NCBI GenBank assembly: GCA_951406725.2
Contig: OX597839.1
Span: 13,888,001 to 13,952,000 of the forward strand
Source of the DNA: Octopus vulgaris
Lineage: Eukaryota
Direction of reading: 5' to 3'
Length of the DNA: 64,000 nucleotides
Shown here: one piece after another, positions 1-64,000 of the stretch
How the letters are laid out: every line of letters starts with the position of its first letter
How positions within the stretch are numbered: position 1 is the stretch's first letter
Program-made: the position numbers and the translations under genes
The notes under the pieces: generated by a model
Database searches by the model: none
Told to the model about the DNA's origin: nothing
The model's input: the letters and a program-made list of their open reading frames with translations, nothing else

Positions 1-170
1 ATAATATATAATACATGCGTATAATCCTACTATACCCATACATTTCTATACATATATACGATACACATATACAAGCGTGCACATACAATATGTGAAAGGT
101 CTTAGGAGAAAAGGTAATCGGGGGTGCTAGGGGAACGGTGGGATTGGGGGGTTTTGTGGGTGGGGTGTCA

Positions 171-1300
171 TCAATCTGGTTGCCGGGTAGGTCTATAGTT
201 CTTGTAGTTCGCATACTTTTTATGCATACAATTTGGGGAGTGTTCTGAGATTTTGTTAAGGAGAGGGCCTTTGGCGAACAAGATCTCTAGGCTCTCCGAT
301 ATGCAGAGGTCACAGCAGGTATGGCCTCCTGTGTACGAGCGCGCCTTCTGTAGTAGTTTCCACTTGGTCTTGAAGGGGATGGAGTTCCTTTTAAGGTACC
401 AGATGTGGGCGGCGAGGGTAGTTTGGTTGGATTTATCTTGTCGCCGGAACGAGTGTGTGTGTGCGTACCAACGGGTCTTAAAGCTGTTTGACGTCATTCC
501 TATGTAGGATTTTCTTTTATCGTCAGGGCCTGATCTTACCTCGCATGTATATACTAGGTCCCTCTGTAGGCAGTTGTTGTTGAGGGGGCAGGTGGTTTTA
601 TCAGGGCAGTTGCAATTGCTATCGGACGTTGGATGGGCCTCGGAAAAAGTAGATATGTTAAGTTTTTTCACATTGTTGTTGGCTAGGTTCCTGGCTAGAT
701 TGGGCGTGGTAGAGTAGGAGAGTCTAATAGTGTTCTTATTTAGGATAGTGTAGTACTTATGTTGGGTGGGGAAGTGTTTCTGTAGGAGAGTGAAGAAGAT
801 TTTAGCTACAGGTGTAGCGACCTCACGGTTGAAGGGGGTTGTACCAGCTAATGTGTCTTCGTCTATTTTTCCTGGGTTGGCGTGGGGCTATACTAGTATA
901 GGTAATCTTATCTTTGAAGCCACTGCGGGCCAGGGCCTCGTTGTAATAGGGGGCTGCGGCCTTAAAGATATCTTCCGTGGCGGACAGGCTAGAAATTCTA
1001 ATTGAGACACTTTTTACTAGGTTATCTAATATATTTTTGGGGTGGTTGGAATTAATATCTATATATTTAAGGGATTCATTCGGTTTGTGGTACGGGTAAT
1101 AAAGTGAGGTTTTTAAGTCGAGGGTGACATCAAGGAAGTTAGCTTTAGTTAAGTTGGATTCTAAGGTAATCCTAAGGCCTAAGTTTTTAAAGAAGGTGTA
1201 AAGATTTTTCCGGAACCCATCCGTGGTCCTGGGGTTTATTTTGTGGAGGGCGAAAAGGCCGTCATCGCGGTAAAGACCACCGGAGAGGCCTGTGAATAGG
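171..1300 (-). mobile_element. Penelope-like element (Neptune-type) 3' fragment: RT C-terminus plus GIY-YIG endonuclease
   Basis: Minus strand near 1300-1100 reads GLYRDDGLF...KANFLDVTLDL (PLE RT). ORF 171..671 has CNC..CPL..CL, SYIGMTSNSFKTRWYAH and CDLCISE (GIY-YIG). The 5' end is truncated at a (TA)n tract. Confidence 0.9.
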
Positions 1301-1317
1301 ATGTATATATATATATA

Positions 1318-1455
1318 TGATTTTGATTTTGATTGATTTTTCCAGTTTCAGCTAATGAGCTGCGGCCATGCTGGGGCACCGCCATTTGGTTTGCTACACG
1401 GTTTTACCTCACGGATGCTTTTTAGCAAACGCCATCTGATGCCTGAGAGAGTTCG
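1318..1455 (-). mobile_element. Short LINE-like 3' end with stem-loop and (AAAATC)n tail
   Basis: GGCGGTGCCCCAGCATGGCCGCAGCTCATTAGCTGAAACT followed by a short tandem tail. Homologous to the S1 SINE 3' end and to 59285-59345. Confidence 0.55.
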
Positions 1456-1870
<415 letters not shown>

Positions 1871-2477
1871 CACATTTTGTGTGTGTGTATAATACACGCA
1901 CACACGCGCACACAATCACACACAGAATACGTGCCTACATAGAAGTGCGTGTATGTACGTGTGTATATTTGTAATTATAGATGCCCCCCAATAAATTAAT
2001 GTAAAAACAGTAGATAAGTCGTACTTAGTTCTACTGGCTACTGTAATAAGAGAGAGAGAGAGGGAGAGATAGATGGGAGAGAGAGGGGGAGAGAGAGAGA
2101 GATAGCTCAAAAACAGGTTAAGTGCGAAGTTAAGTGTGCATTATTTACTGTGGGAATATGAAGGTTCAACGGCCTACAGTTTGACCAGCGGTTTTTCTTC
2201 TCGGTGAGAATCAGCAGACTAATTCTGTTAGTATCCAGAAAATAGAGACCTCATGCAGAGACGTTCATAAATTATCTTTACAATTAAAACAAAAGAAAAA
2301 AATGAAAACTTAAAAATAAAGACGCTTACTTACCGACCACATGGTTCCGGGGTTCAGTCCCACTGCGTGGCACCTGGGGCAAGTGTCTTCTATCATATAA
2401 CCCCATGGCCAATCAAAGCCCTGTAAGTGAATTTGACAGACGGAAACTGAAAGAAGCCTGTCGTGTATATATACACT

Positions 2478-2868
2478 TTACTCTTTTATTCTTTTACTTG
2501 TTTCAGTCATTTTGACTGCGGCCATGCTGGAGCACCGCCATTAGTCGAGCAAGTCGACCCCAGGACTTATTCTTTGTAAGCCTAGTACTTATTATATCGA
2601 ACCGCTAAGTTATGGGGATGTAAGCACACCAACATCGGTTGTCAGGTGATGTTGTGGGGACAAACACAGACACACAAACATATACACACACATACATATA
2701 TATATACATAAATATACGACGGTCTTCTTTCAGTTTCCGTCTACCTAATCCACTCACAAGGCTTTGGTCGGCCCGAGGCTATAGTAGAAGACACTTGCCC
2801 AAGGTGCCATGCAGTGGTACTGAACCGGAACCATGTGGTTGGTAAGCAAGCTACTTACCACACAGCCA

Positions 2869-2872
<4 letters not shown>
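2478..2872 (-). mobile_element. tRNA-derived SINE family S1
   Basis: Head GGAGTGGCTGTGTGGTAAG...GGTTCAGT, internal TA/TG tract, tail GGCGGTGCTCCAGCATGGCCGCAGTC. More than 10 copies in the window; a partial + strand copy lies at 2328-2465. Confidence 0.85.
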
Positions 2873-2899
<27 letters not shown>

Positions 2900-3156
2900 A
2901 AATATATATATATATATAATACACTGATCCGTGTGTGGTGAGAGATAAATATTATTATTTAAATGTCACAATACATGTATTCTTTTCTACTCTAGGCACA
3001 AGCCCCCTAAAAATCCCCTGCGTATTATACTCAATGGTGGACTATACTCGAGGATTCACGGTATATATTCATCTTACCACATCCTTAGCTATAACGTAAG
3101 TATCATATCGACCCACTGGGTGGAATTTTTGGTGGTTATCTGCAATGTTTCACCTG

Positions 3157-3209
<53 letters not shown>

Positions 3210-3227
3210 CAGGTGAAACATTGTCAC

Positions 3228-3597
3228 TTATTCTTTTACTCTTTTATTTGTTTCAGTCTTTTGACTGCGGCCATGCTGGAGGACCGCCTTTAATCGAGCA
3301 ACTCAACCCCGGGACTTATTCTTTAAGTAACGGGGACATAAACACACCAGCATCGGTTGTCAAGCAATGCTAGGGGGACAAACACAGACACACAAACACA
3401 CACACGCATATATATATATATATACATATATACGACGGGCTTCTTTCAGTTTCCGTCTACCAAATCCACTCACAAGGCTTTGGTCGGCCCGAGGCTATAG
3501 TAGAAGACACTTACCCAAGGTGCCACGCAGTGGGACTGAACCCAGAACCATGTGGTTGGTAAACAAGCTACTTACCACACAGCCACTCCTGCGCCTA
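3228..3597 (-). mobile_element. SINE S1
   Basis: Same head and tail as 2478-2872. Confidence 0.85.
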
Positions 3598-3809
3598 TAC
3601 ATACATATATATATACTAGTAGTATTGTTGCGTACTATTATATATAATACAGATGCATGTTTAGTGACGTCACCCTATTCATATACACACTTATATATAG
3701 CAAACGCGTAGTCTTTTATACAAGCAAAACTTGTTAAAAACTCACCCACACACATATACACACACGTAAGCAACCGTGTAGAAAGTCATAAACTCTCTCC
3801 TACGCCTAC

Positions 3810-4094
3810 ATACGCATATGTATGTGTGTATGTTTGTATACATATATACATGCACATATATATGCATACATAATTATATATACATTTATAATGTATATGT
3901 GTATATACATATATATATATACACACACACACACACATACACCATATATATATACGTATGTGTGTGCGTGTGTGTGTGTATATATAGACATGTATATACA
4001 TGTACATATATATGCATACATACATGTATATAAATATATATGTATCATGCATATATGTGTGTGTATATATATATATGTTTTTATGCATATATGC

Positions 4095-4158
<64 letters not shown>

Positions 4159-4246
4159 GCATACATCTATTTTTATGTATATATGCATGTATATACATAT
4201 ATAAATACACACAAGCATGCATACATATATTTTTATGTATATATGC

Positions 4247-4292
<46 letters not shown>

Positions 4293-4388
4293 GCATATAT
4301 CTATGTTCATGTATGTATATATATATACACATGCATATATATACATATATATATACATATATATATATAATAACACACACACATGTAT

Positions 4389-4435
<47 letters not shown>
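3810..4435. repeat. (TA)n/(CA)n compound microsatellite
   Basis: Seen directly. Confidence 0.95.
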
Positions 4436-4728
4436 GTTGACATTTACGAACACTAACAATGTCGAAGAGAACAAAGAACAGGCATTCGAATGTATGTATA
4501 TCGCATTTCATGCACCTGCCTCTCTGAACTACATCAAAGAAACCCTCAGCCTGCTACTGTCAAATTTGGATAAACAAACGTTGCGTCGGTCACCGATATC
4601 ATATGAGATCATGGATATCTTCGCCTACACTTGGCCATCAAAGATATAGTTACTAACACGCATGCAGTGCAATACATACATATACATAAACATACATATG
4701 CATAAACATACATATATATATATATATA

Positions 4729-4851
4729 CTTTATTTAAAGCAGTAGAAAATTCAACAAAACCTGTTAGCCTGAGTTTCCCGTTGCCGTTCATCGGCAACG
4801 GGAAACTCAGAGTAACAGGTTTTGTTGAATATTCTGCTGCTTTAAATAAAG
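4729..4851. repeat. Fold-back inverted repeat (about 59-bp arms, 5-bp loop) with hammerhead-like GAAACtcagaGTA
   Basis: 4729-4787 is the imperfect reverse complement of 4793-4851. It abuts (TA)n. Confidence 0.85.
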
Positions 4852-5071
4852 CATATTACTCTACCACTAGTATTTGAGTACTCTTTTTCCACCTTGTTTC
4901 ACATTTATGTGTTTACTCCGGTATATATATATATAAGTTCAGCAAAAATTTAGATTCAAATGAATATGGTATTTAATTTAGATGCACCAGAATTCTGTAT
5001 GGTGCTATCCATATAAATCCATGGGGTGATTGTAATCAAAATAAGCAACAAGAATGACCAAATTACCGGAG

Positions 5072-5485
5072 TCATCATCATCATCGTTTAACGTCCGCTT
5101 TCCATGCTAGCATGGGTTGGTCGATTTTGACTGAGGGCTGGCAACCAGATGGCTGCATCAGGCTCCAGTCTTGATCTGGCAGAGTTTCTACAGCTGGATG
5201 CCCTTCCTAACGCCAACCACTCCGAGAGTGTAGTGGGTGCTTTTTACGTGCCACCTGCACGGGGGCCAGTCAGGTGGTACTGGCAATGACCTCGCTCGAA
5301 TCTTTTTACACGTGCTACCGGCACAGGTGCCAGTGAAGCGACGTTGGTAACGATCACGCTCGAATGGTGCCCTTTTACCTGCCACGGGTACGGAAGCCAG
5401 TTGGCTGCTCTGGCAACGATCACGCTCGGAAGGTGTTCTTGGCAACCTACTAGCACAGGCACAAGTGCCAGTAAGGCGACGCTGG
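5072..5485 (-). mobile_element. SINE-like element with RTE-type 3' tail ending in (GAT)n
   Basis: Minus strand GGCGTTAGGAAGGGCATCCAGCTG...AACCCATGCTAGCATGGAAAGCGGACGTTAAACGATGATGATG, with internal GGCACAGGTGCCAGT-type repeats. Confidence 0.6.
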
Positions 5486-5770
5486 TTAATTTCATTAGTG
5501 ACATAGCCCGCCTCTACATTAAAAGAAAACAAAAAAATAAGAGGTTTGGAACAGAGGAATTGATCGAGATTTTCCTTTGAATGGCCATTCTTCATTCCTC
5601 CACAATGTATTTAAGATAAGACTACTGTCAACATGTTCTAGTTAAGCTTAAGAGCGAAACGTCCATTAGGTAACGAGGAGCCAAGTTACATCACCTGAAG
5701 TCATGCTTCTGCACTGCGGGGTGCATTGGAATTCATTGCATAACCAAATTTGTTTTGGTTAGGATAATTG

Positions 5771-6234
5771 GGATCCTTTCACTTTGACCGGCAGATTTTT
5801 AAAATAATTTCTTTGTAACTAAACACTTTTAAACTTCGTATACTGGTAGAATGTGTTACATAAAACATATTTTTCTCTTGGCTTTCTTGAGAAAATTCTG
5901 TAGTTTGTAAGCTATTTGTTGTTTAATTTCTTGCATTTCGGCAATTTCAACCAATTAATGACGTCTATTGAGGTGAACTTCCGGCGGTATAGCTGTCACT
6001 TATAAACCCACGTGGGTTATTTACATTTCTGAAGAAAAAAGAAACCCTTCACCCCTAACCCAAACCCTAACCCCACAATCTTTTATTCATACGAAAGTGA
6101 CTGATATGAAATATGTCATAAGTAACAGTGAGAAACTAAATAGAGACCGCAGGAAGTTGTTGCTGACAAACAGCAGCAGTAATTGTATTCACCTCAATAG
6201 ACGTCATTGATTGGTTGAAATTGCCGAAATGCAA
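5771..6234 (+). mobile_element. Partial MITE of the GGATC-terminus family (see 26450-26922)
   Basis: Homologous to 26450 onward. About 5931-5976 is repeated in inverted form at about 6189-6234. Contains CCCTAA units. Confidence 0.7.
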
Positions 6235-6239
6235 TCATA

Positions 6240-6775
6240 GCCCTCCACCATCATATTACCTTCACTACTACTATCGCTACAATCACCACCACCACCACCA
6301 CCATTATCATCATTATATCACCATCCCCATCACCTCCACCATCATCACAACAAACGACACCCCCCCCCCCCAACCATCACCACAGACATTATCGTCATTA
6401 TATCACTGTCACCGCCGCCGCCACCACCACCACCACCACTATCATCATCATTACATCACCGCCATCATCACCTCCACCTCCACCATCATCACAACAAATG
6501 ACAGCCCCCCACCACCACCACCACCAACAGCCATCACCACCGCCATTATCGTCATTATGTCACCGTCACCGCCATCACCACCACCACCACCACCATTATC
6601 ATCATTATATCACCGTCACCATCACCATCACCTCCATCATCATCACAACAACCGACAACCCCCAACCATCACCGCCGCCATTATCGTCATTATATCACCG
6701 TCATCATCACTTGCACCACCACCACCAACACCAGCGCCGTTGTCATCATCATCATCATCATCATCAACATCACCA
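6240..6775. repeat. (CAC)n/(CAT)n compound trinucleotide repeat
   Basis: Seen directly. Confidence 0.92.
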
Positions 6776-7039
6776 AAACATCGTCTGTTTTGTTGCCGTC
6801 GGCTGTTGTTCTTTTTAATAATGTCTTGGTCGTCTGCTGCGCTTCTTGTATTGGTATGTGTGTCACCAGGACGGCAACATAATCTCTTAATTCTCCACCA
6901 CCCAAACAAACTATACATTATTACCAGCATCAAATAACATAATCTTATATATATATATATATTACAAGGTTAAAGATGATATAGTTGAAATTAAATGACG
7001 CATGTAGTCTGGGTAAGATGTCATATGTACATATACATG

Positions 7040-7730
<691 letters not shown>

Positions 7731-7884
7731 GTGTGTGAGTGTATAGCACGAGTTTTAAAAAAACGTATAGTGTGGGTTTCCCTCCCTCTTCTCCGCCTAT
7801 CATTCCTGGGAGGGTCACAGCAATAGATTCCTGAGCCTCCTTCGTAGGGCTCCCGTCAGAAGCAACCGTCATTAGATTCCCCAA

Positions 7885-7920
<36 letters not shown>

Positions 7921-7998
7921 ATAAATATTAGGGAATAAATCCAAATTTACAGGGAAAAAATCAGATTTAGGATTAAATCCAATTTTATAGTAAAATAT

Positions 7999-8194
7999 TA
8001 TAAAATATTATTAGAGACAAAACCACTATTTTGCAAAACAAACAAGGAAAGACTTAATCAATACATAAAATTTTAATAAATAGTCAAAAAAACCGCCACT
8101 TTTTTTTGACTATTTATTAAAATTTTATGTATTGATTAAGTCTTTCCTTGTTTGTTTTGCAAAATAGTGGTTTTGTCTCTAATAATATTTTATA
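7999..8194. repeat. Fold-back inverted repeat, about 94-bp arms
   Basis: 7999-8092 pairs with 8101-8194 around CCGCCACT. Lies between (TA)n tracts. Confidence 0.9.
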
Positions 8195-8238
8195 TATATA
8201 TATATATATACATACACACATACACACACATATATATA

Positions 8239-9450
8239 CAGGGATTGGACAAAATAATGGAAACACCAAGCATCATAGCATCATAATTTTGAGATATCTA
8301 TAAAACTGTCAAAAACTTGTTATTTTTATGTTTTTTGATTTATTATTAGTGTTGCTTAATATGTTTTGCTAAGATTGCTGTTTCTTTTCAGATATCATCA
8401 GAAAAAGGTAATTAAAACTCATTAAAATTACAGATCTTTCGAACTTTCGGAGAAGTCAAATTGTTGGCGCTCGTATGGCAAGCGCTAGCGTAACGAAAGC
8501 AGCCGACATGTTTGGTGTATCAAGAAGTACTGTCTCGAAAGTAATGATAGACTTTCAGAAAGAGGGGAAAACCTCCTCGTTGAAACAAAACTCCGGAAGA
8601 AAACCAAAACTTTCAGAAAGGGGCCGTCGGACTCTTACGTGAATTGTTAGAAAGGATCACAAAAGTACAGCTCCCAAAATTACTGCAGAGCTTAATGACC
8701 ACCTCGAGAACCCACTTTCCACAAAACCTGTTCGCAGAGAGCTGCACAAAGCCGGATTTCACGGGAGGGTTGCAATCAGGAAACCCCTACTTTCAAAAAC
8801 AAACGTTGCAAAGCGTTTAGAGTGGAATAAAAACCTGCAGAATTGGTCCCTAGAGCAGTGGAAGAATGTTATTTTCTCGGGTGAGTCATCTTTTACCTTA
8901 TTTCTGACCACCGGCCGAGTATACGTGTGAAAACAGCCAAAAGAAGCATTTGACCCAGACTGCCTTCTTCCAACTGTTGAACATGGAGGAGGATCTGTGA
9001 TGATCTTGGGAGCTATATGTTGGAAATTCGCCGGTCCAATAGTTTCCTTTCATGGCAGAATTGATAGTCAAGACTATTTAAGCATTTTATCTGATCAAAT
9101 TCATTCTATGGCTGAGGAACTGTTTCCGGAGAGAAACGCAGTCTTTCAGGATGATAATGCACCAATTCACACAGCTAAAATTGTTACTGAATGTCACGAG
9201 GAACATCTTATCTGGTCACCACAGTCCCAGATCTCAATATTATTGAACATTTATGGTGCATTTTAGAAAAACATGTAGGGAGTCGATATCCTCCACCATC
9301 ATCACTACAAGAACTGGAGACTGTTTTAGCTGAAGAATGAACAAAAATTCCTTTGGAAGCAATTCAAACTTTGTACGAGTCCATATCGCGTAGAATTCAC
9401 GCTGTAATTACTGCCAAAGGCGGTCCTACCGCATATTAAAATAAATCAGT
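8239..9450 (+). mobile_element. Tc1-family DNA transposon, decayed, right TIR missing
   Basis: TA|CAGGGATTGGACAAAATAATGGAAACACC is a Tc1-type left end, followed by a transposase pseudogene. Confidence 0.88.
8427..9439 (+). pseudogene. Tc1 transposase pseudogene
   Basis: GRKPKLS, WKNVIFSGES, HGGGSVMILGAI, FQDDNAPIH, SPDLNIIEHLW and AKGGPTAY*, with in-frame stops and a frameshift. Confidence 0.9.
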
Positions 9451-9500
9451 TGCAGCGCAGACTTCAACATGACGGGTTGGGTATTTTTTCCTCGTGGTAA

Positions 9501-9553
9501 CACGTACTGAGGAAGGTGAGGCCTTAATGCCAGTCTAGAAACCGGTCCACGTG
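9501..9553 (+). ncRNA. Minimal type I hammerhead ribozyme-like motif
   Basis: cacgta-CTGAGGA-(imperfect stem II)-GAAAC-CG-GTC-cacgtg. Confidence 0.55.
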
Positions 9554-10082
9554 AGTCCAAAAACTAGAATGTATGGTGAATGATTTTCTTGACCCGTTTG
9601 CTCGCAGTCGTTTGATTTCTGTAGTTATTATCAGTGTTTTTTTCGGCGATTTAAATAAGAGTTTTGACTGTTATTTCCAGCAGATAGATATACTCAGTAT
9701 ATACTTTGATTAAGATATATATATATAGAAATATTCTCCTGAATTGAACTGCAACTGACCATTCAAAATACGACAATCAAGGCACTCCCAAATTTTTCCA
9801 CCCCTCCTCATCATCCTTCTTCTTCTTCTACCCTACCAAGAATTCACAACGACCTCGAACACACAAGTGCAAACAAGAGAGACAAAGAAAGGCAGAAGCA
9901 AGGAAAATGCCACTTATATTTGAACACTATACAAATATTCCTTTAAAAAAACTTTTCTTTTAATTTTTCTAAATTTAATTATTTAATCGTTACAGTTGAA
10001 AAGGTCTCAAAATGACCGAAACCGGTACTGAAATGTTCTTTATAAAATTATTTTAGCATTTTCTATCTTTACTTGTTTTTTT

Positions 10083-10153
10083 ATGTATGTATGTATGTAT
10101 GTATGTATGTATGTATGTATGTATGTATGTATGTATGTATGTATGTATGTGTG

Positions 10154-10187
<34 letters not shown>

Positions 10188-10200
10188 TGTATGTATGTAT
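10083..10200. repeat. (TATG)n microsatellite
   Basis: Seen directly. Confidence 0.97.
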
Positions 10201-10454
10201 GTGTATATATATACACACACATACATATATATTACGGAGATGTACTTGCATAGCAAGTGACCTGATCTGAGATAGTGTGCTGAAACAAAAACAATTGCAG
10301 TGTAGAAGGTGTTTATAAGCTATTTAAAAACACACAAAAACCGTTAGATTCACTTCAACATTTAAATTTAATTTGCCAAAATATTTTCATAGCTTTGAAA
10401 CCGCGACCTTGGTCACTGAAAAAAATCCGTGCAGCACGGAGTTTTGTCAGTGGC

Positions 10455-10714
10455 CAAATGGGCAGATCCTGAAGAAGCTGCACCGAAAATCGTGCCACTC
10501 TCCATGGCACCGATGTTATCCAAGGGAAGGGCAAAGGGACCGATACGGCTTGGCACCTGTGACGTCGCAACTCATTTCTACAGCTGAGTGAACTGGAGCA
10601 ATGTGAAATAAAGTGTCTTGCTCAAGAACTCAACACAGCCCGGTCAAGGAATCAAACCCACTAACTCATGATTGTGAGCCCTGAGGTTCTAATCACTGAC
10701 CCATGGGCCTTCAC
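10455..10714 (-). mobile_element. tRNA-derived SINE (head family shared with 16239-16477 and 63082 onward)
   Basis: Minus strand GTGAAGGCCCATGGGTCAGTGATTAG...TTCTTGAGCAAGACACTTTATTTCACATTGCTCCAG. Confidence 0.65.
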
Positions 10715-10750
10715 ACACAAATGTACAGACGTATGTATGTATGCATTTGC

Positions 10751-11173
10751 CATGATAGATCGCTAGCCACTACACATTCTTTATTTTCTCTCCTTGTTTC
10801 TTTCTGTGTTCCTTTCTGTGGAAGTGCTTAGGCTCGAAACGTTAAAACCTTTTCACTTCCCGAGCGTTAAACTAATACATCTGTTTGTTGTCTACACCAC
10901 CTGTCTTCATCTTTTTGGGGTTTTTTTGTGAATTCACCCCATATATATATTTGTATATATATATATATATATATATATGCGCATTCACCATGATAGATCG
11001 CTAGCCACTACACATTCTTTATTTTCTCGCTTTGTTTCTTTCTGTGTTCCTTTCTGTGGAAGAGCGTAGGCTCGAAACGTTAAAGACTTTTCCCTTCCCG
11101 AGCATTATACTAATGCATCTGTTTCTTGTCTACACCACCTGTCTTCGTGTTTTGCTTTTATTTTGTGAATTCT

Positions 11174-11235
<62 letters not shown>

Positions 11236-11425
11236 GACAGATCGCTAGCCATTACACATTCTTTATTGTCTCTCCTTGTTTCTTTCTGTGTTCCTTTCTG
11301 TGGAAGAGCGTAGGCTTGAAACATTAAAGACTATTCCACTTCCAGAGCGTTATATACTAATACATCTGTTTGTTGTCTACACCACCTGTCTTTGTCTTTT
11401 GTTGTTTTTTTGTGAATTCTCCCCC
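10751..11425 (+). repeat. Three tandem units of about 190 bp separated by (TA)n, each with a hammerhead-like motif
   Basis: Units at 10751-10940, 10989-11176 and 11233-11425. Unit 2 reads CTTT-CTGTGGA-A-GAGC-gtag-GCTC-GAAAC-GTT-AAAG. Confidence 0.85.
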
Positions 11426-11629
11426 TATGTATGTGTATGCATGTATGTATGTATGAGTATGTATGTGTGTATGTTTGTAGGAAGCACACAAGACAATATT
11501 ATAGTATTCTAAGTGACACTATCTGAGATGCGTAACGCATTAGATAACGCATAACTGGCAGAGTTTCGGAGAACTGACGAAGCTGGTTATATTTCAGTGC
11601 CACAGTGTTTGTTACGGATGTAAATATGT

Positions 11630-12350
11630 GTGCATGCTTACGTATGTATGTATGTATGTATGTATGCATGCATGCATGCATGTGTGTATGTATGTATATA
11701 CGTACATATGTATGCTTATGTATGTATATATGTATGTATCTATGTATGTATGTATGTATATATGTATGTATATATGTATATATGTAAACTATATATCTAT
11801 GTATGCTTATGTATGTATGTATGTATGTATGTAATGTATTGCATGAGCGTACATATGTATGTAGGGAGTATTGTATTATCTATGTGTGCATGTCTATCTG
11901 TCTGTATGTATGTATGCGTGTGTGCGTACATGTATGTATGCCTGTATGTCTGTATGCATGTGCATGTGCGTGCATATATGTATGTATGCATGTATTTTTG
12001 TATGTATGTACGTGTGTATGTATGTAATGTATTGTATGAGTGTACATATGTATGTAGAGACTTATGTATGCTTGCATGCATATATGTGTATCTGTGTATT
12101 ACTTAGGTAATTGTGTGTTGGCTTATGCCTGTGTATGAGTGTGCTTGCGTATAAATACCTACGTACATGAATATACAGAATGTGTGCGTGTGTATATCTA
12201 CATATAAATATACAACTATATACGTACGTTTATACACACACACACACACACGCACACACACACACACATACATACACACACACACATATATTTATATATA
12301 TACACACACACTAAAATAATATACATTATATATACGTAAATATACGCATA
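11630..12350. repeat. Degenerate (TATG)n/(CA)n microsatellite
   Basis: Seen directly. Confidence 0.9.
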
Positions 12351-12352
12351 TA

Positions 12353-12770
12353 TAGGCGCAGGCGTAGCTATGTGGTAAGAAGCTTGCTTCCCAACCACAC
12401 GGTTCCGGGTTCAATCCCACTGTGTTGCACCTTGGGCAAGTGTCGTCTACTATAGCCTCGGACCGACCAAAGCCTTGTGAGTAGATTTGGTAGACGGAAA
12501 CCGAAAGAAACCCGTCGTATATATATATATTTATATATATATGTATGTGTGTGTGTGTGTGTGTGTGTTTGTGTATCTGTGTTTGACCTCCCAACACCTT
12601 CGCTTGACAACCGATGTTGATATGCATACGCCCCCGTATTTTAGCGGTTCGTCAGAAGAGATCGTCAGAATAAGTTCATGGCTTGCAAGGGGTCAATTTA
12701 TTCAACTAAAAGGCGGTGCTCCAGCATGGCAGCAGTCAAATGACTGAAACAAGTAAAAGAATAAAGGAAT
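12353..12770 (+). mobile_element. SINE S1
   Basis: Complete from head to tail. Confidence 0.85.
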
Positions 12771-12794
12771 ATATATTATTTTATTATTTATTTT

Positions 12795-13002
12795 TTCAGT
12801 CATTTGACCGCACCCATGCTGGAGCACCGCCCTTAGTCGAGTAAACGACCCTAGGGCTTACTTTTGTAAACCTAGTGCTTACCTAGTTCTATCGACCGTT
12901 TTTGCCGAATTGCTAAGTTACGGGGATGTAAACACACCAGCATCGGTTGTAAAGCGATGTGGGGTGGGGCAAACAGAGGTACACAAACATACACATATAC
13001 AT

Positions 13003-13068
<66 letters not shown>

Positions 13069-13230
13069 ACGATGGGTTTCTTTCAGTTTCCGTCTATCAA
13101 ATCCACTCACAAGGTTTTGGTCTGCCCGAGGTTATAGTAGAAGGCACTTGCCGAAGGTGCCACGCAGTGGGACTGAACCCGGAACCATGTGGTTGGGAAG
13201 CAAGCTACTTACTACACTGCCACTCCTGCG
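12795..13230 (-). mobile_element. SINE S1, tail-to-tail with the previous copy
   Basis: Complete from head to tail on the minus strand. Confidence 0.85.
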
Positions 13231-13265
<35 letters not shown>

Positions 13266-14214
13266 ACGTGTAATATATATATGTGTGTTTGTGTGCGCGT
13301 CGATGTGTATGTGTGTGTATATGTGCTGTGGTGTATACGCACATGTGTGTGTGTGTATGTATGCTGAAGAAAGATAACATTCGTCCCCTTGTCGTTGTTG
13401 GTACATGACGTCTTTACGCCGCTTATCTCGCCATAACAACAACAAACCAACCACAGCATGCCTGATGCCAGGCTGGCTTAATACAACACTGTAATAACCG
13501 AGCGAATCGGAGAAAGCCAACGTTTATCTATTGTTTCTTCTGAATGTCAATTGTTGCCAATTATTGCTCTGACTTCCTTCCTGCGATTTCTTCTACCAGC
13601 GTCAAGCAAAATTTAAAGGACGAGAGAGAGTGTGGAGAAATTGCGAGAGAAAGAAAGGGAAGGAGAGAATGAGAGAGAGAAAGAAAGAAAGAAAGAAAGA
13701 ATTATAATTCTTTTCTTCAATTGCAAAGCTAACTTCAAATTTAACCTTTAACCCCCATCCTTATGACATCGGCGTAAAAACCCAGTATAGTGAGAAACTC
13801 TTGTCCTTTATCAACAAAAGTGTTTTTTTAATGACCACAAGTTCTGCCAAAAGTTGTTCGACTAAACAACGTCAAAATGAGCTACCGTCATTTGAGAAAA
13901 AATTACTTTAAGAAACGTATACTATGCCACTTCTTGTCTTTCATAACTCCGCAAGACACTCTCTAGGACTGCAAACCTCCCATATATCGTCTTACCAAGT
14001 CTTTTTTTTCCGCAAATGTCAACCCACAGATTTAAAAATGTAAGCATCCATCGTAGCGCTCAAAGTACTCCTGCAAAAGACATGCGACCTGTCCATTCAA
14101 CACCGCTCAAATTTATTTAAAATAACACCTCGATTATGAAAGTATCTTCTGAAAATAGGAACCGGAAATAGTAATCTTCTGGAAATAGTATATGTATGTA
14201 TTTGTGTCTATGTT

Positions 14215-14425
14215 TACGTGTTTGTGTTTGTCCCGCCGACATCGCTTGACAACCGATGGTGGTGTGTTTACGTCCCCGTAACTTAGCAGTTCGGCAAAAG
14301 AGACCGATAGAATTAGTACTAGGCTTGCAAAGAATAAGTCCTGAAGTCGATTTGCTCGACAAAAGACGGTGCTCCAGCATGGCCGCAGTCAAACGACTGA
14401 AACAAGGAAAAAGTGAAAGAGTATA
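14215..14425 (+). mobile_element. SINE S1 3' half
   Basis: CATCGCTTGACAACCGATGG...CAGCATGGCCGCAGTC. Confidence 0.8.
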
Positions 14426-14724
14426 AAAGAGAGATGGTGAAGTTTGTGGTAGCTGTTGATCTAGTTGCTGTTTACAGTTACTACTGGTTCTGTTGGTTGT
14501 TGACGGTATTGTTGTTATTGCGGTTATCGTTGTAGATGATGATGATGATGATGATAATGATAATGATGGAGGGGCGGGGTTGCTTTGTTTTGCTGTTGCC
14601 GTTGTTCTCAACTGCCAAGATATTCGTATATGAAGAATTCAAGAGAAACAGGAGAGGTCACCGCAGAGCACAATGAAAACATTCTAGACACGTTTTACGC
14701 CTATCAAACATTTAGAGCATGTAC

Positions 14725-14766
<42 letters not shown>

Positions 14767-15081
14767 TACACATAAATATATATCTCTTTCTCTTTTGCTT
14801 GTTTCCGTCATTTCACTGTGGTCATGCTGGAGCACCGCCTTTAGTCGAGCAAATCGTTCCCAGGACTTACTCTTTGTAAGTCTAGTACTTATTCTATCGG
14901 TCACTTTGGCCGAACCGCTAAGTTACGGGGACGTAAACACACCAGCATCGGTTGTCAAGCGTTGTTAGGGGAACAAACGCAGACACACATACGTATACAC
15001 GCACACATACATACATACATACATACATACATACATACATACATACATACGCCCGTCGTATATATATATATATATATATAC

Positions 15082-15719
15082 GCGAGAAAGAAGCAACAAG
15101 AATGGATAAGTTTTTAGTACAATCGTTTCATACAAAGACAGGCTTTATTAAAAGGTTGCAAAAATTGCAGCATATAAACGTGTCCCGTACTCATCAGCTA
15201 AAATACATGTGAGTTCTCTAGACATCTTAGTGGTTGAGGCTATACTCATGAAGTAATGTAGATAATTAAGTAACATAAACAGATTTCCAAAGTTCATTAA
15301 AGTTCTTTAAAGATGATGTACAGTCTTATCACAGAATTTTAAAAAAGTTTTAATAGCATCACAGAGAAGGTGACTTAATCCATAGTGTACATATCTCTGG
15401 AAATTCATATGTACACTATGGATTAGGTCACCTTCTCTGTGATGCTATTAAAACTTTTTTAAAAATCTGTGATAAGACTGTACATCATCTTTAAAGAACT
15501 TTAATGAACTTTGGAAATCTGTTTATGTTACTTAATTATCTACATTACTTCATGAGTATAGCCTCAACCACTAAGATGTCTAGAGAACTCACATGTATTT
15601 TAGCTGATGAGTACGGGACACGTTTATATGCTGCAATTTTTGCAACCTTTTAATAAAGCCTGTCTTTGTATGAAACGATTGTACTAAAAACTTATCCATT
15701 CTTGTTGCTTCTTTCTCGC
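15082..15719. repeat. Near-perfect palindrome: 313-bp arms, 12-bp spacer (probable PLE pseudo-LTR fold-back)
   Basis: 15082-15394 is the reverse complement of 15407-15719; I found two mismatches by eye. Sequence related to the right end and flank occurs at about 4940-5060. Confidence 0.93.
15598..15689 (+). ncRNA. Type I hammerhead ribozyme (mirror copy on the minus strand at about 15112-15203)
   Basis: TTTTAG-CTGATGA-GTACGGGACA...TGTCTTTGTAT-GAAAC-gatt-GTA-CTAAAA: intact core, 6-bp stem I and GUA cleavage triplet. Confidence 0.75.
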
Positions 15720-16034
15720 TTATAATCACCCCACATTACTGTATTGTTAAAACCGTATAGTTTTTTGGTGCATCTAAGTTAGGTACCATATTCAAGTAAA
15801 TTGATTAAAATTGACTTGAATCTTTATTGCTTTTTGTATATATATATATATATATACGACGGGCTTCTTTCAGTTTCCGTCTACCAAATCCACTCACAAG
15901 GCTTTGGTCAGCCCGAGGCCATAGTAGAAGACACTTGCCCAAGAACCCGGAGCCATGTGGTTCGTAAGCAAGTTACTTACCACACAGCCACTCCTACGCC
16001 TATATATATATTTAAATATACAAACATACGTGTG

Positions 16035-16218
<184 letters not shown>

Positions 16219-16238
16219 AACATAAAAATAAATTAAAT

Positions 16239-16477
16239 GCGCCCTTTTAAAGCCTAGCCAGGCTCATGTGCCCGGTTTCAATGGCGTATGTGTTCCTCGG
16301 CTGGACGGGACGCCAGTCCATCGCAGCGTTACTCATTTTTGCCAGCTGAGTGGACTGGAGCAACGTGAAATGAAATGTTTTGCTCAAGAACACAAGGCGT
16401 CGCCCGGTTCAGGAATCGAAATCACAATCTTACAATCATGATTCTGACACCCTAACCACTAAGCCACGCGCCTCCAC
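16239..16477 (-). mobile_element. tRNA-derived SINE with V-domain-like CTGCGATGGACTGGCGTCCCGTCCAG
   Basis: Head GTGGAGGCGCGTGGCTTAGTGGTTAG...TTCGATTCC. Tail shared with 28223-28513. Confidence 0.75.
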
Positions 16478-17459
16478 ACACACACATATACGCACACAAA
16501 TGTACATGTATATATATATATGTATATAATCGTGCATGTGTATATACTACATATATATGTATGTATATATGTATATACGTACATATATACTTAGATACAT
16601 ATGTGTGTGTGTGCGTGTGTCTGTGAGTGTGCATAATGCACCCATAGATACAAACGCATACACGGACATATGTGTATATGGGTTGTTAGGTATGTATGTA
16701 GGTATATATATGTGTGTGTGTGTGTGTGTTTTGAGTGTGTATATATATATAGGTGTGTATTAATATATGTATATTATGTATGTAGGTAGAAAGGTATGTA
16801 TGTATCTATGTGTGTATGTGTATGTACGTATGTACTTATGCATGTATGTATGTATGTATGTATGTATGTATGTATGTATATATGTATGTATGTTTGTATG
16901 TATGTTTGTTTGTTTACCAATTTCCCAAGCAACATCGACCCCCAACTGGTTAAGCAGTTTAACATTTCTGAAGAAAACGAATAACTAAGAAGGAACGAAA
17001 GAAAAATGAATAAATGAAAGGAAAGATTTAAGAATGTTTCTTGTCTCAGTCGGGAGTGAGAAAACGGCGCAATTTGATCTCGGTTCCGTCCTGTTATAAA
17101 TCAACGCGATTTTGTTATTTCTACTTCATTATTGAAGTAATGGACGTAACACTGAAATGCTCCTAGAATTACAGTGTTCTCGTATATAAGTGTATATTTG
17201 CGTTTGCCTGTGTAAGTGTGCGTGCGTGTATTTGTGCGTATATGCATGTGTGCATGTGTGTGTGTGTGTGTGTGTATACATATCTACACTCATACACAAA
17301 TGTGGTCCCTCTAACGGTGACAGCTATGACAAGGGAATTAATCAAATTGTAACAGGTAACAGGATCTTTCTATGTATGCGTGTTCTTTTTAATGTGTGTA
17401 TGTGTGTGTGTACACAGACAAACGCACGTACGCACACACATATATAGTTGAAATTTAAA

Positions 17460-17574
17460 GAAAAACGAAAGACGAAGTGTATTAGTTTGACGCTCAGGAA
17501 GGTGAGAAAGTCTTTTACGTTTCGAGCCTACGCTCTTCAACAGAAAGGAACACGACGAAGTATACAGAGAGCGA

Positions 17575-17575
<1 letters not shown>
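17460..17575 (-). repeat. Dispersed copy of the 10751-11425 hammerhead-like repeat
   Basis: Minus strand CTTT-CTGTTGA-A-GAGCgtagGCTC-GAAACGTA-AAAG. Confidence 0.7.
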
Positions 17576-17629
<54 letters not shown>

Positions 17630-17695
17630 CATATACAGATATATATACATATATATGTATAAATACATATATATATATTTTTATATAAATATATA

Positions 17696-18230
17696 CTAGC
17701 ACTATGACCCGGCGTTGCCGAGTCATAGTGCTAGTGCATGCATATACAGGAGAGAGGGAGAGGAGGAGAGAGAGAGAAGGGGAGTGAGGGAGCAGAAGGA
17801 AGGGGTAGAGGAAAGAAGGAGGGAGGGAGAAAGAGGGAAGAAGGGAAGAGGAGTAGGGGTGAAAGGACGAAGGACTGAAGAGAAGTAGGGGTCGGGGGGA
17901 GGTTAGATGAGGAGGGGGAGAGGGGGTTAGATGAGGAGGGGGGGAGTTGAGATAGTCATAGTAGTCATAAGTGAGAGAGAAATAGTCTGTAGTCTGATGA
18001 AATTTTATTTCACAACAAAAATATTCTAATATCGCGACAATTTTTTTCGTAATTTAAAAAGCATGAAAATTATTTATATTATTATCTTATACATAAAGGG
18101 CAATTTCTCTTACCATCCTGCAGCCTATATAAGTGAACCAATCTTCACAAAACTTTGCATACATGCTAAACTAACATCTAGTTCAATTATAGGCTAATTG
18201 GATTTCTTATTACATCTGATAAAATACAGA
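17696..18230 (+). mobile_element. Possible non-autonomous Helitron/HINE-like element
   Basis: Starts ACTAGC..ACCCGGCGTTGCC with an internal GA-rich tract. Similar starts occur at 55807 and about 38600. Confidence 0.35.
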
Positions 18231-18237
18231 AAGGATG

Positions 18238-18284
<47 letters not shown>

Positions 18285-18488
18285 GAGGTGGCGAGCTGGC
18301 AGAATCGTCAGCACTCCAGCCAAAATGCGTAGTGGTATCCAAGGCTTAATTCTGAGTTCAAATTCCGCCGAGGTCGACTTTGCCTTTCATCCTTTCGGAA
18401 TCGATAAATTAAGTACCTGCGAAACACTTGAGTCGATGCAATCGACTAGTCCCTACAAATTTCAGGCCTTGTGGCTTTAGTAGAAAGG

Positions 18489-18490
<2 letters not shown>
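18285..18490 (+). mobile_element. tRNA-derived SINE family S2, (ATT)n-tail variant
   Basis: AGGTGGCGAGCTGGCAGAATCG...GAGTTCAAATTCC...CCTTTCATCCTTTCGG; ends TAGAAAGGATTATTATT. Confidence 0.8.
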
Positions 18491-18544
<54 letters not shown>

Positions 18545-18582
18545 CATTATTATCATCATCATCATTATAATCATTATTATTA

Positions 18583-18643
<61 letters not shown>
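18489..18643. repeat. (ATT)n microsatellite
   Basis: Seen directly. Confidence 0.97.
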
Positions 18644-18644
<1 letters not shown>

Positions 18645-18830
18645 AGGCGGCGAGCTGGCAGAATCGTTAGCACGCCAAGCAAAATGCTTAGTGGCATTTC
18701 GTCTGTCTTTACGTTCTGAGTTCGAATTCCGCCGAGGTCGACTTTGCCTTTCGTCCTTCGGCTTCGTAAATTAAGTACTATCAAAACATTGACTAGTCCA
18801 CTCCTCTTAAAACTTTTAGACTTTGTGCCT
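18644..18830 (+). mobile_element. SINE S2
   Basis: AAGGCGGCGAGCTGGCAGAATCGTTAG head. Confidence 0.75.
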
Positions 18831-18831
18831 G

Positions 18832-19231
18832 TTTTACTTGTTTCAGTCATTTGACTGTGGCCATGCTGGAGCACCGCCTTTAGTCGAGCAAATCGACCCC
18901 CAGGACTTATTCTTTGTAAGCGTAGTACTTATTCTGTCAGTCTCTTTGCCGAACCGCTAAGTTACGGGGACGTAAACACATCAGCATCGGTTGACAAGCG
19001 ATGTTGGGAGGAAAAACACAGACACACAAACATACACACACACACACACACATGCATACATATATATGACGGGCTTCTTTCAGTTTCCGTCTACCAAATC
19101 CACTCACAAGGTTTTGGTCGGCCCGAGGCTATAGTAGAAGACACTTGCCCAAGGTGCCACGCGGTGGGACTGAACCCGGAACCATGTGGTTGGTAAGCAA
19201 GCTACATACCACACAGCCACTCCTGCGCCTA
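18832..19231 (-). mobile_element. SINE S1
   Basis: Full-length copy. Confidence 0.87.
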
Positions 19232-19709
19232 TATAAAAAAAATGACATTATGTAAATTTATAGAAGAATACCCCCACCCTTCCCCGATTTCAGTCGGAAA
19301 TGTTTGTACTTGTTGGATGACTAAGGTATTGTAATTAGACGGAGAAGTTTCTCTCTGCTAAAATAACGCTGTCTGGAGAAGGATGGGTTTTGCCATTGTG
19401 ACTTGCCTTAGGACAAACCACAATGTTAAAAATGTGAATTTAATTTGTTTCGCCCAATCCAATAAGTCTCGACCAATGAAACAATATTCTTGTTGCAGGA
19501 TGTTTTGGGTGTATTTCTTTTTTCTTTCATTTCTAATTAAACGTTAATTTTCGTTCATTTAAGAACGCTATTTATTTAACACTCTGCTCCCCCAGTTTCA
19601 TTCATTTTAATGTCAGGACACAATTTTCTCATCCTAGAAACAAGAAACTGATTTAGATTATTTACTAAGTTTGTAGTTTCGGTGGGTAATCGTGTCTTAT
19701 ATATATATA

Positions 19710-20974
19710 GAGGGTGCGTAAGCTATTTGAGGATAGATTTACATTTATGTAAAAAAAAAAAACAGATGTATAATGACAGATGATAACTTTATTTATCAAA
19801 AAAATGCTATGAGGATAAAAAAATAAACTTTCTTTTCAATAAAGTCAACTTCAGCTTCAACAACTACTTCTATATGAGATTTAATTCATCTACATGTTGG
19901 AATCAAGTGGTCCTCCTTCATTTTGGACATTACTCTGACTATGGCAGCTTTCAAAGAATCTTTGGTGTTATGGGCATGTTCATTGACTTCTCTCTCAACA
20001 GCGCTTCACATATAAATAGTCCAATGGATTGAGATCTGGGGAATTAGGAGGCCAAGTGTCAGGGGTTATGTGATCATGAAAATTTTCAGCCATCCATTCC
20101 TGTGTTACTAGAGCTATGTGTGATAGTGCAGAATCTTACTGAAACACATGGCCTTCCATTGCATACACTGTCTATCTAGGGATTAACAATTATTTCCAGG
20201 ACTTCAATGTAGGCGGTAGAGTTAACTCTAAGGCCTTGTGGAAAGAAGTAAGGAGGCATCAGATGTTGTTCGTTGCTGACAACCCCTAAAAACCATGACA
20301 GTTGCAAGAAATTTTGTATGCACAACACTTGGAACTTCAAAAGGGCCTGCATATAACCATTGGTCATTTCTTCTGTTAACTTTTTGATTTTGGTCGCAGT
20401 TTTTCTTGTTTGAGTAAATTCAAATCAAATCTTCTTCTGTTGGATTTTTCAGTTTGTTTAAGAGCCTTTTAGATCTGATATCATGATTTTCTTTTGTTTT
20501 TTCTGACAAATTAACCTTTCCTCATCATAAAAGACTTATATCTGATGTCTTCGTGGACAACATTTCTGACTGTTCCTTCTGACACATGGAGATCTTTTAC
20601 AATTGACCTAATGGACTTTCTGGGATTGTAATCAATGGTCTGTTGAACTTGCTTCATAAATTCAGGTGTTCTGATGATTTCAGAGCATTTTGAATGATTT
20701 TTATGCTTTGATACTGGTGATACATTTCCATCTTTAGTCTCTAGCTCCTTAAAAACTTTGTAGACGAAAGATCTGGCAACTTTTTAAAAAATCGAGATAT
20801 TTCTAAATCACTATTCTCAACCTTTATAACCACAATAATAGCATGACCCTTCATTTCTTGAGTAAGCTGAGGGTATGCCATTATTATTTTCTGAAACAAA
20901 GATTATACAAAGTTAGCAAAAAATGCAGCAATGACCCAAAAAAAGGTATGTCCTCAAATACCTTACGCACCCTG
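19710..20974 (-). mobile_element. maT (DD37D) Tc1/mariner transposon, decayed, both TIRs present
   Basis: TIRs (C/G)AGGGTGCGTAAG(C/G)TATTTGAGGA flanked by TA. Minus strand FQ*DSALSH...WPPNSPDLNPLDY has 37 residues between the last two Asp. Confidence 0.9.
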
Positions 20975-20984
20975 TATACATATC

Positions 20985-21039
<55 letters not shown>

Positions 21040-21137
21040 ATGTGTGTATGTATATATGTATGTATGTATGTACACACATATACATGCTTGTATTTATGTA
21101 TGCGTACATGTATGTAAATTCATCTATGTATATATAT

Positions 21138-21185
<48 letters not shown>

Positions 21186-21581
21186 TGTATTCAAAGTCAT
21201 TTGTAAATAGTTTCACACCAAACCTTTTCTTTCTCTTAAAGAATATCTAGAATATCTATGACAACAACGAGATGATTAGAGGAATTTCATCAAATTGTCT
21301 GCGACATGTTGGACTGCAAGCAAACAGATAACGCAAACTGCGAGACTTATCAACGAAATTGTTTTGTTTTCGCCTCTCCTCCCTTTGTCAGTCAAGCTTA
21401 TCTGTAGTTGCCATTTACATTTTCTTTATTTCGTATAATCAGCAGACACTTTCTTGGTGACATCAGACAGATAAACCACATTTCCACTAACGCAGGGAAC
21501 ATTTCACTGCCTTCTGTCGCCTCTCTTTATATTTTTTTTATCAGTCCTGCCAGTAAAATATTTATTATTATATAGCGTTCT

Positions 21582-22000
21582 AAGGCGGCGAGCTAGCAGA
21601 GTCGTTAGCACGCCGAGCGAAATGTTTTGCGGTGTTTCGTCTGCCTTTGCATTCTGAGTTCAAATTCCGCCGAGGTCGACTTTACCTTTCATCCTTTCGG
21701 GGTCGATTAAATAAGTACCAGTTACGCACCTGGGGTCGATATAATCGACTTAATTCTTTTTACCTGTCCTTGTTTGTCCTTTCTGTGTTTAGCCCCTTGT
21801 GGGTAGTAAAGAAATAGGTATTTCGTCTGCCGTTACGTTCTGAGTTCAAATTCCGCCGAGGTCGACTTTGCCTTTCATCCTTTCGGGGTCGATTAAATAA
21901 GTACCAGTTACGCACTGGGATCGATGTAATCGATTTAGTCCCTTTGTCTGTCCTTGTTTGTCTCCTCTATGTTTAGCTCCTTGTGGGCAATAAAGAAATA
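21582..22000 (+). mobile_element. SINE S2 head-to-tail dimer with Tx1-type tails
   Basis: The first unit ends GCCCCTTGTGGGTAGTAAAGAAATAG and joins a 5'-truncated unit starting GTATTTCGTCTGCC. Further degenerate S2 copies run to about 22380. Confidence 0.85.
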
Positions 22001-22384
22001 AGAATCGTTTGCACGTCGGGCATTTGTACATCTTTATGTTTTGAGTTTAAATGCCACCGAATCTGATTTTGTCTTTCACCTTCTTGGGCTCGATAAAACA
22101 GGTACCATTAATCAACTTATCCATCGCCCGAGATTGCTGGCCATGTACCAAAATTCGAAACCAATATCATTATTGTTAAAAGTGGTGAACGGACAGAATC
22201 ATTAGAGCGTCGGAGAAAAAAATGTTTAGCGGCATTTCGTCCGTTTTTATGTCTTGAGTTCAAATTCCGTCGAGGTCGACTTTGACTTTCATCCTTTCGG
22301 GATCGATAAAATAAGAACCAATTGAACACTGGGGTCAATGTAATCGACTTACTCCCTCCCTATCATGAAATTGCTGACCCACTC

Positions 22385-22801
22385 TCTTACTCTTTTACTT
22401 GTTTCAGTCATTTGGCTGTGGTCATGCTAGAGCAGCCTTTAGTCGAGCAAATCGACCCCAGGACTTATTCTTTTGTAAGCCTAGTACTTATTCCATCGCT
22501 CTCTTTTGCCGAACCGCTAAGTTACGGGAACGCAAATACACCAGCATCGGTTGTCAAGCGGTGTTGGGAGACAAACACAGACACACAACCACACATACAC
22601 ACACACATATATATATATAGATATTTATACATATATACGATAGGCTTCTTTCAGTTTCTGCCAACCAAATCCACTCACAAGGCTTTGGTCGGCCTGAGGC
22701 TATAGTAGAAGACTCTTGCCCAAGGTGCCACGCAGTGGGACTGAACCCAGAACCATGTGGTTGGTAAGTAAGCTACCTATCACACAGCCTCTCCTGCGCC
22801 T
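22385..22801 (-). mobile_element. SINE S1
   Basis: Full-length copy. Confidence 0.85.
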
Positions 22802-23065
22802 AACTCCTGCCAAAATTTGAAATGAATATCACTAGATGCAGAACGGATGAACAGACGACAAAGGCCAGGATCAACCAGTTCGGTTAACAAACTACTACTA
22901 TCGTCTGCATTTGTTGCGTGAGCAGATGAGATATTTCAATGAGTGAAAGCTCAACGTGACTAAAACCAAAGCAAGACATCCATGCTGCATCGCTCCATCG
23001 GGATATCAAGTGTGAAAGAGTTGCATTAGTCCGAGCAAGTCGCCCAACTCGATGATGATGATGAT

Positions 23066-23405
23066 GGGTTAGGGTTAGGGGTGGGGAGAAGGGTATCTTT
23101 TTTTCTTCACAAATGTAAGTAAGCCCTTCTTCACAAATGTAAGTAAGCCCAATCTGTTTCTTAAACGAGGGACATATTCATACGGCACAGAATGTTTTTT
23201 TACCTCAATACACGTCATTGATTGGTTGAAATTGCAGAAATTGAAGAAAAAACAACAACAAATATCTTACAAACCATAGAATTTTCTCAATAAAGCCAAG
23301 AGAAAAAGATGTTTTATAAACACATTCTACCAGTATACGAAGTTTAAAAGTGTTTAGTTACGTGGAAATTATTTAAAAATACTGCCGTTCGAACAGTAAA
23401 GATCC
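23066..23405 (-). mobile_element. Partial MITE of the GGATC-terminus family
   Basis: Reverse complement of about 26450-26765; begins at GGGTTAGGGTTAGGG. Confidence 0.75.
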
Positions 23406-23597
23406 AACAATTCTATAACTCAGTAGACTTTCCCATCAAGATTGTTCTATTACCTATCATCCTATCATTTACCTTGCTAAATGTCAACGAATTTAAGTGG
23501 ATGTTCATTCCACTTTCATTACTAAGTTATCACCTTAATATCTCTTCAGTCGCTCCTTAACAGCGATCACTTAAGACTAAACAGGTTGGGACTGATA

Positions 23598-23828
23598 AAG
23601 GCGGCGAGCTGGCAGAAACGTTAGCGCGCCGGGCGAAATGCGTAGCCGTATTCGTCTGCCGTTACGTTGTGAGTTCAAATTCCGCCGAGGTCGACTTTAC
23701 CTTTCATCCTTTCGGGGTCGATAAATTAAGTACCAGTTACGCACTGGGGTCGATGTAATCGACTTAATACCTATGTCTGTCGTTGTTTGTCCCCTTTATG
23801 TTTAGCCCCTTGTGGGTAATAAAGAAAT
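23598..23828 (+). mobile_element. Full-length SINE S2 with Tx1-type tail and 15-bp TSD
   Basis: TSD AGGTTGGGACTGATA at 23583-23597 and 23829-23843. Tail TTTAGCCCCTTGTGGGTAATAAAGAAAT. Confidence 0.92.
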
Positions 23829-25141
23829 AGGTTGGGACTGATATATATATAACCCAAAAACCTTACACGTCGATGTTGTCTTATCACTTCACATCCTATC
23901 TTTTATTTTACGAAATGCCAACGAATCAAAGCGGTTATTCTTTTCTGTTTCATTGGTTAAATCTCACCTCATTGTGTTCCGTCGCTCCTTTACAGTAACC
24001 AATATTTATTGAGTATTAATCATATTAATTTGTGTCGCTGTTTCTTTCAGTGATACTAAATTCGGATTAGAAAAGAATATAAATTAGGAAACACCACGGC
24101 AACCTAGTCTGACGTGTTCATCAGGCGATCTGACACAGCTCTTGTAATATATTTAGTGTAAGTACTAATTTAATGTTGTGAAAACATTAATTTCTGTCAC
24201 AAGGCAAACAAACGGAAGGCAAAGGTGACTGTATCATACGATACATGATTCGAGAAGTGGTGCCAGGGAACGAAGAAAGGCGGTTCAACCGATATTTTAT
24301 GATGTTTAAAGAAGATAACAACTTTTAGTCACTTTGGTCCTTTGTAGTTTATGTTAGGTTAAGTGACATAAGGATAGACTAGTTAGTACATTGTGTGTGT
24401 GTGTGTGTGTGTGTACCTGCGTACGCATGTGTATATGAGTATGTGTGCGAGCCTGCACTTTAAAGTAATTTAAATAATACATACATACATGCAAACATAT
24501 ACATAAATAATAATCATGGATAAAATCTTTATAAGATTTTATCGAGTATCCAGCATGTAATAAACCACATAGGTAACAATTAATACAAGTAAATATAATT
24601 ATATAAATATAATTATAATAATAAGGGTATTAATGAAAAGCGCCACATGCTAGAAATAGATGCCAACTGGCTCTAAGGACTACAATTTATTTACTCCATT
24701 AGTATGGAGTGAAAGCGAGGAAAGTGAATAGAAAATATTTTTTAAAAGTTTAACCATAAATCGATTTCTAGTTTAGGGATGTAAAATCTTCTAGCCTTCA
24801 TGAATATGGTATGACAAATTGTTCATAATTATAAACATTTATACATACCAATACGAATAACTTGTATTCATAAGCATATATACAAACGTTCACATTTATG
24901 TACGAGCTAAATCTAATTTATCCACCTCAAACACGTGCATATATGGCTGAAAATAATACCGCAGTGAATATTTCGGTCGGAGCAATTTGAATTTATTTAT
25001 TTAATTATCGAGGATAAAAACTTTATTACATATATATATATATATATGTCGGTATGTATGTATATACCTACCTACATACACACACATATGTAAATATATA
25101 TACATGTAAATACACGTATAAATATTTACATCTACATCTAC

Positions 25142-25172
<31 letters not shown>

Positions 25173-26449
25173 GAGGGGAAGAGAGAGAGAGAGAGGGAGA
25201 AGTTTCTTTTAGATTTGATTTTGTCAACCCATTGAAATTTCATTACAAAGCATTTTTCTTTTTTCCTTTTTCTCTCTTCCTTCTCTTTCCTTTTTCATTG
25301 TATACCTATCAACATATTTGTAAATAAACTCATCTTCTCACAAGGGCTGGTGACTTTTCAAAATGTCGATTTTAAGAATTAGGATGGGAAAGATAAGAAA
25401 AGAGGGAAGGATGTGGTCATCACTGAAAAATATAAAAAGAGTTCAAAGTCCTATGAAAATGAACATTCCTTTACACTTGTATAGCCAAGTCTAATATTCT
25501 GTGTAATTCCATGTTTTGCAAGAACAAACATTAAATGTTAGTACAACATTAATAAATTAGGAAAATAGAGGCAGAATACGAAAAAATAATTTGAGTTCGG
25601 TACTGTTCTCTATGTACATTGAATCAAGCCTGTTTAAATATATTTTTGAGTATCTTTCATTCTTTTGTAGGGTTTATTTTTCGACTAAAGTGAAAGTAAA
25701 ATCTCTCCTACCTCACTCACTCACACTCTATTGAACAAAACCACACTTGTATGAGAACGATAAGATAAAACACACACAAAAAAGACTAATTATTATATAA
25801 CAAGTAACACTGGAGATATAATACGATATCACTTTAATATTGACGTGGTATCAATCGACAAATAGGGGTTAATCCCACTCCTATCATCTTGAACACTTCA
25901 CGGCCTACTTGAGAAGATATGAAAGACGCCAACTCAACTTGGATAAAACCACTCTACACTAAGATTGCATCATAAAGAAAACTACCGCCTTCATAGGCGA
26001 TTACGATGTTTGAAAGAGGTTAATTATAAAAACAAATAAACTCCAGCTTTTGATGACTAAATACATGTTTGTCCCGTGTCTGACCTCACGTTCACCAGTT
26101 TTTAGATATGGAGCAGGCAACAGGTTTGCTGTGAGCAATCTGTCTTGTGTCTGACATCACGTCCGCCAAAACTTGAGACATGAAGAAGCAGACGACAGGT
26201 TTGTTCTGAACACCTGAGTGTCATTATCGGTTAAACAGCAAATGAATTTTGGAGGGAAATGGTGGGAGACAAATACTTTGAGTGCCTGTATAACTGTCTG
26301 TTTGCAGATACCACTGCATTGCTGTTGGAGTTAGTTTGCCTACAAGCCGATAAATACGGTCGATAACCGACAGATTTTAAAAATATTTTTTCTAACTAAA
26401 CACTTTCAAACTTCGTATACTGGTAGAATGTGTCATATAAAACATCTTT

Positions 26450-26922
26450 GGATCTTTTCGGTTTGAACGGCAGTTTTTAAAAATAATTTCCACGTAACTA
26501 AACACTTTTAAACTTCGTATACTGGTAGAATGTGTTTATAAAACATCTTTTTCTCTTGGCTTTATTGAGAAAATTCTATAGTTTGTATGATATTTGTTGT
26601 TTTTTCTTCAATTTCTGCAATTTCAACCAATCAATGACGTCTATTGGGGTGAAAACATTCTGTGCCGTATGAATATGTCCCTCGTTTAAGAAACAGATTG
26701 GGTTTATATACATTTTTGAAGAAAAAAAGATACCCGTCCAACAACCCCACCCCTAACCCTAACCCTAACTAACCCCAACTAACCCCAACTAACTCTAACT
26801 AACCCTAACTCTAACTCTAAAACAGATTGAAATGCAATAGATCAATACTAGGGTCACAATTATGGGTGACAATTTCATATGACATCGCTAGAAAAAAACT
26901 GCCGTTCAAACCGAAAAGAACC
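26450..26922 (+). mobile_element. MITE with TIRs of about 29 bp and an 8-bp TSD (Merlin-like), nested in an older relative
   Basis: GGATCTTTTCGGTTTGAACGGCAGTTTTT...AAAAACTGCCGTTCAAACCGAAAAGAACC. TSD ACATCTTT at 26442-26449 and 26923-26930. Confidence 0.85.
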
Positions 26923-27670
26923 ACATCTTTTACTCTTGCCGTCGTTGAGAAAAATTCTGTATTTTGGAAGTTATTTTTTGTTAAAGTTGTCGTATTTCGG
27001 TCATTTCAACCAATCAATGAAGTGTATTCAGCAGAATAAAATTACTGCTGTTGTTTGTCAACAACAACTTCCGGATATACAAAGTGTATATCTGTCAAAC
27101 TGAATTTTTGTTTGCTTTTACTTTTCCTTCTTTTTTTTTCCTATCACTACCCTACGCGCGTAAGCAAAAGCAGGGTATTTTAATCACTCGTCTTTGTTTG
27201 TCTGCGTGTTTCCAAATTTACTGGAAAACGGCTGAACGAACTTTCACCACGTTTGGCAGAAATACTCATTGGATGAGTGGTTCGAAATGATGAACATTTG
27301 ATTTGATTATAGAAAAAAAAAAAAATTCAAAACTCGAAATTACAATTTTCCCGATAAGCAAATAGTCATATTATTTTGTTCACTTTCTTTTTCATATGAA
27401 TCGACCCTTGTCTGCGTGCGTATAGATCATGGTGTACCTATGCGCATATACACGTGTTGGTACATGCATACATATGTATACGACTCTGTGTATATGTGTG
27501 TGTATGTGTGTGTGTATGTGTGTATGTCTGTGTACTGGATCCGAGGGTTTCGTTTATTTACGTCTTGATTTCGTTATTTCACCGGAGTATAAATATAAAA
27601 CCTATAATGGTGATACTAAAGAAAAAGAATTACACCGACCCCAGTTTTTCATTGGTACTGAATTTATCGG

Positions 27671-27821
27671 CAGAAGCGTAGCTAGGGTGGAGCAAGCAGC
27701 ATACATGCCCTGGGCGCCATTTTGATGGGGCGCAATTTTGGCCAAGATCGTTTTGGTTGCTGGGGGGTGGGGGCAATTTTGATGCTTGCCCTGGGCACTA
27801 TTTACCCTAGCTACGCCCCTG
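27671..27821. mobile_element. hAT-type MITE inserted into a minus-strand S2 SINE (about 27630-27950)
   Basis: CAGAAGCGTAGCTAGGGT...ACCCTAGCTACGCCCCTG with 8-bp TSD TTTATCGG/TTTATCGA. Confidence 0.8.
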
Positions 27822-27964
27822 TTTATCGACCCCGAAAGGATGAGAGACAAAGTCAAAGTCAGCAGAATTTGAACTCAGAATATGAAGACGGATGAAATGT
27901 CGCTAAGTAGTTTTTCCGGCATGCTAACGATTATGTCCCCTCGCTGCCTCATTAACTCCTTAAT

Positions 27965-28180
27965 GATCCTTTATACTAGAGGCACAAGGACTGAAATTTT
28001 TGGGGAAGGGACTAGTCGATTAGATCGACACCAGTATGCAACTGGTACTTAATTCATTGATCCTGAAAGGATGAAAAGCAAAGTCAACCTTGGCGGAATT
28101 TGAACTCAGAATGTAGCGACAGACGAAGTACCACTAATCATTTCATCCTGCGTGCTAACGATTCTGCCAACTTTCCGTCT
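27965..28180 (-). mobile_element. SINE S2
   Basis: S2 body with the CCTTGTGCCTCTAGTATAAAGGATC tail variant. Confidence 0.75.
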
Positions 28181-28222
28181 TATTGACTCTTTAATACTAA
28201 AACTATATCTTTATTTATTTAT

Positions 28223-28513
28223 GCGCCCTTTTCAAGCCTAGCCAGGCTCATGGGTTTCTGTGGCGTATGTGTTCCCCCCAGCTGGACGGGACGCCAGTCC
28301 ATCGCAGCGTAACTTAGGAAACAGGAAGAGAGAGTGAGAGAAAGTTGGGGTGAAAGAGTACAACAGGGGTCGCCACCAACCCCCTGCCGGAGCCTCGTGG
28401 AGCTTTAGGTGTTTTCGCTCAATAAACACACACAACGCTCGGTCTGGGAATCGAAACCACGATCCTCCTACCGCGAGTCCACTGCCCTAACCACTGAGCC
28501 ATTGCGCCTCCAC
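28223..28513 (-). mobile_element. tRNA-derived SINE family S3
   Basis: Head GTGGAGGCGCAATGGCTCAGTGGTTAGGGCAG...TTTCGATTCCCAGACC. Confidence 0.8.
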
Positions 28514-29087
28514 ACTATAACTATACCCGTATCCTTAAACAACAAGACCCTTCTGGCTGCCTTTCTGTCATTTACCCGGCTGTCCTCCTTTAACAAAAGT
28601 CGCAATATATGTCAAAGCACCAAAATTTTGGGTCTCAGCTTATTTATTCCATTATTCCATAATTCTATGGGACCGGAATATTTGTAGACAAGGGAAGAAT
28701 AAAAAATGACGGCTTGACACGTTATAACCGTGTGAAAGTTATTGATATTAGAAATATAACATCAAAGTACTAAATGTCTTTAAGCTGCGTCTCTGTCTCT
28801 CAGCCTTGAAAGAAAACCATTTGTTCAGGGCTTAGAAATAACGGTGAATAGCTTGATAAAGAAGATTGATCAGGGTTTGAACTGGTTCTATTATGCTCCG
28901 TTTGGAGGGCTTAACTGTTCGCTTGTTTTCATTATTTTTAGGTTTCTATTAAAATATTTTTGTGAACATTGGGCGCGGCAATTTATTGAATTAGATAAAG
29001 TCAATATTGGTTTTGATACATACCAAAGCACTGTAAATATTCGTATAGGACCGTGTGAAACGCGAACACTCAGACAACAACAACGGA

Positions 29088-29285
29088 GTGGAGGCGCATT
29101 GGCCCAGTGGTTAGGGTAGCGGACTCGCGGTCGTAAGAACGCGGTTTCCATTCCCAGACCGGGCGTTGTGTGTGTTTATTAAGCAAAATCACCTAAGCTC
29201 CACGAGGCTCCGGCGGGATGGGGGTGGTGAATCCCGCTGTACCCGTTCACCCCAACTTTCTCTCACTCTTTCTTCCTACTTCTGT
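29088..29285 (+). mobile_element. SINE S3 5' part
   Basis: Same head as 31122. Confidence 0.78.
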
Positions 29286-29632
29286 CACAAAGCAGAGGAA
29301 TCATAGTGTAACCCACTATGGTGTGGTAAAACTTACAGACTCTAGTTTAGATTGTGAATCCTCTGTACCCCAGGATGTTTCAGCTAGCCACCCGTTAAAA
29401 GCCACCGTTTACGAAATGAGGATAACAACGTAGCTTTCGCGTCCATGCAACTGCAAGTCTACCGCGTGTGGTGGGTGGATCTTCAAGTTGCCACACGCAT
29501 TCTTAGTAGCTTAGAGTAGGCTCGAATTAGAGGTTATTCTTTGTAGCTAATGGCGTGAGTCCTGATTGGAAGAAGAAGACAACAATGCAAACGTACAAGT
29601 GTATGTGCATGTGTGTATGTATATATATATAT

Positions 29633-29671
<39 letters not shown>

Positions 29672-29873
29672 GAGAGAGAGAAGCAGAAAGATACATATAT
29701 AGAGTGCAATAGGTAAATTGTCACCATTTTATATTTATATTTCGCGCATGCGCATTACTTGATTTTAATTTTATCGACTACACAGTATAGTAGGGTCAGC
29801 TGGGCACGGTCTGTGAGAAAAACAGCACCATGACGCAATTCACTCTGCAGAAATTTGGAAATGACGCGCTGTA

Positions 29874-30978
29874 CTGATGGGCCGGGAGCTTTTCCTGGCT
29901 TCATTCCCTTAATTGCCTTAACTACTACGGAGCTATCTATACGGATAGATGGTCCTTCTACTGGGTCAACATTTGGCAGGCTCTCCTCCTCCCACTCATT
30001 CTCCACATTCAGCAGTCTCACATAGTGGCTTCTCCAAGCCTTTTTCTTTTCAGAATCACAAAAAGCAAGTGTCCCATCATCCATTCGAACACATTTCTCC
30101 CCAGTGACATCACAATTTTCTCTCACACACTGTCTTGCAATCCGAAATACCTCAGTTCATTGGTCCTCACGTCTCTGGACATTGGCAAACTTCTTCTTTT
30201 CCGCTACGCTCTTGGCTATGTATACCTGCCGCCTAGCCTCCCTTCTGGCTACCTGGTACCATTCCCTGCTACCCCCATCCTTCCAGGCTTTCCAGGCTTG
30301 TTTCTTTGCCCTGATGGCCTTGTCTACTGTACTATTCCACCGCCATGTAACTCTAGGTCTGGAAGGGACTTTGCACCAGCCACAGACTTGGTCTGTGGCG
30401 CTCAGTAAGCTGTCCCGTAGGAATTTCCAACTACCTTCTATGTCCGATGTCTGTAGCTCCTCCTCCCTCTCCTCAAATTTCTTGATGAGGATGTCCCTAA
30501 ATCTCTGACCATGTGAAGGGTTCTTTAGCTTCCAAATCCTTCTTTTTTGGATTGGTTTGCTTCTTGGTAGCCTTCTGGCCTCGAGCCTAAAGTCACTAAT
30601 GACTAGCCTATGCTGGGGGGTACATTCTTCACCCGGGAGGGTCTTTGCATTTAACAGCAACCCTGCGTCCCGCTGTCTGGTGAGGATGAAATCAATCTAG
30701 CTAGAAGAGTCCCCTGATTGATAGGTTACCAGGTGGCTGTCTGGCTTCCTGAAGTTAGTGTTGCAGATTAGAAGGTTACATGCATCACAGAATTCCAGTA
30801 GCCTAGTTCCCTCATCGTTTCGAGTGCCAATACCACAGCCACCGTGTACCCCAGTGAAGATACCTGCTTCCTGCCCGACATGCCCATTAAAGTCTCCAGC
30901 CACAAAGATGAGGTCATTGCCACTCGTCTTTGAGGTAGCCTGTAGAAGGGTGTCATAAAAGTGGTCCTTCTGATCATT
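29874..30978 (-). pseudogene. RTE-clade LINE fragment (APE endonuclease to start of RT)
   Basis: VAGDFNGHVG, GTRNDEGTRLLEFC, NTNFRKP, IDFIL, QHRLVISDF and MKPGKAPGPS, with stops and a frameshift. Confidence 0.9.
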
Positions 30979-31121
30979 TCTAGAATTCCCACTGTTTAAT
31001 TCCACTTCTATTAGAATATCGTCCCAAAGCAAACTTGCTTGTTCGTGGCGCTAAACTCGCTTCCGGTTGCAGCTTACTGTTTAAAAACCCTTAGTCTCAT
31101 TGTGCTTCCTCCATTCCTTTA

Positions 31122-31507
31122 GTGGAGGCGCAATGGCCCAGTGGTTAGGGCAGCGGACTCGCGGTCATAGGATCGCGGTTTCGATTCCCAGACCGGGCGT
31201 TGTGAGTGTTTCTTGAGCGAAAACACCTAAAAGCTCCACGAGGCTCCGGCAGGGGATGGTGGTGATCCCTGCTGTACTCTTTCACCACAACTTTCTCTCA
31301 CTCTTACTTCCTGTTTCTGTTGTACCTGTATTTCAAAGGGCCGGCCTTGTCACTCTCTGTGTCACGCTCAATATCCCCGAGAACTACGTTAAGGGTACAC
31401 GTGTCTGTGGAGTGCACAGCCACTTACACGTTAATTTCACGAGAAGGCTGTTCCGTTGATTCGGATCAACCGGAACCCTCGTCGTCGTAACCGACGGAGT
31501 GCTTCCA
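31122..31507 (+). mobile_element. Full-length SINE S3 with 11-bp TSD
   Basis: TSD CCATTCCTTTA at 31111-31121 and 31508-31518. Confidence 0.88.
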
Positions 31508-31780
31508 CCATTCCTTTACCGAACGATGTCCGAGACGATGAGCTAAGACTATTTCTTTCTTCTATCTCATTTTCCCATTCCTGGTTTCATTTCGCCGTTA
31601 ATACCTTAAATGTTTAATTACTAATCAGCTTGTATGTTTCTTTTTTCTACCAAGTGTTAATTATCGGCAATGCCCCTCCCCCACAAGATAAAATTAATTT
31701 CTAGAATTTCGTTAAGTAAATTATTCGTTCCCCCACTGTTTAATTCCTTTTCTATTAGAATATCGTCCCAAAGCAAACTT

Positions 31781-31832
<52 letters not shown>

Positions 31833-31884
31833 TCTCTCTCTCGCACTCTCTGTCATACTCTCTCTCTCACTCTCTCTTTCCCTC

Positions 31885-31924
<40 letters not shown>

Positions 31925-32148
31925 AGATATATATATATATATGATAGATATATAGATATATGATAGATAGATATATGATAGATAGATAGATAGATAACTT
32001 TTTATTGTAGCTACACAGGGCTAAACACAGAATAAAAATGGACGAAATACAATGTAGAATTTTTCTTTTCGAGGTGGGATGGGTGGGGCACAAAAAAAAA
32101 ACACGTTTGATCAATAGGGATCTGTGGGTTGTGTGGTGTATAAAAAGG

Positions 32149-32215
<67 letters not shown>

Positions 32216-32331
32216 TCACAGTTTAGGTGTAGCCTTGGAAAGGAAAACCTACAAAAAAGACCAAGGTCACCTCAGACAATTCGAAAAAGAACACATGAGT
32301 AAGTTGCCTTACTTCTCGTTGTCTCTTTTGG

Positions 32332-35300
32332 TTACAGATTTATGCTTAAAATAGTGTCGTCTTTCATACTGACCATTTTTGCCACTTTTACCCACTTTTT
32401 ATTAAAACATTCGTTCGACAAAGCCTTCCTCTCTATTCTCATCCTCCTTTTCAAGTGGTGCTTGAAAAAGTTGACGAGAGACTGACCAGAGAGGAAGGTG
32501 TTTGTTTGCAGTCCTTTCAAACGCGTCCACCACACACATTCTTTCGCCATAGCCATCAGCGTAACGAAAACCGTTTTCCCTTCCCGTTTAAAGGAAGGTG
32601 GTGGAACAATAACCACGATAGACTCGGCCGATAGGCGAGTCCGACCTACACGTGACAACAGCTGTTTGACGAAGGACCACAGCTCTGAAATATCTGGACA
32701 CTGCACGAGTGCGTGCAGAACGGTTTCGTCGCTCTGACCGCATCTCGGGCAGGTCGGTCCGGCGATGGTTTTCGAACCGTGTCTGTAGCTCTTCTCTCGA
32801 ACAGGTAGTGCGTCTCGATAGCACTGCCAAGCCAGGGATTTCTAGAAGTTATCCATAGGCCCCGGCCCGAACGTCGTCCTGAACAGGCGGGTTAGGAATT
32901 CTTCGTCGACGCCCAGATTTGCCCCGAGTGTGTCGTCGGACCTCCCCTCCACTAGTCCTCTATAGAACGCTTTAGTCGCTTATAAGTTGCACAAGTTTGA
33001 CCCCGGTCAGCAGAGCTGCTGTAGAGCTTGGCGACACTCTCGGTGCCAATCGCCCAGTTTCGGTCTCTTTTTGATCCACGTTTGCAGTTCGGTCAGTGAG
33101 ACGAGCTGCGGGAAGTCGCGCCTCACAAACGGCGCCCACACCTGTTCACCGTCGTCGATGAATTTCCAGAGATGTCGCAGTCTCAGCGCATGCCTGCGCA
33201 TCATCAACCACGGCATGCCCAGTCCTCCATTCAACGGATGTTGACAGCAAATGGACTTCCTCACCATCGGAACGCCACCCTTCCACAGGAAGCGGAAGAG
33301 TATGCGTTCCAGTTTGGTGATGGTGGCGTCGGGACAAGGTACGACGGTCAGGCGGTAATCGATGACGGATGCGATGTACGCGTTCGCCACCTCCGCCCGG
33401 CCTTTTAGAGACAGCTTTCTCTCGGCCCATGTTTGGCTGAGAGCGACCACTCTACTCGTGATCTCGTCCCAGTTCTTATCCATTTGGAGGTCCGGACTGA
33501 ACCAGACCCCGAGCAATTTAACCGGTCCGTCCGTCCAGCGTCCCACTACTGAGCCGCAGTCGGACGGCATGGGCTTGCTTCTCCAGGTGCCGAGTAGCAA
33601 ACCCACTGACTTTTCCGGGTTAATCTTTGCTCCCGTCACCGTTTCGTATTTTCTTAGTGTCTCGCCTATCATCTTGATGTGTTTGTCGCTCGACACTATG
33701 ACGGTGACATCGTCCGCATATGCCGACACGCTCGTCCCGCAACCCAGTTCCCGTGGGATGCCCCTCAGTGTCGCCAGCTTCCGCAGTAGCGGCTCGAGAG
33801 TCAATACATACAGAAGCGCCGACAGGGACACCCCTGACGGACCGAACGCGTGATGTCAAACGGTTTCGACAGGTGACCGTTCACCCGAATCACCGATCGG
33901 ATGCCGCTATACAAGGCAGCGATCCAACCGCGGAAGACGGGACCGAAGCCAGCCGCCCTGAGGACGGCCGCCAAGTACCGATGGTCGACCCTATCGAAGG
34001 CTTTAGACTGATCCAAATTTATCAGCGCCCCACCCATGCCAGGATCCTTAACTACCCTGTCCACAATGTAGCGCATCAGATGGAGGTTGTCATGTATGGT
34101 TCTGCCCGGCACGGTGCATGTTTGCGCCCGTCGACCAGTTTACCAATGACAAGCGCCAACCTCTCGGCTATTACTTTGGCCAAAATTTTCAAATCTGCGT
34201 TGAGCAGAGTGATGGGCCTGAAATTATCTATAAAATTCCCCTTGTTTGGGTCTTTCTTCAGCAACGTCACTGCACCTCGGCTCACGAAACCGGGGATTCT
34301 CCCGTTTTGTTGCCAGTTGCAGTAGACTGATGCCAAGAGGTCGCCAAACAAGTCTGGCATTCGACAATACAGCTCGTAGGGTAAACCATCCAATCCAGGC
34401 GACTTATCCCTCGCGCAGCCCGCCATCGCATCCCACACGTCAGCGGCTGTAATGGGACTTTCACAACACTCCGCTTCTCTTGCCGAGAGCCGCGGCAGGT
34501 CGGTCAGGTAGGCACTGAAATCCATCCCGCGTTCCGACCCACCACTCGCACCAAACAGTCGAGCAAAGTGCTGTTGAAAGGCCTCACACATCCTTTCGGG
34601 TTCGAGTAAACTGCATCCCTGTTGATCTATTAGAGACCGAATGGTGGCTCTGTTGTCACGCTGCGCCTCCGCTACCCGGGCCTCTCGCGCAGCTTCAATC
34701 CCTTCGTTCCTTAAGGCACGCATTTTAGCTCTGACGACGCAACCTTCGTGCTTGGCGTTGAGGTGTTGGTCGAGGGCCATCCTCGCAGCCAGCACGCCTC
34801 TTCTAGTTTCTTAACCAAGTCTCCCTCTACTCTATTTCGTTTTATCGCTAATTCCTTGCTAAACCTAATTGATTCCGATTGTCATTTTCAGGGCGTACCA
34901 CCAGCGGTTGTTAACGACTGCTCCCGTCAGCGCCCTCTTAATTAACTCGCTAATCCGGTTCCTGTAAACCTGTCGCGCTAACAGCGACGTGTTAAGTTTC
35001 CAGTAACCGGGACCCTGCCTATGTGTTTTATCTAAGTCGAGCGTACACGTAACAAATTTGTGATATGTGTAGCTGACTATTTTAAATTGTGGACATCCTA
35101 CACTATCCCTATCCGCTGTCCTGCATAGAATTCTATCTAGATAAGATCTCGACGATCCGACGCGGTTTGTCCAAGTCCACGTTGGCACGTTCGGATGGTC
35201 GAGTCGGAACCTGTCAGACAAATGGAAACGTCTGAGCAGGTCTTTGAGGCTCTTACACTCCCTTCTATTCCTATCCCTTCCCACATAATCTAGATGCGTG

Positions 35301-35749
35301 TCCAAGTTAGCGTTCCAATCCCCTACTAACAGTAAAGGTCTAGACGTACCCAGGAAAACCTCTAGACGTCTGAAGAAATCCGCCCGACCCGTTAAGGACG
35401 GTGCATAAACTGCCATCAGACGGAATGCACACCCATTTCTGCCATCCACGTCGAAGACAACCAGCCTACCCTCCGGGTCTAGGAATATTGCTCTTACTTT
35501 TACCTTTAGACTCTTTCGAAAAAGCACCGCAGTACCTCCACCACCCATGTTCGACAGACAAGGAGAAAAATAAATGTCAAATTGATTGCCAAACATGGAC
35601 TCGAAGGCCCGCGGCTTACTGAGTCTGGTTTCACTGATAGCTACTATATCCACATCCAGTGACTTGATGTCGTTTAGAAGGTAACCTTGCTTCCAAGCCG
35701 ACGCCAAGCCACGCGCATTCACACAACCTAATTTAAGCATACTTGACAT
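32332..35749 (-). pseudogene. Element A ORF2: APE endonuclease, reverse transcriptase and C-terminal Zn finger, frameshifted
   Basis: GCVNARGL, AISETR, VGDWN, SYLDRIL, PGYWKLN, KSPGLDGLP, NFRPITLLN, DQSKAFDRV, VRQGCP and AYADD, split over several ORFs. Confidence 0.93.
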
Positions 35750-35806
35750 TTACGAAAATTGTGTTTTACACACTACATTAGAAGAGACAAGAAGCAAGAA
35801 GGGAGG

Positions 35807-37198
35807 TCACTTACTCATTCTAAAAGTTTCATTTTTTTCTTCTTCTTTTGTATTGTTTTTGATGAGGTGTTTGTATAGTTTTTTCGACAGGTATCGTTGA
35901 TACCCGCCTACCGCATTCGGAAATATTGTTTTCAGTATGTGGTGTTGTGCTTGTGTTATGTGTAAAATTCTGATGTGTTTCGGTGGTGTGGTGTGCGGAT
36001 GATTGTTTGTCTTAAAGTCATCTTCACAGATGACCATGTTGGATGTGATGTAGTCCATTAATTCTTTATTGTCTGTGTCTATTGCAGTTAGTTGTGTGTG
36101 TGGTTTTACGGGTTCATTACTTTTTTGATTGTCTAGGGGGATGTTGTCCTGTGTTAGATATCTCCCTGCTTTACTTCCTTGTTTGGTGGATTTTTTGGAT
36201 ATTTTTCTTTTACCCCCTGTGGCTATTTGCCATTCCGTCGAATTTTCGTCGTCAGACGTATCAGTATGGGGTAGAGGCAAAGCATTTGCATTACTATGTA
36301 TGCTTGTATAAATTGTTGATGTTTTGTGCGGTGTTTGTGTTGTTGTGGTGTTAGGGGTAGCATTTGTCTTCTCGTCACTGTTTTCTGTCTTTTTAATTGT
36401 CGTCCTAGGTGTGGGTGTTGGTCTATTTTTTGTTGATTCAACATGTTTAATTGGTTGTGACGTCAACGGTGATTGTGTTGGTAGTTTCTTTTCTTGGTGA
36501 TGTTGTTGTGGTTTGTTTGCTGGTTTGTTGTTTTTCTTGGCATTGTTCCATAATTGAATGTGTTGGTGTTGGTGTTGGCAACAAAGGGATTTTATTTGTT
36601 TTCTGATTTGTTCTTTCTGTACCAGATCGCACTTGGCAATTAAATGTTCGGGGCTGCCACATTTGTAGCATCTAGGCTTTTTGCCTTCTGCCACAACATA
36701 TAGGCATTGCCCATTTTCTAAGTGGATCTTATCCGGTAGGCTCTCGATAGAGGCCCCCTCAATCTGTATGGTCACCACTATTGTCTTCCCACCCCAAATG
36801 TCGCCAAGGTACACGGCGGTTTCCAAAATGTTGATATTTCTTAAATGGTAACAGATTGCCCCTGTTATCCATTTGTTAGGAATCTCGGGAGGTACATTTT
36901 TAATAGTGATTCGACTCACTCTCTGGTTTTTATAGTATGGGACCATGATGATTTCATCATTTCCCAGAGACTCAGTAGAGTGAGCTTTTGCCACTTCCTG
37001 GTTAGGGAAGCGGACCACTACTGTGTTAAACTGGGGACCCCAGTTTATATATTCTTTTTCTTTCATTATGTTTTTTAAGCATTTTTGTACATCTGTTTTT
37101 GTAATCTGTTCATTTAGTTTTTTGTTTTTCCTTATAATTTTATAAATAATTGTCATATTTTCTATTTCTTGCTTTATGTGTTGAGGTGTATGTAGCAC
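35807..37198 (-). CDS. Element A ORF1 with CCHC zinc knuckle; N-terminus probably in 37297..37683
   Basis: AEGKKPRCYKCGSPEHLIAKC, homologous to the other ORF1s, and directly upstream of ORF2. Confidence 0.8.
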   Translation of the reverse strand: MLHTPQHIKQEIENMTIIYKIIRKNKKLNEQITKTDVQKCLKNIMKEKEYINWGPQFNTVVVRFPNQEVAKAHSTESLGNDEIIMVPYYKNQRVSRITIKNVPPEIPNKWITGAICYHLRNINILETAVYLGDIWGGKTIVVTIQIEGASIESLPDKIHLENGQCLYVVAEGKKPRCYKCGSPEHLIAKCDLVQKEQIRKQIKSLCCQHQHQHIQLWNNAKKNNKPANKPQQHHQEKKLPTQSPLTSQPIKHVESTKNRPTPTPRTTIKKTENSDEKTNATPNTTTTQTPHKTSTIYTSIHSNANALPLPHTDTSDDENSTEWQIATGGKRKISKKSTKQGSKAGRYLTQDNIPLDNQKSNEPVKPHTQLTAIDTDNKELMDYITSNMVICEDDFKTNNHPHTTPPKHIRILHITQAQHHILKTIFPNAVGGYQRYLSKKLYKHLIKNNTKEEEKNETFRMSK

Positions 37199-37869
37199 TA
37201 AATCTTGTCCACGGGTTGTAAAGAGAGCTCTTGTTTCTATGAGCTCTTCATTTGTAAATGTTACAATCTCCTTCTGGCGAAGAGTGTCAGCGAAATTTAC
37301 TGGTGTTGTTTTTTTGTATTAACATCTTCACTATTAGATAGTTCATTTTTATTGTTGTTCTTGTTGTTGCTGTTGTTTTTGTCAATAGTTTTCGTGTGAG
37401 TTTTATTTTTATCATTTCTGTTGGTGGTGGTGGTGGTGGTGGTGGTGGTGGTGGTGGAGGTGGTGGTTGTAGCAGTAGTAGTCTCGTGGTTGCTGTTGTT
37501 AGTGGTGGTGGTGGCGGTGGTGACAGGGCTGTTACCGCACGTGGTTGCAGCGTTTATTTCACCGATATTCATGTTTGCATTTGGCGTGCGTACGTTCTTT
37601 TTTTCTCCTAGTGTTTCCAAACTAGGAAAATGCTGGTCCATAAAGGAACGCGACCAGCGTTCTACAATAAAATTTCTCGACATTTTCTAATGTCGAGAAG
37701 AAAATTACAGAAATGAAATGGGGTTGAAGCGAATTCCTCCCTTGGAAAAGCACTCAAACGAAAGTTGGGTGCCTTACACAACTTATTTACAAAAATGTAC
37801 ACAAAAATTGGGCTATAAATAGTCAAAATAAACGATTACCTTCGGAGCCGAGGTGACAACACGTCAGTC

Positions 37870-37944
<75 letters not shown>
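37870..37944. repeat. (GATA)n microsatellite flanking the element A 5' end
   Basis: Pure GATA run. A degenerate GATA run at about 31921-31996 lies on the other side. Confidence 0.97.
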
Positions 37945-38253
37945 GTGTGTGTGTAGACGCAGGCTCAGCTGTGTGCATAACAAGCCCGATTCCAAAATCT
38001 CATGGTCTTGAGTTCAGTGCCATTGCGCGGCAAATCTCTTTTTCTTTTATTACGGTCCTGGTCCACCAAAAACTTTATGAGTGGATTTAGTGCACGGAAA
38101 CTGAAAGAAGGTCTCCATGGCAGTTCGGCCACATAGAAACCGATTGCATAGAAAAACTAAAAATAAAAAAAAAATAAGTACTGGCACCGATTTGTGAGAT
38201 TAAAGCCGTCAAGGCAGTGTCCCAGTACGGTCGGTCTAATGAGACGATAAAAA

Positions 38254-38342
38254 GTCTTTCAAGGGAAATAACTCTAGCTCTACTATTAAATACTCCTACG
38301 ACGTATTTAATAGTAGAGCTCGAGTTATTTCCCTTGAAAGAC
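38254..38342. repeat. Hairpin inverted repeat with 40-bp arms
   Basis: GTCTTTCAAGGGAAATAACTC...GAGTTATTTCCCTTGAAAGAC. Confidence 0.88.
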
Positions 38343-38961
38343 AAAATTATCGTATCGTTAACAAACTCCATTTCAAATGTATGTTTTTCATTGTGATTCT
38401 TTGTTTCTTTACTAGCCACAAGGACCCAAAATAGAAGGGGACAAACAAGGACAGACAGGACACCACAGAGGGGACAAAATATAAAACGAATATGAATGAG
38501 ATGATTATATAGCAATGAGGTTATGAATGGCTACATGCGCCCCTCATCACGTGCAGTACTATTAATCTTTTTTTTTTTACAGTCCATTTTTATCATGTAC
38601 AAGCAATATCGCCCGGCGTTGCTCAAACCTTTAGAATTGGAATTTTTGAAAAGTAAAAAATTTGCATTATGTAGCTTGTTATTCTCTTTAAGTGAACATT
38701 TTTCTGGTTGAAATACACCGAAAAATGACGACACAGTAATAACAAAATCGTAAAAAATAGGGATTTTCATAGAAAAAAAGCACTTTTTGATGTAAATAAT
38801 TTTTGGTCTTAACATTTGAATTTTTTGAATTTTTTCTTCTACGATTTAAATTTTTTCTTCCACAGAAGGAAGAGCAAGCCTTCTTCTACCATACTCTCAA
38901 TTTTGGTCAACTTGCGCCGCAGGGTTTCGGAGAAGATAGTGTTAGTTGAAGGCTACCAACC

Positions 38962-39697
38962 CTTGATTTTTTATTATCCATAAGGACATACATGGAATGG
39001 ACGATACAATCACGGATGATTTGACATTTAAAGCGCAATTTGGGGTCGATAAAAAAATTTAACATGATTTTATATAAAATAAATGAATAAACAACACAAT
39101 GGACATTTTTTAAACAAATGGAGTGGGGCGGGTTTACGGACCCCACGAACCCCGCCTCTTCACTGACCTCGGTTTTTTGGCTTATCTCGCATCCACGAGA
39201 GACCTTTTATACATGACATTCTTCCATCTTTCATCAAACACTTTCTTACTCAGGCACCTCCTCCCCAGCCTTATTTGTCTCTTTAGGTGGAATATAAAAA
39301 TTTCCACCAAACCAGGAGCAGAGATGAAGTTGTCTGACATCAACCCTCTCATCCTTGTTTTCCATACTACCTGTTTCGCAACTGCAACCACAGAGAAAAA
39401 ACAATTCTTACCTTCTTTCGTTAAGAAATCCGGCGGGTCAATTTTCACTATGGATTCAGACGATAGCTGTCCTCCACCTGACAACAGTTGTTCGGCAAAA
39501 ACCCACATGTCTGACACCTCCGGACACTGCACAGATCGGGGTGTCGTGGCCACTATGCCTTGAGAGTTTATCCCGAACAGGTAAGGCACCTCGGTAACAC
39601 TGCCATGCCAAGGACTTCTGAAAATTATCCAGGGTCGAATGTACCTTAGAACAGTCTGGCCAGCTGATTATCGTCGAAACCTAGGGTCTCCCTTAAT
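38962..39697 (-). mobile_element. F1: 5'-truncated 3' fragment of a B-related Tx1-like LINE
   Basis: Reads ETLGFDDNQLA...NFQKSLAWQC...CPEVSDMW...FHLKRQI, followed by a degenerate tail. Confidence 0.88.
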
Positions 39698-41608
39698 GTT
39701 GTTTTATTATTACCCACTAGGGGCTACATAGATGGGACAATACAATCGGGAAAATGAATAATGAATTATGAAGTTTGTACAATGTGGTGTAATGCCCACT
39801 CGATCCCCGAAATCGAGCGGTTACATTTCGTCATTTGTTTTTTATTCGTCAACAATATTTTCCAAATAAAACATTTTATACATTTTCAACATACATTTCA
39901 AAAATTTTACAAAGTTCAACATTTTTTTTTTTTTTTTCAGGATTTAAAGTTCTTTTTATCATTTCCAAATTAAGTTTTCACAATACCTTTTCTTTTATAT
40001 ATACTCCATTATCTCTACCAAATCTGAGTAAACTTCCATCGTTCGTGGCCACCTTGTAAGTCGGCATTTCATATGTTTTGACACGTTCTTGCCAGCTGCC
40101 TCGATGAACGCCTCGGCGTCGTTCTCGTGGACGAGTGCACCTGTTTCTTTCCATTCGGTGCCCATCCTGACCCACGTATATCCATTTGTTACGTTTATTA
40201 AATCTTCCATCTCCTCACAGTGCCTGTGATGGATCAACGTTCCATAGTATTTGAATTTTCTATTCGTACCTACGTTTTCTCTAGTTTTTCTCTTAGGACT
40301 TACTTCCTCTTTTTTCTCCTCCCTCGGTTTCTCTCTTTCTCTCTTTTTGCTTTCTCTTCTTTCTTTTTCCTTCTCTTGTCTTTTTGGCTCTTTGTCTGCC
40401 GTCTCTCTACCCTGTGCCTTAAGTTCCTTTCCTGTTGTTTCTTTTCCTTTTTGCATACCATCTTTTCCTTTCTCTTGGTTCTGTTCCTTCGCTTGTTCTT
40501 TTCCTGCTTTTTCTCTTTCCTTTAATGTACTTTCCTTTTCTTTCTCTTGCTTCTGCCTTGGCTTCTTCTCCACTACTTCTGCACCCTGTGAATTTTGCTC
40601 CTTTTCTACTATCTTCTTCCCTTTGTTTTCATTTTCCTTCAGTGCGCTGTTACTTCCCTTCTCTTGTTGTTTCTCCGTTATTTCCTTTTCCTTGTTTTCA
40701 CTGTTCTTTCCTTCGTGTTCGTTTTCCTTCTCTCCACTTTGTGTCTCTTTTTGCTCCGCTGTGAATTCATACAGCGGGCATTCCTTTTTTATGTGCCCTC
40801 TTGATCCGCACAGGTAGCAATTCGGTTTTCTGCCTTCCACTATTACACTAATTGTTTTCTCGTTTTCTATTTCTATTTGGAAGGGAAATCTTTCGATGTC
40901 TTCTATTGTGGCCATCAGCCACAACTCTACTCCGAATCCCTTCCAATTTACAACGTTCGTCTCCTTAATTGACCCTATTTCTACTTCCTCTTTTGCTGCC
41001 CCAATAATGGCTGTTACCAGCATTTCTGTTTTAATATTTGGGGGCACCTTTGGGACTCTTACCCGTACCCCTCGTCTTCCTTTATACGTCGGCCACATGG
41101 TGAAATTTTCCGCTTTCAAGACAGTGGAAGCCAATGAGGCCGCCACTTCCTTTGTTGCGCATCTCACCTCCACCGTACCATATTTCTTTCCTCTGTCTAC
41201 AAAAGTCGCTTTTTTCATGATGTCCCCCAGACATTTCTCTATTTCTTCAATCGTCACTCTCACCAGTTTTCTCGTGTTTCTATCTTGCGTTCTATACGTT
41301 ATCGTCTTGTTATTTTTCTCTTCTATTGTTTCCACAGGCGGGACCAGCTTTACGCTGTCACCCTCCCTTTTGACGAACTTCTCGTATTCCTTCAATTGTT
41401 CTTTTCTAAAGAACACTTCTTTTATTCTAAGAGACTCGTCACTTTTTGTTGTGGCGACCCCCGCGTAAGTCTCCATGACTTGAGGGTCGACACACCTTCT
41501 ATAAAAGGTTCAAACACGCAGCGGCAAACGCCTCGCGCGATTAAATTTTTTGATAATTTTTAACAGTTTTTTTTCCAATTTTCACATACAAAATAACTCA
41601 CAACACAC
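39698..41608 (-). mobile_element. Element C: ORF1-only half-LINE
   Basis: Short 5' UTR, intact 493-aa ORF1, and a 3' UTR of about 300 bp ending in the B-type tail GCCCCTAGTGGGTAATAATAAAACAAC. No EN or RT. Confidence 0.85.
39995..41476 (-). CDS. ORF1-like nucleic-acid-binding protein (element C)
   Basis: RGKKYGTVEVRC, IVEGRKPNCYLCGSRGHIKKEC and a K/E-rich linker. The ORF is intact. Confidence 0.85.
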   Translation of the reverse strand: METYAGVATTKSDESLRIKEVFFRKEQLKEYEKFVKREGDSVKLVPPVETIEEKNNKTITYRTQDRNTRKLVRVTIEEIEKCLGDIMKKATFVDRGKKYGTVEVRCATKEVAASLASTVLKAENFTMWPTYKGRRGVRVRVPKVPPNIKTEMLVTAIIGAAKEEVEIGSIKETNVVNWKGFGVELWLMATIEDIERFPFQIEIENEKTISVIVEGRKPNCYLCGSRGHIKKECPLYEFTAEQKETQSGEKENEHEGKNSENKEKEITEKQQEKGSNSALKENENKGKKIVEKEQNSQGAEVVEKKPRQKQEKEKESTLKEREKAGKEQAKEQNQEKGKDGMQKGKETTGKELKAQGRETADKEPKRQEKEKERRESKKREREKPREEKKEEVSPKRKTRENVGTNRKFKYYGTLIHHRHCEEMEDLINVTNGYTWVRMGTEWKETGALVHENDAEAFIEAAGKNVSKHMKCRLTRWPRTMEVYSDLVEIMEYI

Positions 41609-43359
41609 GTGGGTAGATTTCTATTTCTTTATTACCCACCAGGGGGCGACACAGACATGGGGACATAGAACATTATAATTTAAAATTTATGAAAAATGAA
41701 TTGTTAAGTGAAAGAAAATGATAGTATGAAAGCGATACCAACGGCCCCATCCGTTAGCATCACTTACCTGTCCTTTGTTTTTCATAGTCACTTGAATGTT
41801 CTTTGCCAATACGAATAAATTCCATATCCATTCTTACTCCGAAATACTCATCCATATTTTCCACGAATTCATCGCTCATTCTTATATCTTTCACCTCCCA
41901 ATTGTCCCTTTCACACCTCACCATAAACTCACCTATGTTCTTCTTTTCAATCACAGCATACCTAGTCTCACCAACATCATACCATTTATACTCTTCCATT
42001 AGACTTTTAACTTCTTTCTGTTCAGTCATAGTACAAATGTACGGCCTGATATCGATTTCAATCTCTTGTGTGTGTGTATTCTTTTTTTTCTTTTGTTTTC
42101 TTGTTGGGTGGGAGCGGGTGGGTTCAATGTCTGCATGGATAGGGTGGGACTCAGAGGGCGTGGGTGGTTTTGGGGTAGATTGGTGTTCCATATTATTTTC
42201 TTTTCCACGTATTCTTCTCTTCCTCTTATTTCCAGCTTCCTTCCATTTCTGTGTATTCTCTTCCTCTTCTACTGTCTCCTTCTCCTCTGGTTTCTGCTTC
42301 TCTCTCTCTGGTTCGGAATCCATTTCTTTCCCTGGGGGAGGGCAGAAGGCTCTTATGTGACCCCTCAGGCCACACTTGTAACAACGTGGAGCCCTGCCCT
42401 CCACCCACACTCTCATGATCACGTCTCCCAATCTGATGCTTTCCGCCAGGTCCAACAGTACCTCGTTCTCCGCCTGTACGTTCAGCTCCACTGTTACGCC
42501 TCTCCAGCCCTCGGACTTAACCGAGGCATGGAGAATATCCACTTCGTCCTCGTGGCCGCTGATCACAGCCGCCACAATCCATTCTGCCTCCACGTTTGGT
42601 GGCACTCCCTCCACCCTTATTCGTGTAATCCTCCTGTTTAAATACGTAGGTAACAGTGTTACCTTTTCTGACTTCACCGCCTTCGCCGCCATCTTCCTCG
42701 CTGCAGACTCAGTTTTGAAATGCACAACTACGGTTCCGTACTTGGATCCTCGAGTCAGAAAATTAATTTCCTCCTCAGTTCTTCGCAGGGCTTCCTCTAT
42801 CCATTCCATGGTTACAACTTCTACCCTCTTCCTTTCGTTTGCGAACACCCTGTAAATAATGGTCCTCTTATCATACCATTCTTTTCTCCTGGGTTTTCGG
42901 TGATAGTTCCACCTCACCGCTTTCCTTTTTCATGTATTTCTGGTAACTTGGCAACTTGGCTATGTCGACCCCTTTCTCTTCCGCCTTCTTGCTTACACCG
43001 GCATAGGTATAACTCAGCTTCTCTTCCAATTTCCTTCCTGCCATTTCTAGCTCCTTCTCAGACGTAGACAAGTCTGATAAAGACTCGAAAACTCCAGCCT
43101 TTTCCTCCATCAGCTTCACTGCAATTGCCTGTTCCAGTTCCTCATCCGTCGTGGACAAGTCTGTTAGAGACTCATAGTCCATTTCCTTCTGTCTGACAGA
43201 CCGAAAACGGCCGCCAAAACAGAAAAAGTGTAACGCGCTGAACGAGCGAAACGCGAAACCGCGTCAACGCCGTTCAGAATTTCCACAACAACAACAACGC
43301 TTTCTGTTCTTTTTTACCGAATTTTACGAGCGTAAAAAAACACGACCGAACTCAAACAC
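41609..43359 (-). mobile_element. Element D copy 1: full-length ORF1-only half-LINE (one frameshift near 42900)
   Basis: ORFs 42871..43182 and 41760..42917. 5' end GTGTTTGAGTTCGG; tail GGTGGGTAATAAAGAAATAGAAATCTACCCAC. Confidence 0.87.
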
Positions 43360-43691
43360 GTGGGTAGATTTCTATTTCTTTATTACCCACCAGGGGGCGA
43401 CACAGAGGGGGACACCACAAGACATGGGGACATAGAACATTATAATTAAAATTTATGAAAAATGAATTGTTAAGTGAAAGAAAATGATAGTATGAAAGCG
43501 ATACCATCCGTTACCATCACTTACCTGTCCTTTGTTTTTCATAGTCACTTGAATGTTCTTTGCCAATACGAATAAATTCCATATCCATTCTTACTCCGAA
43601 ATACTCATCCATATTTTCCACGAATTCATCGCTCATTCTTATATCTTTCACCTCCCAATTCTCCCTTTCACAACTCACCATAAACTCACCT
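43360..43691 (-). mobile_element. Element D copy 2 (5'-truncated)
   Basis: Last 330 bp or so of D with a complete tail. Confidence 0.88.
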
Positions 43692-43695
43692 ACAC

Positions 43696-44217
43696 GTGGG
43701 TAGATTTCTATTTCTTTATTACCCACCAGGGGGCGACACAGAGGGGGACACCACAAGACATGGGGACATAGAACATTATAATTAAAATTTATGAAAAATG
43801 AATTGTTAAGTGAAAGAAAATGATAGTATGAAAGCGATACCAACGGCCCCATCCGTTAGCATCACTTACCTGTCCTTTGTTTTTCATAGTCACTTGAATG
43901 TTCTTTGCCAATACGAATAAATTCCATATCCATTCTTACTCCGAAATACTCATCCATATTTTCCACGAATTCATCGCTCATTCTTATATCTTTCACCTCC
44001 CAATTGTCCCTTTCACACCTCACCATAAACTCACCTATGTTCTTCTTTTCAATCACAGCATACCTAGTCTCACCAACATCATACCATTTATACTCTTCCA
44101 TTAGACTTTTAACTTCTTTCTGTTCAGTCATAGTACGGCCTGATATCGATTTCAATCTCTTGTGTGTGTGTATTCTTTTTTTTCTTTTGTTTTCTTGTTG
44201 GGTGGGAACGGGTGGGT
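43696..44217 (-). mobile_element. Element D copy 3 (5'-truncated)
   Basis: Last 520 bp or so of D with a complete tail and an 8-bp deletion between GTAC repeats. Confidence 0.88.
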
Positions 44218-45011
44218 GGAGGGCAGGGCTCCACGTTGTTACAAGTGTGGCCTGAGGGGTCACATAAGAGCCTTCTGCCCTCCCCCAGGGAAAGAAATGG
44301 ATTCCGAACCACAGAAAGAGAAGCAGAAACCAGAGGAGAAGGAGACAGTAGAAGAGGAAGAAAATACACAGAAATGGAAGGAAGCTGGAAATAAGAGGAA
44401 GAGAAGAATACGTGGAAAAGAAAATAATATGGAACTCCAATCCACCCCAAAACCACCCACGCCCTCTGAGTCCCACCCTATCCATGCAGACATTGAACCC
44501 ACCCGCTCCCCCCCAACAAGAAAACAAAAGAAAAAAAAGAATACACACACACAAGGGATTGAAATCGATATCAGGCCGTACATTTGTACTATGACTGAAC
44601 AGAAAGAAGTTAAAAGTCTAATGGAAGAGTATAAATGGTATGATGTTGGTGAGACAAGGTATGCTGTGATTGAAAAGAAGGACATAGGTGAGTTTATGGT
44701 GAGGTGTGAAAGGGAGAATTGGGAGGTGAAAGATATAAGAATGAGCGATGAATTCGTGGAAAATATGGATGAGTATTTCGGAGTAAGAATGGATATGGAA
44801 TTTATTCGTATTGGCAAAGAACATTCAAGTGACTATGAAAAACAAAGGACAGGTAAGTGATGCTAACGGACGGGGCCGTTGGTATCGCTTTCATTTTATC
44901 ATTTTTTCGTTTAACAATTCATTTTCATAAATTTTAATTATAATGTTCTATGTCCCCATGTCTTGTGGTGTCCCCCTCTGTGTCGCCCCCTGGTGGGTAA
45001 TAAAGAAATAG
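44212..45011 (+). mobile_element. Element D copy 4 (5'-truncated, + strand)
   Basis: Runs from WVEGRAPRCYKC to the tail GGTGGGTAATAAAGAAATAG. Confidence 0.88.
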
Positions 45012-45810
45012 ACGATAATCAGCTGGCCAGTCTGTTCCGACGTACGTTCGAGCCGAGGACACTGGACAACTTCCAGAAGTCTCTGGCATGGCAATGCTAC
45101 AGAGGAGCTCTACCTGTTCGGGATAAACTCGCAAGGCACGGTGGCCAAGACAGTCCGATATGTCCAAGATGCGGGCGGGATAGGGAAACCGTCCCGCACG
45201 CTATTGTTCATTGTCCGGACGTGTCTGAGGTGTGGGTTTATGCCGAACAGCTGTTGTCAGGTACACGAAGAGTACAGCTGTCGACTGAGTCGATTACAAA
45301 AATTGACCCACCGGATTTCCTCGTGAATGAAGGTAAGTTTCGTTTTCTCGTTGTAGTAGCAATTGCGAAAGAGGTGATATGGAAGACGAGAATGAAAGGT
45401 TTACAGTCAGGCAAGTTCATCTCCGGCCCTGGTTTGATGAAGTATTTCATCTTTCACCTGAAAAGGAAGATAGGGCTGGAGAGAATATGCCTGACTAGGA
45501 GAGTGTATGAAGAACGATGGAAGGATGTAGCACGAAAGTTGCGAGTGAAAGATACAACATAAATGTAATACCAAGCGCAACCAAAAGTATCAGTGGGGAG
45601 GCGGGGCTCGTGGGGTCCGAGCTAAACCCGCACCCACTCCACCCGTAATGTCTTCCGGTCTGTCCCATCATTCGATTTCTGTCCATTTATTGTAATTCAT
45701 GAAAATTTTTAAATCCGATTTATTGTAAAAACCCATTCGTTTGTCTGTCCCCATCATCAGATTGTATTGTCCCATCTATGTTCGCCCCTTGTGGGTAATA
45801 ATAAAACAAC
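45011..45810 (+). mobile_element. F2: 800-bp 3' fragment of LINE B
   Basis: Near-identical to 50224-51023, with scattered SNPs. Confidence 0.92.
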
Positions 45811-46051
45811 ATTAAGGGAGACCCTTGAACACATGGAGGAAATCAATTTTTTGCGTGTATAGTAAGTTATTATATTGTGTATATTTTCTCCATTGTGATC
45901 TACTGTGTGTCTAGCTGTCTTTTTGTGTTGTTGTACAACGATTGAAGTCGGCCTTCGTGCGAGGGCTTAGTGTTGGTGTTCCCCCCTCCGTGGGGGAAAA
46001 ACTATCATTATCTTGGTTGTGCCAAGGGCTTGCTAAAGCCAGTTATCGGAG

Positions 46052-47368
46052 ATGGAATCCCCCATCTCTGATTCACCTGTGACAAGTGATACAGGATCAC
46101 CGGCGGTGTCACCAAAGAAAAGAGAGGCGGGGTCGCCAAAGAAAAAAGATATTCCAGCACCAGCGAGAAAATTTTCTGAAGTAGCTGGGAAGAAAATTAA
46201 AAAAATTAATGTAGACAACCTGGGAAAACATGCGGACTGTGTGTCAAAAGAGGGCACGGAAGTAACCGTGGCTTCAAACGCCCAAATACAGGAGGAAATT
46301 TCGAATAGGAGAATAATCTATAAGACATTCAGTATAACAAGCAGAGCAATCCAAAAAATAGAGGAGAAAAAGATCGAAAACTGCTTAAAGCCAATAATGG
46401 ATAAAATTACGTATATCAATCGAGGGAAGAAATACGGCACAGTGGAGGTGAGATTCACGTCAGAGGAGGTAGCGAAGAAGCTATCCATGGAACCCATAAA
46501 AGCGGAGGATATTGTTCTCCTACCCCTGTATAAAGGCAAGAGAACTTCCAAGATCACAATGAACAACATCCCGCCAGAAGCGGATGCCGAAATCCTAGTG
46601 GCAGCAGTTATGGTAGGCCTGGAGGAAAAAATAAACATCCTCCAGGCCACCGTAGAAGAAGAAGAATTCTGGAAAGGGCAAAAGATAATAATAGCCATAC
46701 AAGCTGAAGTACAAACCCTGGAAGAGATCCCAGAGACTCTAAGGATAAGCGAAGATGAAAGAGTCACAGTCTTCGTAGAGGGCAGAAAGCCGAGGTGCTT
46801 CGGCTGCGGTAAGAAGGGGCATGTAAGGGCGGAATGCCAGCCCCAACCCAAACCGCAGGAAGCAGCTCAGCCAAGTGGAAAAGAAGAAGCCGTGTCATCA
46901 GAAACAGCGCTGGTCGGCCCAGGAGGGACGACTGAAGGTGTGGAGGTGACAGAGGCAGCGGAACCAACGGAGGAGGAAAAAAAGAGCGAGGAAACGAAAA
47001 AGGAGGAGGGGTGGTCAAAAATCACTAGAAAAAAAAGAAAAACTGAAACCACCCCTCCCAAAGTAAACCAAAAAAAAAAAAGGGAGTCATTGAACTCATT
47101 TATGGCCGTTAAGGCCACGAACAATAGACTCGGAAATGTGTTGGCAGCGATGGCCAAAGTAGAAAAAATAGGGAGGAAAAACGACTATGTTTTGTACAGA
47201 ATAGGCCGGAAGGATTACGGACGGATAAAGTCCGAATTTTTCCATGACGTAGGCCCGCTCAGAATGGATATAACATCTCCATATATATTCGAGGGCCTAC
47301 GTCAGACTCCCCCACGAGGCCCAGAAAAAGAGAAGGAAGAAGAAGAAAAAACCGAACCACTGATATAA
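46052..47368 (+). CDS. Element B ORF1 (438 aa, CCHC knuckle)
   Basis: RGKKYGTVEVRF, LLPLYKGKR and FVEGRKPRCFGCGKKGHVRAEC. Confidence 0.88.
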   Translation: MESPISDSPVTSDTGSPAVSPKKREAGSPKKKDIPAPARKFSEVAGKKIKKINVDNLGKHADCVSKEGTEVTVASNAQIQEEISNRRIIYKTFSITSRAIQKIEEKKIENCLKPIMDKITYINRGKKYGTVEVRFTSEEVAKKLSMEPIKAEDIVLLPLYKGKRTSKITMNNIPPEADAEILVAAVMVGLEEKINILQATVEEEEFWKGQKIIIAIQAEVQTLEEIPETLRISEDERVTVFVEGRKPRCFGCGKKGHVRAECQPQPKPQEAAQPSGKEEAVSSETALVGPGGTTEGVEVTEAAEPTEEEKKSEETKKEEGWSKITRKKRKTETTPPKVNQKKKRESLNSFMAVKATNNRLGNVLAAMAKVEKIGRKNDYVLYRIGRKDYGRIKSEFFHDVGPLRMDITSPYIFEGLRQTPPRGPEKEKEEEEKTEPLI

Positions 47369-47377
47369 AGGTAAGTA

Positions 47378-50300
47378 ATGGATTACATTTATGTTGGTTG
47401 TTTAAATGTGCGCGGCCTGGGAGCAGGCTGGAAGCAAGGTCGCTTCCTGCATGATATCAGGTCGCGTAATTTAGATGTTATTGTTGCTACAGAAACCCGG
47501 TTAGAGGGGCCAAGAGGTCTACTCCCGCTGTTTGACGGCTACGAGAGTTTTTTCTCTCCTGGCAGTCCTACAGGCGGGAGTGGGGTGTTGGTCCTATTAA
47601 AAAGAAACCGGGTTTCTGAGAAAAAGTTAATTTTTGCAGATCCAGAAGGTAGGCTGGTCGTCATGGATTTGACGTTCAGTAACGGTAAAGTTATCAGACT
47701 GGTTGCAATTTACGCACCCAACAGTACAGGGCAAAGTGATTATTTTCGTGAACTAGAAAACTTTCTTGGTACTTCGCATTCATTAGTGGTGCTAGGAGAC
47801 TTTAACACAATTTGCAAAGCGGATGTAGATTGTGTTGGCTCGCGTCCAGATAGAAAAGGCAACAGTGGCTTCATGGAACTGCTAAGCCGCTTTGAGCTAG
47901 CAGATCCTTATAGGATGGAATTTCCGAACGCTCCATTGTGGACATGGTCAAACAGCGACGGATCTTCCAGGTCATATCTAGATAGAATACTAATTAGAAA
48001 AGTAGACAGTAAAATAGCTAAGTGTCCACAGTTTTACCCGATCAGCTACAGTGATCATAAAATGGTCACTTGTAAGCTTGACATAGATAAGGTTAAAAAT
48101 AGAGGATCCGGTTACTGGAAACTTAATACGTCCCTTTTGGCGATTAAGGAGTACAAAGACCGGATTAGGAATATAATTCAGAGGGCACTATCTGGTACCA
48201 TCATTAATAACAAATGGTGGTACGCCCTCAAACGAGCCATCAAGTTTGAGTCTATTAGATATAGCATAGGAGTAGTGGCTAGAGAGGCTAGAAGGGAAAC
48301 TATTCTAGTTAAGGAATTAGAGGAAGCCATGAAAACTGGCTCTGCGGCTCAGGTGGCGGCCAAGAGACTGGTGTTAAACCAGCACCTCGAGGCCAAACAC
48401 ATGGGCTGCATTGTCAGGGCTAGAATCCGTCATATGGGATGTGAAGGAATCAACGCCGTGAGATGGGCCCGAGTGGTGGAAGCTCAGCATGGTAACGATG
48501 CCACGATTCGATCTTTGACGAACCAACAAGGTGAGTTGATAAACGAACCCGAGGAGATGTGTGAGGCCTTTCAGGAGCACTTCGCTCAGCTTTTCGGTGA
48601 GTGCGGCGGACTGGATAGAGGAGGAGGGCCTTTACGGACCTACTCGACGGTCTGCCGCGCTTATCGGGGCGAGATGCGGAGGGCTGTGAAGGGCCAATCA
48701 CGCCTGAGGAGGTGGTTGAGGCAATGGCGGACTGCGGCGCGGGCAAGGCGCCGGGTTTGGATGGTCTACCCTATGAGTTATATAAGAGTATGCCAGACTT
48801 GTTCGGGCACCTACTGGCGGAGGTCTACGCGAACTGGCAGCAGAACGGGCTTATACCCAGATCTGTGCGCCGGGGAGTAGTGACTCTCGTCAGAAAGGAC
48901 CCGAGCAAGGGGGAGTGCATTGATGATTTCAGGCCCATCACTCTGCTAAACACAGAGTTGAAGATTTTGGCCAAAGTGTTATCGAAAAGATTGGCGCGTG
49001 TCGCGGATGGTCTGATCGGAGGGGCACAGACATGTGCCGTTCCGGGCAGATCCATTCAGGATAATCTCCATCTAATGTGGTACACTATAGAGGGGTTTAA
49101 TAGTGATTCTGGCAAGGGTGGGGCACTGGTCCATTTAGACCAATCTAAAGCTTTTGATAGGGTCGACCATCGTTACCTGGTATCTGCCCTGGCACAGTTC
49201 GGGCTGAGCCTTGGCTTCCTCAGGTGGATTATCGAAATTTATGATAACATCGACTCGGTAGTTCGGGTGAACGGCTTCTTGTCGAAGCCGTTCAAAATCA
49301 AACGCTCGGTTCGTCAAGGGTGTCCGCTCTCCCCGCTTTTGTACGTGATGGCTCTTGAGCCATTACTGCGAAAACTGAGCGGCATCCCGAGACAGCCAGG
49401 TAATGGAAAATCAGTGTCAGCGTACGCGGATGACATCACCATCATCGTAACCGAAATGGACCACCTATGTAAAGTAGGCAAGGCCATAGAGGTTTACGAG
49501 ACGGTGACAGGAGCAAAAGTGAATCGCGAAAAGTCAGTCGGCTTGCAACTCGGCACCTGGAGAGGCAAGTCGATGCCTCCTGACAGCGTCGTGGGACGTT
49601 GGACGGAGGGTCCGATTAAACTGCTAGGGGTCTGGTTCGGTCCAGACCTCCAAATAGAGAAGAATTGGGGCGAGGTAACGAGCAAGGTGGCTGCAGTAGC
49701 CAAGACCTGGTCTTGGCGGTGGCTATCCCTGAAAGGGAGGGCGGAGGTGGCCAATGTGTTTATCGCATCGGTTATCACCTACCGCCTTTCCGTCGTTCCT
49801 TGCCCTGATTCGTGGTTGATCAAGTTGGAAAGACAGCTCTTCTACTTCTTGTGGAAGGGCGGGAAACCACTTGTGAAACGCTCTACTTGCTGTCAACAAC
49901 CGTTAAAGGGTGGGCTAGGGATGCCTTGGCTGATGATGCGCAGACATGCGCTGAGGTTAAGACATCTGTGGCTCTACCTGGATGGTGAACGGGTGTGGTC
50001 TTCGCTAGCAAAACTGATGTTTCCCAAGTTCACTAGTTTCGGTGGATGGGAAACCTGGCTGAATCGTAGATCGAAACTTGGTACTTGGTACACGGAGTGT
50101 CGCAAGGCTCTCCTGCTATTCCGTCGCTCGGGCAACGCCTGCGGTGGGGGTTCCACCACATTCTTCTATAGAGGGTTGGTAGAGGCGGAATGTGAAGATA
50201 CCTTGGGGGAAACCCTAGGTCTCGACGATAATCAGCTGGCCAGTCTGTTCCGACGTACGTTCAGGCCGAGGACACTGGACAACTTCCAGAAGTCTCTGGC

Positions 50301-50775
50301 ATGGCAATGCTACAGAGGAGCTCTACCTGTTCGGGATAAACTCGCAAGGCACGGTGGCCAAGACAGTCCGATATGTCCAAGATGCGGGCGGGATAGGGAA
50401 ACCGTCCCGCACGCTATTGTTCATTGTCCGGACGTGTCTGAGGTGTGGGTTTATGCCGAACAGCTGTTGTCAGGTACACAAAGAGTACAGCTGTCGACTG
50501 AGTCGATTACAAAAATTGACCCACCGGATTTCCTCGTGAATGAAGGTAAGTTTCGTTTTCTCGTTGTAGTAGCAATCGCGAAAGAGGTGATATGGAAGAC
50601 GAGAATGAAAGGTTTACAGTCAGGCAAGTTCATCTCCGGCCCTGGTTTGATGAATTATTTCATCTTTCACCTGAAAAGGAAGATAGGGCTGGAGAGAATA
50701 TGCCTGACTAGGAGAGCGTATGAAGAACGATGGAAGGATGTAGCACGGAAGTTGCGAATGAAAGTTACAACATAA
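47378..50775 (+). CDS. Element B ORF2: APE endonuclease, RT and Zn finger, with a single frameshift near 48620
   Basis: GCLNVRGL, LGDFN, SYLDRIL, SDHKMV, KAPGLDGLP, DQSKAFDRV, RQGCPLSP, AYADD and CPRC...HAIVHC. The 3398-nt span is one base short of an open frame. Confidence 0.92.
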
Positions 50776-51023
50776 ATGTAATACCAAGTGCAACTAAAAG
50801 TATCAGTGGGGAGGCGGGGCTCGTGGGGTCCGAACTGAACCCGCACCCACTCCATCTGTAATGTCTTCCGGTCTGTCCCATCACTCGATTTCTGTCCATT
50901 TATTGTAATTCATGAAAATTCTTAAACCCGATTTATTGTAAAAACCCATTCGTTTGTCTGACCCCATCATCAGAATGTATCGTCCCATCTGTGTTCGCCC
51001 CTTGTGGGTAATAATAAAACAAC

Positions 51024-52708
51024 GTGTTTGAGTTCGGTCGTGTTTTTTTACGCTCGTAAAATTCGGTAAAAAAGAACAAAAAGCGTTGTTGTTGTTGTGG
51101 AAATTCTGAACGGCGTTGACGCGGTTTCGCGTTTCGCTCGTTCGGCGCGTTACACTTTTTCTGTTTTGACGGCCGTTTTCGGTCTGTCAGACAGAAGGAA
51201 ATGGACTATGAGTCTCTAACAGACTTGTCCACGACGGATGATGAACTGGAACAGGCAATTGCAGTGAAGCTGATGGAGGAAAAGGCTGGAGTTTTCGAGT
51301 CATTATCAGAGTTGTCTACGTCTGAGAAGGAGCTAGAAATGGCAGCAAGGAAATTGGAAGAGAAGCTGAGTTATACCTATGCCGGTGTAACCAAGAAGGC
51401 GGAAGAGAAAGGGGTCGACATAGCCAAGTTGCCAAGTTACCAGAAATACATGAAAAAGGAAAGCGGTGAGGTGGAACTGGCACCGACACCCAGGAGAAAA
51501 GAATGGTATGATAAGAGGACCATTATTTACAGGGTGTTCGCAAACGAAAGGAGGAGGGTGGAAGTTGTAACCATGGAATGGATAGAGGAGGCCCTGCGAA
51601 GAACTGAGGAGGAAGTTAGTTTTCTGACTCGAGGATCCAAGTACGGAACCGTAGTTGTGCATTTCAAAACTGAGTCTGCAGCGAGGAAGATGGCGGCGAA
51701 GGCGGTGAAGTCAGAAAAGGTAACACTGTTACCTACGTATTTAAACAGGAGGATTACACGAATAAGGGTGGAGGGAGTGCCACCAAACGTGGAGGCAGAG
51801 TGGATTGTGGCGGCTGTGATCAGCGGCCACGAGGAGGAAGTAGATATTCTCCATGCCTCGGTTAAGTCCGAGGGCTGGAGAGGCGTAACAGTGGAGCTGA
51901 ACGTGCAGGCGGAGACCGAGGTACTGTTGGACCTGGCGGAAAGCATCAGACTGGGAGACGTGATCATGAGAGTGTGGGTGGAGGGCAGGGCTCCACGTTG
52001 TTACAAGTGTGGCCTGAGGGGTCACATAAGAGCCTTCTGCCCTCCCCCAGGGAAAGAAATGGATTCCGAACCACAGAAAGAGAAGCAGAAACCAGAGGAG
52101 AAGGAGACAGTAGAAGAGGAAGAAAATACACAGAAATGGAAGGAAGCTGGAAATAAGAGGAAGAGAAGAATACGTGGAAAAGAAAATAATATGGAACTCC
52201 AATCCACCCCAAAACCACCCACGCCCTCTGAGTCCCACCCTATCCATGCAGACATTGAACCCACCCGCTCCCCCCCCCCCCAACAAGAAAACAAAAGAAA
52301 AAAAAGAATACACACACACAAGAGATTGAAATCGATATCAGGCCGTACATTTGTACTATGACTGAACAGAAAGAAGTTAAAAGTCTAATGGAAGAGTATA
52401 AATGGTATGATGTTGGTGAGACTAGGTATGCTGTGATTGAAAAGAAGGACATAGGTGAGTTTATGGTGAGGTGTGAAAGGGAGAATTGGGAGGTGAAAGA
52501 TATAAGAATGAGCGATGAATTCGTGGAAAATATGGATGAGTATTTCGGAGTAAGAATGGATATGGAATTTATTCGTATTGGCAAAGAACATTCAAGTGAC
52601 TATGAAAAACAAAGGACAGGTAAGTGATGCTAACGGACGGGGCCGTTGGTATCGCTTTCATTTTATCATTTTTTCGTTTAACAATTCATTTTCATAAATT
52701 TTAATTAT
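51024..52708 (+). mobile_element. Element D copy 5: complete 5' end, poly-C frameshift, terminal tail cut off by the inversion
   Basis: ORFs 51201..52361 and 52358..52627. Starts GTGTTTGAG immediately after the B tail. Confidence 0.88.
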
Positions 52709-53624
52709 TCTTCTCTTCCTCATATTTCCAGCTTCCTTCCATTTCTGTGTATTTTCTTCCTCTTCTACTGTCTCCTTCTCCTCTGGTTTCTGCTTCTCTT
52801 TCTGTGGTTCGGAATCCATTTCTTTCCCTGGGGGAGGGCAGAAGGCTCTTATGTGACCCCTCAGGCCACACTCGTAACAACGTGGAGCCCTGCCCTCCAC
52901 CCACACTCTCATGATCACGTCTCCCAGTCTGATGCTTTCCGCCAGGTCCAACAGTACCTCGGTCTCCGCCTGCACGTTCAGCTCCACTGTTACGCCTCTC
53001 CAGCCCTCGGACTTAACCGAGGCATGGAGAATATCTACTTCCTCCTCGTGGCCGCTGATCACAGCCGCCACAATCCATTCTGCCTCCACGTTTGGTGGCA
53101 CTCCCTCCACCCTTATTCGTGTAATCCTCCTGTTTAAATACGTAGGTAACAGTGTTACCTTTTCTGACTTCACCGCCTTCGCCGCCATCTTCCTCGCTGC
53201 AGACTCAGTTTTGAAATGCACAACTACGGTTCCGTACTTGGATCCTCGAGTCAGAAAACTAACTTCCTCCTCAGTTCTTCGCAGGGCCTCCTCTATCCAT
53301 TCCATGGTTACAACTTCCACCCTCCTCCTTTCGTTTGCGAACACCCTGTAAATAATGGTCCTCTTATCATACCATTCTTTTCTCCTGGGTGTCGGTGCCA
53401 GTTCCACCTCACCGCTTTCCTTTTTCATGTATTTCTGGTAACTTGGCAACTTAGCCATGTCGACCCCTTTCTCTTCCGCCTTCTTGGTTACACCGGCATA
53501 GGTATAACTCAGCTTCTCTTCCAATTTCCTTGCTGCCATTTCTAGCTCCTTCTCAGACGTAGACAACTCTGATAATGACTCGAAAACTCCAGCCTTTTCC
53601 TCCATCAGCTTCACTGCAATTGCC
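52706..53624 (-). mobile_element. Element D copy 6 (internal fragment, inverted)
   Basis: Runs from AIAVKLMEEK to KWKEAGN; differs from copy 5 by SNPs. Confidence 0.85.
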
Positions 53625-55360
53625 CGAATGAAGACGGGACATTACAAGACGGGATACATAGTGGGGTACATAAAGTAAAAATAAAATATGAAATAAAGAT
53701 GAATTATATGTAATGAGATGGAACGGCTTACGAACCCCCAACTCGCAGTTCTGTTTAAAATACAATTTTACATTTTATACTTTTACAATTTACAATTTTA
53801 CATTTTAACATTACATATATTCCAGTTCAAAATACAATTTTACATTTTACAATTACAATGTTACAATTTTAAAATCTCAGTTCTATTGGACGTTGGTCCG
53901 TAATGTACTTTGTCAACTCCATCTGCTCCACCACATTTGGCAAATTCTCATAACATACGTAATACGTTGAATAAACCTGCTCAAACATACTTTTCAATTT
54001 ACAAAATGTTCCTTTATCTACAAGTACCGCTTTCATATCGTCATCATGCAGTTCTATGTGTAATGTAACCCTAATTAATCCCTTCCTACCTGCAAGTCTT
54101 TTCTCCGCTTATGTGTCTTTCACATATAACATGAATACTTTCAGGTATTTTCCTTCAGGTCTTTTTCCTTTTTTACATGCATCCAACTGTTCTCTCACTT
54201 TTTTTCTCCATTCTAAGTGTACCTCTGTCTTTTCGTCCTTTTCTTTGCACGTTCTCTCTTTTTCTTCTGTTGTCTTGCTTTTGGTTTTTTTCTTTTTTAG
54301 AACTTTCGGTGGTGATTCCACCCTTGTTCTCTTCCTATCTCCTGTTCTTTCCTCCTCTGCACTTGCACGTTCTTCTTCCATATCCTCATTTAGCTGCTCC
54401 TCCGTTTGTGCATCCACTGCTTTTGTTTCTTCCTGCACTTCTCCCTCCTCCACACACGTATCTTTACACTCCTTCGTTACCGCCTCCGGTGCTATGGTTT
54501 TCTTCAGCGGGCACACATCCTTCATGTGGCCTCTTAATTTACAATTATAGCAGACTGGGGGTCTTCCCTCTACCACGACTCTAAGCCGTGTCTCATCAGG
54601 AAAGACCAACTCCTCCGGGATGTTGTACAGGTCTCGCACGGTTATATGTGCCAGAACCTGCACCGCATATCCCCACCACTTAACCTCTGTTGACTTCTCC
54701 ACCTTCAACACCTCCACACTTTCCTTGCAGTTAAAAACTACTGCCGCTAATAACCTCTCCATATTAAATTCGGGCGCAATTCTACCAATTCTTATCCTCA
54801 CTGCCCTCCTTCCGCAGTAACTTGGTAGTAAAGTCCAACTTTCCGTTTTCAAAATTCTTGTTGCATTCTTTTTTGCTTCATTCTCATTTTTAAAATGTAC
54901 CACCACTGTGGCATATTTCCTTCCTCTTTTGAAAAATGTGGGTTCACCCTCAATTTCCTTCAGACACTTTTCTACTTCTTCCGTTTCTGCTACTTCAACT
55001 TTTTTCGACGCCACACACCATGTCCTGTACGTTATCATACGCTTCTCCGCGTTGCTTTCTTCCTCCTCGGGCGGTGTGACTCTCACGCAGTCACCCTCCC
55101 TCTTCAAACTGTCGAAATACTTCTCTAGAGTTTTCTGTTCGACCACCACATCTTCCATTTCCAGTTCACTGGCAACTAGGCCTCTGCCTGCTGCTCTCGC
55201 ATAAGTCTGCTCTTGCATTTTCAAAAATCTCCAAAAAAAAAAACTTTTCCACGTCCTCCAACGAACTCGAACTCACAAGCTCTTCACAATGACGCACTCG
55301 AAACAAACACACCACAATAACCAAAAAAAAAGAGGGTGGTGATATTTGCCTCGACTTCAT
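53625..55360 (-). mobile_element. Element E: ORF1-only half-LINE
   Basis: ORF1 followed by a 3' UTR ending TGTAATGTCCCGTCTTCATTCG (compare B/F2 TGTATTGTCCCATCTATGTTCG). No ORF2. The 5' boundary is approximate. Confidence 0.78.
53869..55224 (-). CDS. Element E ORF1 (about 451 codons, one internal TAA at 54109-54111)
   Basis: RGRKYATVVVHF and VVEGRPPVCYNCKLRGHMKDVC. The frame stays open for 79 codons past the TAA. Confidence 0.75.
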
Positions 55361-55462
55361 AATTGTATATATGTATACTCAGTGAAGTTTATTCACTGAG
55401 TATCAAAATAAGAAATATTGAATTTCTAAATCTCTCGTAGAGACATGTACGGTGGTGGGGCG

Positions 55463-55753
55463 ATAGAATGGTTGTATACTGTCAATCTAACAAGAACGTG
55501 ACAGTAGGGGGTACACCACCGTTGTATAGCCCTAGGAGGCATCGAACGTCGATGAAGGACAATGATCCTGAAACACGGTGTCCCTAGATGCAGTTCCGGC
55601 GGCCGGGGGTGTTTGTCTCCCCTTCGTATATGTATATAAGGACACAGGGGAAAATGTGTCGAAGCTATCAGGAGGCGTTCGATGCCTCCTAGGGCTATAC
55701 AATGGTGGTGTACCCCCTACTGTCACGTTCTTGTTAGATTGACAGTATACAAC

Positions 55754-55761
<8 letters not shown>
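55463..55761. repeat. Inverted repeat (86-bp arms) with a hammerhead-like motif in the spacer
   Basis: 55463-55548 pairs with 55676-55761. The spacer reads CGATGA-AGGA-caatga-TCCT-GAAAC-ACGGT-GTC. It abuts (TA)n. Confidence 0.88.
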
Positions 55762-55807
<46 letters not shown>

Positions 55808-56529
55808 TAGCAGAGATACCTGGCGTTGCCCGGTTACATTCAATTGAAGAATTAAACTTTTCTGTTATGTTTTCTGTAATGAACTGGAATATCTGTTTCG
55901 AATTTCATCAAAATTGCAGATGAGTGTTATTTCCCTCTTTACACACCCAAACAAAATTGTAATCATGCCACATGTATCTCATACTACTGATTTTTATGCG
56001 CATATTCCAAAATTCCAGTCTTATTGAACCTGTTAAAAAGATTTTGCTCCTGAAAAATGAAGGCCATGGAGCTCTAAAATGTGAGAGTTAAGGCCCCTAT
56101 TGGAGGTGGGCATCTTAATGTCAACCAGAGAAGTTGAATTGTTGAGAATCTTTTTAACTTGGGTCTTTTATCTATTGTTTGAATTTCTTTGTAATAGGAA
56201 ATATATGTTCCCTGGGTTTGTAAAAGAAAGCAAAGCTACAGGAAACCAAAAGACGAATGATCACAATGAGCAGTCAGCTACCCTACCCTAGTTGTTACCA
56301 CTCCCAATGTAGGATTCTTCACCATCCAGGTGACAGGCACGGCCGTAAGATGCATTACGAATCTATAGCAATTGGAAGGGCGACACCCAACTGAAATCAA
56401 TATTAACAACTGAGTGACGTGAGGGCTAAGGAGAAATATATTAGTACAGGACGTCAAAAAAACGTGAGCAACCTGAGAAACGAGAAGATGGAGAAATAAA
56501 AATGTATTCTCATCTGCACTAGTTTGTTT

Positions 56530-56880
56530 GCATCTTTCATTTTATCTCTCCTTCCTTCTTTCTTTGTTTCTTTCATTTTATCTCTCCTTCCCTTCCTTAC
56601 TCAACTCTCTTCCTCCCCTTCTTTCATTTTATCTCTCCTTTCTTTCTTTCTTTCAGTTTATCTCTCCTTCCTTCCTCCTATCTCTCCTTCTTTCTTTCCT
56701 TCCTCCCCCTCTTTCATTTAATCTCTCCTTCTTTCTTTCTCTTCCTTTCTCAACTCCCTCCCTTTCTTTAATTCTATCTCTCCTTTCTTTCTTTCATTTT
56801 ATCTCTCCTTCCTTCTTTGTTTCATTATTTTTTTCCTTCCTTCCTCTTTCTTTATTTATTTATTCATTTATTATACATTC
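56530..56880. repeat. Pyrimidine-rich degenerate minisatellite (TCTTTCATTTTATCTCTCCTT units)
   Basis: Seen directly. Confidence 0.85.
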
Positions 56881-57177
56881 ATTCACTATTTCATGCTGAG
56901 TTCAAAATTTATCTTACTTTCCGCCTGTCAAACATATTTCCGTAACTAATTTTACTTTCGCTATTTTAGTGTTTATTTATTTAATTAATTAATTTAACGT
57001 CCGCTAAGCGTCGGATTCGTTTTAATTTCATTCCTATGTTGACAGAAAAGTAAATCATTTTGCGTGCGAGTACGCATGCGCGTGTATTCCAAGCGTAGCT
57101 ACGTATGTATGAATGCAAATGTTGGGTTGTCAGATAAATCCGTTCGTTTTCTCCCCCTCCTCATTGATCTTAATCTG

Positions 57178-57514
57178 TTCCAGTGCGTAACTGGTACTTA
57201 TTTAATCGACCCCAAAAGGATGAAAGGCAAAGCCGACCTCGGCGGAATTTGAACTCAGAACGTAACGGCAGATGAAATACCTATTTCTTTACTACCCACC
57301 AGGGGCTAAACACAGAGAGGACAAACAAGGACAGACAGACGGATTAAGTCGATTATATCAACCCCAGTGCGTAACTGGTACTTAATTTATCGACCCCGAA
57401 AGGATGAAAGGCAAAGTCGATCTCGGCGGAATTCGAACTCAAAACGTAGCGGCAGACGAAATACTGCTAAGCATTTCGCCCGGCGTGCTAACGTTTCTGC
57501 CAGCTTGCCGCCTT
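57178..57514 (-). mobile_element. SINE S2 dimer with the same internal junction as 21582-22000
   Basis: Minus strand GGGTAGTAAAGAAATAG|GTATTTCATCTGCC. Confidence 0.83.
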
Positions 57515-57519
57515 AAGAA

Positions 57520-57950
57520 TAAAACAATACCTGCTGTCATAGGGGCTGATTGCTACCAATCTTAGATACCAGAAAATCCAAAATGAAAGAAATTCAAAAA
57601 ATGATGCCCATGATAAATGCTCATATCCTTCGAGAATATTGTCTGTCATTCCCAGAACATTTTAACCTGTAAACATTATCAGAAGTACTTTTAAATGTAC
57701 ATAATTACAAACATTTTTTACTGTCATCTTAAGATCACACTAATCATCTTATAATGAAATTACTTTTAAAATGACCTTCTAGTTTTTCTTATGGTCTGAG
57801 TGGCATTTTTTCGAACAATACTCTGCAAGATCAAAAATATGGCACCATAGTTATAACATCAACTTGAACTTCTAACTTGTTGTCTCTTGAGGTCTCTGGG
57901 TGAGACTTGGAGTCGACTTGTTCAAATACAAAGCAAAAGCCAAACATTTA
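57520..57950 (+). mobile_element. Degenerate R4/Dong-like LINE 3' end
   Basis: KTIPAVIGA...EIQK...AHILR remnants, then a 3' UTR running into (TAA)n. Confidence 0.5.
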
Positions 57951-58052
57951 ATAATAATAATACTAATAATGATAATAATAATTGTTTCTAATAAGCACAA
58001 AGCAAGCAACTTTAGCAGGCATTTTATCTTAACAATCCCGGAGGAATTAACG

Positions 58053-58100
<48 letters not shown>

Positions 58101-58219
58101 CCTTATCAGACAGGTAGTCATGATGGGTATACTGGGCTTCGTATATTTTACCTCAGTGTCACTTTGATGGCGTGCACTGCTCTCTCACTCAATAATAATA
58201 ATAATAATAATAATAATAA

Positions 58220-58432
58220 TCCTTTCTATTATAGGCAGAAGGCCTGAAATTTTGGGGGAAGGAATTAAGTCGATTACATCGACCCCAGTACTCAACTGGT
58301 ACTCAATTTATCGACTCCAAAAGGATGAAATGCAAAGTTGACGTTGGCGGAATTTGAACTCAGAACGTAAAGACAGACCAAATACCGCTAAGCATTGCGC
58401 CCGGCGTGCTAACGATTCTGCCAGCTCACCGC
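58220..58432 (-). mobile_element. SINE S2, (ATT)n-tail variant, inside (TAA)n
   Basis: S2 body flanked by AAT repeats. Confidence 0.8.
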
Positions 58433-58434
58433 TC

Positions 58435-58530
<96 letters not shown>

Positions 58531-58532
<2 letters not shown>

Positions 58533-58900
58533 TAAAGACCTGCTCATTGAAATTGAGAAAATGTGGCATCTCAAGGCGGTTAAAATACCAGTGATTGTAG
58601 GAGCACTTGGAATGATCAAGAAGGGAACCGAAAATTATATGAGAATGATCCCTGGCTTACCATCCCTGCAAGAAGTGCAAAAGATTGTCTTAACTGGTAC
58701 ATCACACGTATTGAGAAGAGCATTGTCGATGTGAGGACTATTATTACCCATGTATTTTAATTTAACTTTAAAAATAAAATGAACGAACTAGTGAGTTTAG
58801 TTTAATAGCCTACCAATGTATACTATGAGTTTCTTTGCCCTAGGAGTCGGGAAGACACTCGGCAAGAAATGGAAGCAAATTTGAAAGAAGAAAAAAAAAG
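58531..58900 (+). mobile_element. R4/Dong-clade (RLE) LINE 3' end inserted in (TAA)n
   Basis: 58531-58734 translates YKDLLIEIEKMWHLKAVKIPVIVGALGMI...EVQKIVLTGTSHVLRRALSM*. TAA repeats lie on both sides. Confidence 0.85.
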
Positions 58901-60003
58901 ATAACAATAATAATAATAATAATGATGATGATGATGATAATAATAATGATAATAATAATAATAGTTTATTTAATATTTATTTGAAAATAATTTCTTTGAC
59001 TAGACTGACACAGCCAACTGATGTCAACTTAAGCACAACGATTAAACAGTACTTCATGAAGATGATTTCTCCGGGACTTTACTTTTGTGTTACACTCTCT
59101 AGTAGTAGTAGTAGTAGTAGTAGTTGTTGTTGTTGTTGTTATTGCTTTACCGATTTCTTACGTGGAAATTAAAATGAAAAACACAAACTCAAAAGTGTCT
59201 CCTCATCAGAGAGCCACGATGGTACAATACATCGAAGAAAATATAACAAAAATATTATATCCCACTTCTGACAGATAATTTTTAAATGGCGGTGCCCCAG
59301 CATGGCCACAGCTCGTGAGCTGAAACTAGAATCAATCAATCAATCCAGACGTGTGTGTGTGTCGGATGGAAAACATATGGAAAGGGATATTTTCATGGAA
59401 TCCTCCATCCTCCGTTTGTAAAGAGTAAATACAACTGACATTTCAAGATGTTTTTTTTTTTAAATAACATTTTTTTTATTTTTGTATTTTTTATTTTTCA
59501 GAAATATACGATGTTGGAATCAAAATTAATATGTAGGGAAGTTCTTGTGAAAAATCCGTAAAATCTCTCTGATATATTCGATTCTCATCTGAAATATTAT
59601 AAATCATATCAATTTCATAAGAACTTTACAGCTCTTTTCCCTTCCAGTTTTGTCTTCATCCAGTATCACTTTTGTGAGTTTCATTATCATTGATGTCTAC
59701 TAAAGAGAACATAAACGGATATCTATTGATTACTTTTCGATATTATAGATTCTGCTTAACAAACGCTTTCGCTTATAACTTACCAGACCGTCGAATATAT
59801 TTGAAAGATATAAATTTCCAACCGTTGTAAGACTTTACTCCAATGACTAATATGGCGACACGATTTTACATTTCCGTCTTATAAGCAGATTAACCTTTCA
59901 CTTTGCTTGCTTCATATCTTCGTTTTAATTCCATTTACGCGTATACTGTCTCGTTTTTCTCTAGCATTCACGTTCGTTCTCTATCATTCTCTCTCGTTCA
60001 CTC

Positions 60004-60035
<32 letters not shown>

Positions 60036-60422
60036 ATTCTTAATCTATTTATCTACCTTTCTCGTTAATGCTAAGATGTAATCGTACAAAACATCGCACA
60101 ATCGATCTGATTTAGGATTCTTTTAGAGTTCTTCCAACTCGGTTCTAAACTAACACACTTTTAGAAAATTAACAACTTTCTTCGTTGGCAATAAATAAAT
60201 AAATATTGCCTCTCCCTACCTTTTTTTTGTTTTTGTTTTTACAAACCCCTATGCGAAACAAATCGGCAATAATTCTCAACAATGCATTTCATTACCCCCA
60301 AAAAACCAGAAACATTTAATGTCCCAATTCTCAGAATTATCATCAAATAGCAGCACAACCCAGAGTCACCTACTTTCACTTGTTTCAAAATGTGGGATAC
60401 TTCGAGAATCATACATAGGTAC

Positions 60423-60471
<49 letters not shown>

Positions 60472-61585
60472 AAATAAGAAAATGGATATATATATATATA
60501 TATCGAAAATATTCTTTTCACCACTATTTTGAGATTTTGGCTATATGATGTAGCCAGTCGGAGTATCTAGTACCCGTTTGTATCCTGGCTCGAGCATTCC
60601 GTAACAATAATCCATCGTTCTCGGGTACTTGATAACTCGATATCGAATATCCCATGGTATTATGCGTAAATACGTACGTTTCCAAAGTAGATTCCGGGAA
60701 ACTTCAGGATGCCATAAAAAAAATTCTGGGATTCGTACTGTAGAGTGTCATAAATAAAGTTTTGGTCCAGCGATAGAACGTCTGTTATGTTTACAAACGA
60801 TGTGGGTTCAAGACCCACAGGCAGCGTTGGTCAATTTTCTATCCAAGATATTTTTTTAACTCAATATTTACATGCAATTATTTATAGCTGTAACCACTTA
60901 GTGTTACACTCAGAGTTCTACAGTTAAAAACGAATTATTTCACGTTCTCTCGAAGTTTCTAAATTTATATGACGTTCCATTTAAAATTGTTTTAATGTTT
61001 TTTTTTTTTAATTTTGGACAACAGTACAGGGGTCCCATTAAATATAATTAGTTCACACTGTAGTTCATGCAATGACCAGACAATTCAAAACCTTAAATGT
61101 TCACAATATTCGGGGTTAGGGGATTAAAGTGTTAAAGTTCTCCATCACTGTGTTCTACTGTATCGATTCTATCAATGCTACTAAAGTTGGGAGTGTCCAG
61201 TGCTCCCCACTTCGAGTCATTGACAGCATTCCGTGGTCTCAGGTTCGATTCTTGGCCAAGTTTAAAGAAGAACTGCGCAGTATTCGCTGGATATATTTGG
61301 ACAGAAGGTGATGGACGGCAAGTATTTGAAATCTAAAGATCCATTCTAATATTGGCGGCAGGAATAACCCTTAGATGGATACTTCTGAATTCGTCCTTGG
61401 TAGAACATTATATATTATATATATGTACGTTTGGTTGAGGTGTAAAAGTGCTTCTGTTTATGGGCGTGTGTATGTGTGTGTGTGTGTTCATAAGAGTCAA
61501 TACGATTCTGTGTGTACGTGTAAAGTGTACGGTGTATGCCAATATGTTTGTAATATTATGTGAATGCGTTTGTTTTTCAACGTGT

Positions 61586-61643
<58 letters not shown>

Positions 61644-61732
61644 CAATATGTTTAATGTGAGTGCAAATGTGGCTATATGAAAGTGTGTAAATGTATATTT
61701 GTATGCAGGCGACGCACAGGTACAGACATACG

Positions 61733-61773
<41 letters not shown>

Positions 61774-61861
61774 GATATAGGATAAAATTTTTTCGGGAAA
61801 AAATTTTATCAATGGCCAGCATATCAAAAAATGCCTTTAAAGGTAAAATTTATACATAATT

Positions 61862-61914
61862 TACAAGATAAGGGCAGAAGAAAATTAGAATTTTTCTTCT
61901 GCCCTTATCTTGTA
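61862..61914. repeat. Hairpin adjoining (TA)n
   Basis: TACAAGATAAGGGCAGAAGAAAA...TTTTCTTCTGCCCTTATCTTGTA. Confidence 0.85.
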
Positions 61915-62100
61915 TATATATATATATATATATATTAATTTAGAGATAGTAGGCCCCTTCATCTCACCTTATAAACAAGAATCAGCTCTCATGACATAAA
62001 GTTTCGCGGATAGTAGTACGTCCATCTCATCAAAGTTCAAAGTTCCAACGCTTGATGAGATGGACGAGTTCTATGCCCCATCTGGGGTTGATTTAAATGT

Positions 62101-62129
<29 letters not shown>

Positions 62130-62134
<5 letters not shown>

Positions 62135-62338
62135 TGTGTGTCTGTGTTTGACCCCACCTCCACCATTGCTTGAAAACCGATGCTGGCGTGTTTACCTCCC
62201 CATAAATTAGCGGTTCGACAAAAGAGACCAATAGAATAAGTACTAGGCTTACAAAGAATACGTCCTGGGGTCCTTTTGCTCAACTAAAGGCGATGCTCCA
62301 GCATGGCCGCAGTCAAATGACTGAAACAAGTAAAAGAA
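62130..62338 (+). mobile_element. SINE S1 3' half
   Basis: S1 tail present. Further degenerate S1 copies lie at about 62540-62910 and 63840-64000. Confidence 0.8.
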
Positions 62339-63081
62339 TTTATATATGTATACATATATATATACATATATATATGTATACGCGCGCAAGTGTTTGTGTT
62401 TTTGCATGTGTGTGTGTACAAATACATACAGATACATTTTACATAAACCCAAACGAAAATGACTGCATACATGAACAGGTTTATTTTAATCGAACTTTTT
62501 TTTCTTTATTTAAAATGAAGAAATTAAAAAACTTAACGACAGGCGTGGCCTCATGGTTTCGGTTTCAGTCCCACTCTGTGGCACCTTTGGGCAAGTGTCT
62601 CCTACGATAGCCTCGGGCCATGTGGCTGGATTTGTTAGTCGGAAACTGAAAGCAAACCGTTGTATAAATGTATACGTATATATCTATGTGCTTGTGTACT
62701 TTTTGTTAGTGTTAGACCCATCCCAACGGCTTGGCAACCGGGGTTGGTTTTCTTACATCCCCTAATCTAGCGGTTCGGCAGAAAAAGACCGATAAAATAA
62801 GTGCCAGGCGTAGAATAAGATAATAAGTACAGGGGTCGATTGTCTTTCGATTGAACACTTCAAGGTGGTGCTCCAGCATGGCCATACTCCATTGACTGAA
62901 ATAAGCGAAAGATGAGAGGTAAAAAATATATAACCATATAGACACTTATCTGAGATAAAAAAAACATATTTGGACTCGAACCACCGGTCTAAATTTTCCG
63001 GGTAGTTATGCGATAATTCTTTTTGTTTTTTGGGGGTTTTTTTACGATACATCGAGTTTTCGCCCTTTTTTAGGTAAAATT

Positions 63082-63660
63082 GTGGAGATGCATGGCTTAG
63101 TGGTTACGGTGTTTGTCTCATGACCATAAGATTGTGGTTTTGATTCCTAGACAGGGCAGTGCATTATGTTCTTGAGCAAAACACTTCATTCCATGTTGCT
63201 CCAGTCCACTCAGCTAATGGTTAGGATGTTGCACTCATGACTTCTAGATTGTGGTTTCAATTCCTGGACCGGGCAATACATTGTATTTTTGAGCAAAACA
63301 CTTCATTTCATGTTGATCCAGTCCACTGGTTAGGATGTTGCACTCATTACTTCTAGATTGTGGTTTCAAATCCTGGACTGGGCAGTGCATTGCATTCTTG
63401 AGCAAAACACTTCATTTCATGTTGATCCAGTCTACTCAGCTAATGGTTAGGATGTTGCACTCATGACTTCTAGATTGTGGTTTCAATTCCTGGACCGGGC
63501 AGTACATTGTGTTCTTGAGCAAAACACTTCATTTCATGTTGATCCAGTCCATTCAGCTGGTATAAAACAAATAATCCTGTGACGGACTAACGTCCAATCC
63601 AGGAAGGAATATATGCGGTAGTTAACCAGAAAATCAACCCTATGCCCCTTATGGAGTGAT
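63082..63660 (+). mobile_element. SINE with a four-fold tandem amplification of its tRNA-like head
   Basis: Units begin TGGTTA at 63101, 63218, 63327 and 63444. Confidence 0.82.
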
Positions 63661-64000
63661 ATGGACTAACCTTTAGCTAAAATTTGATTGCTCAATTTCC
63701 ATGATCATGGATATTTCGCAGGCCAGGTTACTTCATCTGTGCCTTTCCAATTTCAGTTTTGTGCTTATTTAGTGCATATTGAAGACGGATTAAAAAATGA
63801 AGAACCCCGCCCCCCCAAAAAAAAATTAATATATTATAGTCGTGTGTGGTAAGAGGTTTGCATTGCAATGACATGGTTCTGGGTTCAGGTTCATTGTCAG
63901 GTAGATATGGCAAGTGTATTCAATCATAGCGTCGGTTCGATCAAATCCTTGTGAGTGGATTTGGTAGACGGAAACTGAAAGAAGTCCGTAGTAATATGTG

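What the first reader, a model, noticed from the sequence alone, without database searches (positions are those of the whole stretch)
23598..51023. One 3' stem-loop/AATAAA tail shared by LINE, half-LINEs and a tRNA-SINE
Seen: B ends TGTTCGCCCCTTGTGGGTAATAATAAAAC; C ends TGTAGCCCCTAGTGGGTAATAATAAAAC; D ends TGTCGCCCCCTGGTGGGTAATAAAGAAATAG; SINE S2 (23598-23828) ends TGTTTAGCCCCTTGTGGGTAATAAAGAAAT; A has a looser variant. All but A can fold GCCC/GGGT, and none has a poly(A) tail. The SINE has a 15-bp TSD. Established: stringent LINE-SINE pairs such as L2, CR1 and RTE share 3' tails, whereas mammalian L1 recognises poly(A). Inference: a Tx1-clade RT with stringent 3'-structure recognition drives three tiers of elements.
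Basis: partly seen in the sequence, partly recalled or inferred. Interest (0 to 1): 0.85.

Follow-up and report, generated by a model that had tools for sequence, protein, structure and literature searches.

The report
Octopus LINEs, half-LINEs, SINE share tail
In this octopus genome a whole group of L1/Tx1-type jumping genes, their one-gene parasites and a tRNA-like SINE all end in the same small hairpin-plus-AATAA tail with no poly(A), which likely tells the copying enzyme exactly where to start, while different family members aim at different sites, one of them inside another transposon.

Summary
Observation confirmed. The tail belongs to the elements, not to the target: it stays while the flanks change. 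It is not one LINE's tail. Seven to ten L1/Tx1-type LINE lineages share it. In 30 family-level tails a 3-bp hairpin core covaries (90% paired against 69% shuffled; 0 of 500 shuffles as high). No poly(A) follows (longest A run 7, in 79 LINE and 90 SINE tails). Insertions start 7 nt after the AATAA next to the hairpin in 21 of 35 LINEs and 25 of 40 SINEs. Half-LINE C pairs with LINE B: about 49 nt of tail, the same targets, and matching subfamilies. Half-LINE ORF1s are old lineages under purifying selection. New: B inserts independently into one site of a ~1 kb Helitron-like element (19 of 30 copies; B copies differ by 0.4%, their hosts by 7%) and rebuilds that site, giving head-to-tail arrays; C and D use the same site. 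Tx1 membership was not tested by phylogeny.

The parts
23598..23829 (+). SINE S2, 232 nt: tRNA-like head (A and B boxes), shared tail; 14-15 nt duplication starting at GGT
   Evidence: ARAGORN and Rfam find no tRNA
21600..22002 (+). Two more SINE tails (hairpins near 21792 and 21976), tandem SINE-in-SINE; left border approximate
31996..37870 (-). LINE A, full length, ORF2 with frame breaks, loose tail; sits in (TATC)n microsatellite, as does the 3' end of 30 of 30 copies
38590..38963 (-). Second Helitron-like repeat that hosts E (same flank in 7 of 17 E loci); left border approximate
38964..39697 (-). LINE E 3' fragment, variant hairpin; family nicks at WGG in 15 of 16 tails; its ORF2 is the site into which the array inserted
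39700..41610 (-). Half-LINE C: ORF1 only (39995-41476, CCHC knuckle), B-type tail
41622..43356 (-). Half-LINE D, full length, ORF1 only
43373..44217 (-). Two 5'-truncated D copies, head to tail
44212..45010 (+). D 3' part after an inversion breakpoint, inserted into B ORF2
45011..45808 (+). B' 3' fragment; followed by a 17-nt copy (45809-45825) of the E-ORF2 site that also follows C
45826..51021 (+). LINE B, full length: 5' end carries a copy of its target site; ORF1 46037-47368; ORF2 47375-50775 with one frame break; shared tail
51022..53624 (.). D copy (+, 51022-52708, tail lost at a second inversion) and inverted D part (-, 52706-53624)
53625..55330 (-). Half-LINE F, ORF1 only, 3' tail missing; left and right borders approximate
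57180..57529 (-). Tandem SINE pair with the shared tail at 57306

Best explanation
A radiation of L1/Tx1-type LINEs in this octopus genome, its ORF1-only half-LINEs and a tRNA-like SINE all end in a small hairpin plus AATAA plus 7 nt with no poly(A), and the ORF2 protein likely binds this hairpin and starts reverse transcription at a fixed distance from it. Shown: the tail travels with the element; its stem covaries across families; junctions fall 7 nt after the AATAA in all tiers; families differ in target. Inferred: transcripts read through into the flank and are primed internally, and non-autonomous elements keep or update the tail to recruit ORF2p. Shown for B and C: same tail, same two Helitron sites, subfamily matched to subfamily. 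B inserts independently into a Helitron-like element and leaves a copy of the site on each side, so later B, C and D copies pile up head to tail. The SINE likely uses an ORF2p of the same group, but not in B's usual targeting mode.
For: Flanks change while the tail stays. A hairpin of 4 bp or more lies next to AATAA in 39 of 41 distinct LINE tails against 42% of shuffles. On a sequence-only MAFFT alignment of 30 tails, RNAalifold predicts three pairs; 90% of cells pair against 68.7% shuffled, 26 double-sided changes against 8.5, 0 of 500 shuffles reach this, and slid controls reach at most 62%. Family R keeps the hairpin with an unrelated sequence. Junction offset, counted by hand from the listings: 7 nt in 21 of 35 LINEs (6-7 nt in 26) and 25 of 40 SINEs (6-7 nt in 29). 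C's last 49 nt score 46.5 of 49 against B. C tail variant against target start: 15/0 and 1/13, matching the B subfamilies. Half-LINE ORF1 core dN/dS is 0.07-0.13 against three related subfamilies and 0.09-0.30 within families, in two deep clades apart from autonomous ORF1s. B copies differ by 0.4%, their Helitron hosts by 7.0%; host exceeds B in 171 of 171 pairs; filled and empty hosts interleave in the tree.
Against: No binding or retrotransposition assay. The conserved core is only 3 bp; single folds are not significant; the 30 rows are related and I picked them for diversity, so the shuffle count is not a probability. AATAAA could also be kept as a polyadenylation signal. The SINE's nick (GGTA) and shorter duplications differ from B, C and D. 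No abundant LINE with the SINE's end and nick was found: 3 exact hits genome-wide for B/K/N-type tails and 6 for GGAT-stem tails, 3 of those being mutated SINEs. All samples are best-scoring hits, so biased to young copies, and some are duplicates or array neighbours.
Confidence: 0.78

Rival explanations
1. One reading: one Tx1 ORF2 (B) mobilises LINE, half-LINEs and SINE. The SINE's different nick would arise because read-through RNA just past the tail anneals to the nicked primer and so selects sites like the mother copy's flank.
For: The SINE tail's best LINE match is a B-cluster copy, then K. Two B-family LINE copies end like the SINE and are followed by GGT (L418, L419). In three SINEs (L100, L106, L119) the 3' junction carries flank letters absent from the 5' copy. 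Precedents: R1Bm and SART1 (PMC7265360 passages), and a one-base LINE/SINE nick difference in Bov-B (PMC13295347 section 17).
Against: 30 of 30 B copies nearest the window nick at AC. The search demanded GG, so its hits are selected. The two SINE duplication copies agree at 36-38 of 40 at each of the first four positions, as target-derived bases would.
Confidence: 0.3
2. The SINE is driven by a sister family with its own endonuclease, of the E lineage, and the shared tail is accepted loosely across families.
For: E nicks at WGG in 15 of 16 tails, one base off the SINE's GGTA, and L178 matches it exactly. E and B endonucleases are 75% identical. The SINE's pre-stem 30 nt match family M, so its tail is mosaic or ancestral.
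Against: E's tail scores lowest or nearly lowest against the SINE's (12 against 36). Sampled E copies are older (median 6.1%, minimum 3.2%) than the nearest SINE copies (median 3.9%, minimum 0.4%).
Confidence: 0.35
3. Shared ends come from template switching or conversion inside the nested arrays, and the tail is only a polyadenylation or termination signal; recognition is relaxed.
For: D bodies that are 94-96% alike carry several tail variants; the elements sit head to tail; AATAAA is a canonical signal.
Against: No poly(A) is copied. The start distance is fixed. The stem covaries in families that were not seen in these arrays, such as A. The SINE is dispersed and still has the tail.
Confidence: 0.12
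4. The motif is the genomic target, or the LINE-in-Helitron loci are copies of one founder spread by the Helitron.
For: 19 of 30 B copies share one flank; L062, L064 and L067 share a flank, as do L014 and L015.
Against: The motif lies inside the duplications, at the element's end. 27 of 30 Helitron loci are empty. Hosts are about 17 times more divergent than the inserts, with no correlation (rho -0.01), and array contents differ.
Confidence: 0.03

Closest known systems
Stringent LINE/SINE pairs (L2 UnaL2 and ZfL2, CR1, RTE)
   Same: Shared 3' tail with a stem-loop; non-autonomous partner carries the LINE tail (PMC3747384, PMC4176376, PMC4824008).
   Different: Here the LINE is of the L1 group, the stem is very short, no terminal microsatellite or poly(A) follows, and many families with different targets share the tail.
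Stringent L1-clade pairs in maize (ZmSINE2/3 with LINE1-1_ZM) and Chlamydomonas (SINEX-3_CR with L1-1_CR)
   Same: L1-clade LINE with a conserved, covarying 3' hairpin shared with a SINE; only 3 such SINEs in Ohshima's survey (PMC3472496, PMC3747384).
   Different: Those are plant or algal, and the algal pair ends in poly(A). This case is in an animal, has no poly(A), and adds an ORF1-only tier.
Tx1 clade: Xenopus Tx1L in Tx1D, crocodilian Tx1-Mar with SINEU, Kibi and Koshi
   Same: Targeting of a non-autonomous DNA transposon at two sites and of microsatellites; nested insertions; different families driving different SINEs (PMC4494074).
   Different: SINEU ends in poly(A) and was tied to Tx1-Mar by target, not tail. 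The host here is Helitron-like, and the site lies in a decayed ORF1 piece of the same LINE group.
ORF1-only non-autonomous LINEs: HAL1, HeT-A, Ag-Sponge
   Same: ORF1 kept, ORF2 lost (PMC5786205); head-to-tail arrays recall HeT-A/TART (recalled).
   Different: Those are listed from the L1, Jockey and CR1 clades, none from Tx1. Here there are two deep lineages, and C subfamilies track B subfamilies in tail and target.
Octopus tRNA-derived SINEs OK, OR1, OR2 (Ohshima and Okada 1994)
   Same: S2 is likely one of these; the names OR1 and OR2 were seen in citing papers, OK is recalled.

Membership tests
L1/Tx1 group LINE | ORF1 plus ORF2 with APE endonuclease, RT and C-terminal zinc domain | tested here: met
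   Pfam on B, A and an intact K copy; best solved match is human L1 ORF2p, E 4e-66, ahead of R2, E 4e-26
Tx1 clade | RT groups with named Tx1 sequences | tested here: inconclusive
   Two homolog searches and a cluster look-up returned no protein named Tx1; my trees hold octopus copies only. PMC13282606 lists 13 active L1-Tx1 families in O. vulgaris
Tx1 clade | Target preference for repeats or DNA transposons, with long duplications | tested here: met
   A in (TATC)n, 30 of 30; B in the Helitron site, 19 of 30; LINE duplications median 17 nt, n=35; K and part of B are relaxed
Stringent-type LINE/SINE pair | Shared 3' tail sequence | tested here: met
   SINE aligns over 48 nt to B and K tails; C over 49 nt to B
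Stringent-type LINE/SINE pair | Conserved stem-loop with compensatory changes | tested here: met
   3-bp core only
Stringent-type LINE/SINE pair | Same insertion signature in SINE and partner LINE | tested here: inconclusive
   Start distance the same; nick differs from B, is one base off E, and duplications are shorter
Stringent-type LINE/SINE pair | Tail required for, and bound during, retrotransposition | not testable with these tools
   needs a reporter or binding assay
ORF1-only non-autonomous LINE (HAL1-like) | ORF1 followed directly by a 3' UTR, multicopy, with duplications | tested here: met
   30 C and 30 D loci at 1.9 and 1.7 kb; solo copies with 18-nt duplications; purifying selection
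tRNA-derived SINE | Pol III A and B boxes in a tRNA-related head | tested here: inconclusive
   A-box pattern in 54 and B-box pattern in 60 of 62 full copies, ends pair like an acceptor stem; ARAGORN and Rfam negative; parent tRNA not identified
Non-autonomous Helitron (host) | 3' hairpin plus CTAG, 5' TC after A | tested here: inconclusive
   3' signature in 21 of 27 empty copies; strict 5' pattern in 12 of 27, blurred by TA repeats; no autonomous partner sought

The most novel reading that the evidence does not exclude
These elements prime reverse transcription inside a read-through RNA, at a hairpin-set distance, and the few bases of RNA beyond the tail, copied from the mother copy's own insertion site, help choose the next target. 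Target preference would then be inherited through RNA, lineage by lineage, so one ORF2p could send a SINE to GGTA sites, half-LINE subfamilies to two different Helitron sites, and itself into self-renewing arrays.
Probability: 0.3. Interest if true: 0.8.

Novelty: new variant of a known kind. Interest (0 to 1): 0.6.

Why it matters
Whether the ancestral L1-clade enzyme recognised a structured tail or only poly(A) is an open question (PMC3472496, PMC3747384), with stringent examples known only from plants and an alga in those papers. This is an animal L1-group radiation with a covarying tail, no poly(A), intact ORF2 copies (24 of 100 loci have an open frame of 1050 aa or more) and natural trans substrates, so the question becomes directly testable. 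It also offers a candidate engine for a very abundant octopus SINE, shows Tx1-type half-LINEs, and shows a LINE aimed at a Helitron-like element. Nine literature searches found none of these described. Repbase, SINEBase, Ohshima and Okada 1994 and Kojima and Fujiwara 2004 were not available and may hold parts of this.

Tried and rejected
Tail as genomic target: rejected. Helitron co-amplification: rejected for B. Family M as SINE partner: its pre-stem matches, but 33 further M-type loci show pyrimidine-rich or AT starts, with no GGT. Searches for an abundant LINE with the SINE's end and nick gave 3 and 6 hits. Folding single tails: not significant. ARAGORN and Rfam on the SINE: nothing. Expression: no RNA holder listed; the four runs laid were contigs and cannot show ends or poly(A). 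Endonuclease targeting-loop comparison: the extraction failed on a wrong anchor, so only pairwise identities were usable. SINE subfamilies by flank: only two weakly diagnostic columns among 83 copies. One of 7 dN/dS values within C (L084, 0.29) and the saturated pairs C-F and D-L297 are uninformative. No Tx1-named reference was found. A protein search of the genome gave no answer. PMC85248 is not held. No earlier scan findings. No covariance model was built and no genome-wide copy counts were made.
Full report
Setting. The window lies on contig C26 of a 2.8 Gb genome. C's ORF1 matches named Octopus vulgaris proteins at up to 97-98% over short stretches.

Observation. Positions 38,964-55,330 are one nested, twice-inverted array: E fragment, C, several D copies, a B fragment, full B, more D, and F. 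The same 17 nt of E's ORF2 follow both C and the B fragment, so the array likely began inside an E copy. LINE A sits apart in (TATC)n. S2 is a dispersed SINE with a 14-15 nt duplication.

Tail or target. I took the 30 best genome hits each for the B tail, D, C, S2, E and A. The tail stays and the flank changes, so it is part of the element.

How widely it is shared. A zf-RVT search gave 150 scored hits. I fetched 100 of them as 7-kb stretches. They fall into 7 clusters, and with E, J, H and A into the clades (115 of 123 rows kept). A tail could be anchored in 79 of 100; the other 21 were not analysed. In 39 of 41 distinct tails a hairpin of 4 bp or more abuts AATAA, against 42% of shuffles; the anchoring pattern itself favours such hairpins outside cluster R, so this count is generous. 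For 30 family-level tails that I chose for diversity, MAFFT and RNAalifold give three pairs, each with double-sided changes: 90% paired against 68.7%, 26 double changes against 8.5, 0 of 500 shuffles, slid controls 27-62%. The two measures that count pairs or pair types did not beat shuffles (320 and 313 of 500). Family R keeps the hairpin with a different sequence. Single folds are unremarkable. The longest A run after the tail is 7 in 79 LINE and 90 SINE tails.

Fixed start. Exact duplications were found for 35 of 73 anchored LINEs (microsatellite families P and Q, and matches over 25 nt, dropped) and 40 of 90 SINE tails. Counting by hand, the duplication starts 7 nt after the hairpin-proximal AATAA in 21 of 35 and 25 of 40, and at 6-7 nt in 26 and 29. 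Most other cases have a mismatch near the junction. With no poly(A) copied, I infer internal priming set by the hairpin.

Half-LINEs. C, D and F encode only an ORF1 homologue (35% identical to B's ORF1 over 210 aa). Among 73 half-type and 68 autonomous ORF1s, the half-type ones form two deep clades (D; C with F) plus one further branch, apart from autonomous ORF1s. Core dN/dS is 0.07-0.13 against three related subfamilies and 0.09-0.30 within families. C's last 49 nt are B's. One C tail variant starts its duplication with AC in 15 of 15, the other with AT or AA in 13 of 14, and B subfamilies with the same variants do likewise (copies are not all independent). D's tails vary and are nearest K and N.

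The target. 19 of 30 B copies, 7 of 29 C and 3 of 29 D are followed by one repeat; most others are followed by the 5' end of another array member. The repeat is about 1.05 kb, with a Helitron-like 3' hairpin and CTAG, and carries a decayed ORF1-like piece that holds the main site. 27 of 30 loci found with its left part are empty. In the 19 filled loci B differs by a median 0.4% and the host by 7.0%, without correlation, and filled hosts interleave with empty ones. These are independent, targeted insertions. Each leaves a copy of the site, which explains the arrays of mixed content. E prefers a second Helitron-like repeat (7 of 17); A prefers (TATC)n.

The SINE's partner. The 5' copies of its duplications read G, G, T, A in 28, 33, 33 and 33 of 40. 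B and C start with AC or AT. E starts with WGG in 15 of 16, one base off, but its tail is a poor match and its sampled copies are older. M shares the pre-stem but not the nick. Pattern searches found no abundant exact partner. Two B-family copies end like the SINE before GGT, and three SINE junctions hold letters absent from the target; these hint weakly at RNA-guided choice. The partner is unresolved.

What is known. Read as passages: PMC3747384 (plus section 7), PMC3472496, PMC4494074 (plus section 16), PMC5786205, PMC4176376, PMC4758252, PMC4824008, PMC13282606, PMC10294476, PMC7265360; PMC13295347 abstract and section 17. No supplements were read; repeat libraries in them, above all that of PMC13282606, may already name these families. 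Each ingredient has a precedent: stringent tails, rare L1-clade pairs in plants, Tx1 targeting of DNA transposons, ORF1-only LINEs. I found no report of their union, of a tail-linked Tx1-type SINE, or of a Helitron target. Tx1 membership itself was not tested against references.

Verdict. Real, and broader than first read; a new variant of a known kind. The shared stringent tail is likely (0.78). One enzyme for all three tiers is not shown.

Noticed in passing
L142-L169 (empty Helitron-like copies): The host carries a decayed ORF1-like piece of the same LINE group, and the main insertion site lies in it. All 19 filled B loci show one site variant that only 6 of 27 empty copies have.
   Followed up: partly
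window 28318-28513, 29087-29285, 31121-31510: A second tRNA-like SINE family without this tail; B inserted near its 5' end in L014 and L015 (likely one duplicated event).
   Followed up: no
window 21792-22002 and 57180-57529; L109, L111, L116-L118: SINEs often insert into another SINE copy at about position 54, giving tandem dimers.
   Followed up: partly
L331, L353, L375; L345, L350, L359: Two more microsatellite-targeting families with the same tail plan: P in (TTA)n and Q in (TC)n-like repeats.
   Followed up: partly
window 45826-45845; L067-L075: 5' ends of B and C keep leftover copies of earlier target sites, which suggests transcription from upstream of the element.
   Followed up: partly
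window 44212 and 52706: Two inversion breakpoints inside D copies of the array.
   Followed up: no
window 29800-31000 (-): Decayed coding-like stretch that looks like an older LINE fragment; the one frame tested had no Pfam match.
   Followed up: partly
window 38237-38360, 55463-55761, 61848-61929; 63098-63558: Three long inverted repeats and one tandem repeat of about 117-nt period.
   Followed up: no
G000:C2:73046133-73062761: Four tandem zf-RVT hits about 5.4 kb apart with the same score as fetched family R copies: likely another self-targeting array.
   Followed up: no

Follow-up and report, generated by a model that had tools for sequence, protein, structure and literature searches.

In the Tx1-clade systems described in PMC4494074, such as Tx1L in Tx1D, or Tx1-Mar together with SINEU-3 in Mariner-N4_AMi, insertion is site-specific within a non-autonomous DNA transposon, passengers use the same target, and tandem copies sandwich a target site duplication (TSD) of ~16 nt. 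The octopus arrays analyzed here share these aspects, but, unlike the cases reported there, their target is a Helitron, their passengers encode ORF1, and they reach at least 20 units from several families, in a fixed order and with an own target type for each family. Drosophila R1 arrays are likewise extended when new copies insert into the TSD located at the 5' end of a preceding one (PMC2718515, PMC5932611); these are formed by one autonomous family in rDNA, where inserted units hold on average no more than 2-3 copies (PMC2718515), whereas in the octopus several ORF1-only families occupy about 100 or more dispersed sites, with the leaders of elements serving as targets. HeT-A/TART/TAHRE likewise form head-to-tail arrays that mix a non-autonomous element with RT-encoding partners, but these elements are added to chromosome ends (bioRxiv 10.1101/782904), whereas the octopus arrays lie at internal chromosome positions, form TSDs, and lack age polarity, with no youngest unit at a free end. 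The octopus LINE, again in contrast to HeT-A/TART/TAHRE, is closest to L1 among solved structures. The arrays represent a non-telomeric parallel to HeT-A and raise the question of why ORF1 is under selection without ORF2. HAL1 (half-L1) elements resemble the octopus families C, D, and E in being non-autonomous L1-type derivatives of several origins that encode only ORF1p; they were described from mammals, and the passages on them in PMC5753468 mention neither site specificity nor arrays. In R2Ol, RNA that carries downstream target sequence at its 3' end is inserted more accurately and efficiently (PMC6795142), similar to what we propose below, but this read-through refines one fixed target, whereas in our proposal it would set the target of a lineage.

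We analyzed a stretch of 64,000 nucleotides of the Octopus vulgaris genome (contig OX597839.1; termed the window), in which positions 38962-55330 were tiled without gaps by 11 segments (Table 1). Order and strands agree with a preliminary description, which had assigned everything up to 55360 to retroposons; this is correct as far as 55330, and a host repeat outside E accounts for the 30-60 bases at 55331-55360. The real number of insertions may be about 10 instead of 11, as part of the D sequence is covered by both D6 and D4, which are possible halves of a single copy. The array comprises one L1/Tx1-type LINE (B), 3' fragments from two LINE families (F1 and F2), and the ORF1-only families C, D, and E. 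Perfect microsatellites of at least 24 nt cover 0 of its 16,369 bases versus 2,147 of 47,631 in the rest of the window, so that the earlier remark that long microsatellites are absent between the units holds, and the tracts that TRF detected within the units were all weak and of low complexity. In an Rfam search over 38000-58000, neither a hammerhead nor any other family exceeded the gathering score, and seven weak miRNA-precursor matches were obtained; no sequence record among the matches listed for the array was registered as RNA.

Table 1. Units, duplications, and flanking host repeats of the array (window positions)
Feature	Position	Strand	Remarks
H2 host repeat, downstream part	38600..38961	-	Helitron-like 5' start in other copies
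F1	38962..39699	-	3' 738 nt of second LINE family (ORF2 end, 3' UTR, tail ...GGATAATAAAAAATC)
ACATTAAGGGAGACCC	39684..39699	-	F ORF2 coding sequence resembling Helitron target; insertion site of C
C	39700..41621	-	full-length ORF1-only element; 5' end GAAATCTACCCACGTGT
D1	41622..43355	-	full-length ORF1-only element, ORF disrupted
17-nt duplication of C 5' end, copy 2	43356..43372	-	copy 1 at 41605-41621
D2	43373..43691	-	5'-truncated D, 319 nt, 17-mer on either side
17-nt duplication, copy 3	43692..43708	-	
D3	43709..44217	-	3' part of D1-like copy; 5' end is head-to-head breakpoint
D4	44212..45010	+	3' part of D5-like copy; 6-nt overlap with D3
F2	45011..45808	+	3' 798 nt of B-family copy, 97% to B
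ACATTAAGGGAGACCC, copy 2	45809..45824	+	inverted relative to copy 1
B	45825..51022	+	full-length L1/Tx1-type LINE; leader TTGAACACATGGAGGAAA copying Helitron target
D5	51023..52708	+	intact 5' end, without last ~69 nt (tail and AATAAA)
D6	52706..53624	-	internal D segment, without 3' third of D
E	53625..55330	-	ORF1-only element, 369-aa ORF 55218-54109, last ~25 nt absent
R3 host repeat (365-bp unit), upstream part	55331..55800	-	

The B element contains ORF1 (46052-47368, 438 aa) and ORF2 (47378-50775; Exo_endo_phos endonuclease, E 7e-14; RVT_1, 1e-30; zf-RVT, 1e-8), the latter frameshifted near 48617, and ends without a poly(A) tail; four of 12 B copies have an intact ORF2 of 1131 aa. With ORF1 and an ORF2 that combines an AP-like endonuclease, an RT, and a C-terminal cysteine motif, B is an L1-group non-LTR retrotransposon, and its RT is nearer to L1 ORF2p (E 1e-42) than to R2 (1e-25), the only families with solved structures among the matches. 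Its Tx1-clade label is an assumption based partly on features typical of Tx1, and no named Tx1 protein was found among the 120 matches listed or in the clusters examined. The target preference is of the Tx1 type, with insertion at one base of the Helitron H1 and a duplication of ~15-16 nt, and the reports of L1-Tx1 elements in octopus give further support to the label (PMC13282606, PMC8967140). C, D, and E are 1.7-1.9 kb long and carry a single ORF homologous to B ORF1, which in C encodes 493 aa (41476-39995) with a CCHC knuckle (zf-CCHC, E 2.5e-5). The tails of C and D are the same as that of B, and E has its own tail. All three are HAL1-like, with ORF1 only, a LINE-type 3' end, and mobility as units, and from the shared tail and target we infer that they are mobilized in trans by B-type ORF2.

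Across the genome, arrays of these families run in one direction and are located at one base of H1. This repeat is a non-autonomous Helitron with a 5' TC, a 3' hairpin followed by CTAG, and an A/T insertion site; a hairpin and a CTAG-type end were found in 22 of 29 loci and the 5' ATC.. start in most. Counting similar arrays across the genome, as had been suggested, gave 102 filled versus 364 empty exact Helitron sites, and 18 of the 44 sampled filled sites contained at least four units; arrays exceeding the 10-kb fetch entered as lower bounds, and L297, among the 13 sites scored as 'single', may not hold a unit, its two target copies being separated by a short AT-rich sequence. The array 3' end was at the same Helitron base in 14 of 17 arrays, and each of the first 30 D tails, out of 103 exact ones, was followed by a unit or the Helitron base. 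Single units bounded by TSDs exist as well (C16a, C4a, C8d, C9a, C8c, and the truncated L290), among them members of B, C', and E, an outcome that the preliminary description had itself named as refuting a single template-jumping event. The host repeats that flank the window array are targets elsewhere, too: H2 is preferred by family F, with H2 sequence following 7 of 30 F 3' ends (window copy counted), and R3 was hit by family E at two other loci with a 12-16-nt duplication. In the literature, we did not find such arrays described for octopus; the families may be listed in Repbase or in supplementary files such as the repeat library of PMC13282606.

Within the window array, the direct joining of each tail to the next 5' end, as previously described, applies to seven of ten junctions if spacers are allowed. 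The exceptions are D3/D4, which is head-to-head with a 6-nt overlap (44212-44217), D5/D6, which is tail-to-tail at 52706-52708, and E/D6, which has a GGC microhomology. Five joins carry spacers, namely the 17-mer GAAATCTACCCACGTGT at 41605, 43356, and 43692 (minus) and the 16-mer ACATTAAGGGAGACCC at 39684 (minus) and 45809 (plus). The 17-mer at 41605 is the 5' end of C itself, and the copies flanking the truncated D2 are likewise C 5' end and no D sequence; the 16-mer at 39684 belongs to the ORF2 of F1 itself and also occurs within ORF2 of 10 other F copies. A tail followed by the 17-mer occurs three times in 2.8 Gb, always at the window locus, and a tail followed by the 16-mer twice, both in the window and in opposite orientation, indicating that this block was built at the locus and that one copy was inverted. 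The start of F2 lies 8 nt beyond the site that corresponds to the 16-mer by homology, as would be the case if target homology had terminated the F2 cDNA. These locus-unique duplications favor serial target-primed insertion over template jumping and record the insertion order in what is an atypical, rearranged member of the system.

Taken together, we consider it probable that the LINE and its ORF1-only passengers built the array in roughly ten separate target-primed insertions, each on a short target in an earlier unit, and that it was later rearranged through inversion of 8.5 kb and through a deletion. F would have entered H2 first, and C next the target mimic inside F ORF2; D1, D2, D3, and D5 would then have inserted at the C 5' end, B at a C-type leader after the D units, F2 at the duplicated 16-mer, and D4/D6 8 nt into F2. 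E would have inserted independently into R3 and come to lie beside D6 by the deletion. The ends of the array are in two different host repeats (H2 versus R3), and a duplication common to both outer ends was looked for and not found, so that inversion and deletion probably came after the insertions; this later inversion is the best explanation for the layout on two strands. In agreement with it, inverted inserts with the same two junction types were seen at L265 and L286, two of 40 regions. The Helitron target, the family target rule, the differing end repeats, and the two-strand layout as a later inversion had been omitted from the preliminary description.

Template jumping, by which one reverse-transcription event would have copied several co-packaged RNAs end to end and generated most of the array at once, is in our view an unlikely alternative. 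R2 can jump between templates end to end without requiring homology. A concatemer of this kind would have one outer pair of duplications and none between units, whereas we found duplications between units and none shared by the outer ends. Duplications bounding units were also seen between the units of L264, L268, and C3c and around L290. Template jumping is not supported as the main cause, in contrast to repeated insertion at element 5' ends, the other possibility that had been put forward, which agrees with units bounded by duplications here and elsewhere. Locus-derived duplications flanking the truncated D2 and L264 require a fresh nick per unit, as does the local variant ACAGCG of L268, which recurs at the 5' flank and at each of the 4 inner joins. 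End-to-end jumping also does not predict the strict tail-to-neighbor rule. Further points against it are the 2.7% divergence of D1 and D5 and the unequal private-mutation counts within arrays (chi-square 177, 51 df; confounded by unsampled sources and RNA editing). In its favor, clumping of units is strong, with 18 of 44 sites having at least four units versus 0.03 (Poisson) or 0.46 (Yule) expected; this is far beyond simple re-use of the duplicated target and needs an inherited-target rule or hot loci, but is explicable by concatemer formation as well. Arrays show no age gradient (first versus last unit 18 versus 20, p 0.80; rho 0.13, p 0.20), and the units of single arrays come from many lineages in the tree. 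Tails joined without duplication to truncated units, for which template jumping is possible, were found at D4-F2 in the window and at least five times elsewhere (C2a, C14a twice, C8b, L156). Inner leader variants are often unlike the local host site (C23a, C3a), showing that many leaders are RNA-derived and not fresh duplications.

Serial insertion leaves the question of what selects the site. Target changes in site-specific LINEs are usually credited to the endonuclease. Junction typing (240 of 243 junctions typed) revealed tails on D-type leaders in 0 of 96 B/C/C'/D' cases versus 97 of 135 D/Dq/E' cases. For D copies on ACATGG sites, the closest relative at another locus occupied the same type of site in 9 of 12 cases; over all D copies, this match was 10 of 24 versus 1.9 in shuffles (p ~1e-4), with 0 of 4 for T2-site copies. 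From this pattern, we infer that 3' read-through RNA carries a memory of the target. AATAAA is positioned 3-6 nt ahead of the element end, so near that the last 10-20 nt of the RNA would stem from the neighbor downstream. C, D, and E would be served in trans by B-type ORF2. The neighbor-derived RNA end would anneal at the nick, by which the progeny would return to the site type of the parent; this rule alone would yield the usual order of D-type units, D', C/C', B, and host.

That the site is instead chosen by the ORF1 protein of each family, or by a distinct ORF2 variant, is a reading to which we give little credence. HeT-A Gag may choose the site at telomeres, which would be a parallel. In line with a role of the protein, target choice goes with the family, and the ORF1-only families have diverged to 26-31% amino-acid identity to one another and to B, yet are under purifying selection (C versus C', dN 0.25, dS 1.46). 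However, target type also follows D sub-lineages that are 97-99% identical and nevertheless keep different targets, and a local D lineage uses a junction that is unique in the genome. As families and sub-lineages keep different targets while ORF2 is probably shared, an RNA-guided contribution is directly testable.

For the plus-strand block D4-F2-B-D5, a twin-priming-like backward re-insertion of an array read-through RNA, with no DNA inversion, is very improbable. The inverted inserts of L265 and L286 begin near the insertion point, at L286 with a ~15-nt duplication, and D5 stops just before its tail, all of which would fit such an event. However, the F2-B junction has no source copy elsewhere in the genome, D6 is D5-like and D3 is D1-like and thus they are not halves of one target copy, and multi-unit copying was not seen genome-wide, where 3 of 151 neighboring pairs shared descent versus 1.4 expected. 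Least credible of all is an assembly artefact as the origin of inversion and fold-back. In favor of it, the region is highly repetitive, and contigs from four short-read runs placed on 43300-45950 gave no joint or spanning piece, which tells only that the families are high-copy. Against it, 5 of 919 bases differ between the fold-back arms and 2 of 199 between D4 and D6, which would not be the case in a palindromic read, and the junction types are found again at L265 and L286; the genome-wide system would be unaffected even by a misassembled window.

Returning to serial insertion with later inversion, D5 and D6 now form a 919-bp inverted repeat with a loop of ~530 nt, in which D6 is 99.5% identical to D5 51254-52172. 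Tentatively, and with somewhat less than an even chance in our estimation, the system could be a guild of long-lived ORF1-only retroelements that share one LINE enzyme and inherit their landing site via neighbor bases at the RNA 3' end, with a specificity that is RNA-encoded, heritable, and switchable and that builds ordered multi-family chains in Helitrons, while the 919-bp hairpin and antisense RNA of the window array would feed the A-to-I editing that D copies show. Clusters of A-to-G among the private changes of the D copies of the window were not found (0-2 each). The junction pattern had 0 matches in metagenome contigs, and relatives are present in Argonauta and Sepia.

Self-alignment and ORF mapping tiled window positions 38962-55330 with 11 segments that match the units listed in the preliminary description. 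Its statement that no long microsatellite separates the units also stands, as perfect microsatellites of at least 24 nt cover 0 of 16,369 bases inside versus 2,147 of 47,631 outside the array. The tail-to-head joining it had claimed was found at seven of the ten junctions, but not at the three listed in the table. On 43300-45950, contigs of four short-read runs gave no read support for the joins. The array is real, and its joins were in part misdescribed. F1 and F2 are 3' pieces from two LINE families. Among the copies of D, an ORF1-only family, D4, D5, and D6 are mutually 99-99.5% alike and D1-D3 form a second group, and D1 and D5 are reciprocal nearest relatives.

Features in the window and exceptional junctions of the array
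Feature	Position	Strand	Observation
Retroelement fragment, Penelope-like look	171-1347	-	RT followed by GIY-YIG-type motif, by eye
Abundant SINE-like repeat	21793, 21977, 23806 (+), 57284 (-)		Tail same as D and B (GCCCCTTGTGGGTAATAAAGAAATA)
Retroelement fragment, RTE-like look	29900-30980	-	By eye
LINE A, L1/Tx1-type	31990-37870	-	68% to B across 2.6 kb; disrupted ORF2
Palindrome, 124 bp	38237-38360		Weak miRNA-precursor matches, under gathering scores
Helitron-like repeat end	55805-55835	-	Hairpin and CTAG; ~500 bp right of array
D3/D4 junction			Head-to-head
D5/D6 junction			Fold-back; tails of both missing
E/D6 junction			Joined via GGC; E short of ~25 nt of tail

Best supported, and in our view probable, is a history of serial target-primed insertion, with an inversion and a deletion coming afterwards. 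Units would have been added one by one, D4-F2-B-D5 would later have been inverted, and a deletion would have fused two sites. GAAATCTACCCACGTGT, present three times in the array, is the 5' end of the ORF1-only element C itself, as seen in the C copies L282 and L283, and flanks D1 and likewise the 5'-truncated D2 on both sides; tail plus GAAATCTACCCACGTGT occurs three times in the 2.8-Gb genome, always in the window. ACATTAAGGGAGACCC, an F ORF2 coding sequence found in 10 other F copies, adjoins the tail of C, and an inverted copy adjoins the F2 tail before the B leader; tail plus ACATTAAGGGAGACCC occurs twice in the genome, both times in the window, and F2 starts 8 nt beyond the position homologous to ACATTAAGGGAGACCC. 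Against this history, several tails, at least five of them at other loci, meet truncated units with no duplication in between, a pattern compatible with template jumping or homology-guided deletion. In the window, the locus-specific duplications around D1, D2, and the ACATTAAGGGAGACCC copies, together with the F2 start, require a fresh nick for every unit, which argues against template jumping and for serial insertion. The two ACATTAAGGGAGACCC 16-mers, being in opposite orientation, require the inversion of D4-F2-B-D5, and reversing it places every unit on one strand. The left array end lies in the Helitron-like host repeat H2, where 7 of 30 F tails are located, and the right end in the host repeat R3, where E also occurs as TSD-bounded singles at two loci. 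As the reciprocal halves of both sites are missing, the 16.4 kb would represent two independent sites joined by deletion.

Across many contigs, D 5' end matches cluster at ~1.75 kb spacing, and arrays were unidirectional in all 18 fetched regions. Their 3' end lies at ACATGGAGGAAAGCACC in 14 of 17 arrays, and this target is located within a ~1.0-1.2-kb non-autonomous Helitron, H1. Thirty loci of H1 comprised 20 empty, 5 filled (query counted), and 5 without the site; by exact pattern, 102 sites were filled and 364 empty. The first 45 filled junctions listed represent 44 loci, 13 with a single unit, 31 with at least two, and 18 with at least four, the unit numbers being lower bounds for the many arrays cut short by the 10-kb fetch; 0.03 (Poisson) or 0.46 (Yule) loci with at least four units were expected. 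Two further points count against serial insertion: duplication alone does not explain this size clumping, and no age gradient was found along the genome-wide arrays sampled. For most units, the nearest relative is less than 1% divergent; the system is therefore young. At other loci (C16a, C8d, L290, L264), singles or truncated units are bounded by a 15-16-nt duplication, and at L268 a local variant recurs at the 5' flank and four inner joins.

At L092/L093 (C3c), a 15-nt duplication flanks a B dimer on either side and also separates its two units; by eye, the site looks promoter-like (CCAAT-like and E-box-like motifs). H1 carries TATAAA 36-39 nt upstream of the nick. At L219-L229, tails related to C occupy a second H1 site (ACAA^TTCCAGTCTG) as well as unit leaders copying that site, in a parallel array system. 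Inverted partial copies inside a D and a B (L265, 1038-1978; L286, 4806-5549) begin near the insertion point.

B is a complete LINE: its ORF1 has 438 aa, and its ORF2, which encodes endonuclease, RT, and zf-RVT, carries a frameshift near 48617. L1 ORF2p is its closest solved structure, and named cephalopod relatives of its RT come from Argonauta (58%) and Sepia (49%). B is classed as an L1/Tx1-type LINE, with the Tx1 part putative. In ENA assemblies, unnamed ORF2 relatives at 43% identity (P0012, P0015, P0016) make up clusters with 385-732 members, and the lineage is therefore at high copy in some other host. C, D, and E measure 1.7-1.9 kb each and carry a single ORF homologous to ORF1 of B, with 26-31% identity between families; dN and dS between C and its relative C' are 0.25 and 1.46. 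CCCCTWGTGGGTAATAA and a few further bases form the end of B, C, and D, which lack poly(A).

Of 243 junctions found, 240 were typed. Because the arrays had been sampled via 5' ends of D or B or via host junctions, the proportions describe this sample rather than genome-wide rates. Tails of B, C, and the unit types C' and D' lay on ACATGG-type sites in 93 of 96 cases and never on D-type leaders (0/96), whereas D, Dq, and E' tails lay on D-type leaders in 97 of 135. B tails were mainly at the host site (33/42) and C' tails at a unit leader (23/24). Exceptions to the target rule were a B3 tail in C10c and B-D5 of the window array. Of the 24 non-default cases among 91 D copies, 10 had the same downstream class as their nearest relative from another locus, versus 1.9 in 20,000 shuffles (ACATGG sites 9/12; T2, another downstream class, 0/4). 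In D-led arrays, the upstream ACATGG copy is lost and a recurrent host-D junction kept. Some inner units also include 10-70 nt of the flank upstream in the host. Together, these features suggest that leaders were co-transcribed from the host and that 5' joining was homology-guided.

With AATAAA positioned 3-6 nt short of the element end, cleavage would, by the established geometry of poly(A) sites, fall within the neighbour. Insertion of R2Ol is improved by annealing of downstream flank at the RNA end (PMC6795142). An RNA end carrying neighbour sequence would anneal at the target and thereby pass on target memory. We therefore favour such RNA-carried memory over target choice by a family-specific ORF1.

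R1 (PMC2718515, PMC5932611) and SINEU-3 (PMC4494074) likewise show tandem insertion into a duplicated target, and Tx1 families targeting transposons (PMC4494074), ORF1-only elements (HAL1; PMC5753468), and mixed-element arrays (HeT-A; 10.1101/782904) are already known; octopus repeat papers give L1-Tx1 as a class only (PMC13282606, PMC8967140). The literature searched, Repbase and paper supplements aside, contained no description of arrays in which several ORF1-only families target a Helitron. The Helitron target and the several ORF1-only families in one array differ from the tandem insertion described for R1 and SINEU-3.

Private changes in the 91 D copies showed 78 A>G versus 20 T>C (p 5e-5), an excess concentrated in six copies (C3a unit 3, L262, L273, C10c, C10b, C20a) with 8-15 clustered changes each. 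These clusters fit copying of putatively A-to-I-edited RNA; none occurred among the D copies of the window. As D5 lacks AATAAA, its transcript is predicted to continue through D6 and form a 919-bp hairpin, which is the testable core of the proposal that the array is a dual-strand piRNA source.

LINE A has (TATC)n microsatellite at both ends, which suggests a GATA/TATC-targeting family, and ~1 kb of other DNA separates it from the array. Neither the Penelope-like nor the RTE-like fragment had a Pfam match. The SINE-like repeat, whose ~185-nt 3' part is in tandem, is a candidate passenger of these LINEs.

Follow-up and report, generated by a model that had tools for sequence, protein, structure and literature searches.

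ORF1-only retroposon families of Octopus vulgaris stacked head-to-tail at fixed repeat sites and probably mobilised in trans by a Tx1-type LINE

The window analysed here is a 64,000-nucleotide stretch of the Octopus vulgaris genome, and positions are those of the window. Its C element (39698..41604, minus strand) is composed of a 5' UTR of ~130 nt, an ORF and a 3' UTR of ~297 nt with a B-type tail at its end; the ORF1 (39995..41476, minus strand) is intact and codes for 493 aa, as the first-pass annotation had read it, with two RRMs and one CCHC knuckle predicted. Beyond the C tail lies a 16-bp target sequence (39684..39699, minus strand; second copy at 45809..45824, plus strand) and then F (39119..39683, minus strand), the 3' fragment of ORF2 with 3' UTR of an older Tx1-type LINE, ~70% like LINE B; F served the array as its local target, a non-canonical one. 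The 17-bp head of C (41605..41621, minus strand) recurs at 43356-43372 and 43692-43708, having been duplicated through three D insertions in succession, all on the minus strand: D1 (41622..43355), a full-length copy with its ORF at 43182-41760; D2 (43373..43691), 5'-truncated with an intact tail; and D3 (43709..44217), a D 3' part that would hold the left breakpoint of an inversion. The plus strand then carries D4 (44212..45011), a D 3' half with intact tail within the inverted block, a 5'-truncated LINE B copy (45011..45808, 97% to B), the second 16-bp target sequence and a full-length LINE B (45825..51023, tail 50973-51023). The 18-nt head of this LINE (45825-45842) matches the canonical host site, and its ORF1 (46052-47368) is followed by an ORF2 (47378-50775) with EN, RT and zf-RVT and one frameshift. 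D5 (51024..52708, plus strand; ORF 51201-52627) has a complete 5' end and has lost its last ~50 nt at the right inversion breakpoint, and D6 (52706..53624, minus strand) is an internal D fragment with short microhomology at its join to the tail of E. Element E (53625..55336, minus strand) is without its last ~25 nt, its ORF (55218-53869, minus strand) runs over 449 codons and is interrupted in frame by one stop, at codon 370, and its 5' target duplication (55337-55346) opens a host repeat (55337..55761, minus strand) with a ~365-bp unit, partly inverted, and a type-I hammerhead-like motif.

The six D copies or fragments reported previously are all present, and they cover D coordinates 1-1734, 1-1685, 226-1145, 947-1734, 1232-1734 and 1420-1734; both near-full copies bear one frameshift each, that of D5 within a C run. 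Their description as 5'-truncated with intact 3' ends holds for three pieces, while one is full length, one is 3'-short by ~50 nt and one is internal. Element E had been extended to 55360, but it begins at 55336, and 55337-55360 belongs to the host repeat. The mixed orientations are best explained if a single head-to-tail array was inverted internally (44212-52708), with breakpoints that would lie in D copies. Twin priming as the origin of the D3/D4 junction was rejected because the 3' end is present in both pieces. No tRNA was predicted in the window by ARAGORN, and neither 37000-56500 nor six loci gave an Rfam match that reached gathering score.

Genome searches, which scored the best candidates (best 40 of 662, 23 of 574, 39 of 217 and 150 of 12836), confirmed that C, D and E are true multi-copy families in the octopus genome. 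EN and RT are absent from C, D and E, as first noted, and no ORF2 follows the ORF1 in any copy examined. Among units with at least 1300 nt of downstream sequence, EN was found downstream in 0/139 from the C, C', C'', D, D' and E clusters vs 60/63 LINE-type units, and an overlapping sample of long regions gave 0/129 ORF1-only vs 30/30 LINE-type. Sister families and older relatives are likewise ORF1-only: ORF2 is absent from 20/20 more divergent C-type loci and from 20/20 loci examined in a related family, K. The annotated D length of ~470 aa agrees with intact genomic copies of 471-472 aa (10/53 units); the ~451 codons given for E are close to the 449 of the window ORF, and intact genomic copies have 453-454 aa (6/35 among the commonest lengths listed). 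Many contigs carry independently inserted copies with duplicated target sites. The duplications are 15-19 bp long and flank C, D, E and C-type copies that lie at unusual sites; exact empty host sites number 209, and the least difference between copies on different contigs is 0.07% (E', D) or 0.22% (C').

The ORF1 proteins of C, D and E are predicted to contain two RRMs and a zinc knuckle; in Pfam searches of ORF1, zinc-knuckle matches alone pass. The motifs said to be common to C, D, E and B ORF1 are present in the alignment, and the strong divergence from B was borne out, core identity to B ORF1 being 35-37%. As for selection, dN/dS was far below 1. For variants shared between copies it was 0.06 for C, 0.15 for D, 0.17 for E and 0.12 for D' (upper 95% bounds 0.14-0.28), in sets of copies with an open core (e.g. 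13/30 C), vs 0.21-0.42 for singletons. Between C and C' it was 0.10 at dS 1.3, and outside the ORF1 core, in the linker and C-terminus, it reached 0.43-0.65, reflecting weaker selection. The shared-variant values therefore indicate that ORF1 is selected on propagating lineages. AU tests reject ORF1 clades joining C and B (p 0.033), E and B (p 0.002) and E and G (p 0.001), while a D+B clade stays unrejected (p 0.075), and C and E ORF1 group apart from the ORF1 of the partner LINE. A C+E+K clade has support 58/21, and a wider one with D as well is unrejected (p 0.24), though not demonstrated. Related ORF1 proteins are present in O. bimaculoides, where P0013, at one stage taken as E-like, proved to be sister to the C clade.

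An almost identical tail in C and B had been described, and the two match at 88% over 51 nt; this B-type tail, previously named for C alone, is also found on D and is lacking in the window E. Genome-wide, C, D, a B-tailed E subfamily and young intact LINE B have a common ~50-nt tail and one common insertion site in a Helitron-like repeat. Other E copies have a different tail and a site, in common with LINE G, in a hammerhead-like repeat. Target specificity, the head-to-tail arrays and this second set of tail, target and partner for E were matters on which the first-pass annotation was silent. Non-autonomous Helitrons and Helentrons have a 3' hairpin followed by CTAG and a 5' microsatellite, and candidate ends of this kind were recognised by eye in the B/C/D host repeat, which also carries a captured, decayed ORF1 fragment. 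In the E host a hammerhead-like motif was recognised by eye, with helices I and II folding and no Rfam hammerhead match at the motif. Type-I hammerheads of this architecture have a 6-bp helix I, a 4-bp helix II, a short helix III and a short tandem unit (PMC4209133). This repeat may be related to Penelope pLTRs or retrozymes; a search next to 11 of its copies turned up no Penelope ORF. The respective host repeat lies directly upstream of 10/29 C, 14/22 E and 7/20 B copies, and most others adjoin an array member; these proportions exceed the 20% of flanks within one repeat that has been described as marking target preference in Tx1 elements (PMC4494074). Tail hairpins were no stabler than shuffled sequence (z -1.1 to 1.7).

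Arrays hold as many as 23 units in head-to-tail order, and the 3'-most of these is usually the LINE. Most arrays lie mid-contig and are flanked on either side by host repeat (e.g. C4:70 Mb of 177 Mb). The order D/E', then C, then LINE accounts for 16 steps vs 2 reversed, in arrays that are not fully independent; exceptions come from this window, where B lies upstream of both D and C, from L221, where C' precedes D', and from two B-C-B arrays. The linkers that separate units reproduce whichever site variant is present locally, and the duplication flanking C' at C3:52.20 Mb takes in B's own head, which points to local insertion of one unit after another. Of the D units in multi-D arrays, 19/20 are most closely related to a unit of a different array, and near-identical B ends (0-0.6%) are found inside host copies 5-12% apart. 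Identical neighbours do occur in long one-family runs, such as 22 C' units at C7:100.08 Mb, and 8/10 D' and 6/9 E units have their nearest relative within the same array; therefore local duplication or assembly smoothing contributes too. An ORF1-only unit is directly upstream of 7/20 young B copies, vs 2342 host candidates, which only suggests a preference of insertions for occupied sites.

The ORF2 of LINEs B and G codes for an APE endonuclease, an RT and a C-terminal zinc motif. More than 30 of 150 listed B-type EN matches sit in open frames of 1128-1134 aa, natural LINE B copies with an open 1131-aa ORF2 exist, so that a repaired B ORF2 is unnecessary, and a B-type ORF1 is upstream in 30/30 of the best B-type EN matches. 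An RT tree built without Jockey places B and G on the same side as Xenopus TX1 and apart from the L1 elements of vertebrates and plants (branch support 61/95), from which we infer the Tx1 label for these elements; the partner RT lies outside the vertebrate L1 group (support 100/99). The nearest named RT is Xenopus TX1 and the nearest solved structure is L1 ORF2p, and therefore the L1/Tx1 group is indicated. G is directly downstream in 2/22 E copies, and since BLAST gave no match between the E and G tails, its role as partner of E rests on the shared site and adjacency.

Taken as a whole, C, D and E are multi-copy, ORF1-only, selected families stacked at fixed repeat sites, and we are fairly confident that they are copied in trans by the EN/RT of a Tx1-type LINE. 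This supports their earlier reading as Tx1-derived, ORF1-only non-autonomous retroposons, with ORF2 borrowing in trans suggested by sequence comparison; none of the three refuting outcomes named with that reading was observed. Each element's RNA would be packaged by its own ORF1p, which would explain why variants common to copies are mostly synonymous. B ORF2p would then recognise the ~50-nt tail, nick the fixed site and prime reverse transcription there. If the site survives at the 5' junction, later units could enter upstream of earlier ones, and arrays would thereby grow with the LINE usually 3'-most. Old ORF1-only lineages may track the active LINE through tail change, and the pairing of E's two tail types with two target repeats likely reflects two partners, B and G.

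It is improbable, in our view, that the units travel in cis, either as the 5' part of LINE B read-through RNA or by template jumping of the B RT in one event. The 3'-most position of the LINE (16 vs 2) would fit such trains, as would the D'-C-B order at three C4 loci, two of which align over 9.4 kb at 97.9%, and the 10-20 nt of donor-site sequence on the heads, from which it follows that transcripts begin upstream of the unit. However, solo C, D and E copies exist with their own duplications and without the LINE, neither a unit nor a tail immediately precedes 11/20 young B copies, and the linkers mirror local site variants, non-canonical ones included, that donor RNA could not supply. Slighter still is the chance that the units are cargo spread, satellite-like, by transposition of the Helitron-like host and unequal crossing-over: the identical neighbours in long runs and the ORF1 fragment in the host speak for it, and it may apply to the longest homogeneous runs, but as the main route it is already largely refuted by nearly identical element ends within divergent host flanks, by the D units nearest to copies in other arrays, by copies with duplications at unrelated sites and by dN/dS values that passive spread would not lead one to expect.

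That C, D and E are 3'-deleted remains of LINE families with complete ORF2-bearing members elsewhere is very hard to credit, for every member examined of several subfamilies, with dS up to 1.3-1.9, lacks ORF2 and terminates, at constant distance, in a defined tail; the searches covered the best candidates, so that a rare parent with linked ORF2 may still exist. The least credible proposal is that these ORF1s form an expanded family of domesticated RNA-binding genes of the host, comparable to L1TD1, and perhaps restrict LINE B. Purifying selection and the related proteins of O. bimaculoides could be seen in that light, but the copies lie dispersed inside repeats, lack introns, are very young and often broken and have duplications at their flanks, and singleton changes are far nearer neutral than shared ones. 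Trans mobilisation of old Tx1-type ORF1-only retroposons is consequently our best reading.

ORF1-only elements are already described from L1, Jockey and CR1 (PMC5753468, PMC5786205, 10.1101/2025.06.09.658640). In mammals, HAL1 (half-L1) is described as having ORF1 without ORF2 and relying on an autonomous LINE (PMC5753468, PMC5786205). Like HAL1, C, D and E encode ORF1p only, without EN/RT, and are independently retroposed with target-site duplications. HAL1 ORF1 has reportedly been under selection on propagating copies, as it is in C, D and E. Unlike HAL1, which is of the L1 clade and has an L1-type ORF1, the octopus families have a partner RT placed, with weak support, on the Xenopus TX1 side and an ORF1 predicted to hold two RRMs and a knuckle; their copies form arrays at specific targets, and the ORF1 of C and E groups apart from that of the partner. 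Ag-Sponge of Anopheles, described as an ORF1-encoding non-autonomous LINE (PMC5786205), differs from the octopus units in being CR1-derived. HeT-A, which the first-pass annotation did not name, would be a closer analogy than HAL1: it and other Drosophila telomeric ORF1-only elements are described as forming mixed head-to-tail arrays with the ORF2-bearing partner TART/TAHRE, and such lineages as spawning new ORF1-only families (10.1101/2025.06.09.658640). The octopus units are likewise arrayed head-to-tail with an ORF2-bearing partner, but HeT-A is a telomeric member of the Jockey clade, whereas these arrays are mostly interstitial, inside repeats and with duplications between units. HeT-A-type ORF1p also binds the ORF1p of the partner and guides targeting. 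A full interstitial counterpart of HeT-A/TART is a tentative proposal that we think rather doubtful; ORF1-only lineages predating the O. bimaculoides split would have swapped their ~50-nt tail to that of an active Tx1 LINE and switched target, with ORF1p steering insertions to occupied sites in fixed family order. Within the Tx1 clade, Xenopus Tx1L in Tx1D and crocodilian Tx1-Mar and SINEU in Mariner-N4_AMi are described as LINEs with non-autonomous dependants at one target inside another transposon (PMC4494074), as in octopus. Those dependants are presented as non-coding SINEs (PMC4494074), unlike the octopus ones, which encode a selected protein and whose targets are Helitron-like and hammerhead-like repeats.

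We found no literature report of ORF1-only elements from Tx1 or from octopus. Gene annotation is affected, since C-, D- and E-type elements stand in databases as uncharacterised octopus protein-coding genes that are half-LINE ORF1s. Targeted insertion is a further field of interest for a site-specific LINE that carries other RNAs bearing a 50-nt tail. What LINE ORF1 does besides packaging RNA is an open question in the field, and here a single ORF2, tail and target appear to serve several ORF1s that are only 35-41% alike; with young intact copies of each at hand, ORF1, tail and ORF2 could therefore be swapped singly in a reporter assay. A fourth LINE group would join the short list that yielded ORF1-only parasites, HeT-A-like arrays occur away from telomeres, and the ORF1-only lifestyle of mammals, mosquitoes and fly telomeres would extend to a new retrotransposon group.

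In the window, family C retains an intact ORF1 of 493 aa (39995-41476, minus strand), as the first-pass annotation described, D is present as the six pieces it counted, and E as one copy whose frame holds a single stop and whose 3' end is cut short. A zinc knuckle is the sole Pfam match in C, D, E and the ORF1s of the Tx1-type LINEs A and B, which agrees with the initial reading that C, D and E lack endonuclease (EN) and reverse transcriptase (RT); B ORF2 matches EN, RT and zf-RVT. The ORF1 cores have 19 invariant alignment columns and are predicted to comprise two RRMs and a CCHC knuckle, since the AlphaFold model of the C core (pLDDT 94) resembles tandem-RRM proteins. The named proteins nearest C are Octopus vulgaris entries (92-98% identity, partial coverage). 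Three D insertions are each flanked by an identical 17 bp taken from the C head, and the same 16 bp come next after the C tail and after the truncated B tail. Because inverting 44212-52708 brings every unit into head-to-tail order, we infer that they form one array with an internal inversion. The 5' splice-donor-like motif GGTAAGT occurs at ORF1 ends of B and D (47370, 52619 and 44852, plus strand; 41762, 43519 and 43864, minus strand), with similar motifs in LINE G and in family K. The window also holds LINE A (32100-37720, minus), also of Tx1 type but more distant, whose ORF2 is broken and which has a hairpin-plus-AATAAA tail of its own; a Penelope-like ORF fragment (171-1347, minus) with an RT end and a motif that we take to be GIY-YIG-like; a broken RTE/CR1-like ORF2 fragment (29755-30696, minus); and a near-perfect 120-bp palindrome (38237-38360), probably a MITE, whose Rfam miRNA matches fall below the gathering score.

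Searching the 2.8-Gb genome at the DNA level gave dozens of near-full-length copies each for C, D and E, spread over many contigs; the candidates scored were the best 40 of 662, 23 of 574 and 39 of 217 for the three families. ORF1 cores from all sampled loci clustered into ORF1-only groups of 53 (D), 35 (E), 30 (C), 17 (D'), 8 (C') and 5 (C'') units, primes marking sister families or subfamilies, plus three E-like singles. EN followed none of the 139 ORF1-only units having at least 1300 nt downstream, a recognised tail being reached first in 131 and neither tail nor EN in the remainder, whereas EN came first in 60 of 63 LINE-type units with the same minimum. In long regions, a sample overlapping the former, EN lay within 1.5 kb in 0/129 ORF1-only and 30/30 LINE units. 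No directly linked EN was found in 20 divergent C-type loci hand-picked among the 150 matches listed, and none of these 150 had any of the best 80 of 150 EN matches within 2 kb; in 16 such an EN lay at 2.8-3.6 kb, as would be expected with B ORF1 in between. Dispersed copies without a following ORF2, as first proposed, are what the sampled loci show, and the ORF1-only families are a real feature. EN was also absent in 20/20 loci of family K (L248-L267), related but older, whose ORF1-only units have a longer 3' UTR; an E-like tail occurs in one copy, and some copies are tandem.

For copies whose core is open (C 13/30, D 48/53, E 21/35), pairwise dN/dS was 0.15, 0.22 and 0.17, respectively, none near 1, in keeping with the first reading of these ORFs as protein-coding. 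Values were 0.10 between C and C' (dS 1.3), 0.15 between D and D' (dS 1.9) and 0.10 for LINEs B and G; constraint was weaker outside the core (0.14-0.65). Variants common to several copies gave 0.06 (C), 0.15 (D), 0.17 (E), 0.12 (D') and 0.07 (C''), and singletons 0.42, 0.41, 0.21, 0.36 and 1.17 in the same order, the pattern expected if copies propagate via their own ORF1 and then drift.

No ORF1-only family is nested within B or G in ORF1 trees, where an O. bimaculoides protein is sister to the C clade (100/98). AU tests (38 of 65 rows kept, LG+G4) rejected the ORF1 clades C+B (p 0.033), E+B (0.002) and E+G (0.001) but not D+B (0.075). In an RT tree, the LINEs B and G fall next to Xenopus TX1 and away from the L1s of vertebrates and plants, with weak support (61/95).

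LINE B is young: many EN matches sit in open frames (more than 30 among 150 listed, of 1128-1134 aa) and intact ORF2 copies exist (1131 aa in the two checked); a B-type ORF1 lies upstream in 30/30 best EN matches. The tail of about 50 nt, first reported as almost the same in C and B, is common also to D and E', and UTR similarity stops beyond it. All four share one insertion point within a ~1.1-kb repeat (2342 candidates; 209 occurrences of the exact empty site), presumably Helitron-like by its ends. This host carries a ~270-bp decayed Tx1-type ORF1 fragment just 3' of the insertion site (L202, L203, L207); a second version is without it, and both are targeted about 12-20 nt downstream of one common motif. 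At L037:585-658, upstream of the host, Rfam matches Hammerhead_HH9 only weakly, at 33 bits, which is under the gathering score. The tail motif also occurs (82-96% over 24-51 nt) in a dispersed SINE-like repeat (21793 and 23806, plus; 57305, minus); two copies have conserved sequence after it, so that the motif could be an internal part of a composite SINE.

The tail of E copies other than E' is another one, with 21 exact copies, and their host is a ~365-bp repeat (1711 candidates) that lies on both sides in 14/22 of them; its type-I hammerhead-like motif has no Rfam match. LINE G inserts at the same position and in 2/22 cases stands immediately downstream of E, and from site and adjacency only it would be the partner of E; E and G tails gave no BLAST match. 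E and E' cores form one cluster (88% DNA identity), with different tails and hosts.

In long regions, units of different families line up head-to-tail, as in E'x5-D'-C-B and D-D'-D-D'-D'-D-C'x3-B; another array (C7:100.087-100.132 Mb, 44 kb; L280-L284) consists of 22 C' units and a LINE B, and linker sequence shifts stepwise along it. Units might have been transported as cargo of their host, but B ends are 0-0.6% apart within host copies differing by 5-12%, which argues against this. Linkers reproduce the local site version. Where a copy occupies an unusual site, clean duplications of 15-19 bp bound it, and some such copies have 10-20 nt of canonical-site sequence at the head. Since the duplication around C' at C3:52.20 Mb includes the B head, that C' inserted after B, into its 5' junction. 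The order D/E', then C, then LINE, was followed in 16 steps vs 2 reversed in 13 arrays, which were chosen from C, D and E matches and are not fully independent. The nearest relative lay in another array for 19/20 D units, and copies from different contigs can be only 0.07% divergent. Local amplification or assembly smoothing contributes as well, because many units are closest to one in their own array (8/10 D', 6/9 E, 7/19 C'). An unusual tail variant common to an ORF1-only unit and a LINE within an array (C3:93.39 Mb, L234; C3:38.18 Mb, L230) suggests local tail exchange.

Three ORF1-encoding non-autonomous LINEs have been listed, HeT-A (Jockey), HAL1 (L1) and Ag-Sponge (CR1) (PMC5786205; HAL1 also PMC5753468); about 40% of Drosophila telomeric families are reported to be ORF1-only, a loss reportedly absent in non-telomeric Jockey elements (10.1101/2025.06.09.658640); Tx1 elements target other transposons (PMC4494074); and hammerheads occur in Penelope repeats (PMC4209133, 10.64898/2026.07.22.740005). 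L1-Tx1 families have been counted in O. vulgaris, in a source whose text and one supplement, by term search, mention neither ORF1 nor non-autonomous LINEs (PMC13282606). Our literature searches, with most subscription journals outside their scope, found no Tx1-derived or cephalopod ORF1-only element, and a Repbase or Dfam entry may exist. The data show the elements' structure, selection on ORF1, the duplications and the common tail and site, while use of ORF2p in trans, the part played by ORF1p and the change of partners are inferred. In the likeliest mechanism, the ORF1p that an element encodes binds that element's RNA, and the RNA's tail recruits the ORF2p of a Tx1-type LINE, used in trans and perhaps with switching of partners. 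Target-primed reverse transcription would then copy the RNA at the LINE's site, which would persist at the 5' junction and be reused by later insertions.
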